From positions 1 through 63,162 of the forward strand of contig JAFXHG010000038.1 in assembly GCA_017536505.1 (NCBI GenBank): a stretch of 63,162 nucleotides of DNA, given 5' to 3'. The notes below the pieces were generated by a model. That model saw only the letters and a list, made by a program, of their open reading frames with translations. It did not search any database and was not told where the DNA came from. Below are positions 1 to 63,162 of this stretch, piece by piece. Made by a program: the position numbers and the translations under genes. Positions within the stretch are counted from its first letter, which is position 1; every line of letters starts with the position of its first letter. This DNA is from Bacilli bacterium (GTDB taxonomy: Bacteria > Bacillota_I > Bacilli_A > RF39 > UBA660).

Positions 1-662
1 AGTGTTGTTTTACCATGGTCAACATGTCCCATTATAGTAACAACTGCAGGTCTTTTTACTAAGTCCTCTTCTTTATCATTAATTTCATATTCTTCAAATT
101 TTGTTTCATCTATTATTTGTTCTTCTTTTAATTCTTTTCCATATTCTGAAGCCAATAAAGATGCATTATCAAAATCTACTTTATTATTTACTGTAGCAAG
201 CACTCCTAACATAAATAATTTTTTTATTAAATCGCTTGCTTGAACATCTAAAGCCTTAGCTAAGTCAGCAATAGTCATTCCTTCTTTATAAGTAACTACA
301 TTAGTATCTATAACAGGACCATTACTTATAAGTTTTTCTTTATTTTTATACATTTCTTTTTTCTTTTTAGCTAATTCTTTCTTTCCTACTTTAACTTTAT
401 TCATTGTAGGTTGAGTTTGTTTTTTCTGTTTAGAATTATTAACTACAGGTTCTTGTTTCTTATTTTCTTTTTCTATAAGTTCTTCTTCATATTCCAAATC
501 CATTTCTTCTTCACGAGCAATTGTGTTATCTAGTTCAGTTATAGCATCTTCATCTAAATAATCATCCTCATTCAATACTGGAATATTTAATCTTTTACAT
601 AAATTTAATATTTCACTTACAGTTTTATTTACATCTTGTGCGTATTCTAATACACTCATCAT
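1..662 (-). CDS. infB: Translation initiation factor IF-2, 5' part (runs off the window edge)
   Basis: Manual translation MMSVLEYAQDVNK...RPAVVTIMGHVDHGKTT contains the IF-2 G1 motif; downstream of nusA-ylxR; not in the ORF track. Confidence 0.97.
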   Translation of the reverse strand, partial: MMSVLEYAQDVNKTVSEILNLCKRLNIPVLNEDDYLDEDAITELDNTIAREEEMDLEYEEELIEKENKKQEPVVNNSKQKKQTQPTMNKVKVGKKELAKKKKEMYKNKEKLISNGPVIDTNVVTYKEGMTIADLAKALDVQASDLIKKLFMLGVLATVNNKVDFDNASLLASEYGKELKEEQIIDETKFEEYEINDKEEDLVKRPAVVTIMGHVDHGKTT

Positions 663-677
663 AACTACACCCTCTTC

Positions 678-1103
678 CTATATTTTTCTTACTAGTATTC
701 CTGCCTCCATCAAAAAGTTTTGTGATAATTCATCAGGATAATCTTTATCATATACTATCTCACTTACACCACTACTAACAAGTAGTTTAGCACATATATG
801 ACATGGGAATGTTGTTATATATGCAACACTTCCATCAAGTTTAACTCCATTTCTAGCAGCTTCTGAGATTGCTAATTGTTCAGCACAAATAGCTCTACAA
901 ACCTCTCTTCTAGTTCCACTTGGTATATTTAATTTTTCTCTTATACAACCTACTTCAGCACAGTCATTAATGCCTCCAGACATATTATTGTACCCTTGAG
1001 CAACTACTGCGCCATCTTTAACTAATACTGCACCTACTTTGGCTCTTAAACAAACTGATTTTTCTGCTTGTTCATAAGCCATATCCATATAAACTCTATC
1101 CAT
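678..1103 (-). CDS. dCMP deaminase/ComEB-like zinc deaminase
   Basis: CLRAKVGAVLV, GYN and PCHICAK motifs; CAEQ stands in place of the usual HAEQ. Confidence 0.85.
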   Translation of the reverse strand: MDRVYMDMAYEQAEKSVCLRAKVGAVLVKDGAVVAQGYNNMSGGINDCAEVGCIREKLNIPSGTRREVCRAICAEQLAISEAARNGVKLDGSVAYITTFPCHICAKLLVSSGVSEIVYDKDYPDELSQNFLMEAGILVRKI

Positions 1104-1111
1104 AAAATCTC

Positions 1112-1600
1112 CTATAAAGTTAATTTTAACTCTTTTCCTTTTGATTCATATTTTTTATACTTCACTCCACAAGCATCAAGCATTTTTTTTGAAGCAATAT
1201 TACCTGGAGTCTGATCATATTTATCACTTAAATACACTAATTCAGTAATTCCAGATTGAATAATTGCTTTAGCACACTCATTACATGGAAATAAAGTAAC
1301 ATAAAGCTTACACCCTTTAACAGGTATTTTTGAATTAAGTATTGCATTTAATTCTGAATGACAAACATAAGCATACTTAGTGTCAAGGAAATCTCCTTCC
1401 CTTTCCCACGTCATATCTTTATCATCATCATACCCGATAGGAGCACCATTATATCCCATAGAAACAATTTTATTATTTTCATCTACGATACAAGCACCTA
1501 CTTGACTATTTGGGTCTTTACTTCTTTCTGCAGAAATCATAGCAATTCCCATAAAATATTCATCCCATGATAAATAATTTTCTCTTTTCATATTATTCAC
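1112..1600 (-). CDS. Deoxycytidylate (dCMP) deaminase
   Basis: WDEYFM, RSKDPNSQVGACIV, HSELNAILN and PCNECAK motifs. Confidence 0.93.
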   Translation of the reverse strand: MNNMKRENYLSWDEYFMGIAMISAERSKDPNSQVGACIVDENNKIVSMGYNGAPIGYDDDKDMTWEREGDFLDTKYAYVCHSELNAILNSKIPVKGCKLYVTLFPCNECAKAIIQSGITELVYLSDKYDQTPGNIASKKMLDACGVKYKKYESKGKELKLTL

Positions 1601-1850
1601 CTACTTTTGATTTTAATTCTTCGTAAATAGAATCTGGTACTTCTACTTCTAATTTTTTATTTAATATTTTAGTTTTTTGTGCTTTATCAAATGTTTCAAT
1701 AGATTTTTTTAAATAAGCACCTCTACCATTAGCCTTACCACTCTCATCTACTATTACATTTCCTTCAGGAGTTCTTACTACTCTAATTAATTCTTTTTTA
1801 GGTAATTTCTCTCCTGTAACTACACATGATCTCATTGGTATTTTCTTCAT
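1593..1850 (-). CDS. ylxR: YlxR/RnpM family RNA-binding protein
   Basis: KKIPMRSCVV...GRGAY; directly after nusA. Confidence 0.95.
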   Translation of the reverse strand: MKKIPMRSCVVTGEKLPKKELIRVVRTPEGNVIVDESGKANGRGAYLKKSIETFDKAQKTKILNKKLEVEVPDSIYEELKSKVGE

Positions 1851-1857
1851 AATACAC

Positions 1858-3042
1858 CTACTCTAAAATATTAATTCCAGCTTCTTTAACTTGATCTAAA
1901 GTTTTAATTTCTAAATTATAGTGAGTTAAACGACTTGCAAGTTTAACATTAATACCTTTTTTACCAATAGCTAAACTTAAATTTTCATCATTAACTACTA
2001 CCATAGTTTCTTTAGTTTTTTCATCAAGTACAAATACTCTTAAATCTTTAGCAGGACTAAGTGCATTTTGTATAAACTCAACAGGATCTTTAGAATATTT
2101 AACTATATCTATTTTTTCTTTACCTAATTCTTTTAATATGTTAGCAATTCTAGTTCCTCTTTCACCTATACAAGCACCAATTGGATCTACATTATTAACT
2201 TCTGAATAAACAGCTATTTTAGTTCTATTACCAGCTTCACGAGCTACACTATAAATTAATACTGTTCCATCACTAATTTCTGGTATTTCAAGTTCGAATA
2301 ATCTTTTAATAAATCCATAATGTTTACGAGATAAAAGTATTAAAGCTCCCTTAGAGTTAATATCTACTTTACTGATATAAACTTTAATATTAGATCCCAT
2401 CTTAATTTCTTCACCAGGAATAATTTCTGATTTAGGAAGTAATCCTTGAGTCCTACCTAAATTGATATAATAATTATTTTCATCTTCCATTTCAACAAGA
2501 CCAGACATCATTTCATCTTGTTTTTCTCCAAATTCATTAGCTATATTATTTCTTTCAGCTTCTCTAACTTTTTGAATGATTACTTGTTTAGCTGTAGCAG
2601 CAGCAACTCTTCCAAATTCTTTAGCAACTACTTCTTCTTCTATAGTTTCTCCTATATTTATTTCAGGATCTAATTTTCTAGCATCTTCTAAAGTTATATG
2701 AATTTTTTCGTTAAATACAAATGGTCTATATCTAAATTCTTCTGGTAAATCCTCTAATTCTTCATTTTCTAAATCTTCTTCAGATAAAATTTCTTCATCT
2801 GCCATTGGAATATTATCTTCATCAAGTGATTCTTTATGAGTTTCATCAAGTACTACTGTTTTAAATGAAAATAATTTAAATTCATTTTTATCTTTATCCA
2901 CTTCTACACGTACATTAGAAAGACCTGTATTCTTTTTATAAGCACTTGTTAAAGCAAGTACCATTGCTTCATAAATATATTCTCTTTCCATTCCACGTTC
3001 TTCTAAAAGTTCTAATGCTTTTGTAAATTCTTTACTATTCAT
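1858..3042 (-). CDS. nusA: Transcription termination factor NusA
   Basis: FGRVAAATAKQ, AREAGNRTKIAV, LAIGKKGINVKLA; likely start MNSKEF at 3042. Confidence 0.97.
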   Translation of the reverse strand: MNSKEFTKALELLEERGMEREYIYEAMVLALTSAYKKNTGLSNVRVEVDKDKNEFKLFSFKTVVLDETHKESLDEDNIPMADEEILSEEDLENEELEDLPEEFRYRPFVFNEKIHITLEDARKLDPEINIGETIEEEVVAKEFGRVAAATAKQVIIQKVREAERNNIANEFGEKQDEMMSGLVEMEDENNYYINLGRTQGLLPKSEIIPGEEIKMGSNIKVYISKVDINSKGALILLSRKHYGFIKRLFELEIPEISDGTVLIYSVAREAGNRTKIAVYSEVNNVDPIGACIGERGTRIANILKELGKEKIDIVKYSKDPVEFIQNALSPAKDLRVFVLDEKTKETMVVVNDENLSLAIGKKGINVKLASRLTHYNLEIKTLDQVKEAGINILE

Positions 3043-3298
3043 TTTCTTCACAACCTTTCTCTTTTGAACATACATCAAGTATATAACTATCAGTAATATA
3101 GTCTACAGTATCTAGAATTGGATCTATTATTCTTGTTACAGTAACACAATCCTCTACATCTATAATACCTTTTTTATCAATAACTACCCTTAGAAAGTAA
3201 TTACCATCTTCTTTAACATATAATACTTCATCTAAAATATAACCATTTTCTTTTATAGATTCTTCTATTAAATTTTTAACCTTTCCTGCAATATCCAT
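3035..3298 (-). CDS. rimP: Ribosome maturation factor RimP, short form (N-terminal domain only)
   Basis: LRVVIDK.GII.VEDC...IDPILD...YILDVCS; first gene of the nusA-infB operon; 87 aa. Confidence 0.85.
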   Translation of the reverse strand: MDIAGKVKNLIEESIKENGYILDEVLYVKEDGNYFLRVVIDKKGIIDVEDCVTVTRIIDPILDTVDYITDSYILDVCSKEKGCEENE

Positions 3299-3320
3299 GA
3301 ACTACCTCCCTACTAAGTTA

Positions 3321-3344
3321 AAGAGTGGGAAAATTCCCACTCTT
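3321..3344 (-). promoter_or_regulatory. rimP leader hairpin (putative attenuator)
   Basis: AAGAGTGGGA-ATTT-TCCCACTCTT perfect stem just upstream of the rimP RBS; a GGG/CCC hairpin is the known feature of rimP leaders. Confidence 0.7.
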
Positions 3345-3448
3345 GACTTGATTTATTGCTTCAACAACTAAATTATACCACACTTTTATAATTTTTCAAA
3401 CTTTTTTTAATCTTTTTATAAATTTTTGGTATAATATATATATGATAT

Positions 3449-4168
3449 GTGGAGGTATTTATGATAAAAGAAAAAAAATATGAATTAAGAAATATGCTTA
3501 TAGGATTTGGAGTTATATTTTTATATCTAATTGCTTCTGCGCTTCCATATGATTTTTTAAGTTTCTTTGGAATTAATTATAATAATTTAAATCTAATTAC
3601 TAAGCAAATATATTTAATACTCTATGAAGCAGGTTTAACACTCATAATAGTTTATATATTTAGAAAAGATTTTATTCCTAATTTTAAAGATTTTATAAAG
3701 AATACTATTAAGTATTTTAAAAAATATATTAAATATTGGTTTTTAATGTTAGGGTTAATGATTTTAAGTAATTCTATTATAACAATGTTTACTACAACAA
3801 TGACTTCTCAAAACCAACAATCAGTTGTAGAAACATTAGTACAAGCACCTATTTATACCATAATTATTACTGTTTTTCTAGCGCCAATACTTGAAGAATT
3901 AGTATTTAGATTATCATTTAGAAAAATTTTTACTCATACTAATTTTCTATTTATCTTCTTTTCAGGTTTATTTTTTGGTGGAATGCATGTATTAGGCAGC
4001 TTAGAAAATCTAATAGATTTATTATTTATAATACCATACAGTATTCCTGGATTTATGTTTGCTTATCTTTATTCAAAAACCAAAAATATATGCGTTCCTA
4101 TATTATTACACTTTGTGCATAATGCGATAATGATGATATTACAAATATTTTTAATATTTTTAACATAA
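3449..4168 (+). CDS. CPBP (Abi/CAAX) family intramembrane metalloprotease
   Basis: APILEELVFR, FGGMH and HFVHN motifs; multiple TM helices; true start may be ATG 3461. Confidence 0.92.
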   Translation: MEVFMIKEKKYELRNMLIGFGVIFLYLIASALPYDFLSFFGINYNNLNLITKQIYLILYEAGLTLIIVYIFRKDFIPNFKDFIKNTIKYFKKYIKYWFLMLGLMILSNSIITMFTTTMTSQNQQSVVETLVQAPIYTIIITVFLAPILEELVFRLSFRKIFTHTNFLFIFFSGLFFGGMHVLGSLENLIDLLFIIPYSIPGFMFAYLYSKTKNICVPILLHFVHNAIMMILQIFLIFLT

Positions 4169-4190
4169 AAAAGAGGTTAACCTCTTTTTT
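4167..4190. terminator. Bidirectional intrinsic terminator
   Basis: AAAAAAGAGG-TTAA-CCTCTTTTTT between convergent genes. Confidence 0.8.
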
Positions 4191-4545
4191 ATCTTCTCTT
4201 TAACATTTCATCTACTTCGTCAATCATTTGAATATGTTCTTCTAACATTCTTTTTTCCTTTAATTGATTTCTTAAGGAAATTAAAAATCCGAGTGTGGCA
4301 CCAGAAATACCAAGTAAAGCTACAGAATGAAAAACAATTGAGTTAGTTGCAAAATCGTTTCTTATAAAAAAGCCTAAATTACTAGCGGAAATAACTACAC
4401 CTACACCCAAAATTCCTAAAGTTTGTATTGTTGCTCTTATTTCGCTTTTAGCATCTTCAATTCTTTCTCTTGCTGTTTCAGGCATACATATTATTTCATT
4501 TTTTTGACTTTCTTCTTTGTATAATTTCATTATAATCCCCCTCAT
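4189..4545 (-). CDS. Hypothetical two-TM membrane protein
   Basis: Two hydrophobic helices, basic C-terminus (MLKRR), GAGGGG RBS before the internal Met. Confidence 0.6.
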   Translation of the reverse strand: MRGIIMKLYKEESQKNEIICMPETARERIEDAKSEIRATIQTLGILGVGVVISASNLGFFIRNDFATNSIVFHSVALLGISGATLGFLISLRNQLKEKRMLEEHIQMIDEVDEMLKRR

Positions 4546-4592
4546 TCGAGTGTATATATTATCATGACATTATTTTTTTGTCAAAATGACAC

Positions 4593-4613
4593 AAAAAGGA
4601 GCTAAGCTCCTTT
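4593..4613 (-). terminator. Intrinsic terminator
   Basis: GGAGC-TAA-GCTCC stem with an A-tract on the plus strand. Confidence 0.65.
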
Positions 4614-4615
4614 CA

Positions 4616-4768
4616 TTACATCATATCTTCTAGTTTTTTATTTGCTTTTTCCATAGCTTCATTTGCCAAATCTTCTAACTTATTCATTACTGGCTCGCTA
4701 TATTTTTGGTAAGCAAGAACCGCACCAGCACCCATAGCAATTAATGCCATCGATTTTAAAACTTTCAT
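4616..4768 (-). CDS. Small (50 aa) membrane-anchored protein
   Basis: MKVLKSMALIAMGAGAVLAYQKYSEPVMNKLEDLANEAMEKANKKLEDMM; GAGGTGA RBS; terminator downstream; below the ORF-track cutoff. Confidence 0.75.
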   Translation of the reverse strand: MKVLKSMALIAMGAGAVLAYQKYSEPVMNKLEDLANEAMEKANKKLEDMM

Positions 4769-4837
4769 TCTATCACCTCACTAGAAATATGACAGTGTAT
4801 ATAAACCAATATATACATTAATATTTTTAGTGATTTT

Positions 4838-7051
4838 TTATTTTTTATTCAAACTATTTAATAATTTTTCTAAAAGACCAGTCTTTCTTATTATTTCATT
4901 ATTGTTTCTTATACCATACATAAATGCCATTGGTTCTCCAATTATTATTAATCTTTTTTTAGCACGTGTTACTGCTGTGTATATTAATTTTTTATATAGC
5001 ATTCGTTTATAAGAACTACTCACTGGTATTATAACAAGTTCGAACTCACTACCTTGAGATTTATGTATACTTATAATAAAACCATGTTTAAATTTATTAA
5101 AATCTTTTAAAGTATATGTAACAAAAGTTCCATCATAATCAATAGTTATTTCAGGTTTCCCACTTTTACCTTTATATTCTATTTTTTTTATAATACCTAT
5201 ATCTCCATTAAATACATTGTTATCAGGATCGTTAACTAATTGTAATACTTTATCATTTTCTCTATATATTATATCTCCATATTTTATTTCTTTTTTATTT
5301 AATTCAATAGGATTAAATACATCTTGAAGCACTTTATTTATATTGTCTATTCCATTAACTCCTGCATACATAGGAGCCATTAACTGTACTCTTTTATAAT
5401 CATATCCTTTACTTATTACTTTTTTTACAATATTTACTAAACTAGGTATTATTACATCACTATGACATTCTAAAAACTTATAATCATCTCTATCTATTAA
5501 AAAGTCTTCTTCTAAAGTTTCATTTTTTATTTCATTAGCAAGTACTGGTATATAACTATATTCATCTTGTCTATATAACAAATCAAGTTCTACTGTATCT
5601 ACAATATCACTGTCTATTAAATCTTTTAAAACATTTCCAGCACCAACACTAGGTAATTGATTATAATCTCCAACAAGTACTAGCTTTATATTATTAGTAA
5701 GGCCTCTAAGAAGACTATTCATAAGTCTATTATCTATCATACTTACTTCGTCTACTATTATTAAATTAGAAAAATCAGGATTATATTCATTCACCATAAA
5801 TTCATCTAATTCTTTATTCCATTTTAAAAATCTATGTATTGTACTTGCAGGAAGAGATGTAGATTCACTCATTCTTTTACTAGCTCTTCCTGTAGGAGCA
5901 AGTAATGCGATATTATTTATTAAATCTTTATCATTTAGTTTGTTTAATTTCTTATATAATTCTACAATTGCTTTTATTATAGTAGTTTTACCTGTTCCAG
6001 GTCCACCAGTTATTATTAGTATGTTATTTTCTAAAGCTTTTATAATAGCTTCTTTTTGCTTATCACTATACTCTATTTCATACTTATCTTCTAATTCTTT
6101 AATTCTTAAATCTATGTTTTTATAATTAGTAACATCTTTATTTATTAAATAATTTATTTTAGAAGCAATATATTCTTCAGCATCATAATCTTCAAAAAGA
6201 TAGTATCTATCGTCTTCTATTTTTATTTTTAATTCACCATCTAATTCACTTATTGCTTCATCAAATAAAGTACTATCTATATCATTTTTTAAATAAAAAC
6301 TAACACCTTCATATATCTCTCCATAAGATAGGTAAGTATCACCTTTTTTAAAACTTAATTCTTTTATAATATAAACAATACAAGCTTTAATTCTGTTTAA
6401 ATTAAATTTATCTTCATTTAAAGATATAGCTATTTCATCTACTTTAGTAAAATTAATATCTTCTATATCATCTATTATTCTATATATATCATTTTCTATT
6501 ATACGTATTGTATTACTTTTATATATATTATAAATACTTAATGAATCCTTCATAGTAAATCCTAATTCAGTTAATTTTACTATTGTTTCATGAGATTCTT
6601 CATATTTAACAAGTGTATCGTGTATTATATTTATTTTAGCTTCAGATAGTTTTGGTACTTGATATAAGCAAGTTTTATCTTTAAGTATTAAATCAAGTGC
6701 ATTCTCTCCCAAAGTATCTACTATTCTAATAGCCATCTTTTCTCCAATGCCTTTAAATAAATCACTAGATAAAAATTCTACTATTCCATCTTTATCATCT
6801 GGTTTTATTCTTTCACTTTCTTTAACATTAAATTGAAATCCATACTTAGGATGATTAGCTATTTCTCCATACATTATATATTTTTCATTTTCGTTTAATT
6901 CAGCAAAATAACCTGTAAAAGTTATAGTTTTATTAACAAATTCTTGCATTTCTATAATATTAGTTTCAGACACTTTTAAAAGACCTATTATATAGCCCTT
7001 GTCACTTCTAAATATAGATTGTCTAAATGTTCCTTTTACAAAATCTTTCAC
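4838..7051 (-). CDS. recD2: ATP-dependent RecD-like DNA helicase
   Basis: HPKYGFQF N-terminal domain, GGPGTGKTT, VDEVSM, GDYNQLPSVG, IHKSQGSEF. Confidence 0.95.
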   Translation of the reverse strand: MKDFVKGTFRQSIFRSDKGYIIGLLKVSETNIIEMQEFVNKTITFTGYFAELNENEKYIMYGEIANHPKYGFQFNVKESERIKPDDKDGIVEFLSSDLFKGIGEKMAIRIVDTLGENALDLILKDKTCLYQVPKLSEAKINIIHDTLVKYEESHETIVKLTELGFTMKDSLSIYNIYKSNTIRIIENDIYRIIDDIEDINFTKVDEIAISLNEDKFNLNRIKACIVYIIKELSFKKGDTYLSYGEIYEGVSFYLKNDIDSTLFDEAISELDGELKIKIEDDRYYLFEDYDAEEYIASKINYLINKDVTNYKNIDLRIKELEDKYEIEYSDKQKEAIIKALENNILIITGGPGTGKTTIIKAIVELYKKLNKLNDKDLINNIALLAPTGRASKRMSESTSLPASTIHRFLKWNKELDEFMVNEYNPDFSNLIIVDEVSMIDNRLMNSLLRGLTNNIKLVLVGDYNQLPSVGAGNVLKDLIDSDIVDTVELDLLYRQDEYSYIPVLANEIKNETLEEDFLIDRDDYKFLECHSDVIIPSLVNIVKKVISKGYDYKRVQLMAPMYAGVNGIDNINKVLQDVFNPIELNKKEIKYGDIIYRENDKVLQLVNDPDNNVFNGDIGIIKKIEYKGKSGKPEITIDYDGTFVTYTLKDFNKFKHGFIISIHKSQGSEFELVIIPVSSSYKRMLYKKLIYTAVTRAKKRLIIIGEPMAFMYGIRNNNEIIRKTGLLEKLLNSLNKK

Positions 7052-7107
7052 TATATCACCAAATAATATTTTATCATAAAAAAACTATCTAATGATAGTC
7101 GTTTTAA

Positions 7108-7515
7108 TTATTTTATTATTTTTTTATTTATACAATAAGGTATTACTTTATTATTTAAAACATGAGATAATTTTATATCTTTCATAGATGTATCATACCA
7201 AATAAAACTTTCTATTTCATCTGATGTAGAAAATTCCCCTTTTAACTCTCCTTTATAATTAAAAAGGTGAAAATGAATTTTTAAATTTGGATCACTAGTA
7301 GCTTTTTCTACAAAATCCATTACTAGTTCAAATTTAGTTGGATCTATTATAGCTTTAGGTCCTAATTCTTCATGACATTCTCTTATAGCAGCTTCAAGTA
7401 CTGTTTCATTTTCTTCTACTTTACCCCCTACCATTTGATAAGTTGGTCTTTTTCTTGGTTTATCTAAAAGTAATTTATTATCTTTTATAAATATAGTTCC
7501 AACCACTTTTAACAT
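7108..7515 (-). CDS. NUDIX hydrolase
   Basis: GGKVEENETVLEAAIRECHEELG Nudix box. Confidence 0.92.
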   Translation of the reverse strand: MLKVVGTIFIKDNKLLLDKPRKRPTYQMVGGKVEENETVLEAAIRECHEELGPKAIIDPTKFELVMDFVEKATSDPNLKIHFHLFNYKGELKGEFSTSDEIESFIWYDTSMKDIKLSHVLNNKVIPYCINKKIIK

Positions 7516-7540
7516 AATATCACCTATTTAATTATAACAT

Positions 7541-7566
7541 AAAAAGATGATTGCTCATCTTTTTTT
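7541..7566 (-). terminator. Intrinsic terminator
   Basis: AAAAAGATGA-TTGC-TCATCTTTTT. Confidence 0.65.
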
Positions 7567-7567
7567 A

Positions 7568-8653
7568 TTACCATACTCCACAACTTAAGTTATATTGTTT
7601 ACATAATTCTAAAGTAAGTGGATCTCCATCTGGATTGCCACCTCCACTACGAGGGTCAAAGTAATGAGTTGCCCCATTATATTTACCTACATATAAGTTA
7701 CCACTCTTAGTTATAGTTATTGGAGTAATAGCTTTTTCATTTAAAGAAACTACTTTAAGTGCTCCACTATCTATAGCAATAGCTTTAAACATTGGAAGTT
7801 CACGAGTATCATCGCAACCAATTTGTCCACCATAATCCATTGTTTGACTTTCTGAACACATAAAACCTGTAAATTCATCAGTGATTTTAGAACTATTAAT
7901 ATTATAATCTGCTAAACCTATTACAATAATTTCATTAATAGCTTCTTTAACTACTTTTTCTGCTATTTTTTCTCTTGAAATTTCTTTCCCAGTTTCATCA
8001 TAAGTAACTTTATATGTTACTTCAATTTCTCCAGTAACGCCTTTTTGTATTACTTCTTTGCTACCACTTTTTTTATTAGCATCCTTTTTTGTTTCTGTTT
8101 GATATTGAACTTCTGTTTTTTCAATTATTTCTTCTGTTGTATATTTTGATTCAATTGCTGCTTGTTCATCTTGAAAAATTTTATTTTCTTCAACATAAAT
8201 ATCAATGTACCCAACAGAATCTCCTTCTTCTGTTACAATTGCAATATTATGATTTCCAGGTTCAATTTTCAATTCGTTCATAACCTTTTTTAAACCTTTA
8301 ATCATTTTTACACCATCTTGTTCCACAACTTCAAAATATCCAAGAAATTTTGGTTCTGAATAAATCCAAACAGCTACTTTTTCATTTTCTTTCAAATCTA
8401 TATTTTCAGAAAAAACTATTTCGTCTTCTGTTACTTTAGAAACTTCTACTACTTCCATTTCTTGTAATAATTCTTCAGTATTAGTTGCAGGTGCGACTAC
8501 TTTATCTTCAACATTGTCTTTGTTTGAAGACTCATTTTTAGGTTCACTATCTTTGTTGAAAAATATAAAATATGATGAGATGGCAAGTGCTAAAACTAAA
8601 ACTACACTACCAATTATAATAAATAATTTCTTTTTATTTTTCACATATACCAC
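7568..8653 (-). CDS. Membrane-anchored G5-domain surface protein
   Basis: N-terminal TM; G5-like segment (YQTETKKD...VIQKGVTG...EAINEIIVIG); Cys-paired C-terminal domain. Confidence 0.75.
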   Translation of the reverse strand: MVYVKNKKKLFIIIGSVVLVLALAISSYFIFFNKDSEPKNESSNKDNVEDKVVAPATNTEELLQEMEVVEVSKVTEDEIVFSENIDLKENEKVAVWIYSEPKFLGYFEVVEQDGVKMIKGLKKVMNELKIEPGNHNIAIVTEEGDSVGYIDIYVEENKIFQDEQAAIESKYTTEEIIEKTEVQYQTETKKDANKKSGSKEVIQKGVTGEIEVTYKVTYDETGKEISREKIAEKVVKEAINEIIVIGLADYNINSSKITDEFTGFMCSESQTMDYGGQIGCDDTRELPMFKAIAIDSGALKVVSLNEKAITPITITKSGNLYVGKYNGATHYFDPRSGGGNPDGDPLTLELCKQYNLSCGVW

Positions 8654-8743
8654 TCCTTACTATGAAAACTAATTTATTACATGTACATTATATCATATAT
8701 TATTAATTTAAGAACAAAAAAAGATAAATTTTAATTTATATTC

Positions 8744-9931
8744 TTAATCATTAGCTAAATTATCAAAATATCCTTGTATAAATACAACAGGAGTTCCCTT
8801 ATCACCACTACCACTTGTTAAGTCACAAAGTGATCCTATTAAGTCAGTAATCCTTCTAGGCGTAGTACCTTGAGACAACATATTTCCTACTAAATTACTT
8901 TCTTTTTTCTTTATCTCTTCTTTTATAGCGTTCTTTAATTCTTCACCTTTTAAATCAGCAAACTTATTATCTGATATATATTTTAATTTTAATTCATTTG
9001 GTGTGCCATTTAAACCTTCGGTATGTGCAGGAGATACAACAGGATCTGCAAGCTCCCATATATGTCCAACAGGATCTTTAAAAGCTCCATCTCCATATAC
9101 CATTACTTCTATTGTTTTTCCTGTTAATTCTTTTAATCTATTTTGTATATCAATAACTAATTCATCACCTGTTTTAGGGAATAGTTTTAATCTTTCTTCA
9201 GTAGCTTTATTAGAGCCTAAAAGTCCATAATTAGGATTACATCCACTACCATTTATAGGTTCAGTCATAATTTCATATAATCCGTATATAGTTTTAGCAC
9301 CTGCTTCACTTAACATCTTTTTTGTACGTAATCTTGTATGTATATCACAAGTAAGTACATCTTTAGTATAATCTAATATTACTTTAGGATCATTAGCAAA
9401 TACAAATTCTACTTCACAATTTTCACTTTCTATCAAATCACGATAAAAATCTACCATGTTAATTCCAGTAAAAGGATGAATAAAACTACTAAATGTTTCT
9501 TTATAATCTTTTTCACTTATAACACTACTTAAATTAAATTTACTACTATCTAATATATCTTCATCAAGTATATTATTTCCAACCTCATCAGATGGAAAAC
9601 TAAGTAACATAGTTATTTTATCCATAGCACGAGCTATACCTTTTAAAATCATAGAAAATCTATTTCTACTAAGTATCGGAAATACTACACCAATATTTTT
9701 TGATGGAAATTTATTTTGTAAATCTAAAGCTATATCATCAACTGTTACATAATTGCCTTCACTTATACCTACTACAGCTTCAGTAATAGCTACTACATCC
9801 TTATCTCTAAATTCAAATCCTTCGCTTTCTTTAGCTTTAATTAGTGAATCAACAACTATACTAGCTAAATCATCATTCTCTTTAATTATTGGAGTTCTAA
9901 TACCCCTAACAACAGTACCAACACATCTCAT
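8744..9931 (-). CDS. Coenzyme F420-0:L-glutamate ligase-like (CofE family) protein
   Basis: VGTVVRGIRTPII, GDGAFKDPVG, GSLCDLTSGSGDKGTP typical of the Firmicutes CofE-like family. Confidence 0.8.
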   Translation of the reverse strand: MRCVGTVVRGIRTPIIKENDDLASIVVDSLIKAKESEGFEFRDKDVVAITEAVVGISEGNYVTVDDIALDLQNKFPSKNIGVVFPILSRNRFSMILKGIARAMDKITMLLSFPSDEVGNNILDEDILDSSKFNLSSVISEKDYKETFSSFIHPFTGINMVDFYRDLIESENCEVEFVFANDPKVILDYTKDVLTCDIHTRLRTKKMLSEAGAKTIYGLYEIMTEPINGSGCNPNYGLLGSNKATEERLKLFPKTGDELVIDIQNRLKELTGKTIEVMVYGDGAFKDPVGHIWELADPVVSPAHTEGLNGTPNELKLKYISDNKFADLKGEELKNAIKEEIKKKESNLVGNMLSQGTTPRRITDLIGSLCDLTSGSGDKGTPVVFIQGYFDNLAND

Positions 9932-9991
9932 AACATACCTCCTATTTTCCTACTAAATTATAACACTACAAAAAAAATAAGTAAACTGTTT

Positions 9992-10867
9992 TTACTTATT
10001 TATAAAATTTATTACTTCATCTACAGTATTATTAAAATTGTTAAAATCTACACTAAACCAATTAACTGGTATTTGATGATTATTCCAAGTATACTGTCTT
10101 TTAGCATATCTCCTACTTCTTTGTTTTATTAATTCTATACTTTCTTCTAAAGTACAGTTATTATCAAAATATTCAAATAATTCTTTATATCCTATAGGTG
10201 TTAATACAGCTTTACTTCTTATATTACTATCATATATTTGTTTAGCTTCTTCGAGTAGTCCATTTTCAAGCATTATATCTACTCTTTTGTTTATTCTATC
10301 ATAAAGAATTTCTCTATCTGTAGTAAGACCTATAAATACTACATCGTATAAAAGTTTATCTGTTTTTTCTTTACTACTTAAAGCAGTATTATTATTATAA
10401 TAAAAATTTAATGCTCTAATAACTCTTTTTCTGTTGTTCATATGTATTTCAGTATTAGGATCAACATTTAATAGTTTATTATATAAATCTTCATTAGAAT
10501 ATTTATCAAAAGATTCTATATTATTTTCTTCTTCAAATTTATAATCATATAAAGCAGCTTTTATATATAATCCTGTACCACCCACTAATATAGGAGTTTT
10601 ACCTTTTTCTTCTATTTCTTTTATTTTTAACCTACAATCTTTTTGGTAATCAAATACAGTATAATCTTCATTAATATCTTTTATATCAAATAAGTGATGT
10701 ATTATCCCTTCTTTTTCTTCTTCTGTTACTTTAGCAGTAGCTATATCCATTCCTTTATATACTTGAGTACTATCTGCATTTATAATTTCACCATTTAATT
10801 TTTTAGCTAGTTCTATACTTAATTTTGTCTTACCTACTCCTGTAGGTCCAACTATGCATATAACCAT
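9992..10867 (-). CDS. miaA: tRNA dimethylallyltransferase
   Basis: GPTGVGKT, DSTQVY, GGTGLY, YAKRQYTW. Confidence 0.97.
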   Translation of the reverse strand: MVICIVGPTGVGKTKLSIELAKKLNGEIINADSTQVYKGMDIATAKVTEEEKEGIIHHLFDIKDINEDYTVFDYQKDCRLKIKEIEEKGKTPILVGGTGLYIKAALYDYKFEEENNIESFDKYSNEDLYNKLLNVDPNTEIHMNNRKRVIRALNFYYNNNTALSSKEKTDKLLYDVVFIGLTTDREILYDRINKRVDIMLENGLLEEAKQIYDSNIRSKAVLTPIGYKELFEYFDNNCTLEESIELIKQRSRRYAKRQYTWNNHQIPVNWFSVDFNNFNNTVDEVINFINK

Positions 10868-10870
10868 AAA

Positions 10871-11539
10871 TCACCTTCTAACAATTTTATCCATATCATC
10901 TAATGTTTTAATATCTTCTTTATATTCTCTATCTATTCTTTCTTTTAATTTTATTATCATTTCACTAGGCTTTATTGGTGAATACATATATTCACGAACC
11001 TTATCTGTGATTAATTTTGTGTGCTGATAATCAAATTTATCTAATTTTTCAAGAAATAATTTACCTATTAATATTCTGTGATAAGACTGATTTCTTCTTT
11101 TTATTTCTTCTATATCTGTACCTACTCCATATTCATCATGATCAATAGCACTATATTTTTTCCCATCATACATTAAATTTCTAGGATGAAAATCATATAA
11201 AGTAATACCTCCAGATGAAACAAAATCTATATTTTTTTCTAATTTCAATGAATGAGTTGATAATTGTAATAAATTACTTTTAGAAAACACTCTATCTAAA
11301 GTTTCTCCAGAAGCATATTTAGTAATATATCCATAAAATTTTTTAGAATCAAATATAAAATCATGAGGAAACATAAAACTATCATTTTCATAATATAAAA
11401 AATGTTCAAATCTATCAATTTCATATAACCCCCTAGGATTATTAAAAATTTTTACTACATTTCCATCCTCAAGTAAATAACATCTACCTGTAGTTCCTTT
11501 ATCAATAAACTGTTTTTTCCCTATCTCTTTTAAATCCAT
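10871..11539 (-). CDS. Protein-kinase-like fold protein
   Basis: Gly-rich loop KGTTGRCY, VVK lysine, catalytic-loop-like DFHPRNLM, IDHD at the DFG position. Confidence 0.6.
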   Translation of the reverse strand: MDLKEIGKKQFIDKGTTGRCYLLEDGNVVKIFNNPRGLYEIDRFEHFLYYENDSFMFPHDFIFDSKKFYGYITKYASGETLDRVFSKSNLLQLSTHSLKLEKNIDFVSSGGITLYDFHPRNLMYDGKKYSAIDHDEYGVGTDIEEIKRRNQSYHRILIGKLFLEKLDKFDYQHTKLITDKVREYMYSPIKPSEMIIKLKERIDREYKEDIKTLDDMDKIVRR

Positions 11540-11545
11540 AATTAC

Positions 11546-12568
11546 CTACTTTATAAACATACTATCCCCAAACGAGAAAAACCTATATTCATTTTTAACA
11601 GCTTCTGAGTATGCATTCATTATATTATCTTTACCAGCTAAAGCACTTACTAACATTATTAAAGTACTTTTAGGTAAATGGAAATTAGTTATTAAAGATG
11701 TAATTGCTTTAAATTTATATCCTGGATATATAAATATATCAGTCCATCCACTACATTCTTTAAATTCTCCATATATGTTCATAATAGTTTCTAAAGTTCT
11801 TGTAGAAGTTGTTCCTACACTAATAATTCTATTATTATTTTTTTTAGCATCATTTAATACATCAGCAGTTTCTTTACTCATTTGATAAAACTCACTATGC
11901 ATTTTATGATTTGTAACATCTTCTACACTCACCGGTCTAAATGTACCAAGCCCTACATGAAGAGTTATATACTCTATCTTTATTCCTTTTTCTATTATTT
12001 TTTTCATAAGTTCTTTAGTAAAATGTAACCCAGCTGTAGGAGCAGCTGCACTACCTATATTTTTAGCATACACAGTCTGATATCTATCTTTATCTTTTAA
12101 TTTTTCATGTATATAAGGTGGTAATGGCATTTCACCTAATTCATCTAATATTTCATAAAATATTCCTGAATAGATAAATTTAAATATCCTAATACCTTCT
12201 TCACCTAAACCTATACATTCAGCTTTTAATTTATCAGAAAACTTAACTACAGTACCTATCTTTATTCTTTTTGCTGGCTTACTCAAAACTTCCCAAACAT
12301 CTTTTTCTATTTCTTTTAACATTAAAAGTTCTATAACAGCTCCAGTATCCTCTTTTGTACCTAAAATACGAGCAGGCATTACCTTAGTATCATTTAACAC
12401 AAGAACATCACCTTTATTTAAATAATCTATTATATTTGAAAAAGATTGATGTGTTATTTCTCCAGTTTCTTTATCCAGAATAAGTAATCTAGATGAATCT
12501 CTTTTTTCAAGTGGTGTTTGCGCGATTAAATTCTCCGGTAAATAAAAATCAAAATCATCAGTTTTCAT
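11546..12568 (-). CDS. queA: S-adenosylmethionine:tRNA ribosyltransferase-isomerase
   Basis: [39 protein letters not shown]. Confidence 0.97.
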
Positions 12569-12624
12569 AAAATCATCTCCACGACGTACCTATTATAACA
12601 CAAAAATAAAATAATCAAAATTGA

Positions 12625-12801
12625 TTATTTCATTTTTAATTCTTTTTCTTTTCTTTCTCTAATAGCTTGAGCTAATTCATGTCTTATTCTAGCTCTATTT
12701 TCCTTATATTCTTCGTATTTTTTTAATCTTTCTTTTGGAGAATTCATCATATATTCAAAGTGCAAATCAAATAATGCTTTTTTAGCTTCTTCTTCTGTCA
12801 T
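12625..12801 (-). CDS. Small hypothetical protein (58 aa)
   Basis: MTEEEAKKALFDLHFEYMM...RERKEKELKMK; GGGG RBS; below the ORF-track cutoff. Confidence 0.6.
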   Translation of the reverse strand: MTEEEAKKALFDLHFEYMMNSPKERLKKYEEYKENRARIRHELAQAIRERKEKELKMK

Positions 12802-12812
12802 AATAAATCCCC

Positions 12813-13511
12813 CTATCTTTTTAAAAATTTTTCTACTATTCTAAATATCTCTTCCTTGTTATCATCTCTAAATATATCATGTGTTACATCATTTAAAAGT
12901 ATTAATTTTTTTGATTTTGATTTTAGATTACTATAAACATATTGAGAAGATGTTATTGGTACTAAAATATCATTTTTACCTTGTAATATCAAAACTTTGC
13001 AAGTTACATATTTAGGATAATCATAATAATCTTTTACAAGTTTCATAAATTCTTTTATAACACTTACATTAAATTTTAACATTCTAGCAATTATTTCATC
13101 ACTACCATAATCTTTAATTATTTTAGGTGCAATCTTTAATGATTTACCTACATTTAAATCATCTTTTATTACATTCAAATAATGAAAAGCAGGAGCTGCT
13201 AAAACAAGTTTTTTTATCTCTTTATATTTTGAAGCAAGATATGTAGCAATTACTCCACCCATACTATGCCCAATTAAATAAATTCTATTATAACCATTTC
13301 TTATTAACCACTCTATTTTATCTTCACTAGCACTTATCCACTCTTGTCTTTCAATTTTACTTAAATTTTTTTCATGTCCTGGAAGAGTATATTGAAATAC
13401 ATCAAATTCCCTATTCAATTCTAGATAGTTTGCTAGTTGTTCTTCTTCGTAAGTTCCTCCAGCAAAACCATGAATAATTAATACTGCTTTTTTAAACATA
13501 TCCATCACCAT
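12813..13511 (-). CDS. Alpha/beta hydrolase (carboxylesterase)
   Basis: IHGFAG oxyanion loop, GHSMGG nucleophile, D..VP and late His. Confidence 0.9.
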   Translation of the reverse strand: MVMDMFKKAVLIIHGFAGGTYEEEQLANYLELNREFDVFQYTLPGHEKNLSKIERQEWISASEDKIEWLIRNGYNRIYLIGHSMGGVIATYLASKYKEIKKLVLAAPAFHYLNVIKDDLNVGKSLKIAPKIIKDYGSDEIIARMLKFNVSVIKEFMKLVKDYYDYPKYVTCKVLILQGKNDILVPITSSQYVYSNLKSKSKKLILLNDVTHDIFRDDNKEEIFRIVEKFLKR

Positions 13512-13557
13512 TATATATCCTATTTAAATTATAACATTCTAAAACTACCAAGTAAAG

Positions 13558-13585
13558 AAAAAAAGTTGTTTTTAAACAACTTTTT
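13558..13585 (-). terminator. Intrinsic terminator after greA
   Basis: AAAAAGTTGTTT-TT-AAACAACTTTTT inverted repeat. Confidence 0.6.
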
Positions 13586-14054
13586 AATTTATAGCCAAAA
13601 TTTTAACATCATATTTGCCATTTGGGCTTTCTACAGAAACAACACTTCCTACTTTTAATCCCATAATAGCCTTAGCAATTGGAGATTCATTAGATATTTT
13701 ATTTAAGAAAGGATCTGCTTCACTACTACCTACTATAGAATATTCTTCCTCTTCTTCATCATCAACATATTCTAAAGTAACTTTAGTACCAATAGATACT
13801 ACATCTGTATTAACTTTAGTAATAATAACAGCTTTCTCAATCATAGCTTCTAATTCTCTTATTCTAGCTTCTACAATTGCTTGATCATTTCTAGCTGCAT
13901 CATATTCAGCATTTTCGCTTAAATCTCCTTGAGCTCTAGCATCTTTTAATGCATTTATAACTTCTGGACGTCTAACTTGTATTAGTTCATCCAATTCTTT
14001 CTTTAATTCATCTAAACCTTCTTGTGTTAAAAACAATTCTTTTTGTTCTGACAT
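13584..14054 (-). CDS. greA: Transcription elongation factor GreA
   Basis: ARAQGDLSENAEYDAA, ISNESPIAKA; likely start MSEQKE after GAGGTGA. Confidence 0.97.
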   Translation of the reverse strand: MSEQKELFLTQEGLDELKKELDELIQVRRPEVINALKDARAQGDLSENAEYDAARNDQAIVEARIRELEAMIEKAVIITKVNTDVVSIGTKVTLEYVDDEEEEEYSIVGSSEADPFLNKISNESPIAKAIMGLKVGSVVSVESPNGKYDVKILAIN

Positions 14055-14129
14055 AATGTTCACCTCATTCTTATTTTTTGCAAACAACCAAATGATACTA
14101 TATATTTTATGTTTTGTCAACCATTTTCT

Positions 14130-15329
14130 TTAATATTTCACTCTTATCATATCATCGATATGAACAGTATCATTTATCTTAATTTTTACTACTTGCCTTG
14201 GATGTCTAACTATTTCTATTTCACTATTATTTTCATCAATTATTTTATCTATTTTTTTAGTAATTATATTATGTTTAGGTCCAAATATTTCTACAATATC
14301 TCCCTTTTTAAAATAATTTCTTTGTTCTATAGTAGCTATTTTAGTTTCTTTATCATAATCAAGAATTATACCTAAAAAATCTTGATTAGAAATTTCTTCT
14401 CTACCATTATAATAGCTACAAGTAGAATCATATACTTCATTGAAAAATTGTGGGACAGAATCCCTATTAGCACATCTTCTTAATGTAGTTTCATACTCTT
14501 TATTATATGTATATTTATCTTTTTGTTGATAGTATTCATCAATAACTTTTCTATATATTGATATTACTGTAGCAATATAATAAATACTTCTCATTCTTCC
14601 TTCTATTTTAAATGAACTAATTCCCATATCGATCATATCAGGAATAAATTTTAGCATAGATAAATCTTTTGAACAAAATGTAAATGGTTTCTCTCCTTTT
14701 ATTTCTTTCTTTTCTTCATCTAATAAATCAAAGTCCCATCTACATATTTGACTACATCCACCACGATTAGCATCCCTGTTTGTTAAAAAATTAGACATAA
14801 CACATCTTCCACTATATCCAGCACACATAGCACCATGTATAAAAGTTTCTATTTCTATATCTACGTTATTTATTATTTCTTCTATTTCTTTTTTAGTACA
14901 CTCTCTGCCTAAAACTATTCTAGATACTCCTTGTTGTTTCCAAAATTTGCATGCTTCTATATTAAGAGTACTAGCCTGTGTAGATAAATGAACTTCTAAA
15001 TTTGTTTTTTCTAATGCTTCTTTTACTATAGTAGGATCACTCACTATAATTGCATCCACATTACACTTTTCTAGATTTTTTAAATACTTATCAAGTTCTT
15101 CTAATTCTTCATTATGAAGAACAATATTTACAGTAACATAAACCTTTTTATTTAAAGAATGAGCAAACTCTACACCTTCTTTAATTTGATCTATTGTAAA
15201 GTTAATTGCATTAGCTCTTAAATTTAATAAAGGTCCACCTATATATACTGCATCCGCACCATATTTTAATGCTATTTTCAATCTTTCTAAATCCCCTGCA
15301 GGTGCTAATAACTCCGGTTTATTTTTCAT
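14130..15329 (-). CDS. U32 family protein (TrhP/YrrO-like tRNA hydroxylase subunit)
   Basis: PELLAPAG, HGAMCAGYSGRC, NRGGCSQICR, KIEGRMRS. Confidence 0.93.
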   Translation of the reverse strand: MKNKPELLAPAGDLERLKIALKYGADAVYIGGPLLNLRANAINFTIDQIKEGVEFAHSLNKKVYVTVNIVLHNEELEELDKYLKNLEKCNVDAIIVSDPTIVKEALEKTNLEVHLSTQASTLNIEACKFWKQQGVSRIVLGRECTKKEIEEIINNVDIEIETFIHGAMCAGYSGRCVMSNFLTNRDANRGGCSQICRWDFDLLDEEKKEIKGEKPFTFCSKDLSMLKFIPDMIDMGISSFKIEGRMRSIYYIATVISIYRKVIDEYYQQKDKYTYNKEYETTLRRCANRDSVPQFFNEVYDSTCSYYNGREEISNQDFLGIILDYDKETKIATIEQRNYFKKGDIVEIFGPKHNIITKKIDKIIDENNSEIEIVRHPRQVVKIKINDTVHIDDMIRVKY

Positions 15330-16179
15330 TTTTCTTCACCCTATATATAGTTTTTGTATTTAAAAATCCATAATCTACATTAGTAAACATATTATTTATC
15401 TTTTCATTATATTTATCTATATTATCTTTATCAGCAGTCTTAAATAAATTTATTACATCTATAAACTTATCTAATTTTATATTAAAACTATTTAATATAA
15501 TATATTCTACATCAATATTTAAACTTGTTCTTATACCATTTAAGATATTATTTGAATAAACTTGTGTTCCTATACTATTATCTATTATAGGATAAGTTTT
15601 ATTTTCTTTATACATATAATTTATATTACTATTATCATTTAAGTTAAAATATTCTAAATAATTCTTAATAATATGTCTTTTTGATACAAACATAGGTAAA
15701 TACCCAAATAAATTAACCATTAATTTGGCATTACTTTTTTCAGTTATCTTTATTATTTCTTCTTCAGTTATATCACTTGATATATGAGCATAATTTACTC
15801 CAAATGAGTGCCAATAATTAATTGTGTTATAATTTGTTGAAAGGTGTTCTTGAGACCAAACTAAATCATAATTTAAACCTAAACTATTGTATATATTTAA
15901 TACTCCAACATCATAATATAATACACCTTTTATATTATATTTATTTAATTCTATTAGTATGTTTTTTACTACTTCCAAATCTTTATTATGCATATTTTTA
16001 TTTAAACATATAAAAATATCTTTGTCATTTATTGTATTCAATATATCTAAATTATTAATATCTATACAATAATTTGTATTTACACACATACCTTTTATTC
16101 CTATTATAAAACCATCTACTAAGTTTATTGTTTTTTCTATTTCAACTAAATTAGATGGCATAGTCAATATTTTTGACAT
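15319..16179 (-). CDS. U32 family partner protein (YrrN-like)
   Basis: Paired upstream of the U32 gene as in Bacillus yrrN-yrrO; FVSKRHII and GFLN.KTIY. Confidence 0.8.
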   Translation of the reverse strand: MSKILTMPSNLVEIEKTINLVDGFIIGIKGMCVNTNYCIDINNLDILNTINDKDIFICLNKNMHNKDLEVVKNILIELNKYNIKGVLYYDVGVLNIYNSLGLNYDLVWSQEHLSTNYNTINYWHSFGVNYAHISSDITEEEIIKITEKSNAKLMVNLFGYLPMFVSKRHIIKNYLEYFNLNDNSNINYMYKENKTYPIIDNSIGTQVYSNNILNGIRTSLNIDVEYIILNSFNIKLDKFIDVINLFKTADKDNIDKYNEKINNMFTNVDYGFLNTKTIYRVKKNEK

Positions 16180-16265
16180 ATTATCACCACACATACAAAA
16201 AAGACGTCTTATTCAAGACGCCTTAATATTATCATATATAATAGTTTTTGTCAAACAATTAAATA

Positions 16266-17396
16266 TTAATTTTTTACTTGAGTAGCATTACAAGCCACTC
16301 TCACATATGTTCTTTCTTCACCATTCCAATAATAACAAGCCTGGCCTGCTTTCCAAATTGTTTGTGAAACTGTAGAACCATCACTTTTTTGTACATTAAT
16401 ATCTTTATTAGAATCGACTAGTTCAATACAAACTCCACCTGATTTAATAGATTTAGGTTGATATCCATTTGAAAAATATTTTCCATTACAAGATGTTTGA
16501 TAATCATTAAGTTCTAAATCGTTAGAATCAGAATCACTAGCACTGCAAAAATCTGGAATTCCAGTTGTTAAAGGTGTACACATATCTATTCCTCCAACAA
16601 CTGTTTTATAATAAGTGCTTTTTTCACATTTATTATTTAAGAAACAATCTAAACAATTAGTAAAATTGTTATAATCCGTTTCATCATCAGCTACAATAGA
16701 TACTATAAATTGTACTATAGAAACAACAAAGAATACAAGTGCTGCAGCTATAATCTTTTTAATCAATGACGATTGTGCTTTTTTCATTTCATCTTCTTTT
16801 CCAGCAGACATCGCTTTTAAAAGAGTTATTAAACTTGTAAATATTAATATTAATGGTGTAGCTATTTTTAATAAATTAACCGCCATACTGATTATAGCAG
16901 GACCTTGCATTGGTATGTCACTAGCTCCTCCACAACCAACATACAACAAATTATCTACATTACAAAATCCTCCATTAGGCGCTGCATCATTATTTTCCCA
17001 AACACAAGCCACCTTTCCATTTGAACCAGAAAGTCTACAAGTCGTTTCTGTTTTATAATTATAGCACTGACTTGAACCAAGATTAGCTTCAAGTTTACTT
17101 GTTAAAGTTAAAGTTCCTTTTCCCTCTACATTAATTTCTGATTTACAATTTTTATCATCAGTAACTGCATCTTTAAACCAATCCTTATATACATTAGTAA
17201 CATCTTTTAACTGAACAGTGTCATTACTTTTATATACCTTATTTATTACAGTTACATCACCATTAATAGCATACTCAACTTCGTAAGTGTCATGCCCTAC
17301 AGCATATTTACAGGTTAATTTTGTTGCAGCATTTACTATATTAACAGCTAAAAAACATACTAACAAAGTAAATATTAATAATCTTATTTTTTTCAT
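16266..17396 (-). CDS. Secreted Cys-rich protein with an internal VirB2/TrbC-like pilin domain
   Basis: Signal peptide; two-TM hairpin with KAMSAGKEDEMKKAQSSLIKKII loop and CLDCF, shared with the pilins at 40-43 kb. Confidence 0.75.
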   Translation of the reverse strand: MKKIRLLIFTLLVCFLAVNIVNAATKLTCKYAVGHDTYEVEYAINGDVTVINKVYKSNDTVQLKDVTNVYKDWFKDAVTDDKNCKSEINVEGKGTLTLTSKLEANLGSSQCYNYKTETTCRLSGSNGKVACVWENNDAAPNGGFCNVDNLLYVGCGGASDIPMQGPAIISMAVNLLKIATPLILIFTSLITLLKAMSAGKEDEMKKAQSSLIKKIIAAALVFFVVSIVQFIVSIVADDETDYNNFTNCLDCFLNNKCEKSTYYKTVVGGIDMCTPLTTGIPDFCSASDSDSNDLELNDYQTSCNGKYFSNGYQPKSIKSGGVCIELVDSNKDINVQKSDGSTVSQTIWKAGQACYYWNGEERTYVRVACNATQVKN

Positions 17397-17956
17397 ATAA
17401 TTTCTCCTATATCTCCATTTTTTATTAGATGAGCATTGGCATCATCTGTATCTATGTGTAATTCGAAAAATGCTTTATCACTTACCTTAAGATGTACATT
17501 ATTTATTATTCCACCTTTTTCACCATTTATTTTAACACTCACCATATCTCTACCTTCAAGTCCATACATACTAACTTGATTAGGAAGTATATGTATATGT
17601 CTTGATGGAATAATACAACCTTCTTCTATTTCTACAACTCCATTAGGTCCTATTATAGTTATTCCAATACTACCTTCTAAATCACCAGAATCCCTAACTG
17701 GTGGATTAATACCTAATTTATATGCATCAGTTTTACTAATTTCCACTTGAGTATAAGATCTAAGTGGACCTAATACTCTAACATTGTCTATTTGTGATTT
17801 AGTAGTTTTTATAGTAACTAAAGAAGTAGATGCAAATTGCAATGGTTGAGTTAAATCATTCTTCTTTTCTAATTTAAAATCATTACCAAATAAAATTTTT
17901 AAATGTTCTTCAGTTAAATGAACATGTCTATTTGATACTCCTATACTAACTTTCAT
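17393..17956 (-). CDS. pduL: Phosphate propanoyl/acyltransferase PduL
   Basis: VSNRHVHL, QVEISKTD, RHIH, HIDTDDANA. Confidence 0.93.
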   Translation of the reverse strand: MKVSIGVSNRHVHLTEEHLKILFGNDFKLEKKNDLTQPLQFASTSLVTIKTTKSQIDNVRVLGPLRSYTQVEISKTDAYKLGINPPVRDSGDLEGSIGITIIGPNGVVEIEEGCIIPSRHIHILPNQVSMYGLEGRDMVSVKINGEKGGIINNVHLKVSDKAFFELHIDTDDANAHLIKNGDIGEII

Positions 17957-17977
17957 ATTCTCACCAAAATTATTATA

Positions 17978-18006
17978 GCATATTTTCTTAAATTTTAAAA
18001 TATATT
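17978..18006 (+). promoter_or_regulatory. Putative sigma-E promoter of gerQ
   Basis: GCATA-N16-AATATATT resembles ATA-N16-18-CATAcanT; gerQ is sigma-E controlled in Bacillus. Confidence 0.4.
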
Positions 18007-18025
18007 TTAAAGAAAGGATGATTTT

Positions 18026-18400
18026 ATGAATAATAATTATTTGAATAACAATTCTAATTTTCCTGGAACACCAATATATTCAGGAAATATAGCTACACCT
18101 AATCAAAGTATGACAAATACTTCTATGAATGAATATATACCAGATGAACAATCGTATATTGAAAATATTCTAAGAGTTAATAAAGGAAAAAGAGTATCCG
18201 TTTATCAATCTTTTGCAGATGCAGGTGAATGGAAGGATAGAATATTCACTGGAATTATAGAACAATCAGGTAGAGATCATATTATTTTAAGCGATCCAAA
18301 TACAGGTAATTGGTATTTACTTTTAATGATTTATGTTAATTTTATAAAGTTTGATGAAGAAATAAATACTGTAGAACAATTTTATCCACAAAAAGGATAA
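18026..18400 (+). CDS. gerQ: Spore coat protein GerQ
   Basis: EQSYIENILRVNKGK...GIIEQSGRDHIILSDP.TG.WYLLLMIY. Confidence 0.9.
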   Translation: MNNNYLNNNSNFPGTPIYSGNIATPNQSMTNTSMNEYIPDEQSYIENILRVNKGKRVSVYQSFADAGEWKDRIFTGIIEQSGRDHIILSDPNTGNWYLLLMIYVNFIKFDEEINTVEQFYPQKG

Positions 18401-18444
18401 AAACTATTGATTGATTTATTTGGATTTGCTATAATGGTCATAAG

Positions 18445-18996
18445 GTGATAGACATGAACGTAGTAATAGTAACACTATCAATAGTAATTGTTGTTTGCTT
18501 AATTCTAATACTGTTAGTAGCTACATATAATCATTTCCAAGATTATATAATTAGAATAAATGAAGCAGATGAAAATATAGATGCAGTATTAAGAAAAAGA
18601 TTTGATTTGCTTAATAAATCTATAGGTATTATTAAAGCAAATATTGAATCTGAAGAAGAAATTCTAGAAGGAATAGTTAAACTTAGATCAAAAAAATTAT
18701 CTAATTTTGAATTAGATAGAAATTTATATGATGCGATTAATGAATTTCATACTATAAAAGAAAAATATCCTGAATTACAAACAAATGATGAGTTTGTAAG
18801 AATAGATATAAATCTAATGGAATCTGAATCAGAAATAGTAGGACTTAGAAAATATTATAACGATATTATTACTGATTATAATAAATTAGTTAAATCTTGT
18901 CCATCAAACTTTATTGCTATATTAAAAAAATATAAAACTAAAGATTATTTTGATGGCAATAATGTAGATAACGAAAAAGGAACTATAAAATTATAG
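18445..18996 (+). CDS. LemA family protein
   Basis: N-terminal TM, IDAVLRKRFDLL, EKYPEL, RKYYND. Confidence 0.85.
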   Translation: MIDMNVVIVTLSIVIVVCLILILLVATYNHFQDYIIRINEADENIDAVLRKRFDLLNKSIGIIKANIESEEEILEGIVKLRSKKLSNFELDRNLYDAINEFHTIKEKYPELQTNDEFVRIDINLMESESEIVGLRKYYNDIITDYNKLVKSCPSNFIAILKKYKTKDYFDGNNVDNEKGTIKL

Positions 18997-19000
18997 TTCC

Positions 19001-19426
19001 CTATTTTTTTCTCTTTTTCTTTTTACCCTTAGATATTATATAAATAAATATAAATATCATTAATGTACTTAGACCTAATATTATATAATTTTTATTTATT
19101 TCATTAGAGATATCGTCTTCTATTTCTTCTATGTCATCTATTTGAATTATATATTCTCCATCTTTGGAATATAAATAATGTTCTCTTGCATAATTTGCTA
19201 AATAATCTTGATCATTTAATTTTTCTATATCTATTTTAAGTGATTCAGCCTCTTCTTGTAACTCTACATAAAGATTTTCTAAATTTTTCTTCTCACTTGT
19301 CAGATCATAGATAGTATATATATTATATAATAAACTAAATCCAAAATATACTATTGCTATTAAACTAATTGTTCCAAAAATTGTTAGTCTTCTTTTAGAA
19401 GCTTTTGATATTCTTCTTTTAGGCAT
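19001..19426 (-). CDS. divIC: Septum formation initiator DivIC/FtsB
   Basis: TM plus coiled coil plus YLANYAREHYLYSKDGE; yabP-yabQ-divIC order. Confidence 0.85.
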   Translation of the reverse strand: MPKRRISKASKRRLTIFGTISLIAIVYFGFSLLYNIYTIYDLTSEKKNLENLYVELQEEAESLKIDIEKLNDQDYLANYAREHYLYSKDGEYIIQIDDIEEIEDDISNEINKNYIILGLSTLMIFIFIYIISKGKKKKRKK

Positions 19427-19447
19427 ATTATCACCATATAAAGTATA

Positions 19448-19735
19448 TCATTTTTTATTATTATTTGCAATTATCTTTATAAGGACATCATATAATATAA
19501 AACCAACAATAATACTCAATATAGAATAAATATGAAATATAGCATTACCTATTTTATATATTCCAATAAAATAAACAAATGTCATAAATATTATAAATAA
19601 AAATGAAAGTATAATTTCTACAACTGTAGAATATTTTTTTATTATTTTATTAAATCCTTCAAGAGAAGCTGAAAACATAAACCCAAATATAAAAGAAAAA
19701 ACAATTAATTTAAATTGAAGAGATAAAGCTATCAT
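19448..19735 (-). CDS. yabQ: Spore cortex protein YabQ (short)
   Basis: Hydrophobic protein between yabP and divIC; LSLQF...FGF N-terminus. Confidence 0.7.
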   Translation of the reverse strand: MIALSLQFKLIVFSFIFGFMFSASLEGFNKIIKKYSTVVEIILSFLFIIFMTFVYFIGIYKIGNAIFHIYSILSIIVGFILYDVLIKIIANNNKK

Positions 19736-20016
19736 TTAAACAACTTTGAAAATACACTTTCTGTTTTTTCTTGTTTTTTTCCATTTTCTAAATAACTTAA
19801 ATTATCTATTTTTCCTTTTATTGATACATCACCTTGGTAAGTATCTAATTTTATTATTTCTAAACCAGAACCTTTAATCATTAAATAACCCATATTAGTT
19901 TCTAATAGAAATTCTGATTCGTCAAAATTTTCTATTTTTTTTACACCTGTTATATTAATACTTTTCCTTTGACCTATAGTAATATTATGATTACTTGTTA
20001 TTATATCCTTGTCCAT
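19732..20016 (-). CDS. yabP: Sporulation protein YabP
   Basis: ITGVKKIENFD...LETNMGYLMIKG..L; ends FSKLFK. Confidence 0.92.
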   Translation of the reverse strand: MDKDIITSNHNITIGQRKSINITGVKKIENFDESEFLLETNMGYLMIKGSGLEIIKLDTYQGDVSIKGKIDNLSYLENGKKQEKTESVFSKLFK

Positions 20017-20031
20017 TTTATCACCTACTAA

Positions 20032-20059
20032 ATTGTATGAGACAAAAAATTATATATGA
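20032..20059 (-). promoter_or_regulatory. Sigma-E promoter of yabP
   Basis: Minus strand TCATA-N15-CATACAAT with a consensus sigma-E -10; yabP is sigma-E dependent in Bacillus. Confidence 0.7.
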
Positions 20060-20080
20060 AAAAAACTCTTTCGAGTTTTT
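20059..20080 (-). terminator. Terminator after spoVG
   Basis: AAAAACTC-TTTC-GAGTTTTT. Confidence 0.65.
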
Positions 20081-20083
20081 ATT

Positions 20084-20350
20084 TTATTCTTCTTCTTTAT
20101 TATAAGCTTCGAAAATAGCATCCTCAAACATTTTTCTTGTTTCAGCATTAATTGGATGCGCTATATCATGGTATTCACCATCTGCATTTTTTCTACTAGG
20201 CATTGCTATAAATAAACCTTCTTTACCTTCAATAATTCTAATATCACGAATTACAAAGCAATCATCTAGTAATACTGAAGCTATTCCTTTCATTCTTGTA
20301 TCATCATTTTTTTTGTGAACATTGACTGACGTAATTTTCATTTTAAGCAT
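20084..20350 (-). CDS. spoVG: Septation regulator SpoVG
   Basis: IRIIEG..GLFIAMPSRK...YHDIAHPIN. Confidence 0.96.
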   Translation of the reverse strand: MLKMKITSVNVHKKNDDTRMKGIASVLLDDCFVIRDIRIIEGKEGLFIAMPSRKNADGEYHDIAHPINAETRKMFEDAIFEAYNKEEE

Positions 20351-20411
20351 CTCCTTCCGTTATCATATATCACAATTTAAGTATATAATAAATAATTTAA
20401 AATTGCAAGTA

Positions 20412-20864
20412 TTATTTATTTTTTAATGTTTTTTCTATATCTCTCTTTACATCTTTTTCTTTTATTGACTCTCTTTTGTCATAATTTTTCTTACCTTTAC
20501 ATACTCCTAAAAGTATTTTAGCTCTATTTCCTTTAAAATATAACTTAATAGGTACAAGTGTATACCCACTTATTTCTACCTTATCTCTTAATTTTAAAAT
20601 TTCTTTTTTATTAAGTAACAATTTTCTTGTTCTTCTTTCATCATGGTTAAATATACTAGCATCATTATATTTAGCTATGTACATATTAAGTAAAAATACT
20701 TCATTATTCTTTACAATTGCATAACAATCCTTTATATTTGCTTGACCATTTCTTATTGATTTAATCTCTGTACCCTTTAGTACTATACCACATTCTATTT
20801 CTTCTTCTATGAAATAATCATAACTAGCTTTTTTATTTTTTATTTCTATCATATTATTCCCCAT
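20412..20864 (-). CDS. smpB: SsrA-binding protein
   Basis: NKKASYDY, GTEIKSIR, RKLLL, GKKNYDKRE. Confidence 0.97.
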   Translation of the reverse strand: MGNNMIEIKNKKASYDYFIEEEIECGIVLKGTEIKSIRNGQANIKDCYAIVKNNEVFLLNMYIAKYNDASIFNHDERRTRKLLLNKKEILKLRDKVEISGYTLVPIKLYFKGNRAKILLGVCKGKKNYDKRESIKEKDVKRDIEKTLKNK

Positions 20865-21978
20865 TCACTATATTCATATATTGTTCTTCTATATTTTCAT
20901 AATTATTTAATAAGTCATTATTTAATTTTGAAAAAGGTATAACTTTAAAATTTGTACTCTTTTCTGCATAAGCAAGTACTAATTCTTTGTATTCATTTTC
21001 AAATCTAAGACCACTATCATCTACTACAATATCTATTCCATACATAAGTCCAATTCCATTATTTAATCTTATAGATAATTGATTAGATATAAAATTACCT
21101 AAAGAATAAATAACTAATGTATCATTTACATATTCAACAGGTTGTACAACATGTGGATGATGACCTATTATAAGATTTACACCTAAACTAGATAAGTAAT
21201 CAGCAATTTGCCTTTGACTTTCAGTAGGAGTATTTGTATCTTCAACGCCCCAATGCATAGATACTATTATAACATCTACTTGATCTTTAACTTTATCTAT
21301 ATCATTTTTTGCTTTATCTGCACTATACATATTTAATAAATAATCTTTTCTAACTTTTGCATTAGAATTTACTGTATATGCAAGAAATGCATATTTTATT
21401 CCATTTTGTTCATAAATTTTTACTTCGTTTCTTTCTTCATCACTAGAATAACTACCAGCAAAATTTACATTTTTACTTTTCCAATAACTATTAGAATATA
21501 GTGCGGCATCTTCACCTTTATCTAAAGTATGATTATTAGCTAAACTAATTAAGTTAAACCCTAAATTTACTAATTCATCACCTATTTCATCTGGAGAATT
21601 AAAACTAGGATATCCACTTATACCAAGTGATCTTCCTCCTATGGCAGATTCTTGATTACAAAATTTTAAATCATATTTTTTTATTATAGGTTCTATATCT
21701 GTAAACATATAATGAAAATCATAAGTATTAGTTTCCTTATTATAAGCATCTTTATATACGCTCTCATGTATTAATATATCTCCAACAGCTATTAAAGACA
21801 TTCTTTTTTCTTTGGGTACTTCTTCTACTACTTTATTTGTCGTTTCATTTTCATTATCTTTACTTTTATCGACATTTTTTTCATCTTGATTTTTTAATAA
21901 AATTACCAAACTCATAATTAAAACAATAAATACTAAAATAATAAAGTATACACTTGTTTTTAATTTTCTTTTTTTCAT
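20854..21978 (-). CDS. CapA/PGA_cap family metallophosphoesterase-like protein
   Basis: VGDILIH, ANNHTLD, MHWG, GHHPHVVQP, YSLGNF. Confidence 0.92.
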   Translation of the reverse strand: MKKRKLKTSVYFIILVFIVLIMSLVILLKNQDEKNVDKSKDNENETTNKVVEEVPKEKRMSLIAVGDILIHESVYKDAYNKETNTYDFHYMFTDIEPIIKKYDLKFCNQESAIGGRSLGISGYPSFNSPDEIGDELVNLGFNLISLANNHTLDKGEDAALYSNSYWKSKNVNFAGSYSSDEERNEVKIYEQNGIKYAFLAYTVNSNAKVRKDYLLNMYSADKAKNDIDKVKDQVDVIIVSMHWGVEDTNTPTESQRQIADYLSSLGVNLIIGHHPHVVQPVEYVNDTLVIYSLGNFISNQLSIRLNNGIGLMYGIDIVVDDSGLRFENEYKELVLAYAEKSTNFKVIPFSKLNNDLLNNYENIEEQYMNIVNGE

Positions 21979-22026
21979 ATTATCACCTATAAATATTATA
22001 AAACAAAAAAGAGAGATTGTCTATCT

Positions 22027-24129
22027 CTACTTTTTCAATATAAAATCTACTGTATGATTTACCTTACTAGCAGCTTTAACAACCACTTTAACTTCATCAC
22101 CAAGTCTATATCCTCGCTTATTATTATTTCCTACTAAAGCAAATGTGGATTCATCATATCTATAATAATCATCAGTTAAATCATCAATACGTACTAATCC
22201 TTCTATTTTATTAGGAAGTTCTATAAACATACCAAAACTCATGACACTTGATACAACACCTTCAAATTCTTCTCCTATATGTTTTTCCATATATTCAGCC
22301 ATCTTCATATCATCTACTTCACGTTCACATTCTATTGATGCTCTTTCTCTTTCAGATGTATGAAGCGCTAAAGGAGCAAGTTTTTGATCCCAATAATTAA
22401 TTGTATCCATATTTATATTTTTATTAAATAAATATGTTCTAAGTAATCTATGTACAGTAGTATCTGGATATCTTCTTATAGGAGATGTAAAGTGTGTATA
22501 ACATTTACTTGCAAGGCCAAAGTGACCTATATTAGTTTTATCATATACAGCCTTTTGCATACTTCTAAGTAAAAGTGGTGACAATATATGATACTCTTTT
22601 GCATCTTTTAATTCATTAAGTAATTCTTGCATAGCTTTTGGTGTTATTTTTTTCATTTTATGTACACTATGCCCAAGTATACTAACAAAGTTTAAGAAAG
22701 TATTTATTTTTTCTTCATTTGGTTCACCATGTATACGATATATAAATGGATATTCCATATATGTTATATGACGCGCTACTGTTTCATTCGCAGCTATCAT
22801 AAAATCTTCTATTAACTTTTCTCCAGTACCACGTTCTCTTAATTTAACATCAATAGCTTCTCCGTCTTCATTTGTTATTATTTTAGCTTCATCTATATCA
22901 AAATCAATATATCCTTTTCTAACTTTATTATCTCTTAGTATTTCAGCTAATTCTTTCATTAAATTTAATTTTTCTACAAAAGGTTCATAACCTTCAGCTA
23001 TTATATTTTCTTCTAAAATAGCATTAACTTTTTTATAAGTCATTTGAATATTTGATTTTATAACACTTTCAAATATATCATACTCTACTACTTCACCATT
23101 ATTGTCTATTTCCATAACACAGCTAACAGCTAATCTATCTACATTAGGATTTAATGAACATATACCGTTAGAAAGTTGATGTGGTAACATTGGTATAACC
23201 GTATTAGCCAAATATACACTTGTCCCTCTTTTATAAGCCTCTTCATCCAATGGACTATTTTCCTTTACATAATAGCTTACATCAGCAATATGTACACCTA
23301 ACTTATAATTACCACTATCTAATTTTTCTATTGAAATAGCATCATCTATATCTTTAGTGTCATCTCCATCAATAGTAAAAATCATTTCATTTCTTAAATC
23401 TGTTCTTCCTTCATATTCGTGTTCTAATACGTGATCAGGTATATTTTTTAATTGTTCATCTACTTCTTTGGGAAATTCATCTTCTATTTCATATTTAGCA
23501 GCTATACTTAAAATATCTACACCAGGATCATCAATATGACCTAATATCTTTATAATTGCACCCTTATAATTTAAATTATCAATTTTATTTAATAATCTTA
23601 CAACAACTTTATGACCACTTACAGCACCCAAACTCTTATCAGGATCTACTATTATATTTAAATTTACTTTTTTATCATCTAAATCAATTAAGCATTTATG
23701 ATTTTTAAAATAAACTTTACCTACAAATTGTTGTAACTTTCTTTCAATTACTTTCAGTATTCTACCTTCAAGTCTTAATCCTTTTTTAGATGTTATTTCT
23801 ACTATTACTTGATCATTATTAATAGCACCATTTAAATTATCTTGAGCAATAAAAACATCCTCATCGCCTTCTATATCAACAAAGGCATAACCTTTCTTAG
23901 TACCCATTAATTTTCCAAGTTTTAAATTACTATTATTAAACAACATATATTTATCTTTTTTAGTTCTATATATCTTATATTCATCTTCTAATCTATTTAA
24001 CTCTTTTAATAATTCTTTTAATTCTTCTACAGTATTAAATCCTAATTTAGATTCTATTTCATGCACATCTAGAGCGCCATTGTCTTCATTTAAAATTTCT
24101 ATTATCCTATCTTCCATATAATCCTCCAA
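22027..24129 (-). CDS. rnr: Ribonuclease R
   Basis: TIDGDDTKDIDDA, HFTSPIRRYPD, C-terminal S1 domain. Confidence 0.97.
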   Translation of the reverse strand: MEDYMEDRIIEILNEDNGALDVHEIESKLGFNTVEELKELLKELNRLEDEYKIYRTKKDKYMLFNNSNLKLGKLMGTKKGYAFVDIEGDEDVFIAQDNLNGAINNDQVIVEITSKKGLRLEGRILKVIERKLQQFVGKVYFKNHKCLIDLDDKKVNLNIIVDPDKSLGAVSGHKVVVRLLNKIDNLNYKGAIIKILGHIDDPGVDILSIAAKYEIEDEFPKEVDEQLKNIPDHVLEHEYEGRTDLRNEMIFTIDGDDTKDIDDAISIEKLDSGNYKLGVHIADVSYYVKENSPLDEEAYKRGTSVYLANTVIPMLPHQLSNGICSLNPNVDRLAVSCVMEIDNNGEVVEYDIFESVIKSNIQMTYKKVNAILEENIIAEGYEPFVEKLNLMKELAEILRDNKVRKGYIDFDIDEAKIITNEDGEAIDVKLRERGTGEKLIEDFMIAANETVARHITYMEYPFIYRIHGEPNEEKINTFLNFVSILGHSVHKMKKITPKAMQELLNELKDAKEYHILSPLLLRSMQKAVYDKTNIGHFGLASKCYTHFTSPIRRYPDTTVHRLLRTYLFNKNINMDTINYWDQKLAPLALHTSERERASIECEREVDDMKMAEYMEKHIGEEFEGVVSSVMSFGMFIELPNKIEGLVRIDDLTDDYYRYDESTFALVGNNNKRGYRLGDEVKVVVKAASKVNHTVDFILKK

Positions 24130-24216
24130 TTATATTATAAGTTATTTTACAGATTTGTTTCAATAGATTTTTATAAAAAATGCTTTAAATTTTATAAATA
24201 TGTAAAGAAAAAGGAA

Positions 24217-24486
24217 TTATAAATCTATAATTCCACATCCATTTGCTGCAAACCCCATTTTATCAAGCACAAATTCTATTATAAATGGTATTATGAATAT
24301 TAATGCACATATTATTAATCTTTTTATAAAATGTCCTTGTGCCTTTTTCATTGCATCATCCTTATTTGATGATAATGCTTTTATAAAATCTAATATACCA
24401 AATATTATTACTATTACTGGTATTAAATATTTTGCCCACTTGATTATGTTTGCTATAAAATGTATTAGTTTTTGAGAAAATCCACA
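24217..24486. repeat. Direct repeat copy 1 (pilin-domain coding region)
   Basis: Aligns without gaps to 25302-25571 (offset 1085 bp) with visibly high nucleotide identity. Confidence 0.85.
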
Positions 24487-25233
24487 AGGCCCATATCCTT
24501 GAATAATTTCTAAAGATTCATCTATCGCCTTAATATCATTTTCCATATCATACAAACATCGCTTTAAGCAAGGATCACCATAGTATGTTCTTTCTAATAC
24601 ATCGCCACATAAAGTTTTTAATTGATTCAAAGACGTATTATACTGATTTAATTTAATCGCTTTTTCTTCTGGAGTACTATTTGCATAATCAGTAAAAATT
24701 TCTGATATATCATATATTATATTATCATAACTCTCACATTGATAAATTAATTGTTCGGGTGTCAACTTTTGTTCAGGCACATAAGGATAACAATGAATTG
24801 AATCCCCACCAAAAACATATTCCCATATATAAAATTTATTTTCTTCTGGTAATTGAGAATAATTATCATATATCATAAACATTCCAGTACTAAATGCATG
24901 CGTGAAATCAAAATGGAGGTATGAACACACATATAAAGTTGAAACCCATTTATCACCTAGCAAATAATCTCCACTATCAGAATAGTACAAAGTAGTTTCG
25001 TACCACTTATCCCAAATATCAGGAATACTATAATCTTTAATAATATAACTTCTATAAGTTTTTGTATTAGTTCCAAACATTGTATAATTATCTTTATCTA
25101 CTACAATATAAAAGTCACTACCTAGCTTTGCATTAATATATTTCATAGTGTTAGATGCTTTTACGTTTGAAAAAGACAAACACAAAAACAAAACTAATAC
25201 AATATAAATTATACCTTTTTTTATTGTTTTCAT
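24217..25233 (-). CDS. Secreted protein with a C-terminal VirB2/TrbC-like pilin domain
   Basis: Likely start MKTIKK after GGAG; signal peptide, Cys-rich middle, KALSSNKDDAMKKAQGHFIKRL two-TM tail. Confidence 0.75.
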   Translation of the reverse strand: MKTIKKGIIYIVLVLFLCLSFSNVKASNTMKYINAKLGSDFYIVVDKDNYTMFGTNTKTYRSYIIKDYSIPDIWDKWYETTLYYSDSGDYLLGDKWVSTLYVCSYLHFDFTHAFSTGMFMIYDNYSQLPEENKFYIWEYVFGGDSIHCYPYVPEQKLTPEQLIYQCESYDNIIYDISEIFTDYANSTPEEKAIKLNQYNTSLNQLKTLCGDVLERTYYGDPCLKRCLYDMENDIKAIDESLEIIQGYGPCGFSQKLIHFIANIIKWAKYLIPVIVIIFGILDFIKALSSNKDDAMKKAQGHFIKRLIICALIFIIPFIIEFVLDKMGFAANGCGIIDL

Positions 25234-25301
25234 AAAAAGCCATCTCCATGATATATTATACATAAAAATTAATAAAAAGTAAATAATCAAAAGAAAAGGA
25301 A

Positions 25302-25571
25302 TTATAAATCTATAATTCCACATCCATTTGCTGCAAATCCCATTTTTTCAAGTATAAATTCTACTATAAATGGTATTATGAATATTATCGCACATATTAT
25401 TAATCTTTTTATAAAATTACTTTGTGCTTTTTTCATTGCATCATCCTTATCTGATGATAATGCTTTTATAAAATCTAATATTCCAAATATCATAACTATT
25501 ACAGGTACTAAATATTTTCCCCATTTTACTATGTTTGCTATAAATAAAACTAATTTTTGAGAAAAACCACA
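25302..25571. repeat. Direct repeat copy 2 (pilin-domain coding region)
   Basis: Matches 24217-24486. Confidence 0.85.
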
Positions 25572-26594
25572 ATTATTTTGACCAGTTGTCATCTCTGATA
25601 TTTGATCTATTTTATCTCCTACTTGTAAACACTTATCTATACAATGTCTTTCTGAATCAACATAATCAAAATTTTTTAAAATACTATCACATTGTTTTCT
25701 AACAACTTCTAACTTGTCATCTATTATTATTTTATTTGTCATCAAACAATTAATATCATCAGAGCTACATTTATTATAATCAATTATATATTGATCTAAT
25801 AATTTAATATTCATATCTGCTAGTCTACAATCTATATTAATTTTTGAATATTCGCCATCTTCTGGATAGCTATATTTATAACAAGATATATCTCTATATC
25901 CAAGAAGCAATTCATTATCACTTGCAACTAGGTCCCAAATTAAATTTCCAGCACCCCCAACTACTGAACAAACAAGGTCGACACCACCTTCTACAAAAGG
26001 TATACCATCGCCTAAACTACATATCCAACTGTCATTTGCTGATTCTGCCCCATCTGTAAAAGAAGAAGCAAATGATCCTCCTAGTTTATCTGACCAATCG
26101 TTATTATATTTTTCTTGGCCCATTATGTGTAATTCTTTATTATCAAATTGAAAAAGAGAATAAGAATTTTCAACATGTTGATTAAAATAATTCGTCATAT
26201 CAATATACCCTAGTGAAGCTATATGTACAAGAGAATCCATTGTTGCCCCAAATGAATTAAGCAAATTATTTAACGAAGGCAATTCAACTCCCCACTCTGT
26301 TTTCTCACAAAGATAAACTGTTTCTGGACAAAAATATTCATTTAATGCCTTTTTTAATTCCTCTTGATCTATTTTAACTTCTGATTCTGTATACATTTCA
26401 GTTCCACTATGCGTTAAAATACTAGTATGATGATACCACTGGTCTGCTAACCCTTTATAATCATAATCAACATTACCATTATTATAAAAAATTTTTAATC
26501 CATCACCATAATCACAAGTCATGTTTTCTGCAAAAACAGTTTTAGGAAAAACCATTAATATGAAAATTATTAATATTATTAATTTTTTTCGCAT
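25302..26594 (-). CDS. Secreted protein with a C-terminal VirB2/TrbC-like pilin domain
   Basis: Signal peptide ending VFA, Cys-rich body, KALSSDKDDAMKKAQSNFIKRL tail nearly identical to the neighbour. Confidence 0.78.
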   Translation of the reverse strand: MRKKLIILIIFILMVFPKTVFAENMTCDYGDGLKIFYNNGNVDYDYKGLADQWYHHTSILTHSGTEMYTESEVKIDQEELKKALNEYFCPETVYLCEKTEWGVELPSLNNLLNSFGATMDSLVHIASLGYIDMTNYFNQHVENSYSLFQFDNKELHIMGQEKYNNDWSDKLGGSFASSFTDGAESANDSWICSLGDGIPFVEGGVDLVCSVVGGAGNLIWDLVASDNELLLGYRDISCYKYSYPEDGEYSKINIDCRLADMNIKLLDQYIIDYNKCSSDDINCLMTNKIIIDDKLEVVRKQCDSILKNFDYVDSERHCIDKCLQVGDKIDQISEMTTGQNNCGFSQKLVLFIANIVKWGKYLVPVIVMIFGILDFIKALSSDKDDAMKKAQSNFIKRLIICAIIFIIPFIVEFILEKMGFAANGCGIIDL

Positions 26595-27091
26595 TTCATA
26601 CCACTACTTTCAAAGAAATTTTTTATCGCATTTATATTACTTTCATACAAATTAATACCTATTTTTTTAGAAAAATAATCTGCACTTTTTTTATTTATTA
26701 TATATTGGACATCAACAGAAAAACCTATATCAATGTTATTATATTGATAAGAAACATATTGTTCATATCCTTCAAAATTTTCTGACATTGCGAGTTCTAC
26801 AGAATTTTCAAAATATTTTGATAAATCACTTAAATAATAACCTTTTTTCAACAATTCTATATAGATTTTTTCACTAAGTGTTAATTTTTGATTTTGATCT
26901 AATATTATATCTTTTCCTCTTTTTATAACATTATAGTTCATTTCTTGAACAATACCTTCAGATATAGTCGCCTTTTCATTACATGTTAAAATTATTTTTT
27001 CTTTTGTGTTTTTAAAAACCAAAAAGCATACAACAATTAACAAAATTAATGTTATCAGGATAAATAATATTATCTTTTTATTTTTTTTCAT
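26579..27091 (-). CDS. Membrane-anchored hypothetical protein
   Basis: N-terminal TM; Cys near both ends of the extracellular domain; overlaps the pilin-domain gene start. Confidence 0.65.
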   Translation of the reverse strand: MKKNKKIILFILITLILLIVVCFLVFKNTKEKIILTCNEKATISEGIVQEMNYNVIKRGKDIILDQNQKLTLSEKIYIELLKKGYYLSDLSKYFENSVELAMSENFEGYEQYVSYQYNNIDIGFSVDVQYIINKKSADYFSKKIGINLYESNINAIKNFFESSGMKCEKN

Positions 27092-27165
27092 TATTTCACT
27101 CCTTATATATTATTTAATACTAAATAAATTATATCAAAATAACAAAATAAAGTAAATATTTTATT

Positions 27166-27759
27166 TTATTTAATCATTTTTATAAATTTTGTTATAAATA
27201 GTTTATAATTAGATACTGTTTCAAAATAATAAAATATTGATACTAATATAGAACCTAAAAATGCAACAATTATATCATGCATTGTATCTGTTATTCCAGT
27301 AACTAGTACTTTTTGTGGATCTACACTGAAGTAGTAACTAGCTAAATATTCAAACATTTCCCAAAAAGCTGCTGATGCTAGTGTTATAGATAGTATAAAT
27401 AATATATCAAAAAACATACTATTTTCTTTTTTTAACTTAATTAGTATATATATTGCTACAAACGAAGCTACTATTCCTGATAAAAAATGAACAAATTTAT
27501 CAAACCAATATATATAGTTATATAATTCACAAATAACCCCTAAAAAATGGGCTATAAATACAAATATTATATATATTAAGTTTATTCCATTTGTTATTTT
27601 TATTTTAAATAGTTTTTGAATTATGTATAAAGCACTTATGGTAATTACTATAGACATATCTTTTAAAATTAAAACTATATTATCGTCCCTAGTAATTGTA
27701 AAATATAAACTACCTAGAATAGCTATTATAATTAATGAAATATTAATCTTCTTTATCAT
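27166..27759 (-). CDS. Integral membrane protein (DUF2238/YjdF-like)
   Basis: WFDKFVHF, WEMFEY, DTMHD motifs. Confidence 0.7.
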   Translation of the reverse strand: MIKKINISLIIIAILGSLYFTITRDDNIVLILKDMSIVITISALYIIQKLFKIKITNGINLIYIIFVFIAHFLGVICELYNYIYWFDKFVHFLSGIVASFVAIYILIKLKKENSMFFDILFILSITLASAAFWEMFEYLASYYFSVDPQKVLVTGITDTMHDIIVAFLGSILVSIFYYFETVSNYKLFITKFIKMIK

Positions 27760-28810
27760 TTAATTCTCCCATTTCTACTTGATTAATACTATTAAATCTT
27801 TTAGTTATCTTATCTGTTGTTGTATGTATTTCTTTAACATCCTTACTTACTGTTTCTATACTTCTATAAAGTTTGTCCCATCTATCTTTATAACGTTTAA
27901 ATTCACTATCTAATAAAGTTAATTCGTTATGTATAACTTTAGCAAATTTATCTCTTTCTATATTTTTAATTATTATTTGTATAGTTGTGAGTGTACTTAT
28001 TAAAGTAGTCGGACTTGTTATCCATACTCTTTTTTTATATGCATATTCAAGTATTTCAGTATGATAAGCATTAACTTCTGCAAATATAGCTTCTGCTGGT
28101 AAGAAAAGAATTGCTTGATCACTAGTAACTCCAGGTATTATATATTTACTGCTTATAGCATCTATATGTTTTTTCATATCAAGTTTAAACATTTTTTCTG
28201 CTTGATCCCTAACTTCTTTATTATTTTTTCTATCTACCATTATTTGGTAGTGCTCCAAAGGAAATTTAGAATCAATAGCTATTGTACCTAATGGTTCTGG
28301 CGTAAATAAAACTGAATCGGCTATAGTACCATTATTAAATGTATATTGCATCTGATATACTTTTGTATTGTTTTTACCAAATACATTAGAAAGTATATTT
28401 TCTAAATTAACTTCTCCAAATATTCCTCTTGTTTTTTTATCAGTCAAAACCCCCTGAAGAGACACTATATCTCCAGATAACATATCTATTTTCTTTTGGG
28501 CTTCATCTATTTTCGATAATCTTTCAAGAACATTAGTAAAAGTTTTATTAGTTTTTTCGAAATTTTCATCTAATCTTTCATTAACTTTATCATTTATTAA
28601 TCTTAACCTATTATCAAGTCTTTCAGTTTGATTATTAAAGTCACTAGTTAAACTTCTTGAAAAATCATTTTTAAAATCACTTATTTCTTTTATTACATTA
28701 ATTTCTAATCTACTTAAATTTTCTAATGAATCTTTATTATTCTTTCTTAACAAAATTATAATTAATAAAATTACTATTAATATAAGTAAACCTAATATTA
28801 TATATTCCAT
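27743..28810 (-). CDS. rmuC: DNA recombination protein RmuC
   Basis: KTRGIFGEVNL, IDSKFP, FLPAEAIF, SPTTL. Confidence 0.95.
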   Translation of the reverse strand: MEYIILGLLILIVILLIIILLRKNNKDSLENLSRLEINVIKEISDFKNDFSRSLTSDFNNQTERLDNRLRLINDKVNERLDENFEKTNKTFTNVLERLSKIDEAQKKIDMLSGDIVSLQGVLTDKKTRGIFGEVNLENILSNVFGKNNTKVYQMQYTFNNGTIADSVLFTPEPLGTIAIDSKFPLEHYQIMVDRKNNKEVRDQAEKMFKLDMKKHIDAISSKYIIPGVTSDQAILFLPAEAIFAEVNAYHTEILEYAYKKRVWITSPTTLISTLTTIQIIIKNIERDKFAKVIHNELTLLDSEFKRYKDRWDKLYRSIETVSKDVKEIHTTTDKITKRFNSINQVEMGELNDKED

Positions 28811-28867
28811 ATTATCACCTATATATATTTTAACATATTACATAATAAAAATGAATAAGAAAACATC

Positions 28868-29155
28868 TTATTCATTTAAAATCCAAGATTCATATCCACC
28901 AGATACATTTACCACGTTATATTCCATATTTTTTAATATTTGGCAAAGTTTTCTACTTTGTATACCCTTTTGACAATATATATAATATCTTTCTTCTTTC
29001 ATTAAATATTTTTGTGGTCTTATTAATAATTGCTCCATAGGAATATTTATTGCATTCATAATATGCTTGTTATTATATTTTTCTATACTTCTTATATCAA
29101 TTAAGTTAGGATATTTTAACTTTTTTAATTCAGTTACAGAAATACTTTCTAACAT
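28868..29155 (-). CDS. Rhodanese-like domain protein
   Basis: LIDIRS..KY...HI..AINIP, YCQKG..S, GGYESW. Confidence 0.9.
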   Translation of the reverse strand: MLESISVTELKKLKYPNLIDIRSIEKYNNKHIMNAINIPMEQLLIRPQKYLMKEERYYIYCQKGIQSRKLCQILKNMEYNVVNVSGGYESWILNE

Positions 29156-29196
29156 AAATAACCACCCTAATACATTATATGAGGGTGGTTATTTAT
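29154..29196 (-). promoter_or_regulatory. 15-bp inverted repeat covering the rhodanese RBS
   Basis: ATAAATAACCACCCT-N13-AGGGTGGTTATTTAT; minus-strand loop begins CATATAAT. Confidence 0.6.
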
Positions 29197-29212
29197 TATT
29201 AAGTTAATTAGT

Positions 29213-31279
29213 TTATTCATCAAAGAAGAAATCATCAAAAAATTGATCATCTGTTATTCCATTTTTAGGTTTATCTTCTTTAATAATTTCAGGAGTTGAT
29301 ATAGTTGGTACAGTAATAGATGTATCTTCTTGAACTTTATTTTGTTGCTCTAATTTAGCTTGTTCTTGTCTTTCTTCTTCCTCAAGCTCAGCTATTTTAG
29401 CATCTATACGTTTAACTAAATCATCTACATTAAATCCTCCACCTGATGTCTTAGAATCTACAGATGGCATAAATGGATTAAATGGTGCGCCTCCACCAAA
29501 TGGATTTGGCATCGATGAGCCACCAGAAGGAGCATCACCACTTAACATATTATTTATTTTATCTTCTCTTTTTTTATTAACAAATGTTTTTAAGTCAAAT
29601 ATTTCAACAGGATTTTTTTCTCTTTGAGGATATCCAGCCTTAGGAAAACTATGTCCCCAATTCATTTGGAAATTAGGCGTTAATTTTGTCTTAAATGGCA
29701 TTTCTCTAAGTCTCAAAATTATTGTTTCCCATTGATCAAGTCTTTGTAAATCACTGACTGTAACTAAAGGAGTAGACGATGTTTTTTCTTTTTCTTTAGA
29801 TTTAACTTCTCCACACATTTTACTTATTTCTTCCAAAGCAGATAACTCCGTACTTATTAAATACACAATGTTACCACAGTTACCTTTTATTGTTTCTCCA
29901 TTTTCTTTACCATACACTTCATAAAGCTGAGCAAAGTTTTGGATTATAAATGTAAATCTTATATTTCTTGAACGAGCAGCAGTAACCATTGTTGTAACAT
30001 CTTTTAATGGAGGCATGTTTGCGAACTCGTCTAGAATAAAGTTTGTTCTATGTGGAAGTTTTCCGCCTGATTCTTGTGCAACTGAAATTAAAGTTTCATA
30101 ACATTGCTTTAAGAAAATTGTTACTAAAGTATGGTATGTAGTTTTTTCATCTTGAATAACTATAAACACAGCTGTTTTCTTTCTACCAATATCTCTCATA
30201 TCAAAGTCATTATTTGCTAACATCTCTGATAAATTAGCACGTGAAGCAAACAATTGAACCCTTTGTTTAAATACTGATAAAATACTACCCTTAGTTTCAC
30301 TTGGAGCCATCAAAGTAGAAGATGCTTTAGTGTATGCCGTACTTGATGGATCTTTGTAACTAAAATAATCTTTTATATAAGTAGTATTAGCTAATTTTTC
30401 TTCACCTACCGTAGTCATTAAATTTATACTATTTAAATTTATTTCTTCTTCATTAGCATCTTCAAATAAAGCACAAGATAGACCTGCAAAATAGTCTGCT
30501 GATGTATTTTCCCAAAAAGGATCTTGTCCTTTAGCTGTAGGATCTTTTAATATATTTGCAGCTAAGTCTTCAAGTAACTCAACTGATTTATCTATATTTC
30601 CATCTTTATATAATGAATATGGTAAATACATAGGATTCCATGCATTTCCTTGTTGTGGATCACGGAAATTCAAAAGCACTATGTTATAACCTAAACTCTT
30701 TAAATAATTAGATGTATTTTCGTATATTTCACCTTTAGGATCCGTAATAATCATAGATTCATCATTTTTAGCAAGTAGATTTACCATTGGCAAAACTGTT
30801 GTTTGAGTTTTACCTGCACCAGTTGACCCTATTACAATATTATGGTATCCTCCATTATCAACCCATACTTTATTAGGTTTCATGATTAATGGAATACCTG
30901 CCGCATTTGCTTTAGGTGCTAAAGGATCTATCGCAACCACATTTGAGCTATTCTTTATCTCACTAGGTTTAGACCATCTAGCATAATTTTTTTCTTTTTT
31001 TTGTCCAATAGAAATACCTACTCCAAACTGATCATCTTCTTTTTCAAGAAAAATAGACTTAACACCAGCAAAAGCAGCTACAATTCCCGCAAAAAAGAAT
31101 ATTAAAGTAATTGCAATATTTCCACCTGTAAATCCTAAAAATAAATTAAGAGTAAATGGTTCTTCGTTTAAAAAAGCAGAAATATTTGCTACTGCAAAAG
31201 CGACTACAAGTAGCCACACAAATGCAAATATTGCAAATATTATTACATCTTTTGTTTCAGCTCTAAATCGCATTCTCAT
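29213..31279 (-). CDS. virD4: VirD4/TraG-like type IV coupling protein
   Basis: Two N-terminal TMs, Walker A GSTGAGKT, TDPKGE, WNP, LDEFANMP, RSRNI, QNFAQL...YG. Confidence 0.92.
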   Translation of the reverse strand: MRMRFRAETKDVIIFAIFAFVWLLVVAFAVANISAFLNEEPFTLNLFLGFTGGNIAITLIFFFAGIVAAFAGVKSIFLEKEDDQFGVGISIGQKKEKNYARWSKPSEIKNSSNVVAIDPLAPKANAAGIPLIMKPNKVWVDNGGYHNIVIGSTGAGKTQTTVLPMVNLLAKNDESMIITDPKGEIYENTSNYLKSLGYNIVLLNFRDPQQGNAWNPMYLPYSLYKDGNIDKSVELLEDLAANILKDPTAKGQDPFWENTSADYFAGLSCALFEDANEEEINLNSINLMTTVGEEKLANTTYIKDYFSYKDPSSTAYTKASSTLMAPSETKGSILSVFKQRVQLFASRANLSEMLANNDFDMRDIGRKKTAVFIVIQDEKTTYHTLVTIFLKQCYETLISVAQESGGKLPHRTNFILDEFANMPPLKDVTTMVTAARSRNIRFTFIIQNFAQLYEVYGKENGETIKGNCGNIVYLISTELSALEEISKMCGEVKSKEKEKTSSTPLVTVSDLQRLDQWETIILRLREMPFKTKLTPNFQMNWGHSFPKAGYPQREKNPVEIFDLKTFVNKKREDKINNMLSGDAPSGGSSMPNPFGGGAPFNPFMPSVDSKTSGGGFNVDDLVKRIDAKIAELEEEERQEQAKLEQQNKVQEDTSITVPTISTPEIIKEDKPKNGITDDQFFDDFFFDE

Positions 31280-31287
31280 ATTATCAC

Positions 31288-31779
31288 CTATATTTCCACA
31301 GTATAATCATCTAAATAGACTTCATATTCCATTACACTACTTATTTTAAAAATATATTTATTTCCATCTTTTGTATATATAGTATAAATATCTCTATCAC
31401 TATTTATACTATATCTATCAATAGTCATATTATTATAATTAAGAGAATTAATATAATTTATAAAATTATCGACAGTTCCAAATTTTAAATTTCTATAATC
31501 TACATTTAATAATTTATAAGCATAATTTATATCAGTATTTAGATGTGAATTAAAATCATTAAAATAAATACTAGCCATTTGTTCATCAGATATATTTATA
31601 ACGGAGTATTCATTAACACCATAAGTTTTGGGGGTCATTATATAATCCTCACCATCTAAATAAGACTCATTATATATACTTTTACTGGCTAAGTATTCTC
31701 TTAGAAAATATGCTGACATTATTACAATAAATACCAGAAATAATAATAATGTATATTTATGTTTCTTTATAAATTCCAT
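31288..31779 (-). CDS. Bitopic membrane protein (candidate VirB8-like subunit)
   Basis: Single N-terminal TM, AYKLLNVDYR motif, position in the T4SS operon. Confidence 0.45.
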   Translation of the reverse strand: MEFIKKHKYTLLLFLVFIVIMSAYFLREYLASKSIYNESYLDGEDYIMTPKTYGVNEYSVINISDEQMASIYFNDFNSHLNTDINYAYKLLNVDYRNLKFGTVDNFINYINSLNYNNMTIDRYSINSDRDIYTIYTKDGNKYIFKISSVMEYEVYLDDYTVEI

Positions 31780-31790
31780 AATATCATCTC

Positions 31791-32297
31791 CTATTTAAAC
31801 ATAGCACCATTATATGGTTCTATTTCAAATGTCATATTTTCTTCATTTAATATAACAATTATATAAAAATCTTTTTTGTTAGATATTGAATCAATAGTTT
31901 CTTCTTGAGTACTTCCTTTTACATAATACTTATAAATACTTTTAGAAATTCTTTGAACGTACATTTTAATTGGAATAAATGTTTTTACTCCGTTGATTGA
32001 TTCAACATAATTATATATATTACTAGAATTAATAGAGTTACTATTCTTATATTCACTGCTTAATAATATTAATAATTTTTCAGTATCTCTACTCGATAAA
32101 TAATTCATATACTTAGATATACAAGATGAAACAGTATAAAATCTACTATTATCTTTTACAAGTGATATAGTTTCAGTATCTATTTTTTCTTCTATAATTT
32201 CATTTTTATTAAAAAATATTTCATATATTCCTATAAACAATACTGCAATAACAATAACTATAGTTAAAATTTTTTTGTTTCTTTCCTCTTTATTCAT
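31791..32297 (-). CDS. Bitopic membrane protein (candidate VirB8-like subunit)
   Basis: Likely start MNKEER after AGGTGA; single TM, LLILLSSEYK motif similar to the neighbour. Confidence 0.45.
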   Translation of the reverse strand: MNKEERNKKILTIVIVIAVLFIGIYEIFFNKNEIIEEKIDTETISLVKDNSRFYTVSSCISKYMNYLSSRDTEKLLILLSSEYKNSNSINSSNIYNYVESINGVKTFIPIKMYVQRISKSIYKYYVKGSTQEETIDSISNKKDFYIIVILNEENMTFEIEPYNGAMFK

Positions 32298-32305
32298 TTT
32301 ATCAC

Positions 32306-34963
32306 CTATATACCAAATATATCGTATCTCATTTGTACTTTTTTCTTTATTTGCCAAGCAGTATAATCATTTTGTTCACAAACTGTAGTTTTTGATTCAA
32401 CTGGACAATTATTAGTTGCAGTCGATGATGCACAAGTTGAAACACTAGAACAATATGACTGACCATATATTAAATTCAAATAATAACAACCACCAGAACC
32501 TGAACTACCAGGATTAAATCTATATGTTCCTACCCAAGAATATAAAGATTGCATTCCTTCTAATGTACCTGGCATACCATGCCCACTTGAATCACATTTA
32601 GCAGATAATCTTTCATTATATCTATTAGTTATTGTTTCAGCATGTTTGCCATACTCTCCATATGAACTAAGCACATTGGCATATGCAGCAATACCTTCGC
32701 TTAAAGAATCATATATTCCTCCAGAATTGCAACCTTGCCCATTAGCTATTCCAATTCCCCAATAATTGTTAGTATATTGGCAGGCAGGACTCAATTCCCA
32801 TCCTTCTTCAGTTCCAGCTGTTACTACAACCAATTCTGGATTTACATTATTAGCTAAAGAAGCAGTATATACTTCTTCAGCATTTAAAACAAAATTGTTA
32901 TAAAAGCCTTTATTTTGTGTTCTTTCATAATAGTTATTCATCTTTGCAACAAATTCTTCTTTTGATAATGTAGTTGTTGTAAGTGAAAAGTTGTTCCCAC
33001 TTCCATATGACATTGGTCGTGGATTATTAGGATCAACATATTCCAATGGATATACTCTACTTGATTTTGAATCAGAACCAAGTCTAACTTCAAAGTGTAA
33101 ATGGGTTGCAGTAGACTGACCACTATGCCCCATTTTTCCTATAACTTGTCCCTGATCTACCACATCACCGGCTCTAACAGTTATACTATTTTGAGCAAGA
33201 TGTGCATACAAAGTATAAGTTCCATCACTATGCTTTATTTTTACATAATTTCCAAAACCTCCGCCATCTTCATTTTCTAGATGACCATTATCACGATATT
33301 GAGTTTGGTATTCGCTTGTTGGGTATACAACTTCTCCAGATTTTACGGCAATTACATTTATAACTCCAGGACCATTTCCTGCATTACCAATATCTATTCC
33401 ACCATGTTCAGACACTCTAAAAGATTCTTTATCTCCAAAATCTGAAGTAATTTTAATACTTTGTGGAGTGCCTTTTGCGTATAAAATTCCGTTTATTTCT
33501 TCAGTCTCTTTACTTCCAATAGGCCACCAAAAAGAATTATTAGATACAGGAATTATTTCTTCAACTTCTGTATAACCACCAGCTAAATCCTCATATTGTT
33601 CCTTCGCATCATAAATTTGAACAATTAAATTATTTACAGGTGTTTCATTTTTCGATTCAATAAACTTATATTTTTCAGAAACAGTTCCCAATCTATGACC
33701 TTCTAAAAAATATTTTTTTTCTAAAAAGCCTTTTAAAAACTCCTTATATTGTTCTTTTTCTACAAGTTCATAACAAGCACCATCGATTGTTCCGGGACAA
33801 CTACGTTCATCTACTCTTTTTACCATATTTTGCGCTAAAATTTCTATATCACGAGCACTAGTTTTAGATAAAACTACCCTAGACCAATTCTTATTATAGT
33901 TAAAATCTTCATTTTTTTCTTTGCGAGTTACCTTAAAACCTTTTATATTTGCCTCAAAAACTTCACTTCTATCAGTATCTTGAACAGTTAATACTGACAT
34001 TATTAATGGCATATCTAAATCAACATTATAATTCTTATCATTACTATAATATCTTTGTATATAAAACAGTTTAAAAAAGAATTTATATACAGTATCCATA
34101 TCATAAGTACCATCACCATAACTATTAACACCAGAATAAAAATCTTCTAATTCTTTTAAATCTGCCTCATTATATTCTCTGTATTTAGTAGAATCAATAA
34201 AATTTTCTTTAGTTAATTTAGTACTATAGATATTGATATCATCAATAAAAACATCGTCATAATAAATATTCCAAGTTAAATCCCCTGCTGATCCATCATC
34301 AACATTTTCATCTGTTATTTCATCATCTAAACCTTCTGAACCGTTTTCTCTAATAGCTTCATCTGCTTTTTCATTAGAAACTTCATCTGCTTGTCCAAGA
34401 CCAATTACACTTAAAAATGTTTGAGAAGCAGCAACAATTAAACACATAAAAACTACTACTACCATAACAGGTGTGAAAGCTACCAAAGCAATTTTTAAAA
34501 CTTTAGCAGAAGCTTTAAAAGTTACTTCAGCTCCATCAGTAGTTTTATCTTCAACTTCTCTTCTATCTAATGTATTATTTTGTTTACCTTCTGCAGTTGC
34601 ATTAGTTTGAACACTTGATTTACCTAAAGAAGAAAGTCCATCCTTCTTTTTTAATGCATTCCCTATCCTATCACTAGTACCACTTTCTGCCATTTTATTT
34701 GATGCTTTTTGGATCAATCTACCCCCAGGAGTAAATTTATTAGACCTATTCATAGCCTTACCTAGTTTCATTGAGGCTTTTCCACCAGTTAATTTATCAG
34801 CAGTTTTTACAGCTGTTCCTATTGCTGCGATTGTTGGATCCCCAGTTTTACTAGCAACGTCAGCTAAAACTCTTACATTATTAGCATTGTTGGCAACATT
34901 ACGTTGTTTTTGAGTTTGTGCTTTTGTCATTTGATTTTCATCTGGAACATATTGTTCTTCCAT
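32306..34963 (-). CDS. Membrane-anchored peptidoglycan hydrolase (M23 peptidase plus lysozyme/glucosaminidase-like domain), VirB1 analogue
   Basis: HGGIDIG and HLHFEVR M23 zinc motifs, YAHL; downstream VNPELVV.TAGTE...NNYWGIG. Confidence 0.85.
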   Translation of the reverse strand: MEEQYVPDENQMTKAQTQKQRNVANNANNVRVLADVASKTGDPTIAAIGTAVKTADKLTGGKASMKLGKAMNRSNKFTPGGRLIQKASNKMAESGTSDRIGNALKKKDGLSSLGKSSVQTNATAEGKQNNTLDRREVEDKTTDGAEVTFKASAKVLKIALVAFTPVMVVVVFMCLIVAASQTFLSVIGLGQADEVSNEKADEAIRENGSEGLDDEITDENVDDGSAGDLTWNIYYDDVFIDDINIYSTKLTKENFIDSTKYREYNEADLKELEDFYSGVNSYGDGTYDMDTVYKFFFKLFYIQRYYSNDKNYNVDLDMPLIMSVLTVQDTDRSEVFEANIKGFKVTRKEKNEDFNYNKNWSRVVLSKTSARDIEILAQNMVKRVDERSCPGTIDGACYELVEKEQYKEFLKGFLEKKYFLEGHRLGTVSEKYKFIESKNETPVNNLIVQIYDAKEQYEDLAGGYTEVEEIIPVSNNSFWWPIGSKETEEINGILYAKGTPQSIKITSDFGDKESFRVSEHGGIDIGNAGNGPGVINVIAVKSGEVVYPTSEYQTQYRDNGHLENEDGGGFGNYVKIKHSDGTYTLYAHLAQNSITVRAGDVVDQGQVIGKMGHSGQSTATHLHFEVRLGSDSKSSRVYPLEYVDPNNPRPMSYGSGNNFSLTTTTLSKEEFVAKMNNYYERTQNKGFYNNFVLNAEEVYTASLANNVNPELVVVTAGTEEGWELSPACQYTNNYWGIGIANGQGCNSGGIYDSLSEGIAAYANVLSSYGEYGKHAETITNRYNERLSAKCDSSGHGMPGTLEGMQSLYSWVGTYRFNPGSSGSGGCYYLNLIYGQSYCSSVSTCASSTATNNCPVESKTTVCEQNDYTAWQIKKKVQMRYDIFGI

Positions 34964-34983
34964 AATGTTGCCTCCAATCTATA

Positions 34984-36768
34984 TTATAGTCCTCCACCAC
35001 TACCAAATGATTCTAATTCTTCATCTGATACAATTACATTAATACGCATTCTTCTGCTACCGCATACAAATAATGCTTCACCTTGTTGATATTGTTTTAT
35101 ACTTTCTTTTTCATTATCATTTAAATCTATTAATTTAGCTAAATCATCAACAGCTTGCTTCTTTAACCCCATCACTAGATAGTAAGAAGCATTATCAAAT
35201 ATAGCTTTTCCTTGAGTTATAACACTAGGATCACTAAAATCTGTAGGTTGTTGAGTAATTATTATTGTTCCTGTGTTATATTTTCTTGCACGTCTTTGAA
35301 TTTGTGCTAAGAAATCTGCACCTAAAGTATTTCCTCCACTTAATAAAACATGCGCTTCATCAACCATCATAACAGTGTTTATAGAACTGTTTAAAGTTAA
35401 TCCCCATGCATATTTTAATATGTTAAAGAACAAAGCATTTCTAATATTATTATCAGCATTCATTAATTCTTTAATGTTAAATACTATAAAATTACTTCTT
35501 GGTTTTATAGTTGTATGACCATCAAAATAATATTTAAGTTCTTTTACAATTGGTCTTATCTTTATTTCAAGTCTTTCAAGAACATCTTTTTCTTGAGTTT
35601 TTTCAGGCATAGATAAAATTCTACCTTTTATAGTTGCATAAACATCTTTAAAAGTAGGATAATCTTCAGATTTGAATTTAGTAAAATCTGACTCAAAATC
35701 TATACCAAAACGTTTATATGTTTCTTGTACTACTTCACTAAACATATTAACAACATCTTCTTCAATACTTGGATCATAGTATTTTAAGAAGGCTTTTATT
35801 GTTTGTAATGTACGAGTTAAAATAGTATAACCTAATCCTTGTTTTATCTCTTCTTCATCAGCATCTACTATTACTTCAAGAGGATTTATCATACCAAATG
35901 ATCCACCCTTACCTAAACTAATAAAGTCTCCATCAAAAGAATCAGTCATTTCTTCTAATTCTCCTTCTGGATCAATAACAACTATTTGATTATTATTTCT
36001 TATATTACTTCTTAAAAGTAATTTAGCAGCTGTAGACTTACCACTACCAGAAGTACCTAATATAATCATATTAGCATTATTACGATTGTGCTCTTTTTTT
36101 ATTTGATATAAGAATTGATTAAATAATATAACCCCACCAGAGAAATCTATTCCAAGTAAAGTAGATAATCCTGGGTCTTTAATACTATCAAATATAAATG
36201 GATACATAGCTGCCATAGTAGGAGCTGGAATAGGTGTTCCTATTCTATCTTCAATATCTTGTTTACCATATATTGGTAATATAGATTTAAGTACCTTATC
36301 TTGTTCAAAACGAAGAGGTACAGCTCTCATTTCCATAGCTTCTAAATAATTTTTAACTTGTAATTTTTTAGCATCTAACTCCTCTTTAGTATCAGCAGTA
36401 ATCATAACATGCATTTGAAAATCATAGATTTTTGATTGACTTGCAGCAAGTTCGCTTATAAACATCTCTAATGATTCATAATCTTGACGTATTCTTTCCT
36501 GAATAGTCTTATCTTTTTCATCTTGATATCTTTGTTTTAAATCAGCAAGCTCCTTATTAAGCATTTTACTCATACTACTAAAAGGAAGTGGTATATGTTT
36601 AATAACAACTTTAATTCCTGACATACTTGTTAAACTACTTAAATATCCAGGATAAATAAATTTTGGATAACTTATAATAGTTAAAATACAAGCATGTTTA
36701 TCACTAATAATAAATTCGCTAGGTTTAAACTCCAATCCTTTTGGAGCAATTTGACTCTTAATATCCAT
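34984..36768 (-). CDS. virB4: VirB4/TraE-like secretion ATPase
   Basis: GTSGSGKS, IDPEGE, INPL, VDEAH, RARKY, TQQP. Confidence 0.92.
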   Translation of the reverse strand: MDIKSQIAPKGLEFKPSEFIISDKHACILTIISYPKFIYPGYLSSLTSMSGIKVVIKHIPLPFSSMSKMLNKELADLKQRYQDEKDKTIQERIRQDYESLEMFISELAASQSKIYDFQMHVMITADTKEELDAKKLQVKNYLEAMEMRAVPLRFEQDKVLKSILPIYGKQDIEDRIGTPIPAPTMAAMYPFIFDSIKDPGLSTLLGIDFSGGVILFNQFLYQIKKEHNRNNANMIILGTSGSGKSTAAKLLLRSNIRNNNQIVVIDPEGELEEMTDSFDGDFISLGKGGSFGMINPLEVIVDADEEEIKQGLGYTILTRTLQTIKAFLKYYDPSIEEDVVNMFSEVVQETYKRFGIDFESDFTKFKSEDYPTFKDVYATIKGRILSMPEKTQEKDVLERLEIKIRPIVKELKYYFDGHTTIKPRSNFIVFNIKELMNADNNIRNALFFNILKYAWGLTLNSSINTVMMVDEAHVLLSGGNTLGADFLAQIQRRARKYNTGTIIITQQPTDFSDPSVITQGKAIFDNASYYLVMGLKKQAVDDLAKLIDLNDNEKESIKQYQQGEALFVCGSRRMRINVIVSDEELESFGSGGGL

Positions 36769-37307
36769 TATGCTAACACCGTCCCAAAAGTAGTAGTTTG
36801 TCCACCATTTAAGAAATTATCTAAAATCATTCTTAAATCGTCATTATTAGTTTGAAAAGCAGTAAGTCCCGCACTAGCAAAATTATTAATTAAAGTACGA
36901 ACTCTTTTTTGAATTAAATCATTATCTTTCTCTTTAAATAGTAAAAAGTATTCTGTATCTACTACATTGTTATTCATAAACATATTTGCCTTATTTAAAT
37001 CTTCTAAAATAAGTTTTCTTTTTTTATTATCGCTTGTTTGATTATATAGTAATTGTAATTGAGATAAGTAAACATTTATATCTACCGGTCTATCAGCAAC
37101 TACAATCCAAAATTCATAATCAATAGCATTATAAACGTTTTTTAAATTCATAATAATAGCATCTTGCATACTTTGATCTAGTATAAAAATATTTCTTGGC
37201 ATTATTTTAACACCAGTAACTTTTTGATTATTGTCTAATACAATAACACCATTAGTAATATTTTTTACTGGAACATCAGTATACTTACTTTTTATCTCTT
37301 TCGCCAT
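36768..37307 (-). CDS. T4SS accessory protein (resembles a detached VirB4 N-terminal region)
   Basis: Likely start MAKEIK; lies between prgI and virB4 with overlapping codons. Confidence 0.6.
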   Translation of the reverse strand: MAKEIKSKYTDVPVKNITNGVIVLDNNQKVTGVKIMPRNIFILDQSMQDAIIMNLKNVYNAIDYEFWIVVADRPVDINVYLSQLQLLYNQTSDNKKRKLILEDLNKANMFMNNNVVDTEYFLLFKEKDNDLIQKRVRTLINNFASAGLTAFQTNNDDLRMILDNFLNGGQTTTFGTVLA

Positions 37308-37602
37308 TATCAAAACACCAACCCTTCCATATATATTTTTGTCTTGTTGAATAAAATTCCCAAGCATTTTTTATTACAGTCCTTACATTGTGGTAATTTG
37401 GTACAGGAAGTACCAAAAAACCACATATAAGTCCTGGTGAAATAGTTAATACAGCTACCCAAAATTCACTAACTGGTAGAATCATCATTAGTAAAAATGA
37501 TATACCTATTCCACATCCAAATATAATTAAATCAATTGTATTAAACACACCAAATATAAGCATACTCTTTTTTGAGTTTGCAGGTATTAAATATGAATTC
37601 AT
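37285..37602 (-). CDS. PrgI/VirB3-like membrane protein
   Basis: YLIP...IFG.F...DL plus two TMs plus QKYIW; upstream of virB4. Confidence 0.72.
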   Translation of the reverse strand: MNSYLIPANSKKSMLIFGVFNTIDLIIFGCGIGISFLLMMILPVSEFWVAVLTISPGLICGFLVLPVPNYHNVRTVIKNAWEFYSTRQKYIWKGWCFDNGERDKK

Positions 37603-37625
37603 TTAGTATCACACCCTTTTTATTA

Positions 37626-39911
37626 TTAAGAACCATTTCCAATTCTGCGCGTTGCTGCAGCATCTCTGTTCGTTTTTCTTCTTTCTTTTTCTTCATTAAG
37701 TTCTTTTTCAGTGGCTTCAATGATGGCTTTAGCGTCTTCATAACTAACTTCTTTACCATCAATAATAACTTTTTTATCAGTTTGAATTTTTCTAATTTGG
37801 TCATCAATATCAGAAATTAATCTTTCTTCTGGAGCAATTTCTCTTTCTATATCACCAACAGTGCCTTTTGACTGCCCATATTGAGTATGAATAGCTGAAC
37901 CATCTGATGTTGATTCAATTCCTAAAACTTTTGCTGCATCCACATAAGTTTTATAAGCATTTTGGAATGTTTTATCATCTTTTCCATCAGAAAATACACC
38001 TTCAGAAGCTTGTGACATATATTCTTTCATTCCTGAATCGGTTAACCAAGTATTAGCAGCATGTTGAGCTTCTGCAGCCATTTCAGGTGTCACAGTAACC
38101 GATTTTCCATTAACTTTAACTCTTCTACCTATATTATTTTCTAAATATTCAGCATTGGCTTTTAGTGTTAGATATCTTTTACCAATATCTCCACCATTTC
38201 CTGCTTCTATTTCAGATTTTGCTCTACTTTCCATAGATGATATTGCATCCTGCATTCTTTTATGATCCGAAATACTTCTTTTGCTATCAGCTATGCTTTC
38301 TTGAATTCTTTTTTTCTCAGCTTCCTTAGTTTTTACATCTCTCTCTACTGAGGTTGCAGCATCATTTAGATTTTTCTTATTAACTCTTAAAGCTGTAGCT
38401 CTCTTTTCTAAATCAGCATCATCTAGACCATATCTACTAGATAATACAGCTGCCCTAGAACCCCAGAAACCTGCACCATTTATTCTAGCTTCTCTTAATT
38501 TTCTATTTACTTCTGCTTGTCTAGCAAGTCCACCAGAATATCCTTTATTTGCTGCAGCTCCTCTTGCTGCTCCAGTAAATGCAGAGCCTATTCTTCCAAA
38601 GAAACCATGTCCACCAACAGCACCAGCTACCATTCCTCCAGCAGCTCCTGTAATTCTTTTGCCACCCATAGCTTGTTCTTCAAATTTCTTTAATGGATTT
38701 AAGAAGAATTTACCATCACCATCTAACTTAATTCCTAATCCTTCAAGTATTTTTGGTAAATCTTTAGCAAACATTAATGCCCCAATTATAATAAATATTT
38801 TTATATATGGATTTACTTGATATGTTCCATCTACTATATCCACTAAAGTTAAATCAGCTACTTTTTCAATTATATATATAGCAAAATAAAGAGCCAATAT
38901 ACGAATAAATAAACTTAAATATGTTTTAAAACATAATTGATACCATTTTTTAAACATTCCATCTTTACCACTTTTTGGATCGACATAAGATAAAATTGGG
39001 ATTGGTGCAATTAATTGTAAAAATGCTAACTTTATACTACGTAATGCAATATCCATACAGAATGATATAAGTAATAATACAACAACAACACCTACAACTG
39101 TACTAAAAACATATTTGTAATCCATTACAAACTGTGAATTATCTTTAACAGTAGCTACTGCAATTTCAGTTCTAAACATTAAACCTAGATTTCTATTTTC
39201 AACCCCTACAACATAATTTTGCAAAGCCATCATAGAAAATTTATCAGTTCCAGCAAGAGTGGCCATCGTTTTGCCAAGTGATGGATCTTGTTCATAAGTA
39301 CCATCTGTTTTTAGTCCGGAACATTTAGGATTAAATTTTGTAACAGATGTTTGTTTCCCATTTACTGTTTTTGTTTCTTGTACAGTAAGTTCTACACATT
39401 CTTGAAATTCGGTTATAGATGTGTTAGGAGAGAAAAATGCACTCATTGTAATAAATGCCATATCATCTCCCGCACTATTTATAAAATCACTTGAAGTATT
39501 ATTATCTCCGCCACCGAATATCAACGTCCCTAATGTATTATCCTCTAATATTATAGTTTGTAACCTATATGCCATATTAAATATATAAGGAGTTAATATT
39601 AATAACCCTAAACTTATTATTATATTCATCGATAATTTAGAAATACCTTTACTCTTATCAGAAAAATCATCAGGATTAACTATATAGGTAATTAAAGATA
39701 AAGTAACTTTAAATATCATAAAAATAGCTAACAATTTGTATATTCTATCTGCCATGTCTAATATATCAGCTTGAGTAAGAACAGAAGTTCTTGCTATTGC
39801 TATTAATAGATTATATATAGATGATATCCCATTATATACAACTTGATCTATTCCAAAGAAAAATTGTTTCATCAATGTTTGAAACCACATATTTATTGAT
39901 AATACGTACAT
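37626..39911 (-). CDS. VirB6/TrbL-like polytopic channel protein with a long cytoplasmic tail
   Basis: Multiple TMs, RSIKLAFLQLIAPIPILSY, KKWYQ, then Gly/Ala-rich and coiled-coil tail. Confidence 0.8.
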   Translation of the reverse strand: MYVLSINMWFQTLMKQFFFGIDQVVYNGISSIYNLLIAIARTSVLTQADILDMADRIYKLLAIFMIFKVTLSLITYIVNPDDFSDKSKGISKLSMNIIISLGLLILTPYIFNMAYRLQTIILEDNTLGTLIFGGGDNNTSSDFINSAGDDMAFITMSAFFSPNTSITEFQECVELTVQETKTVNGKQTSVTKFNPKCSGLKTDGTYEQDPSLGKTMATLAGTDKFSMMALQNYVVGVENRNLGLMFRTEIAVATVKDNSQFVMDYKYVFSTVVGVVVVLLLISFCMDIALRSIKLAFLQLIAPIPILSYVDPKSGKDGMFKKWYQLCFKTYLSLFIRILALYFAIYIIEKVADLTLVDIVDGTYQVNPYIKIFIIIGALMFAKDLPKILEGLGIKLDGDGKFFLNPLKKFEEQAMGGKRITGAAGGMVAGAVGGHGFFGRIGSAFTGAARGAAANKGYSGGLARQAEVNRKLREARINGAGFWGSRAAVLSSRYGLDDADLEKRATALRVNKKNLNDAATSVERDVKTKEAEKKRIQESIADSKRSISDHKRMQDAISSMESRAKSEIEAGNGGDIGKRYLTLKANAEYLENNIGRRVKVNGKSVTVTPEMAAEAQHAANTWLTDSGMKEYMSQASEGVFSDGKDDKTFQNAYKTYVDAAKVLGIESTSDGSAIHTQYGQSKGTVGDIEREIAPEERLISDIDDQIRKIQTDKKVIIDGKEVSYEDAKAIIEATEKELNEEKERRKTNRDAAATRRIGNGS

Positions 39912-39969
39912 CTTTATTCCTCCTAAAAATTGTTTTAATTTATACTTATACTCATATCATAATTATAGC

Positions 39970-40001
39970 AAAAAAAAAACAATTAATCAATGACTAATTG
40001 T
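39970..40001 (-). terminator. Terminator after the short pilin gene
   Basis: Minus strand ACAATTAGTC-ATT-GATTAATTGT followed by a long T run. Confidence 0.55.
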
Positions 40002-40009
40002 CGCTTTTA

Positions 40010-40399
40010 TTACATATCAAGAGTTTCAGATGTTGATATACAAGCATTATCTGCTATTTTACCATTTACAAAACAATTAAAGCATTCAGAAATGTTCTTA
40101 TCTCCAGAAATAAAGTTAATTAAAATTTGAACTATTTGTATTACAAAGAACACAATAACAGCAGCTATTACTCTTTTTATAAATGTTTGTTGACCTTTTT
40201 TTATTTCATCTTCTTTAGAAGCTACTACAGCTTTACCTAAATCAAGCATACCAAAAATTATAAGTAAAATAGGTACAACTATTTTTATAATTAAAATTGC
40301 AGTTGAAACTAAATATGGAAAAGTACCTGAAAATTCAAAGCCTAAACTACCACATTTATAAAGCCCACTCATTTCAAAATTATCTACTAAAAACATCAT
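40010..40399 (-). CDS. VirB2/TrbC-like pilin (candidate major subunit)
   Basis: Two-TM hairpin with KAVVASKEDEIKKGQQTFIKRV, CFNCF; own promoter and terminator. Confidence 0.78.
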   Translation of the reverse strand: MMFLVDNFEMSGLYKCGSLGFEFSGTFPYLVSTAILIIKIVVPILLIIFGMLDLGKAVVASKEDEIKKGQQTFIKRVIAAVIVFFVIQIVQILINFISGDKNISECFNCFVNGKIADNACISTSETLDM

Positions 40400-40423
40400 A
40401 TAAATATCCTCCTAACTATATTT

Positions 40424-40452
40424 ATTATATCTTTATTTATAGAAAAAGTCAA
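40424..40452 (-). promoter_or_regulatory. Sigma-A promoter of the short pilin gene
   Basis: TTGACT-N17-TATAAT on the minus strand. Confidence 0.7.
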
Positions 40453-40454
40453 CC

Positions 40455-41567
40455 CTACTTTAGAACATAAGGTTCATCAACGGTACCTTTTCCAGAAGTT
40501 ATTTTTTCATTGGTATCAATATATATAACGATGTTATAATTTTGATACTTACCAGCTTCTTGACTTCTTATAACTCCACTACTTAAATAATACACTCCAT
40601 ATGTATTATCAGATACAGCATTTACTGTCCAAGTCATTAAATTTAATTCTTTTAAATAATTATAATTTCTACAAGATCTTGAATAAATACTAGTACAATC
40701 AACATCTAAACTTGCTCTAGCAAAATCGTTTATATCTATTAAAGAGATAACTTGATTCGCTAACTTGTTTGTACAATCATAATTTCCTATAGAACCATCT
40801 TCTAAACTTCTTGAATCTACACATACATCTTTAGAAACAATATGTTTTCTAGCATTTTCAGAAATAATCTTATTATTGCTATAATTCTCAATAAGTTTTT
40901 TTAAAACAGTACTATCAGCATATATATTCTTACCAGAAATATCTTCTGTTTCTACATTATATTTATTATCCCAATATTCATCTAAAGATTCTGATTCTGT
41001 TTTTATAAGTTTTGCTACGCCTTTTTCATCAATGTTCATTATTCTATAATTTTTACCGAAAAATTCAATATAATTTTTAACTTGGTCTCCTTTATAAACA
41101 TAATAATTTCCATCTTTATAAAGTCCAGAACCACTAGTAGTTAAATCATTCATTAAAACACTATTTAGTGTTTTTGTTTTATATTCATCGCATTCTAAAC
41201 TAACTATATAATTTAAAAATCCACCTTCGTTTTTTTCAATAGTAGAACCATTTTTTCTAACAGTCACACTACCTTTACAAGAATCATCACCTAGTAAATC
41301 TTCTGTAGATTTTATGTACTCACCTTTAACTAATTCATCTAAATTTACTACTTTAACTTCTGATTCTTTTTTAGGTAATCCACCATTTTCTTTAAAATAT
41401 TTTTCAGCTGAAGATATCATTTTTTCTTCAAATTTTTCTGGTGTAATTTTAGAATTACCACACCCTTGAATAATTGCTAAAAAAATTATTATTACTATCG
41501 GCAACAACAAAATTATACCAACTATTAATAATATTTTTTTGTCTATTTTTTTTAAAGTTTCAACCAT
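40455..41567 (-). CDS. Membrane-anchored Cys-rich surface protein (pilin-like globular domain)
   Basis: N-terminal TM, LDELVKGEYI...C.GSVTV...L.C, ends GKGTVDEPY. Confidence 0.55.
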   Translation of the reverse strand: MVETLKKIDKKILLIVGIILLLPIVIIIFLAIIQGCGNSKITPEKFEEKMISSAEKYFKENGGLPKKESEVKVVNLDELVKGEYIKSTEDLLGDDSCKGSVTVRKNGSTIEKNEGGFLNYIVSLECDEYKTKTLNSVLMNDLTTSGSGLYKDGNYYVYKGDQVKNYIEFFGKNYRIMNIDEKGVAKLIKTESESLDEYWDNKYNVETEDISGKNIYADSTVLKKLIENYSNNKIISENARKHIVSKDVCVDSRSLEDGSIGNYDCTNKLANQVISLIDINDFARASLDVDCTSIYSRSCRNYNYLKELNLMTWTVNAVSDNTYGVYYLSSGVIRSQEAGKYQNYNIVIYIDTNEKITSGKGTVDEPYVLK

Positions 41568-41578
41568 AAATCCTCCTA

Positions 41579-42070
41579 TTATTTATCTTTAACGCACACT
41601 GTTTTAGTATCATTTGGATGCATATTATCAGGACAAACCTTATTTTTTTCATCCTTAAATTTATATGTACAATCTCCATTTAAAAAGCATTTACTACAAG
41701 TAGCGATGTTTGACTTATCGTTGTCATCAGCTACAAAACTAATAATTAATTGAACAATCGTAAATACTAAGAAAACCAACGCACCTGATATCAATCTTTT
41801 TATAAATATTTGTTGACCTTTTTTTATCTCATCTTCTTTTCCTGCTGTTATTCCTTTCATTAAATCAAGCATTCCCATTATAACAAGTAAAACAGGTACA
41901 ACTATTTTTATTACTGTTACAATAGTACTAACAATATTAGGTATTTTTTCATCAATAATAGCACCCTTTATTGAATTTTCACAAGATGCTATATTAGCTG
42001 CAAAAACAGGATTAGCAACTAAAATCATTAAACATAAAACAATAATTGTAAATACTACTTTCTTTTTCAT
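41579..42070 (-). CDS. VirB2/TrbC-like pilin
   Basis: Likely start MKKKVV; signal peptide (PVFA), KGITAGKEDEIKKGQQIFIKRL, CSKCF. Confidence 0.78.
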   Translation of the reverse strand: MKKKVVFTIIVLCLMILVANPVFAANIASCENSIKGAIIDEKIPNIVSTIVTVIKIVVPVLLVIMGMLDLMKGITAGKEDEIKKGQQIFIKRLISGALVFLVFTIVQLIISFVADDNDKSNIATCSKCFLNGDCTYKFKDEKNKVCPDNMHPNDTKTVCVKDK

Positions 42071-42080
42071 TTTACTCCTC

Positions 42081-42869
42081 CTAACATTCATTACTTACAA
42101 AGCAATCTATACAATCAACAATATTTGATACATTCGTGTCAGCAACTATACTTATTAAAAATTTAACTACTATTACCACAAAGAATATTATAGCGCCTAA
42201 TACTAATCTTTTTACAAATATTTTTTGGCCTTTTTTCATCTCGTCTTCTTTTCCTGCTGTAATCCCTTTAAATAAATCAATTGACCCCATTATAACTAAA
42301 ATAATTGGCACTGCAATTTGTATTACATTAACAATCAAACTAGTCAACTTTGGAATTTGTTTAGGTATGTTAGTAACAGCACCTTCTCCATTACCACAAT
42401 TAACTTTATTTATAGAAGATTTGTTAGATGATTTTAGTTCAAAAGCTCCAACAGTTCCTTCCTTAACTTCATAAAGTTCTTTCTGAGAAGTACCAAGAGA
42501 TAAATACAAACTAGGCGCACAATTCTCCCCTTCCAAAACTTCAAATTTTATCAAAATTTCCGAAGGAGAATAGTTATAACTCTTTTTTTTACAATAATCT
42601 CTTACTTGCTGATCACTAAAATGAGATGCATAAATTTTTAATTTTTCACTACATTCTGAAAATGGAGTTATAGTATAAAAAATTTTTTCTGCTTCCATGT
42701 AATTATCATGTAGTATTAACTCTAAACTTAAAGTTTTAGAATATTCCACTTCCCATTCATTTATAGATTTGGCAGTATAATTACAAACAATTCGTTCTTT
42801 TGCATCTACATTACTTAAAAACATTAAAGTAGCAAACAATATAAAAATATATGTTAAAATCTTCTTCAT
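42081..42869 (-). CDS. VirB2/TrbC-like pilin with an N-terminal extension
   Basis: Signal peptide, Cys-containing insert, KGITAGKEDEMKKGQKIFVKRL, CIDCF. Confidence 0.78.
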   Translation of the reverse strand: MKKILTYIFILFATLMFLSNVDAKERIVCNYTAKSINEWEVEYSKTLSLELILHDNYMEAEKIFYTITPFSECSEKLKIYASHFSDQQVRDYCKKKSYNYSPSEILIKFEVLEGENCAPSLYLSLGTSQKELYEVKEGTVGAFELKSSNKSSINKVNCGNGEGAVTNIPKQIPKLTSLIVNVIQIAVPIILVIMGSIDLFKGITAGKEDEMKKGQKIFVKRLVLGAIIFFVVIVVKFLISIVADTNVSNIVDCIDCFVSNEC

Positions 42870-42880
42870 ATAATCACCTA

Positions 42881-43303
42881 TTAATCACATTCATTTTTTA
42901 TAAAACACTCTGCACAATCTATTATATCACTTGATGTGTTATCTGCAACTACACTTATTAAAAGTTTTACAACGATAAAAACCAAGAAAACTAAAACAGC
43001 ATATATAAGTCTTTTAATGAACAATTGTTGACCTTTTTTTATTTCATCATCTTTTCCTGCTGTTATGGCTTTCATAAAATCTAATGACCCCATTATTACA
43101 AGCACAATAGGAACAGCTATTTGAATTATTGTATAAATAATACTAATAACTTTTGGCACCATTGTAGGTATTTTAGTTAACATACCATTACCACAACTAG
43201 TAACAGCAGATGTGTAATTATTATACGTTTCTGCACCAACAATGTCAATAAAAATTAAATTAATTAACAAAATAAAACTAACAATTAAAACCTTTTTCTT
43301 CAT
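42881..43303 (-). CDS. VirB2/TrbC-like pilin
   Basis: Signal peptide, KAITAGKDDEIKKGQQLFIKRL, CAECF. Confidence 0.78.
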   Translation of the reverse strand: MKKKVLIVSFILLINLIFIDIVGAETYNNYTSAVTSCGNGMLTKIPTMVPKVISIIYTIIQIAVPIVLVIMGSLDFMKAITAGKDDEIKKGQQLFIKRLIYAVLVFLVFIVVKLLISVVADNTSSDIIDCAECFIKNECD

Positions 43304-43311
43304 AACTCCCC

Positions 43312-44307
43312 CTAAATTTCACTTTGTTGTTTATTAAATCCAAGTTTAACTAATAATTTATTAAGTTCTGATAATTTTTTAGATCTTTCGTTTAAAGGAA
43401 TTAAATTATAAAAAACTTTTACTCTAGCTTCATACTCAAAATTAGCTACTTCACTAGTGCTAAGTAAACTTTGATTCAATACTATTTTTTTGTTTTTTAA
43501 CCCTTGCAAAGCAGCTGCATTAAGAGTCATCAATTTTTGTAATTTAATAATAGATGGTTCAATTAAATATAATACCTCTTGGCAAAAGCCTTCAGCAACT
43601 ATACTATTATTTATATCAATAATAATTACATCTTTATCATTATGTTTATTAATAACACTACCTATTTCACTAGTAATTGTAGAAACTAAATCCCTATCCC
43701 TAAAATAATTGAAATCAGTTTTATCAACTTCAATACCAACTACTTTATAATGTTTACTTAATTCATTTTTCATCATATATACTAAACTACTCGCACCAGA
43801 TTGTTTAGTAATATTTTTTACACCAATAACCCTAGTACCATAAAATTCTTGTTGTGGTGCTTGTTCTACAACAGGAACTGCTACTTGTGCTTTTGGATTA
43901 GCCATAGCTGCATTACCAAAAGTTGCATCTAATCTATGAAATTGTGCAACATCACGATATGTATTAGGAGTATTGTATAAATATTGAATACCTTCTACAT
44001 TTTTTGTAAAATTATATATTCCCATAGATACTAAATTAGATAAAAAAGTAGGATTACTTGTAGCCTCTGTTCCATCTAACAATAAAATTAACTTTTGCAT
44101 ATCTAAAGAAATAGACAATTTTTGCAGATTAACTATATCAGTATAATTCTTAATTGCAGTAATATCAAGTATCATTCTTTGATAAAAGAAATTTTGAAAA
44201 GTAGCGATAATCTCATCTACTTCAAACTCTCCATTCATATCTTTAATAACATCTATTCCTAAATTTTCTAATAATAATTGATTTTTATTCGATACAATAA
44301 CGTTCAT
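43312..44307 (-). CDS. TadZ/CpaE-like protein (receiver-like N-terminus plus degenerate MinD/ParA domain)
   Basis: Degenerate P-loop VIGVKNITKQSGASSL, VIIID; Tad locus context. Confidence 0.5.
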   Translation of the reverse strand: MNVIVSNKNQLLLENLGIDVIKDMNGEFEVDEIIATFQNFFYQRMILDITAIKNYTDIVNLQKLSISLDMQKLILLLDGTEATSNPTFLSNLVSMGIYNFTKNVEGIQYLYNTPNTYRDVAQFHRLDATFGNAAMANPKAQVAVPVVEQAPQQEFYGTRVIGVKNITKQSGASSLVYMMKNELSKHYKVVGIEVDKTDFNYFRDRDLVSTITSEIGSVINKHNDKDVIIIDINNSIVAEGFCQEVLYLIEPSIIKLQKLMTLNAAALQGLKNKKIVLNQSLLSTSEVANFEYEARVKVFYNLIPLNERSKKLSELNKLLVKLGFNKQQSEI

Positions 44308-44322
44308 TATATCTCCCCTTTT

Positions 44323-44817
44323 TTAATAATCATAAGTTTTCCCAAGTGTTTTTGTTTCTCCATAAACAGGGAAAGTTAATACATCACCGATTATAGGAAC
44401 TTCAAAACGTATAAAAGTAACAACAACATAGTGTTTTCCATTTTTATTTACACTTTTATTCATCTCAAAAACACAGTAATTATAACCATATGTATTAAGA
44501 TTAGCAGATAAATCTGCATCATAATATTTTCCATTTTCATTAGAAATTAATCTATTTCTAATATTTGCACATCTATTAGGCATTGATGCATCATACCCAG
44601 CACTCATTAAATCCGGATTTAATTCATCAACTGCATCATTTACCACATTATCGTTTGTATGGTTATATACTTCATATTTTTCTATAATTTCAACAATTCT
44701 ATTTTTAATTCTATATGCTTTTGAATATGATAGAATACTGATAAAAAGGACTATTATCAATCCAGCAAAAATTATAACTAAATTTAATAACATACTTCCA
44801 CCAATGGAATCTCTCAT
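44323..44817 (-). CDS. TadE-like minor pilin
   Basis: Short leader MRDSIG plus TM; KNRIVEIIEKYE; C-terminal VPIIG..F.VYGET. Confidence 0.55.
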   Translation of the reverse strand: MRDSIGGSMLLNLVIIFAGLIIVLFISILSYSKAYRIKNRIVEIIEKYEVYNHTNDNVVNDAVDELNPDLMSAGYDASMPNRCANIRNRLISNENGKYYDADLSANLNTYGYNYCVFEMNKSVNKNGKHYVVVTFIRFEVPIIGDVLTFPVYGETKTLGKTYDY

Positions 44818-44835
44818 TTTATCACATCCTATTTA

Positions 44836-45309
44836 TTAACAAGAAGCTTTTTGACAAGCAAAATCATATAATCTATTAGTATTAGAAAATATAGGAATAT
44901 TCAACAAATTATTTACTATTGGAATATTGATCATCATATTCGTACTAATTTTATAATAATAATACCATTCATCATCTGAAGTTATTTCTCTACATACAAA
45001 AACACAATAACCATCTGTACCGTTAGTTAAACTAGTACTACACTTATTTCTTTCATTAGAATCAATTCTATTATAATAACTAGTGCAATTAACAGAATTT
45101 CTGTTATATCCTAATGATGTAAGTTTAGTACTTATTTCACTTATTGAATAACTATTATATCCTTCATATTTTTCTATAGTTTCAGTAATCACATTACTTA
45201 CTTTATTACTTTTAAAATAAATAAGAGCTGCAGAAAGGAAAGCAAATACAATTATTATAAAAGTAATTACTATATTTAATGTAACTGTATATCCAATACT
45301 TTCCTTCAT
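44836..45309 (-). CDS. TadE-like minor pilin
   Basis: Leader MKESIG plus TM; ITETIEKYEG, IPIV..PIFSNT; paralogue of the neighbour. Confidence 0.55.
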   Translation of the reverse strand: MKESIGYTVTLNIVITFIIIVFAFLSAALIYFKSNKVSNVITETIEKYEGYNSYSISEISTKLTSLGYNRNSVNCTSYYNRIDSNERNKCSTSLTNGTDGYCVFVCREITSDDEWYYYYKISTNMMINIPIVNNLLNIPIFSNTNRLYDFACQKASC

Positions 45310-45352
45310 ACATTATTACCTCCTAAATTATAAAATAACGTTATGGTCTTGC

Positions 45353-45607
45353 TTAGCTACAAGTCCAGGTTCCATTATTGTTAGAACAAGTTAATGTACT
45401 TTGACAAGTATACCCACCAGCATTATCTGCAGAACATTTTATTCCGCAAGAATTATTAACCCACATTCCTCCAGCTTCCGCACAAGCTGCTTTCATAGAT
45501 GAGCTTTTCATCAAATTATTTACTATTAAAGTACCAACCCCAAGTACTATTGCGATTAATACTATTGTTATTACTGTCATATTTGCTTCTCCTGCTGCTT
45601 CTTTCAT
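45353..45607 (-). CDS. Flp-like major pilin candidate
   Basis: 84 aa, MKEAAG leader plus hydrophobic helix, 6 Cys; own promoter; downstream of tadBC. Confidence 0.6.
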   Translation of the reverse strand: MKEAAGEANMTVITIVLIAIVLGVGTLIVNNLMKSSSMKAACAEAGGMWVNNSCGIKCSADNAGGYTCQSTLTCSNNNGTWTCS

Positions 45608-45640
45608 TTAATCACCTACTTTCGTTATCTATACATTTTT

Positions 45641-45670
45641 ATTATAACACAAATCAAACTTAATTATCAA
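45641..45670 (-). promoter_or_regulatory. Sigma-A promoter of the Flp-like pilin
   Basis: TTGATA-N18-TATAAT with extended -10 TG. Confidence 0.6.
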
Positions 45671-46462
45671 TTAAATTCCCATAAGAATTGTCATTGACAT
45701 AAATAATACTAGTAATACTCCACCACCAGTTACGAATAACATTACCATAGTTCTTTTTTCCATATTTTCTAGACGATCTTTATATTTTATCTCTCTTGCT
45801 TTATTTTGAAGAGATGATACTGTTCTAGAAAACATCATTATTTGTTCATGTTTATCTTCTTGAGATCCTAATCCTAAACGATATAAAAGTCTCATCATTC
45901 TCATAGAATCTCTAACTGGATATTCATTAGCAAAATCAATATAAGGTTGAATAGTTGCATCACCTTCATCTATTTTAGCAACTAATCTTCTAAGTCCTGG
46001 TCTAAATATCTCAGGAGCAGTATCTATACTCCTTGAAAGTGCTACTGGTACAGTATAATGTTGCACAAGTATTTCTAAACTTTTTAAATAATATGGAAGC
46101 ATAGAATCCATATAATGTAATCTTGCTTTATAATAACTTTTTAATTTAGTATACCCACTTTTAAACACCATATATCCTGCAACAAAACAAAATAGTGCGA
46201 ACATATAGTTCAAATATCCTGTTATTGCAAGCATAAATATTAATACGATTGTTATTAATACACCATCTCTTATTCTTCTTGAGAATAATGCATTAACATC
46301 AATATCAGCATCTTTATATCTTACTCTAAGTAAGAATTCATAATCCTTTTCCATTAATTTTTTCAAAAAAGGATTTACTTGATTTATTATACTTTTAGTT
46401 TCAATTATATTATTATACATAAATATAATTACAACTGCGATCGCTACTATTATATATTCCAT
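45671..46462 (-). CDS. TadC-like pilus platform protein (T2SSF family)
   Basis: TM pattern, MLPYYLKSL, second membrane gene after tadA. Confidence 0.7.
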   Translation of the reverse strand: MEYIIVAIAVVIIFMYNNIIETKSIINQVNPFLKKLMEKDYEFLLRVRYKDADIDVNALFSRRIRDGVLITIVLIFMLAITGYLNYMFALFCFVAGYMVFKSGYTKLKSYYKARLHYMDSMLPYYLKSLEILVQHYTVPVALSRSIDTAPEIFRPGLRRLVAKIDEGDATIQPYIDFANEYPVRDSMRMMRLLYRLGLGSQEDKHEQIMMFSRTVSSLQNKAREIKYKDRLENMEKRTMVMLFVTGGGVLLVLFMSMTILMGI

Positions 46463-47364
46463 TATTCAGCCCCCACATTCTCATTGTAAAATTTAGTTCC
46501 CGCAAGCAAGAAATATGTATTAATTACAACTATTAAATGAAGCATAACATTTACATACCACAAATCTAACATCTGTTGATAAGTATCTCCTAACATTATT
46601 TGAACAAGAGCAATCATTAAGTATAATATAAGACCGAAAGTAACAAATTTTTTATAGAATGCTTCTCTATCAATTCTATCTCTATAAACAGCTTCTACAA
46701 GCATATCTATATCTTGAGACATATTTTCTAAAGATTCACTAGAGTCTTTACTACCTTCATTTGTTATTTGAAGGAATAATTGATGCATATTTCTTACCAT
46801 ATAATAATCATATTTCTCATTCATATATTCTAATGATTGATTAATAGTCCCGTTTTCATATGCCATATCTATCATAGCTTTTACATCAGCTTTTACTGGA
46901 TCTTCTAATACTCCAGATGAATATACCCCTTCCAAAGCTTTAACAAAACTTTGAGTAGTGGCAAATTCCATAATTACGTTAGTTGTATAAACTTGAATTT
47001 GTTCAAAAATAAATTCACTATATAATCTTTTACATCTCAAATAACTTAAATACGGAACAGCAGCTACAGCAATAAGCGCATATATTATAGAAATAACTAA
47101 ATTATAAAAATATAAATAAGTTATTATTCCTCCACCTAATGCGAATAATATTACTTGTCCTATATATTGCTGAGGCGTATAATCTTGTTTTAATTCCTTT
47201 ATTTTTTTACGAATTTCTTTATATGTATAAGGAGCTACTTTGCTATATAATTTATTACCTTGCTTACTAATAAATTTGTAAGTTTGTTCTCCAACATTGC
47301 TTCTATAAATAATTATAAATATTATTAATACAGCAACTATTATAAAAAGCAAAGTTATATTCAT
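46462..47364 (-). CDS. TadB-like pilus platform protein (T2SSF family)
   Basis: Likely start MNITLL; TM pattern, SFVKALE, directly after tadA. Confidence 0.7.
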   Translation of the reverse strand: MNITLLFIIVAVLIIFIIIYRSNVGEQTYKFISKQGNKLYSKVAPYTYKEIRKKIKELKQDYTPQQYIGQVILFALGGGIITYLYFYNLVISIIYALIAVAAVPYLSYLRCKRLYSEFIFEQIQVYTTNVIMEFATTQSFVKALEGVYSSGVLEDPVKADVKAMIDMAYENGTINQSLEYMNEKYDYYMVRNMHQLFLQITNEGSKDSSESLENMSQDIDMLVEAVYRDRIDREAFYKKFVTFGLILYLMIALVQIMLGDTYQQMLDLWYVNVMLHLIVVINTYFLLAGTKFYNENVGAE

Positions 47365-47374
47365 ATTATCCCTC

Positions 47375-48499
47375 CTATTCAAAAATTATTTCATTTTTTT
47401 GTATTGGTATATTATTTACTACCTTTTCTTCTTTATTGTTTAATTCTTCTTTTATAAAACCATTAGGAAGTTTTACACCTTGAGCTTCTAAATACTCAAT
47501 TAAATATTCACTAGGATTGTTTCTATAAACAGTCCCATCAGGGGATTTTTTATAAAGAGTATTATATTTAGCCTCGTTATCTTTTGTTACATAGAACTCT
47601 GTAACTTCAGCAATTTCTCTAACGAATTTTTTAGAAACCTTATCTTGATATCCTCTTATATATACTCCAAGTTGAATATATCTATAAATTGATTTTAAAA
47701 ATTGATCTATATCTTGATTAGTTTCAAGCAAACTATACATACGATTTGGTATAGAAGCAGCTTTATCTGCATGTATTGTAGATAAAATATAATGTCCTGA
47801 AGAAATAGAATTTCTAACAGCCATTACCGCTTCTGCACTACGAACTTCTGATAGTAATATCCACTTAGGGTTTTGTCTCATACAAGTAACAAGAACATCA
47901 GAGTAACTTGCTATATTATTTGTTTTCATAGCAACTATATCTCTGTTTGGGTATATTCTATCCAAGTGTAATTCCAAAGTATCTTCTATAGTAATCAATT
48001 TTTCATTCTCAAGAGTATTAGCAGCTAAAAACTTAACAAACTCAGTTTTACCACTACCAGTTTCTCCACAAACTATTATATTACAGTGTCCATGCACACA
48101 AGTAATCAAGAAATCTAAAATATCTTCTGTTACATATTGTTCTTTTAATATTTTATTTCTTTCTAAACGAATTTTAGCTGGAGTTTTACGTATAACGCAA
48201 GCAATTCCGTTTCTAGCGATAGAATCGTGCACAAAATTCATACGAAGTTCTGCACTTTCACTATCCAAGAAAGGATGTGCCGCATTAAAACTTTTACCCA
48301 TAACATTCGAACATTGGAAAGCCAATTTTTCCATAAAAGAATTGTTTATAGCAGGATTTTCTATTCTAAAAATCCCCTTAGACAAAGTCTTTAACCAAAC
48401 TTGCCCATTGTTGCTATAAGAAATATCTGTAACATCATCATTTTCTAAATATTCTTTAAGGGGCCCAAAGTCCATTCCCTCAAATATATTATCGTGCAT
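47375..48499 (-). CDS. tadA: TadA/CpaF (VirB11 family) assembly ATPase
   Basis: FGPLKEYL..D.VTDI, GETGSGKT, TIEDTLEL, MRQNP, SEVR, STIHA. Confidence 0.9.
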   Translation of the reverse strand: MHDNIFEGMDFGPLKEYLENDDVTDISYSNNGQVWLKTLSKGIFRIENPAINNSFMEKLAFQCSNVMGKSFNAAHPFLDSESAELRMNFVHDSIARNGIACVIRKTPAKIRLERNKILKEQYVTEDILDFLITCVHGHCNIIVCGETGSGKTEFVKFLAANTLENEKLITIEDTLELHLDRIYPNRDIVAMKTNNIASYSDVLVTCMRQNPKWILLSEVRSAEAVMAVRNSISSGHYILSTIHADKAASIPNRMYSLLETNQDIDQFLKSIYRYIQLGVYIRGYQDKVSKKFVREIAEVTEFYVTKDNEAKYNTLYKKSPDGTVYRNNPSEYLIEYLEAQGVKLPNGFIKEELNNKEEKVVNNIPIQKNEIIFE

Positions 48500-48500
48500 C

Positions 48501-49349
48501 TTACTCCACTACTTGTTGATTGTTGTTTCCTTCAACTGTTTCTTCTCCAGTTGGATTTTCTACTTCCCCTGTAATAACATCTTCTTCAACAGTTATTGTT
48601 TGAGCATCAATATAATCTCTTAAAGTACTACTAGTAACAATTACATAATCGTCAGTAGGTACTGTAGCCCCTCTAGGCGCTAAAACTAAATCAATGTTTA
48701 AGTATTCTGCCTTTTTAAGTAAAATGTAATAATCTTGACTTACAGCAAAACCAATTTTAGATGGAGATCCAATATTTGCAGTATCATCAAATACATTATT
48801 TCCACTACCATCATGAACAACTAAAACTTTTATATTTTTCATTAATTTTCCAAACATAACAGTTCCATTTTCATCAGTAGCTTTCATATAGATATCTATA
48901 TATGTATCAGGTAAAACATTATTTCCTAATGTACTTTCAACGTTAACATCCATATAGTATCCAAGTTCACCTTTTTCATAATCTAATTGTTCAATCCAAT
49001 TTCCAGGTAACTTATCTTCATCCACTAACCATTCTTCATAAAATAAACTGCCAGCAGGAATTGTAACATTAACATTAGTATATCTATCTACTATTAATGT
49101 AATGTTTCTAATTGCATTTTCATCAATCATACTAGCAGGTATTTGTTTATAAACAATAAGTTCATTAGTAATTTTAGTCTTTGGTGCTATCTTTTCTGCA
49201 GCTGTTGGCATATTTACTGGATTAGTTTGTTTCTTTATACTTCCACTATATCCAAAATAAAGCACAACCAATATTACTATAACTAATATAATTGTAACAA
49301 CATTTTTATTTGTAAAAAATCTTTTTAAACCTATCATAAAATTATTCAT
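48501..49349 (-). CDS. RcpC/CpaB-like Flp pilus assembly protein (SAF domain)
   Basis: N-terminal TM, SAF-like AAEKIAPKTKIT, VLPDTYIDIY...NIKVLVV. Confidence 0.75.
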   Translation of the reverse strand: MNNFMIGLKRFFTNKNVVTIILVIVILVVLYFGYSGSIKKQTNPVNMPTAAEKIAPKTKITNELIVYKQIPASMIDENAIRNITLIVDRYTNVNVTIPAGSLFYEEWLVDEDKLPGNWIEQLDYEKGELGYYMDVNVESTLGNNVLPDTYIDIYMKATDENGTVMFGKLMKNIKVLVVHDGSGNNVFDDTANIGSPSKIGFAVSQDYYILLKKAEYLNIDLVLAPRGATVPTDDYVIVTSSTLRDYIDAQTITVEEDVITGEVENPTGEETVEGNNNQQVVE

Positions 49350-49371
49350 CTTCTTATTCTCCTCTCAAATC

Positions 49372-49803
49372 TTAATTTTTATACTTAGTTTCTAATATAG
49401 CATCTATATTATTGACTATATTAAATTCAATAATTTCTCCAGTAGCACTCGTATCTTGTGTACTAGAAACCTTCAAACTAACTTTAGGTGGTGTTTCATT
49501 AACATCATATATTTCAATTAAATATGTATTAGACAAATCAGCATTTTCTGCAAATCTACGAATAAAACTTTCAACAAATTTTTCTTCTTCTATTCTTACA
49601 CATTCACTTTCAGGATCAGATTCCTTACATTTTCTGTAAGTAGCTAAATCCAATGCATCAAACATAGCAGCTTCCGTTGTCTCTTTAAGTAAATTGTAAT
49701 TATGTTGATCTGTTCTTGTTGTATTAGCAAAAAACCAAATAATTCCAACTGCAAGAATCCCTAAAGTGAGAATGGCATATCCCCATATAGATTCTTTCAA
49801 CAT
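49372..49803 (-). CDS. Minor pilin-like protein (DUF5411-like)
   Basis: Leader MLKESIWG plus TM; YNLLKETTEAAMFDA, FVESFIRRFAE, PPKVS. Confidence 0.6.
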   Translation of the reverse strand: MLKESIWGYAILTLGILAVGIIWFFANTTRTDQHNYNLLKETTEAAMFDALDLATYRKCKESDPESECVRIEEEKFVESFIRRFAENADLSNTYLIEIYDVNETPPKVSLKVSSTQDTSATGEIIEFNIVNNIDAILETKYKN

Positions 49804-49910
49804 ATCACCTACCATCTAATAATATAGTCTCTACTATACATAACAATTTTAACACATATTCTGTTTTTTAACAATAAAAAAAACAAAAAAAAGTTCATAA
49901 AACAGAACTT

Positions 49911-50570
49911 TTATAATTTAAACCTATTCTTTTTGTTATTCACAATAATTATAGTTGTACAAATCAATATAAGGCCTATTAAAAAGTAGTAATAATAGTT
50001 AATATATAAATCAACAATTATATCTATAATATTTTTTTCATATTCAATTTGTATTTTTTCTTCTTCTACATTATTTTTAGAATTTTTATAATCAAAAACT
50101 AATTTTTCAAATTCTTCTTCAGAATAATTAACATTAACCCACTTTTGACACAAGCTGTAATTAGGTACATCAGAACAAAGTTCATGATTGTAATATCTAT
50201 TATATATTGGAAAATCAAAATATTTTGTTCCTAAAGATATGCCATAACAATCACCAATATTTGAATAGAATTTATATCTTCCTGAAGTTCTATTATAATC
50301 ATATATCGTAATTTCCCCATTATTAGTATCACTATAATAATAATTTTTACCTGTAGTAGTATCTAAAAAATATATATCATTAGTTAAATTATTTATAGTT
50401 ACATTAAAATAAGGTTCATTATCTATAATTGTATAATCATATGATACATTAATATTGCTTACTATAGATTTCATTCTAGATACGGTAGAATAGTCACAAC
50501 CTCTATAAGTTAAAGCAGAGCAATTTATAAAAGCAAAACCAATTAATAAAAATAATAATATTTTCTTCAT
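49911..50570 (-). CDS. Secreted protein with a C-terminal membrane anchor
   Basis: Signal peptide, paired Cys, C-terminal TM plus basic tail. Confidence 0.65.
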   Translation of the reverse strand: MKKILLFLLIGFAFINCSALTYRGCDYSTVSRMKSIVSNINVSYDYTIIDNEPYFNVTINNLTNDIYFLDTTTGKNYYYSDTNNGEITIYDYNRTSGRYKFYSNIGDCYGISLGTKYFDFPIYNRYYNHELCSDVPNYSLCQKWVNVNYSEEEFEKLVFDYKNSKNNVEEEKIQIEYEKNIIDIIVDLYINYYYYFLIGLILICTTIIIVNNKKNRFKL

Positions 50571-50577
50571 AATTCAC

Positions 50578-52140
50578 CTACTTTAATATATATTCATATC
50601 TTAATCCTCTAACATCAAATACAATTTTTATAGACTCTGCATTCATAATGTTTGAATTAACACCAATATAAACATCATTTTTCAAAGAAACTCTTTTACT
50701 TTTTATTTCCTCAAACTTATATGTATTAATCCAATTATCACCTATTTTATATGACACAAATCCAAACTTAGATAAAAGTTTATAAAAAGAATTAATATCT
50801 AAATCACTAGTAGATTTATAATTAATATTTAATTTCAGAATAGCTTTGTCATAATTTTCATTTATAGAAGGTCTTAAATATTCTTTAGAAGAAATACAAT
50901 CATTTTCGTTAATACAATAGTCATATTGAATCAAAAATTTATTATTTAATTCATAGTTGTTAATATTAAACTCAACACCACTTAATGGACCCTCAAACAT
51001 TAATTTTTCATTCATATTTTTACTTTCCGACATTTCACTATTAATTATTTCTTTAGGTTCAATCAAAATATCAATAACATTTCCTTCGCTACTATAACTA
51101 AAGAACATTTCACTTTCTATATATTTTTCAGGTATCTCATATACAAAAACATAATCTGTATATTCAAAAGACAAAGTTTGTTCGTCATAAAAATTACCTA
51201 AATCCAATAAAGAATCATAATATTTTTTAGTTGGTTTAAACTTAAGATCTTCTATTTTTAAGCTAAAATCATTTAAATATAAAGAGTTGTTATAACGATT
51301 AGATTTTACATTAGCATTAACTACAATTAAATAATTATCAGTTATCTTGTGTCCTTGGTAATCCGTATTTAACATAGTTGTATTATTTACTTTAAACACA
51401 AATGAATCAGTATTGTAATAAATACCCTCCTTATTAATTTTATTATTTTTAATTATGAAATAAACGCTAATAAAAATTATTAAAGCAACTACTATTATTA
51501 TTGTAATATTAGCCAAAAATTTATTTTCAACATATAAATATTTTAATTTTCTTAATCTTTCTTTTCTTCTTCTTTTCTTTTCATTAAAATCTATATCAAT
51601 ATTAACTTCAAATTCTTCTTTATCACTTTCACTAATTTCAAATTTTGATAAATCTGAATTAAAATTAAATTTTTTAAAATCTATCCCTATACCACGTGAG
51701 AATAATAGTATAAAAGAAACACATTCTAATATCATATTTATAAGTACTAAATCATGTATTAGTTTAATAGTTTTTACAGATACTATATTTTCAATCAAAG
51801 TATTTAAAAAATTAACTGTATATACGTTTATAACTAAGATTATTATAAATGAGAAAATCCCAATAAAATAAAATATTACAGGCTTATTTTTCTTAAACAT
51901 AATACTCAATAATAATAAAAACAAAATAATAACTATTACAGGAATAATATATAAGAAATTATTAATTAAAGGTTCAATAATTTCTTTTCCAGCTAAAGTT
52001 TCAGCAGAATATATGTAATCATTTAAAAACTTCAGTATATTATTACTTAAAAAAACTAAATATAATACTATACCAGATAATACTAAATGTATAGGTTTAA
52101 ACATTTTGATAAAAAATGCATATGGTTTTTTTAGTATCAC
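50578..52140 (-). CDS. Multi-TM membrane protein with an extracellular beta-rich domain
   Basis: Likely GTG start after GGAGGG; about five TMs then a soluble domain. Confidence 0.6.
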   Translation of the reverse strand: MILKKPYAFFIKMFKPIHLVLSGIVLYLVFLSNNILKFLNDYIYSAETLAGKEIIEPLINNFLYIIPVIVIILFLLLLSIMFKKNKPVIFYFIGIFSFIIILVINVYTVNFLNTLIENIVSVKTIKLIHDLVLINMILECVSFILLFSRGIGIDFKKFNFNSDLSKFEISESDKEEFEVNIDIDFNEKKRRRKERLRKLKYLYVENKFLANITIIIVVALIIFISVYFIIKNNKINKEGIYYNTDSFVFKVNNTTMLNTDYQGHKITDNYLIVVNANVKSNRYNNSLYLNDFSLKIEDLKFKPTKKYYDSLLDLGNFYDEQTLSFEYTDYVFVYEIPEKYIESEMFFSYSSEGNVIDILIEPKEIINSEMSESKNMNEKLMFEGPLSGVEFNINNYELNNKFLIQYDYCINENDCISSKEYLRPSINENYDKAILKLNINYKSTSDLDINSFYKLLSKFGFVSYKIGDNWINTYKFEEIKSKRVSLKNDVYIGVNSNIMNAESIKIVFDVRGLRYEYILK

Positions 52141-52186
52141 ATATATCCCTCCTATTCTTAAATTATTATACACCAAACATAAAAAA

Positions 52187-52214
52187 AAATAAAGATTTTA
52201 ATATCTTTATTTTT
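52187..52214 (-). terminator. Intrinsic terminator
   Basis: AAATAAAGAT...ATCTTTATTT inverted repeat next to an A-tract. Confidence 0.5.
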
Positions 52215-54970
52215 TAACAAGATGTTCTAGTACTTTCAACACAACTTCTTTTCGAACTGTTATTTATTTCTAAAATACCATCATCTCTTAACTGTGTTAA
52301 ATAGTTACTTATACAAATAGTTCCATCATTCTTACAAGTGAAATTATAATCATCATATTCTTTACCTTTATTATAATCTCTTATATCTTCTATTATAGAA
52401 GGAGTTAATGTTATTTCATATTTCACTCCTGCACCTGTATGATTATAACTATTGTTATTAGTTTTTAATATATCTTCATAACCTTGCCAGTTTAATCCTG
52501 CATCTCTTATATTTCCTACTTTATCTAAAAACAAATTATCACTATTGGTATTTACTATTCTAAATTCTAAATAAATATTACTATTAAGATCTATTAATTC
52601 GTTATCTACTGTATATTCACAATCTGCGCTACTATCTAAATCCCAATAACTTATATTTTTATTTCTAGAATTTAAAGCTATGTTAAAATCTAATTTTTTT
52701 GTTCCTGGATTCAAATTAAATTTACTTATTATACCTCTATCCAATGTTTTACACAATTCTCCTGATGGACAAGAACCATAATATATTCTTCCATCTTTAT
52801 TTGAAGCATACATAACTGGTAATGTATAATCAGCAACAATAGTAGCATTATTTAGGTCGCTTACATTTTCATCTAATTTTTTTACTAATAATTGACCATC
52901 CAATGATACTTCTGTTGTTACATATTTATCATAACTAAAATTTGAATAATTTGTATCTGTATTCAAAGTAGCTGCTGTGTCACCATAATTGTAACAAATT
53001 CTTTTTAATGTTCCTGTTGTCACTATACCATTACCTATTCCTGGAAGTATATTTTGACCAGTTTTTATAGTTGGGAATGTTGTTGAAATTTTTGGATTAA
53101 GACTGTAAGTAGTTAAACAAAAAGTATAACTACCATATTTTTCAGTAAACATAGAAACATTAGTATTAGTAAAATTATCTTGACCTGTACTAAAACTTTC
53201 GGCCCCAAGACAAGATGTATTATATTGTCTATTTATTTCAATGTTTCTACAAGCATCAGCTGCTGTTATGTTCCCCATATCTAATAGAGCATTAAAATTT
53301 GTGCCAGAATATGTTGTTTTTATATGATTATACAAATCTATTCTTTCTTTCATTGACATGTTACTTTTGAATTTATATTCACACTCTGTTTTATTCTCTA
53401 TAGTTAATTCAAGTGTTTTCCCAGATTCAATCACTACTCTATCGCAATACCAAGTATCACCTAATTCTGGTTTATGATATCCCGTTTTTACTTCTACTTC
53501 TTTCAAATAATAAGTACCTGGTGTAAGTTTAGGACTTTGAGCTATTCCCCCACCATTAACATCAAAAGCATTGGTAACTGAGTTTCTACAACTACTATCA
53601 CTGAATAATTGAAATTTAGTTGTATTTGTTCCAAATCCTGATAATTTGTCATTACTACTATTTTTTTTAAAAATTTTCAAATCTCCCTTTGGAGTATTAT
53701 AAACTGTTTGATTATTATCTCCAGAACTTACATATGCAGATTTACAAGAAACGTCAGCAACATATCCTGACGGTGTTGTGGTTTCCTTATAGTAATAATA
53801 TTTATTTGGTTGTAAACTAGAAAAAGTTGCTTTACCATCGCTTCCAGTTAAAACTTGAGATTTAACTATACTAGAACATGATGCATCTGAGTATAATGTA
53901 AATCCCACCCCACTTAAATTATCTTGAGTATTGCTATCTTTTTTAGTTATTATTAACTTACCTAACTTATCATTTGTAATTGTTGCAACATAAGTTTCTC
54001 CTGTTTTTATAGTTACATTAGTACACCTATTATCAGGAATTGCATATCCACTTGGTACTATGACTTCATATATAGAATAATTTCCAGGATTTAATCCTTT
54101 TACTTCAAATTGACTAGAATCATTAAGATTAGCAGTTATTCCTCTATTAATAATAGTTCCTGTACAATTATGTCCACTATGTAATCTAAAACCTGCTCCA
54201 CTTATTCTTGCCCAAGAATCCTTATCCCTTTTTACAATAGTTAAATTACCTGTAGGATACATATTTTCAGCCTTTACAACAGTTATACCAAAACCAATAT
54301 ACTTGTTATTTTTGTATCCACAAAAATCTTTAGAAGTATATTTCCCATAAGCTTTTTGGTCACAAACATTATTTGGAGCAACATATTTGTGTCCTCCTAC
54401 AGTTATATCAACACCAACTTTAGCTGCATTTGCTAATGGCATCGCCGCATTCTTATACCATTCATGAAAAGGAAGCCCTTTTTCTGCTATAGATTCATTA
54501 GTTATTATATCTCTAAAAGAGTACCACTTATTACCGATTTGTGTAAAAGGTTCTATTAATACATAATCCCCTTTTTGCAAATTTATACCCGCACCATTAA
54601 TTATACTTTTAAGTTTTGAATAGTTATTGCTCTTACCAGTATAAGGGATTCCTAAATAGTCATAAAGTTTTGTAGGTTCTGAAGACCAAGAGTCACCACT
54701 ACCAGAAAACCATCCTTCAAGAGCACTTATACTCCAACTGCCATCATATGCTTTTATTTCTATAGTGTTTCCTTGTTGAATATTATCACTGTTATAAACT
54801 CTTATCTTAAACCCAAATTTTTTATTCCAAAATCCATAATCATCTGCATTTCCACCACTACCACCTTCAGTACCACCTGAACCTTCTAAATCTGGATTAG
54901 CAAAAACATTAGGCATCAGAAAAAGTGAAATACAAATCATTATTAAAAATATCAATATTTTCTTCTTCAT
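52214..54970 (-). CDS. Large secreted adhesin-like protein with three SpaA/Cna-B (prealbumin-like) repeats
   Basis: Signal peptide; repeats GNLTIVKRD, GKLIITKKD, GDLKIFKKN with G.Y...E..P.GY-type motifs; no LPXTG. Confidence 0.75.
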   Translation of the reverse strand: MKKKILIFLIMICISLFLMPNVFANPDLEGSGGTEGGSGGNADDYGFWNKKFGFKIRVYNSDNIQQGNTIEIKAYDGSWSISALEGWFSGSGDSWSSEPTKLYDYLGIPYTGKSNNYSKLKSIINGAGINLQKGDYVLIEPFTQIGNKWYSFRDIITNESIAEKGLPFHEWYKNAAMPLANAAKVGVDITVGGHKYVAPNNVCDQKAYGKYTSKDFCGYKNNKYIGFGITVVKAENMYPTGNLTIVKRDKDSWARISGAGFRLHSGHNCTGTIINRGITANLNDSSQFEVKGLNPGNYSIYEVIVPSGYAIPDNRCTNVTIKTGETYVATITNDKLGKLIITKKDSNTQDNLSGVGFTLYSDASCSSIVKSQVLTGSDGKATFSSLQPNKYYYYKETTTPSGYVADVSCKSAYVSSGDNNQTVYNTPKGDLKIFKKNSSNDKLSGFGTNTTKFQLFSDSSCRNSVTNAFDVNGGGIAQSPKLTPGTYYLKEVEVKTGYHKPELGDTWYCDRVVIESGKTLELTIENKTECEYKFKSNMSMKERIDLYNHIKTTYSGTNFNALLDMGNITAADACRNIEINRQYNTSCLGAESFSTGQDNFTNTNVSMFTEKYGSYTFCLTTYSLNPKISTTFPTIKTGQNILPGIGNGIVTTGTLKRICYNYGDTAATLNTDTNYSNFSYDKYVTTEVSLDGQLLVKKLDENVSDLNNATIVADYTLPVMYASNKDGRIYYGSCPSGELCKTLDRGIISKFNLNPGTKKLDFNIALNSRNKNISYWDLDSSADCEYTVDNELIDLNSNIYLEFRIVNTNSDNLFLDKVGNIRDAGLNWQGYEDILKTNNNSYNHTGAGVKYEITLTPSIIEDIRDYNKGKEYDDYNFTCKNDGTICISNYLTQLRDDGILEINNSSKRSCVESTRTSC

Positions 54971-55086
54971 AACATCATCCCTTTATTATAATATCTAAAA
55001 ACATTATACAACAAAAACAACTAAAAATATAGTTTTTCTTGTAAAATTTTTTAAAATCAATTATAATACTTATGGAGTTGATAGTT

Positions 55087-55806
55087 GTGAAGTATGAAAT
55101 AAATATAAATGAATTTCAAGGCCCTCTTGATTTATTACTTCATTTAATTAAACAATCAAATATAAGCATTAATGAAATAAGTATAGATGAGATAACTAAA
55201 CAATATTTAGATTATATACAAAAAATGGAAGAATTAAATCTAGATATAGCTTCAGAATACTTAGTTATGGCTGCTGAACTTATAGAAATAAAATCATCTT
55301 CATTACTACCAAAAAGTGATATTGAAGATGATGAATTTGAAGAAGATCCAAAAGAAAAATTAATTAATAGATTACTTGAATACGAACAATATAAAAAGAT
55401 GACTAGTACTTTTAAAGAATTGGAAGAATATAGACAAGAAATTTATACTAGAGAACCAGATAATTTATTAGACTATAAAGATGATGAGAAAATAGATTAT
55501 GGGGTAGATTTAAATGATTTAATGGAAGCTTTATCTAAATTCTTAGAACAAAAAGAACTTGAGAAACCTTTAAATACTAAAATAACTAATAAAGAATATA
55601 GTGTATCTATTAGAAGTAAGGAAATTAGAAATATATTAAAAAAGAAAAAGAAAGTTAATTTTACTGATCTTTTTGAAGTTTATACAAAAGAATATGTAGT
55701 TATAACTTTTATATCTATATTAGCAATGTCTAGAAAGCAAGAAATTGAGATTGAGCAAGAACACAATTTTAAAAATATTATTATTAAAGAAAAAGGTGTA
55801 GAATGA
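55087..55806 (+). CDS. scpA: Segregation and condensation protein A
   Basis: FQGPLDLLLHLI, ASEYLVMAA; likely GTG start after GGAG. Confidence 0.96.
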   Translation: MKYEININEFQGPLDLLLHLIKQSNISINEISIDEITKQYLDYIQKMEELNLDIASEYLVMAAELIEIKSSSLLPKSDIEDDEFEEDPKEKLINRLLEYEQYKKMTSTFKELEEYRQEIYTREPDNLLDYKDDEKIDYGVDLNDLMEALSKFLEQKELEKPLNTKITNKEYSVSIRSKEIRNILKKKKKVNFTDLFEVYTKEYVVITFISILAMSRKQEIEIEQEHNFKNIIIKEKGVE

Positions 55807-56360
55807 AAGCAATAGTAGAAGGATTATTATTTTTAAGTGGTGAAGATGGTTTAACTTTAGAAGAAATATCTAATGTTATTGAAAAAGATATTGAAGAAGT
55901 TAAATTAATAATAAAAGAATTATATAATGATTATTCCAATGAAAACAGAGGAATTCAAATAGAGTTTTTAGGTAATCATTTTAAATTAACCACAAAAAAA
56001 GAACATAAAGAATTTTATAAAAAATTAGCTATAGACGATGAAAGTTCTATCTTAAGTCAATCTGCATTAGAAACACTGGCTATTATAGCTTACAATGCTC
56101 CACTTACTAGAGTAGATGTTGATAATATTAGAGGTGTTAATTCTAGTTACGTTGTTAGAAAATTATTACTTAAAGGTCTAATTGAAGAAGTCGGTAGATC
56201 AGACGCTCCTGGTAGGCCTAGACTTTATAATGTAACACCAAGATTCTTAGATTATTTTGGTTTAGGTAGTATAGAAGAACTTCCTAAACTAGAAGAAAAA
56301 CAAGAAATAATAGATGATGAAAAATATCTATTCGATTCAAAATATAAAGAAGAAGTTTAA
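55803..56360 (+). CDS. scpB: Segregation and condensation protein B
   Basis: LSQSALETLAIIAY, IRGVNS, GRPRLY, FLDYFGL. Confidence 0.96.
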   Translation: MKAIVEGLLFLSGEDGLTLEEISNVIEKDIEEVKLIIKELYNDYSNENRGIQIEFLGNHFKLTTKKEHKEFYKKLAIDDESSILSQSALETLAIIAYNAPLTRVDVDNIRGVNSSYVVRKLLLKGLIEEVGRSDAPGRPRLYNVTPRFLDYFGLGSIEELPKLEEKQEIIDDEKYLFDSKYKEEV

Positions 56361-56367
56361 AAAATGT

Positions 56368-56400
56368 ATTAAATTATATCAAAGTATGATATAATTTAAT
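56368..56400. promoter_or_regulatory. 14-bp perfect inverted repeat containing the extended -10 upstream of the tRNA
   Basis: ATTAAATTATATCA-AAGTA-TGATATAATTTAAT. Confidence 0.5.
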
Positions 56401-56405
56401 TACTT

Positions 56406-56492
56406 GCCTGTGTGGTGAAATTGGTAGACGCGTTGGACTCAAAATCCAATGATAGCAATATCGTGTCGGTTCGAGTCCGACCACAGGCACCA
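56406..56492 (+). tRNA. tRNA-Leu(CAA)
   Basis: GCCTGTG/CACAGGC acceptor stem, anticodon arm TTGGA-CTCAAAA-TCCAA, long variable arm, GGTTCGAGTCC, encoded CCA. Confidence 0.96.
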
Positions 56493-56501
56493 TTTAAAAA
56501 C

Positions 56502-56530
56502 AACTTACGAATTAAGATTCGTAAGTTTTT
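56502..56530. terminator. Terminator after the tRNA (probably bidirectional)
   Basis: AACTTACGAA-TTAAGA-TTCGTAAGTT plus T run. Confidence 0.75.
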
Positions 56531-56541
56531 ATTTTAAAAAA

Positions 56542-57702
56542 TTAATCATCAATTTTTAAAAGTACAAAATTAATATCTTTATCTAAATCACAACCAGAAA
56601 AATGTTCTTTATAAAAATAATAAGATGTGTAAGTCTTTTCTACAATATTAGGCTCAAAATAATAATATTCCATGTCATTTTTATAACATTGATATGCAAA
56701 AATCAATTCATTACTATCAACGTATTTAAAATTTTTATAAATTGGAAAATATATATTGAATTCAGATGATGTTTTAGAAATTGTATATACATTCGATATG
56801 TTTATTATTTTTTTGTTTTTATAATCATAATAGCTATATTTATACATTTCATTTTTTATTTTTTCTAGATTTAAATTTGAAAGACTAATTTTTATAGGAT
56901 TTATATCATTGGAATATATATATACTTCATTGTTATAGGTATTTTTATTATATTGATAATATTGCACATTTCCTTTGTTGATTATTAATTCATTATTTTT
57001 ATAAATTATATACCTATCATCACAATCCAATTGACACCCACTTTTTTCATTTGATTTTTCTTTAAGAAATTTTTCATAATCATCTATTGATTTGAAATTT
57101 ATTAAAGAAACGTTTGTTGTATTTATATCACCTAAAATATTAGTTAAATTTAATTCATTCAAATTGTTATAATTAATATAATATAATTATATTTTTTTTA
57201 TGTATTGAAGAACATCACTCAGATTGTTTTTATTATAATATTCTTTAATTAAATTTGAATTTTCTGTATTATTATAAATCGTGGAATTTGGATATTCTAC
57301 AGAATAATTATAAGGCGATATACCAATATTAGTTTTTAATAATTCAAGTAAATCTTTCTCTATCTCATCTTGCTGATAATTATCTTTACCATCTATTGAT
57401 TCTTGTTCTCCAGTAATATAAACATAAAATTCTTTTTTGTTTACTTTTAGCTTAACATAAACATATCCTGTTGGAGTATAATTTGGAATAGGTGATATTG
57501 AATTAGTGTTTTTTGCTGCTTTTGCAGAAATAACTTTAGCATCATAACCATATTTAGATTTTACATATTTAACTGCATTTATTTTAGCTTGTTCTTCATA
57601 TTTTTTTACTAATTCTTTTTCTTCATTTGAATAAAAACATGAAGTTGACATCATTAATGAAATTATTAATAAAAAGAAACAACATATACTTTTACTTCTC
57701 AT
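56542..57702 (-). pseudogene. Putative lipoprotein gene (~386 codons) interrupted by an in-frame TAA at 57187-57189
   Basis: ORFs 57187-57702 and 56542-57162 share a frame and the 8 codons between them (LYYINYNN) are open; signal peptide ends STSC. Confidence 0.6.
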
Positions 57703-57748
57703 TTTTTATCCTCATTTCTCTATGTTTTTTTTATAAAAAAGAAAAGAA

Positions 57749-58036
57749 TTAGTATCCCTTTGTTTCCTTCTTGGAATTACGAAAAAACTCTTTTACTTTT
57801 TCTAGAAGAACAATACTTTCAATATCAATAGGTCCAATTTTTACAATTTGAGTTATATCACTTTTATAAAAATATAAATATGAATTTTTATCTTTTATTC
57901 CTCCAGGATATAACACACCACAATAATCATATATTGAATCATTATTTTTTAAACAAAATCCAGCAATCATAACTTTTGATTTTAAATTATGTAACTTTAT
58001 TATACTACCTATAGGCAAAAATTCTTCACTAATCAC
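57749..58036 (-). CDS. DUF4176 family protein
   Basis: LPIGSII.L...KVMIAG...YDYCGVLYP.G...F...DI. Confidence 0.85.
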   Translation of the reverse strand: MISEEFLPIGSIIKLHNLKSKVMIAGFCLKNNDSIYDYCGVLYPGGIKDKNSYLYFYKSDITQIVKIGPIDIESIVLLEKVKEFFRNSKKETKGY

Positions 58037-58037
58037 A

Positions 58038-58262
58038 CTAATTACTAAACCTTTCTAAATATAATTTCATTACCATATTAAATTCTTCTTCATCATCAAG
58101 ACCAGTTAAAAATTCCTCATCATTTATAATTACTTTCTTTCGTATTATAATATCACTATTATCATTTTCATTAACTAAATATAAGTATAAATTATTATTT
58201 GCTTCCAATTCATTAACTATATAATAATTTTTATTTTCTACTTTTACTGTTTCTATATTCAT
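58038..58262 (-). CDS. Small acidic protein (DUF1292-like)
   Basis: YLYLVNE...LDDEEEFNMVM..Y. Confidence 0.55.
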   Translation of the reverse strand: MNIETVKVENKNYYIVNELEANNNLYLYLVNENDNSDIIIRKKVIINDEEFLTGLDDEEEFNMVMKLYLERFSN

Positions 58263-58828
58263 CTTACTTTCTCTTCTCTCATTATTTTTGTTATTTCTCT
58301 ATATTCAGAATTAGTCCATTCTTTAAATTCAGGATTACCAAGTTCATTTAAATGATTATTTCTTGTTAAAAAATCATTCCAATTCTTATATCCTAAAGCT
58401 TGTACTACTTTTTCACATTCTTGTTTACCTAATAAATTATAGTAAAAAACCAAGTCATCTTCACTCAAATCCAAAACAGCTTTATAATCTTCAATAGTTG
58501 TAGTTCCTTCTCTTATACTTTCATTATCTATTCCACTAGACACTATATATTCATAAACTCTTGAACGATATGCTATCAAATATTGATCAACCAAACTCAT
58601 ATCTATTTCTTTATTTTGATTATACTCTTGAAAAGAACTTTCTACAGACTCATAATCAAAGTTTTTATTAACATTTGAACAAGCAATCATACTAACCGAA
58701 AATACAACAGCAAATAATGTAGATATTAAAGCTTTACTAATTTTTTTTGTTGTTGTTATATATTTATCCCTTTTGTTTTCCCCTATACTATTTTTTTTGA
58801 TTTTTTCTAATAATTCTTTATTTTCCAT
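58259..58828 (-). CDS. Hypothetical membrane-anchored protein
   Basis: Likely start MENKEL after GGAGG; internal TM ending MIAC; basic tail. Confidence 0.55.
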   Translation of the reverse strand: MENKELLEKIKKNSIGENKRDKYITTTKKISKALISTLFAVVFSVSMIACSNVNKNFDYESVESSFQEYNQNKEIDMSLVDQYLIAYRSRVYEYIVSSGIDNESIREGTTTIEDYKAVLDLSEDDLVFYYNLLGKQECEKVVQALGYKNWNDFLTRNNHLNELGNPEFKEWTNSEYREITKIMREEKVR

Positions 58829-59114
58829 CAACCATTTCCTCCTGTTTTTCATCAATTCTATTTAATAATTCACATAATTTTTTATACTTATCATCTTTAT
58901 ACCCAACATAATATACTTTATCTATTTGATCATGATTAAATGATAAAGAATATGACGAGGGAATAAAGATACCTGTTGGATACATACATCCAGAATAATC
59001 AAAAATTTTATTAATTTCCCTGTTTTTTCGTTTATATCCTATTATCATTAATTTAGCATCTTTACCGTTTAAACTTACAATACTACCAAGTGGTAAATAT
59101 TTATTTAAATCCAT
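58818..59114 (-). CDS. DUF4176 family protein
   Basis: LPLGSIVSL...LMIIG...FDYSGCMYP.G...FNHDQIDKVYYVGY.D. Confidence 0.9.
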   Translation of the reverse strand: MDLNKYLPLGSIVSLNGKDAKLMIIGYKRKNREINKIFDYSGCMYPTGIFIPSSYSLSFNHDQIDKVYYVGYKDDKYKKLCELLNRIDEKQEEMVDGK

Positions 59115-59128
59115 AAAATCACCTCATT

Positions 59129-60973
59129 TTAAAATATACTATTCCATAAATCTGCAACACCATATCCAATACCCTCAAATAGTTCAGCTAAATCTAAACC
59201 TTGCTCTAATATGAATTGACCAACCTGTACAAGCCCACTATCTAAAATTTTATCAATTTCTACTTTCATAGATCCAAGCGCATCTGGAACCCCAAACAAA
59301 TATGAAGAAATTTCACTCCATTTAGCTCCAGTAGTACTTACTATAGTACCATCATCATTAAATTGGGTTTCCTGAATACTTGAAATAAGATGTGGTCCTC
59401 CAAATATCTTACTAAAATTTTCTGAAAACGAATTAAATAAATCTTTATTTGTTTGTGTTGGAGATAAAGCAAGTATACCTGCTGGATGAATAAAGGCACC
59501 AGTAGCGGCAATCATAACAATATCATTAACAGCATAAAAAGGATCTAGCCACCCAAGATATTCATTAATTTGAGCAGTATCAAAAAGTTTTTCAGTATTT
59601 GTATCATATAAGGTTTTCCAATTAGATTGTATATATTTTGTTTTTTCACCTAAATATCCAAAAACAGAAGAAACAGCATCTCCAGATACAGAATATATTT
59701 TAGCATCATCATAAGATTCAATCATTTGTTCTTCTCCACGAGATAATTCTGCATGATAAGGATTAAATAATACTAACTTGCCAATATGATTATTAGCAAA
59801 ATTTGTATTTACTTCCAAGTCTGGATTGAATACGGATTGATGCATATTAAACAAACTTCTAGAAAAATATGAAATTTTATCTCCTATACTCATATCATTA
59901 TTTATTATATCTTTTATTGTTGAAATGCCTTGTGAAAAAGTAGAATTAACATTATTTACATATGGTTCTACTATTTTTCTAAGATTTTCCAAGGAGTAAA
60001 CACCTAAAAACGCCTTTTCAGCTAAATTACCACCCAATGAATATCCATGAATGTTAATTTTTACACTATCATTTATAGCCTTTTTATAGTATTTTAAAGC
60101 TAATTTGCTCGCCTCTTTTTGTTGTTCTTCATAATGAGATAAATATTCATTTATATCTATATCCGTAAGTCTTTTCATAACTTCCTTTATTTTATCATAA
60201 TTACCATTAAATAAATCTGGTATAATTTCTTTAATAATCGGATAAGCATCGAAAAGAATATCACCCAATTCTGAAGCATCAGTGGGAGAAAATGATACTA
60301 AATAATCTCCAAGTTCACCTGTTCTAGGATCTTTTTCTCGAAAAACTACAGCATCAAAATCACCTTCAGTAACCACTTCCACTAGTATAAGTGAACCTAA
60401 ACCATATTGTTCTTTTAGGTTTTTAAGAATTAACTTTTCTTCTTCAGTAAACTCATCCGAAAATTTTATTTCATTATAAATTTCACTTATTGTCTTTCCT
60501 TCAAATTTTTTAAATTTACCATGAAACTTGTTTTTTAAATTTTCTTTTTGATCATCTGGAATCTCATCCAAAGAATCAATAAAATCGCAAAACTCTGTCC
60601 TTGTTGTTCCATTAAATTCTACTAGTTCTCCACTAGGTAATTGTATAGCAATTCCACCATCTAAATTATCTAATGGTTTGTTTTGAAAAATATTTAAATT
60701 TGCTAGCATAACTTCTTGATATTCCGTATAATTTTCTATTTCACCTGTGCTATCTATCTTACTTATAGATTTTTGTGCTTCTTTAGTACTTTCATTAGTT
60801 AATTCTTCTAGGCTATATTCCTTTAAATCTAAATTTGTTAATTTTGTTTCCAAAATATCAGGCATTACCATGTCGTGTAAATTAAGTTTTTTAATGTTAT
60901 TAGAAACCGAAATTTTATTTGTTGGAATTTTAAATGTCGTTTTTTCCAAATTAATATTTACAATATTATTCAT
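59129..60973 (-). CDS. Lipase-like alpha/beta hydrolase (Mbeg1/DUF2974-like), candidate secreted effector
   Basis: FDAVVF...YLVSF, HGYSLGGNLA nucleophile elbow, GDAVS, late His (GPHL). Confidence 0.65.
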   Translation of the reverse strand: MNNIVNINLEKTTFKIPTNKISVSNNIKKLNLHDMVMPDILETKLTNLDLKEYSLEELTNESTKEAQKSISKIDSTGEIENYTEYQEVMLANLNIFQNKPLDNLDGGIAIQLPSGELVEFNGTTRTEFCDFIDSLDEIPDDQKENLKNKFHGKFKKFEGKTISEIYNEIKFSDEFTEEEKLILKNLKEQYGLGSLILVEVVTEGDFDAVVFREKDPRTGELGDYLVSFSPTDASELGDILFDAYPIIKEIIPDLFNGNYDKIKEVMKRLTDIDINEYLSHYEEQQKEASKLALKYYKKAINDSVKINIHGYSLGGNLAEKAFLGVYSLENLRKIVEPYVNNVNSTFSQGISTIKDIINNDMSIGDKISYFSRSLFNMHQSVFNPDLEVNTNFANNHIGKLVLFNPYHAELSRGEEQMIESYDDAKIYSVSGDAVSSVFGYLGEKTKYIQSNWKTLYDTNTEKLFDTAQINEYLGWLDPFYAVNDIVMIAATGAFIHPAGILALSPTQTNKDLFNSFSENFSKIFGGPHLISSIQETQFNDDGTIVSTTGAKWSEISSYLFGVPDALGSMKVEIDKILDSGLVQVGQFILEQGLDLAELFEGIGYGVADLWNSIF

Positions 60974-61039
60974 TATTCAGTCTCCTTTATATTATCTTTT
61001 ATATATTATTATTCTATCACATATTATTTTTATCAACAA

Positions 61040-61432
61040 CTATTTGTACTTAAAATTTTTAACATAGAACTCATTAAATATAAATAACAATAACAAACTA
61101 ATTAATTTTACTAAATAATAATCATTATTCAATATTATTATAAAAATATATATGATTAATGTCTCAACAATTAAACTAAATATTCTTATAAGTATAAATT
61201 TAAACAATTCACTACTGTTATTTTCATCTACTAAATCTGGAACATATTTTTTATCAATATAAAATATAAATATCATAGATAATATCCAAGCTATCAAATT
61301 AACTATATTTATTCCTATAGCGTTTTCATCACTAACAAACAACATAAGTAATATAAACATTAAATAATTTATGCCAAAAGAAATTAAATATATTATAAAA
61401 TGTTTAAATTTATCTTTCACTACTTTACTCAT
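61040..61432 (-). CDS. GtrA family flippase-like membrane protein
   Basis: Four TMs, N.IAWI.SMIF.F...KKYV, ELFKFI..R. Confidence 0.75.
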   Translation of the reverse strand: MSKVVKDKFKHFIIYLISFGINYLMFILLMLFVSDENAIGINIVNLIAWILSMIFIFYIDKKYVPDLVDENNSSELFKFILIRIFSLIVETLIIYIFIIILNNDYYLVKLISLLLLFIFNEFYVKNFKYK

Positions 61433-61517
61433 ACAACTCTCCCTATTTAATTATATCACACTTCTATTTGACATATATCAAAAAAATGATAAAGTAACCA
61501 ATCGTTGAGGTGATTAT

Positions 61518-62133
61518 ATGTCTAAAACTTGTGGAGAGTGCACTTATATAGATTTAAGTACAGGAGATATATATGGGAAATTCATTTGCGAAAGAAAATG
61601 GGAAAGACATTTAGCTACAGATCTAGAATGCGGTAGTTTTTTGTAAAGCCTATAGCAGGGACTATTATACAATTCAAAATGCTCATAGATATTCACAGGA
61701 ACATTCAAATAGTAGTGGCTGCTATTTAACTACTATGTTATGTAATATATTAGAAATGCCTGATAACAACATAAATCTTGAAACAATGAGAAGTTTTAGA
61801 AAAAACATATTGCAAAAAGACGAAAAATATAAATCTTTACTAGTTGAATATGATATTTTAGGACCTAGAATTGCTGAATATCTTAACAATGATCCAATAA
61901 AAGAAAGAATAGCTGAAAAATATTTAAATATATATATAATTCCAATAACTACATTAATAAACGAAAAGAATTATGAAATGGCAATTAATCTTTATAAAAA
62001 TATGACAATAGGATTAAGTTTTGTATATGATTTAGATCACATAACAATTTCTAAGGAAGAAATTAAAAATGCAAATATAAAAGAATCTGGCCATGGTATT
62101 TATAAAGTTAAAAAGATTACTCCAAATGTATAG
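61518..62133 (+). pseudogene. Cys-rich N-terminus plus CFI-box-like domain protein, frameshifted by +1 in the T6 run at 61637-61642
   Basis: GAGGTGA RBS and ATG 61518 (MSKTCGECTY...); removing one T joins it to ...SGCYLTTMLC...LETMRSFR...EYDILGPRIA (204 aa). Confidence 0.75.
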
Positions 62134-62147
62134 AGTAATCTTTTTTT
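62110..62147. terminator. Bidirectional terminator
   Basis: AAAAAGATTACTC...GAGTAATCTTTTT between convergent genes. Confidence 0.6.
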
Positions 62148-62165
62148 GATTTTTTAAAAATATTA

Positions 62166-62963
62166 CTATAAGAACAATATTACAAGTAACCCATCTACTA
62201 AACAATAAATTGAAAAATAAATTAATTTTCCATTATTTACAATCTTTCTAAACCATTTTGTAACAAGTAAAGTAACTATAAGCGATACTATTATAGCTAC
62301 TATATAGTATAAAATTAAACTTGGATCTATATTTAAATCAAATACTTCAAGAGCCATTGCAGCTATACTCATAGGTATATAAAGCATAAATGAATATTTA
62401 AAAGCAGTGTCTCTTTTCAACCCTTGTGTCATACCTCCAACTATAGTAGATCCACTTCTACTTATCCCTGGAAATAAACCTAATATTTGAAAACAACCGA
62501 CAGTCAAAGCTTCTTTAACACCTATTTGTTTATCTTCTTTTTTTCCTTTAAAATTTCTAATAATAAATAACAATATAGAAGTTATGATTAAAGAAACACC
62601 TACTATTTTTATGTTATTTTCTATTTTAGCAAATAAATCAAAATAACTAACAAGCACACCAATTAGTCCTGCAGGTATACATCCAAGCACTATCATCCAA
62701 GCATATTTATATTCATCTTTAGCTTTACTATCTTTAGTTTTGATATATTTAAAGAAATTTTTAATGATTTTAACAATATCATCCCAAAATAATATTATAA
62801 TAGCTACTAAAGAACCAAAATTAGTAAGTATTGCAATTGTATCAAAATCTACATTAACATCCATAATTCTTTTAAAAATCATTAAATGTCCTGATGATGA
62901 TACAGGTATAGTTTCAGTCATTCCTTGTATAAATCCCAAAAAAATATATTTTAATAATTCCAT
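62166..62963 (-). CDS. uppP: Undecaprenyl-diphosphate phosphatase
   Basis: QGMTETIPVSSSGH, PGISRSGSTI. Confidence 0.95.
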   Translation of the reverse strand: MELLKYIFLGFIQGMTETIPVSSSGHLMIFKRIMDVNVDFDTIAILTNFGSLVAIIILFWDDIVKIIKNFFKYIKTKDSKAKDEYKYAWMIVLGCIPAGLIGVLVSYFDLFAKIENNIKIVGVSLIITSILLFIIRNFKGKKEDKQIGVKEALTVGCFQILGLFPGISRSGSTIVGGMTQGLKRDTAFKYSFMLYIPMSIAAMALEVFDLNIDPSLILYYIVAIIVSLIVTLLVTKWFRKIVNNGKLIYFSIYCLVDGLLVILFL

Positions 62964-63048
62964 TTTATCACCTAATTAATTATATAATAAAATTTTAAAA
63001 TAATAAATAAAAAATAATCAATATAATAAAATTTATTAGGTGAGTTAT

Positions 63049-63162
63049 GTGCTATTAAAAATATTTTTATTCCTTATTGGCTTTGGTTTAACTACTATTG
63101 GATCAGTATATATAATTTGTTATTTAAATTTATTTAGTCTTGGGTATAATTTTTTTGAATAT
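63049..63162 (+). CDS. Small membrane protein, 5' partial
   Basis: AGGTGA RBS, GTG start, LLKIFLFLIGFGLTTIGSVYIICYLNLFSLGYNFFEY open to the window end. Confidence 0.6.
   Translation, partial: MLLKIFLFLIGFGLTTIGSVYIICYLNLFSLGYNFFEY

Follow-up and report, generated by a model that had tools for sequence, protein, structure and literature searches.

Seven two-helix hairpin proteins with diverse Cys-rich ectodomains, linked to a chromosomal type IV secretion system in an uncultured gut Bacilli bacterium

The window (the whole analysed stretch of 63,162 nucleotides) carries seven minus-strand genes that have a two-helix hairpin of ~100 aa in common, and this hairpin family is strictly linked to the type IV secretion system (T4SS). 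The T4SS encoded beside them is chromosomal and lineage-conserved, and is not a mobile element. On balance, the seven genes probably encode paralogous subunits of this one vertically inherited system, which is monoderm and Mollicutes-ICE-like, with the small copies forming a fibre and the large copies serving for display.

The seven hairpin proteins

All seven genes were confirmed as open reading frames (ORFs) at the following positions:

16266..17396, minus strand: type A copy, 376 aa; 124 bits with the domain HMM
24217..25323, minus strand: type B copy 1 (B1), hairpin C-terminal
25302..26594, minus strand: type B copy 2 (B2), 430 aa; ~310-aa Cys-rich ectodomain between signal peptide and C-terminal hairpin
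40010..40399, minus strand: type C copy, 129 aa, without signal peptide, abutting the VirB6 gene
41579..42091, minus strand: type D3 copy, 170 aa; hairpin between a signal peptide and a 38-aa Cys-rich tail
42081..42869, minus strand: type D2 copy, 262 aa; ~125-aa ectodomain between signal peptide and hairpin
42881..43303, minus strand: type D1 copy, 140 aa; signal peptide, short beta-hairpin with conserved Cys, then a pair of long helices and a Cys-rich helix at the C-terminus

The loop motif K[AG]xx[AS]xK[ED]D[EA][IM]KK[AG]Qxx[FL][IV]K[RK] was present in 7/7 copies and matched nowhere else in a six-frame translation of the whole genome, which comprises 1.19 Mb in 38 contigs and is 90% complete. 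A domain HMM recovered the same seven copies genome-wide, all inside the window, with E-values of 1e-33 to 1e-42; the next match in this genome was a zinc-ribbon protein of other layout (E 0.0098). The claim of the first-pass annotation that seven genes carry one two-helix hairpin was thus borne out by ORF check, motif search and HMM, with a genome-wide count of exactly seven. The hairpin domains of the seven are 31–57% identical to one another, and the loop contains 5–6 Lys/Arg. A Sec-type leader was recognized by eye in six copies, type C being the one without. The Cys content of the proteins is 2.7–4.5%, compared with a median of 0.96% and a 95th percentile of 2.86% for the 1114 ORFs of the genome.

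The lengths of 129–430 aa given earlier hold for the mechanical ORFs, but the true start of 24217 is probably ATG 25233 rather than 25323, given a GGAG ~9 nt upstream; this start would yield a signal peptide and a protein of ~338 aa. For 40010, an AGGAGG is found 8 nt upstream of the ATG, and from stop to stop the frame spans just 133 aa. In 16266, a signal peptide and a beta-rich, Cys-rich N-ectodomain are followed by the hairpin (residues 153–249) and a 127-aa Cys-rich C-ectodomain, and the AF2 model (mean pLDDT 84.3) places the hairpin helices at residues 164–197 and 201–235. The AF2 model of 42881 (pLDDT 78.5), for which 706 homologues were found in a set of 5.8 billion proteins, has helices at residues 48–82, 85–119 and 124–136. 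For 25302, the Atlas model was poor (pLDDT 0.48), and a Pfam scan of the protein matched no family.

That unrelated ectodomains stand in front of the hairpin proved largely correct: the ectodomains of the seven copies are without detectable mutual similarity, apart from two pairs, namely 16266 and 42081, which are alike in the signal peptide and a short stretch at the N-terminus (E 6e-5), and the tandem 24217/25302, whose ectodomains match weakly (E 0.009). Cargo behind the hairpin, ascribed to 16266, is indeed found there, but the C-terminal tail of 41579 is a further instance. The three copies described as lying among housekeeping genes do so, with 16266 flanked by a PduL-like gene and a U32 peptidase gene, and 24217 and 25302 beside RNase R.

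The secretion system and the distribution of the family

The genes for VirD4, the cell-wall hydrolase, VirB4, the VirB3-like protein and VirB6 are located between hairpin copies, four of which lie within 7 kb of VirB4. The neighbouring features are:

29213..31279, minus strand: VirD4/TraG coupling protein, 688 aa; PF02534, E 1.9e-56
31288..32357, minus strand: two proteins of 163 aa and 188 aa with one TM each; 46–48% identity between species
32306..34963, minus strand: cell-wall hydrolase, VirB1 analogue; M23 peptidase PF01551, E 4e-20; glucosaminidase-like PF01832, E 4.6e-4
34984..36768, minus strand: VirB4 ATPase, 594 aa; NF045975, E 1.6e-104
36768..37602, minus strand: two small ORFs of 105 aa and 199 aa; matches to the Mycoplasma ICE VirB4, in its VirB3-like and N-domain parts
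37626..39911, minus strand: VirB6/TrbL-like channel protein, 761 aa; PF19597 TrbL_4, E 1.3e-7; MMCAP2_0566 family, E 3e-7
40455..41567, minus strand: protein between copy C and the D copies, 370 aa, membrane-anchored or secreted
43312..50570, minus strand: Tad-like pilus locus adjoining the T4SS; PF00437, TIGR02788 and TIGR03177 matches
45353-45607, 44836-45309 and 44323-44817, minus strand: Tad pilin-like ORFs with class-III-type leaders, from the ORF sequences

The 105-aa and 199-aa ORFs align to positions 2–94 and 106–276 of NF045975, which corresponds to a VirB3/VirB4 split. The 163-aa and 188-aa proteins, without a match in Pfam and NCBIfam scans, may be VirB8-like candidates. The same scans gave no match for the 40455 protein, which is kept in 7/7 species at 49–69% identity. 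The Tad-like locus encodes a TadA/VirB11-like ATPase, two polytopic membrane proteins, a CpaB-like protein and the three pilin-like ORFs; such genes adjoin the T4SS in almost all of 77 related loci, as well as in G037.

Pfam scans of ORFs of at least 85 aa, covering relaxase types with known profiles, detected no relaxase in the window. Across the genome, PF03432 matched only in a separate ICE, PF01076 only on contig C22, and PF02486 gave no match. Across relatives, synteny is maintained with the RNase R and RmuC genes and with the PduL-like gene. A classical ICE with a relaxase lies ~50 kb away on the same contig, and the hairpin family is absent from it.

An orthologous VirB4 was found in 24/24 genomes of the genus (90–97% identity) and in 17/17 sampled genera of the family (72–83%), and the hairpin domain likewise in 24/24 and 17/17. 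There are seven copies here and 2–11 per genome across the 16 other genera, all of which have short forms (16/16) and five of which have short forms only. A survey sample of 400 genomes included 128 with a VirB4 match and 20 with the hairpin domain. All 20 were among the 128, none of the VirB4-less genomes carried the domain, and 108 genomes with other VirB4 types were without it. Copies were thus not equally common in genomes lacking virB4, which the first-pass annotation had named as the outcome contrary to its reading, and the tie between hairpin and T4SS was upheld. In the phylum sample, 21/22 of the best places for PF18895 were within 8 kb of a VirB4 match, proximity to VirB4 being what this check covered.

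Divergence of the paralogues

Between species, the hairpin is 62–66% identical, compared with 19–30% for the N-terminal ectodomains and 45% for the C-terminal one. In the tandem type B pairs, the hairpins are 82% and 97% identical and the N-parts 26% and 29%; 24217 and 25302 (hairpin plus tail 82%, N-part 26%) have a 293-nt DNA stretch that is 89% identical. The hairpin thus behaves as a module, as first proposed, because the hairpins of tandem copies remain near-identical although the ectodomains preceding them are unrelated. Among 149 representative relatives of 114–519 aa, it is found at the N-terminus, in the middle or at the C-terminus; fusions to an alpha/beta-hydrolase, a dockerin or a Flg_new repeat occurred in 3/69 scanned, and an Atlas structure search returned a cluster with NlpC/P60 plus Big_2 alongside the hairpin. 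For comparison, between-species identity is 94% for VirB4, 83% for VirD4 and 66–94% for housekeeping proteins, and 53% for VirB6, 52% for the hydrolase and 28–70% for the hairpin proteins.

A tree of 48 copies from eight species grouped them by genomic position, with support of 100/100 for the A and B clades, and types A, B, C and D occupy identical genomic positions in 8/8 species. The type A orthologues lie beside the PduL-like gene in all eight, and those of type C, present in 8/8, measure 125–133 aa and are without signal peptide. As judged from tree and gene order, the copies are old paralogues, a fixed set that stays in conserved positions while its ectodomains diverge fast, and not a shuffled repertoire; the "variable surface repertoire" of the first-pass annotation was not sustained in that wording. 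An antigenically variable set resembling Bartonella Trw, in which interchangeable variants arise by duplication or exchange for immune evasion or host range, is accordingly improbable. The high divergence of the ectodomains between species and the species-specific tandem type B duplicates in G000 and G010 would suit it, and the mosaic, in which the hairpin is conserved and the ectodomain unrelated, is consistent with cassette exchange or local gene conversion; yet it is at odds with the fixed positions, with paralogue architectures that differ in the presence of a signal peptide and in a C-terminal or mid-protein hairpin, and with the lack of long inverted repeats or near-identical switching cassettes, the best inverted pair being 40 nt at 70% complementarity. 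It is also countered by the identity of contigs from three studies to the window over 39654-44000, which may reflect the source sample.

Relation to pilins and proposed function

The gathering cut-off of PF18895 (T4SS_pilin), 26.6 bits, was reached by 0/7 proteins with hmmscan (best 24.5 bits for 41579, then 19.1) and by 41579 as the sole copy in a six-frame search (27.7 bits). The seven copies made up 7/9 own-genome matches at E ≤ 1, and 51/149 representative relatives matched at E ≤ 0.01 (best 9.5e-7). Language-model neighbours included PF18895-carrying clusters, one with TrbC too. In hhalign, a set of 15 unambiguous PF18895 proteins, taken from Mollicutes genomes and related ones, gave 3.7% probability and E 0.012 against the hairpin family, with TM1-loop-TM2 in register. 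PF04956 (TrbC/VirB2) matched none of the seven copies at E ≤ 1, and its lone match in the genome (E 0.09) was elsewhere, on contig C36. Profile searches of the PDB found no pilin, and Foldseek with the AF2 models returned nothing at E ≤ 0.001. With VIA-align, two AF2 models matched 8dft_A, a Pyrobaculum conjugative pilin, at Z 6.0 (rmsd 3.2, 93/112 residues) and Z 6.4 (92 residues), tied with unrelated helical hairpins; 8dft_A aligned the most residues among the listed matches with Z ≥ 6 and Z ≥ 6.3 for the two models, and 8dfu_B (Z 6.3) was likewise tied. Structure prediction thus produced the expected hairpins (a signal helix plus two ~35-residue helices in the 42881 and 16266 models), but the fold matches do not discriminate pilins from other hairpins. 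The VirB2-type layout of leader, two helices, short basic loop and both ends outside is present, save for type C, which is without leader. Together with the mostly sub-threshold profile matches, the hairpin appears to be a weak relative of PF18895; the label "VirB2/TrbC-like" is retained to that extent, but not as regards PF04956, and draws little strength from hhalign or fold.

In the arrangement that we favour, each protein would insert as a two-helix hairpin with both ends outside and the lysine-rich loop in the cytoplasm, and conserved Cys residues before helix 1 and after helix 2 would probably staple the outer ends together. Such stapling would proceed without an identified catalyst, since searches of the 90%-complete genome detected no DsbA-like, DsbB or VKOR gene. 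The machine (VirB4/VirB6) would recognize the hairpin, above all its loop, which we propose as the reason for its conservation in all paralogues. The small copies (C, D1, D3) would most likely be VirB2-like structural subunits of an extruded, pilus-like or wall-spanning fibre, with which the large copies (A, B1, B2, D2) would co-assemble through the same hairpin, placing lineage-specific, fast-evolving Cys-rich ectodomains on or at the fibre for contact or adhesion. Minor or tip pilins have a comparable role in other pilus systems. Packing speaks against this arrangement: a VirB2-type helical filament could hardly accommodate an ectodomain of 125–330 aa on each of its subunits.

A different possibility, which we hold to be less likely though worth serious consideration, is that the hairpin is an anchor or channel subunit and no pilin, staying in the cytoplasmic membrane within the VirB6/VirB4 complex or docked to it, and displaying wall-spanning or adhesive ectodomains around the channel at the cell surface without any filament. 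It draws on the weak homology to pilins, on the fusion of relatives' hairpins to enzymes and binding modules, and on the better suitability of surface display than of a tight helical filament for large ectodomains; moreover, the available sections of one source report Gram-positive T4SSs outside Patescibacteria as being without VirB2-type pilins or conjugative pili (PMC12857230). The universal copies, however, are the small ones, nearly without an ectodomain to display, a conserved cytoplasmic loop would likewise be needed for VirB4-driven extraction, and monoderm archaea make pili from such hairpins, as outlined in the accessible text of PMC9905601. That the hairpin proteins are instead parts or substrates of the adjoining Tad-like pilus machine is very unlikely. 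Three copies do lie directly between a CpaE-like gene and the T4SS genes, and co-occurrence cannot separate the two systems within the family because Tad-like genes accompany the T4SS nearly everywhere; but the hairpins have Sec-type leaders or none, the class-III leaders being those of the three ORFs of the Tad-like locus itself, and the PF18895 places cluster near VirB4. In G030, furthermore, the hairpins are downstream of VirB4-VirD4-RmuC, and the 20-kb stretch read there yielded no match to any Tad-like protein of the window.

VirB2-like pilin arrays on chromosomal T4SSs are described for Patescibacteria/CPR, for example in Ca. Southlakia epibionticum, whose array has six genes (PMC12102498, PMC12857230). 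Within what the available sections of these sources cover, the likenesses are a monoderm host of reduced genome size whose T4SS is chromosomal, with relaxase absent from the cluster; a monoderm-type core of VirB1-like, VirB3, VirB4, VirB6 and VirD4; 2–11 hairpin paralogues per genome, divergent and arranged in tandem or with an intervening gene; an additional type IV-like pilus system; and PF18895 as the detecting profile. Unlike in CPR, the host here belongs to walled, Mollicutes-related Bacilli with sporulation genes, PF18895 matches are mostly sub-threshold, copies also lie 15–25 kb from the core among housekeeping genes, and ectodomains of 125–330 aa precede the hairpin, and once follow it too, fusions for which those sections contain no mention in CPR.

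The archaeal Ced/Ted conjugative-type pilins CedA1 (8dfu) and TedC (8dft), which monoderm archaea encode in domesticated T4SSs, include processed and unprocessed forms among the solved structures (PMC9905601, in its accessible text). They are similarly two-helix hairpins encoded beside VirB6-like and VirB4-like genes in cells without outer membrane, one kind processed by signal peptidase and the other not, as in types D and C here. They share no sequence similarity with the window's proteins, and their Z-scores are tied with unrelated hairpins. Neither a large ectodomain nor a Cys clamp is present in them, and their pili have been demonstrated, whereas a pilus of the present system is a prediction. 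The PF18895 proteins of Mollicutes ICEs (~100–125 aa), encoded beside an Mbov_0397-type VirB4 of the very subfamily that is the best NCBIfam match of the window's VirB4, likewise combine a hairpin whose loop holds acidic and basic residues with a gene position near VirB4. Unlike the window family, they are single-copy on mobile elements and without signal peptide, Cys motifs or ectodomains, and the profile-profile similarity is weak, as given above. Bartonella Trw also combines several sequence-variable pilus-subunit genes (VirB2/VirB5) in one T4SS, and its variable copies are thought to serve binding, not transfer (PMC12857230, available sections). It is diderm, without VirD4, and its copies stem from recent tandem amplification according to the same sections, whereas the window's system has VirD4 and old, position-fixed paralogues.

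Our literature search found no paper on such hairpin arrays in gut Bacilli. Pilin-like hairpin paralogues on a chromosomal T4SS represent a design that, in the portions of the literature considered here, has so far been reported in single-membrane bacteria only for Patescibacteria.

Hairpin genes and their secretion context

The contig is 195 kb long, and the window takes in its first 63 kb; the assembly has 38 contigs totalling 1.19 Mb (~25% GC). Nearly all genes are on the minus strand. The seven ORFs that a first-pass annotation had proposed to be VirB2/TrbC-like pilins with variable Cys-rich cargo were all present. Their alignment delimited a block of ~100 residues, hereafter the hairpin: a conserved Cys precedes helix 1, a Lys-rich loop connects this to helix 2, and a Cys-bearing tail follows. 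The loop motif matched all seven copies and nothing else in a six-frame translation of the genome, and a hidden Markov model (HMM) of the domain returned the same seven genome-wide, at E-values of 1e-33 to 1e-42. The original observation was thus confirmed. An eighth HMM match (C25:53177-53662, E 0.0098) was discarded as a zinc-ribbon membrane protein with a different layout. The DNA coding for the hairpin formed a detectable repeat of 61–74% identity, and the Cys content of the seven proteins was 2.7–4.5%, against a genome median of 0.96%. Gene 24217 most likely starts at 25233, which provides a signal peptide; gene 40010, which follows a strong ribosome-binding site, leaves no space for a signal peptide. 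The hairpin genes (named by coordinate, with position types A–D) and their context are listed below.

Features of the window
16266, minus strand: hairpin gene, type A
24217 and 25302, minus strand: hairpin genes, type B
40010, minus strand: hairpin gene, type C
42881, 42081 and 41579, minus strand: hairpin genes, types D1, D2 and D3
Between hairpin copies: VirD4
Between hairpin copies: two small single-TM proteins
Between hairpin copies: M23/glucosaminidase hydrolase
Between hairpin copies: VirB4, two small ORFs matching N-terminal parts of the Mycoplasma ICE VirB4 model, and VirB6
34984-37602: this VirB4 with these two small ORFs, a three-way split relative to the Mycoplasma ICE model
43312-50570: Tad-like pilus locus, directly upstream of the type IV secretion system (T4SS)
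45353-45607: 84-aa Cys-rich pilin-like ORF of the Tad-like locus

Compared with the Mycoplasma ICE model NF045975 (894 positions), the VirB4 ORFs of 105, 199 and 594 aa covered positions 2–94, 106–276 and 295–893, respectively. The same three-way split was found in G037 and G030, two genomes from outside the family. No relaxase was found in the window by Pfam domain searches. At about 96–120 kb, this contig (C36) also carries a separate T4SS of the classical ICE type, which encodes VirD4, a TrbL-like protein, PrgI, a 770-aa VirB4, a CHAP hydrolase, a MobA/VirD2 relaxase, DUF3801, DUF3846, Toprim and ParB proteins, and a 1199-aa thioester-SpaA adhesin. The genome-wide HMM search found no hairpin copy in this ICE, whose VirB6/TrbL-like protein accounted for a weak PF18895 match (C36:104818-105000) that is not a hairpin copy.

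The ATPase of the Tad-like locus is TadA/VirB11-like. Alongside it, the locus encodes two polytopic proteins, one CpaB-like and one DUF5411 protein, as well as three pilin-like ORFs whose short class-III leaders end in Gly. Nearly all related loci combine a Tad-like locus with the T4SS, as does G037 from another family. Upstream of the Tad-like locus (50578-54970), two genes may provide further surface or adhesin components: one codes for a 918-aa protein containing three SpaA (prealbumin-like) domains, the other for a 532-aa protein without a known family. Genes for the DNA recombination protein RmuC and a rhodanese adjoin VirD4 (27743-29155) and also occur near VirD4 in G030, a hint that the T4SS is connected with DNA processing. 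Among sporulation-related genes at 18026-20350, Pfam identified a GerQ spore coat protein, and YabP-, YabQ- and SpoVG-like proteins were recognised by eye; the genome is only ~1.2 Mb, and some records label its relatives Tenericutes or Mycoplasmatota.

Distribution and evolution of the copies

The domain was present in all 24 sampled genomes of the genus, mostly with 5–8 matches each, and their VirB4 proteins were 90–97% identical to that of the window. Of 400 genomes sampled evenly across the phylum, 20 carried the domain, namely 17 from the family, G037, and two with weak matches (G150 and G419). Every one of the 17 sampled genera of the family was positive, with 2–11 copies; among the 16 genera other than that of the window, short forms occurred in all and long forms (open frame of at least 250 aa) in 11. 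All 20 domain-positive genomes were among the 128 with a VirB4 match, and the other 108 had different VirB4 types and no domain. The genomes with orthologous VirB4 (at least 72% identity) were precisely the 17 of the family and G037, in which the order was Tad genes, two small hairpins, VirB6, VirB3 and VirB4. The same neighbourhood recurred in 77 loci from named gut metagenome-assembled genomes, with record labels including Bacilli, Erysipelotrichaceae, Tenericutes and Ca. Pelethosoma. Three studies, which may include the source, held contigs identical to the window and offered no strain variation that could be used; a search of sequencing runs listed no RNA data set carrying the sequence.

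The window's species was compared with seven other species of the genus. Within hairpin proteins, the hairpin was 62–66% identical and the N-terminal ectodomains, i.e. the fused outer regions, 19–30%.

Protein identity in the comparison with those seven species
Housekeeping proteins: 66–94%
VirB4: 94%
VirB4 N-domain ORF: 90%
VirD4: 83%
VirB6: 53%
Hydrolase: 52%
Hairpin proteins: 28–70%

The copies occupy four conserved positions: A by a PduL-like gene, B by RNase R, C by VirB6, and D1–D3 in tandem. By maximum likelihood, 48 hairpins grouped by genomic position, with support of 100/100 for A, 100/100 for B and 99/99 for A plus D. In this tree two rows carry wrong labels, one being a B copy of G012 that is truncated and the other the D3 orthologue of G015. 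Species-specific tandem duplicates of type B were found in the window's own genome and in G010; their hairpins were 82% and 97% identical and their ectodomains 26% and 29%. Within the window, a 293-nt stretch (24195-24487 versus 25280-25572) of 89% DNA identity covers the hairpin-coding 3' ends of the tandem B genes, the remainder of which is barely alignable. Conserved hairpins with divergent ectodomains, together with this stretch, suggest local gene conversion or ectodomain replacement, and the modularity therefore appears real. Of the proposal that the hairpin is a modular tag giving a variable surface repertoire, the modularity was thus borne out by the tandem B pairs, whereas the repertoire was not, as the copies group by position. 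A fixed set of specialised, fast-evolving subunits should replace it.

Identity of the hairpin and its ectodomains

In a Pfam scan, two copies matched PF18895 (T4SS_pilin) below threshold, and a six-frame search with that model listed all seven at E ≤ 1, with one above the cut-off; TrbC/VirB2 (PF04956) matched none of the seven. The designation "VirB2/TrbC-like" draws on these sub-threshold PF18895 matches. The domain profile retrieved 9576 representative clusters at E ≤ 0.001, with relatives of 114–519 aa and the hairpin at the N-terminus, at the C-terminus or in the middle. PF18895 matched 51 of the best 149 relatives at E ≤ 0.01, and profile–profile comparison with 15 clear PF18895 proteins was in register and weak (3.7% probability). 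Two confident AF2 models (pLDDT 78.5 and 84.3) showed two helices of ~35 residues with beta-rich outer parts on both sides. In a fold search, conjugative pilins from Pyrobaculum and Aeropyrum scored Z 6.0–6.4, level with unrelated hairpins; 8dft_A had the most residues aligned among the rows at Z 6 or above and was still tied with unrelated hairpins. Foldseek returned nothing from the PDB at E ≤ 0.001 with either model, a further structure comparison with the PDB contributed no more, and profile searches of PDB sequences found no pilin, the top matches being unrelated TM helices (E 0.19 to 0.7). Because PF18895 was mostly sub-threshold, PF04956 unmatched, the folds non-discriminating and the profile–profile match weak, we named the domain "T4SS_pilin-like" rather than a proven VirB2 homologue.

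Structure searches yielded no fold assignment for the window's ectodomains: the hairpin dominated the matches in whole-model searches with the 376-aa model of 16266, and an Atlas search with 25302, whose model was poor, gave only leads with low scores (≤0.82). Pfam was run on 69 relatives, three of them below 240 aa and the others at or above that length; 66 of the 69 had no domain at E ≤ 1e-5; the exceptions carried a dockerin, a Flg_new repeat and an alpha/beta-hydrolase, respectively. An Atlas cluster fuses the hairpin with Big_2 and NlpC/P60 domains. The hairpin proteins are rich in extracellular Cys, as are the Tad-like pilins and the tail of the hydrolase; VKOR, DsbA-like (Thioredoxin_4) and DsbB proteins were not found in the 90%-complete genome.

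Pilin-like subunits or membrane anchors

The hairpin is a T4SS-specific, modular, pilin-like unit, and to that extent the initial interpretation stands, without its variable repertoire. The nearest known system is the T4SS of Patescibacteria, which is chromosomal, mostly relaxase-less and equipped with arrays of 2–11 VirB2-like pilins (PMC12102498). In monoderm archaea, hairpins of this kind, some processed and others not, assemble into true pili (PMC9905601). A pilin-like subunit is the reading to which we incline, albeit with reserve; that the hairpin is instead a membrane anchor that is not extruded seems rather unlikely. A bolder reading, less likely than not, is that this family of small-genome gut Bacilli might build a conjugative-type, VirB2-like fibre through the Gram-positive wall. 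The hairpin would be the universal loading module, by which structural subunits and subunits with exchangeable, fast-evolving Cys-rich ectodomains would enter the same relaxase-less T4SS, with the Tad-like pilus as partner, contacting host or neighbour cells.

A December 2025 review attributes VirB2 subunits in Gram-positive T4SSs to Patescibacteria only (PMC12857230), and the CPR survey reports VirB2-like pilins as absent from MPF-FATA systems (PMC12102498). The latter statement is at odds with the location of PF18895 near VirB4: PF18895 scored above the Pfam cut-off in 48 of 399 sampled phylum genomes, and at 21 of the 22 best places a VirB4 match was no more than 8 kb away, mostly in genomes reading TGA as a sense codon. 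Our literature search found no account of this Bacilli system; the survey's supplementary tables, which lay outside the search, could list non-CPR hits.

Across a family of Bacilli, a pilin-like hairpin family is universal and multi-copy as a component of the chromosomal T4SS. Even as membrane anchors only, the hairpins would constitute a new and very large component family of monoderm T4SSs. If the proposed fibre exists, it would be the first such pilus in Bacillota and, together with the PF18895 proteins by VirB4 in Mollicutes ICEs, would make VirB2-like pilins ancestral to the monoderm MPF-FATA lineage, not a Patescibacterial acquisition. Should the hairpins be true pilins, the origin of the CPR pilin arrays would become testable, models of Gram-positive T4SSs would need a pilus-like element, the hairpin-plus-ectodomain design would represent a natural display scaffold, and the attachment of uncultured, genome-reduced gut bacteria to their partners would become easier to approach.
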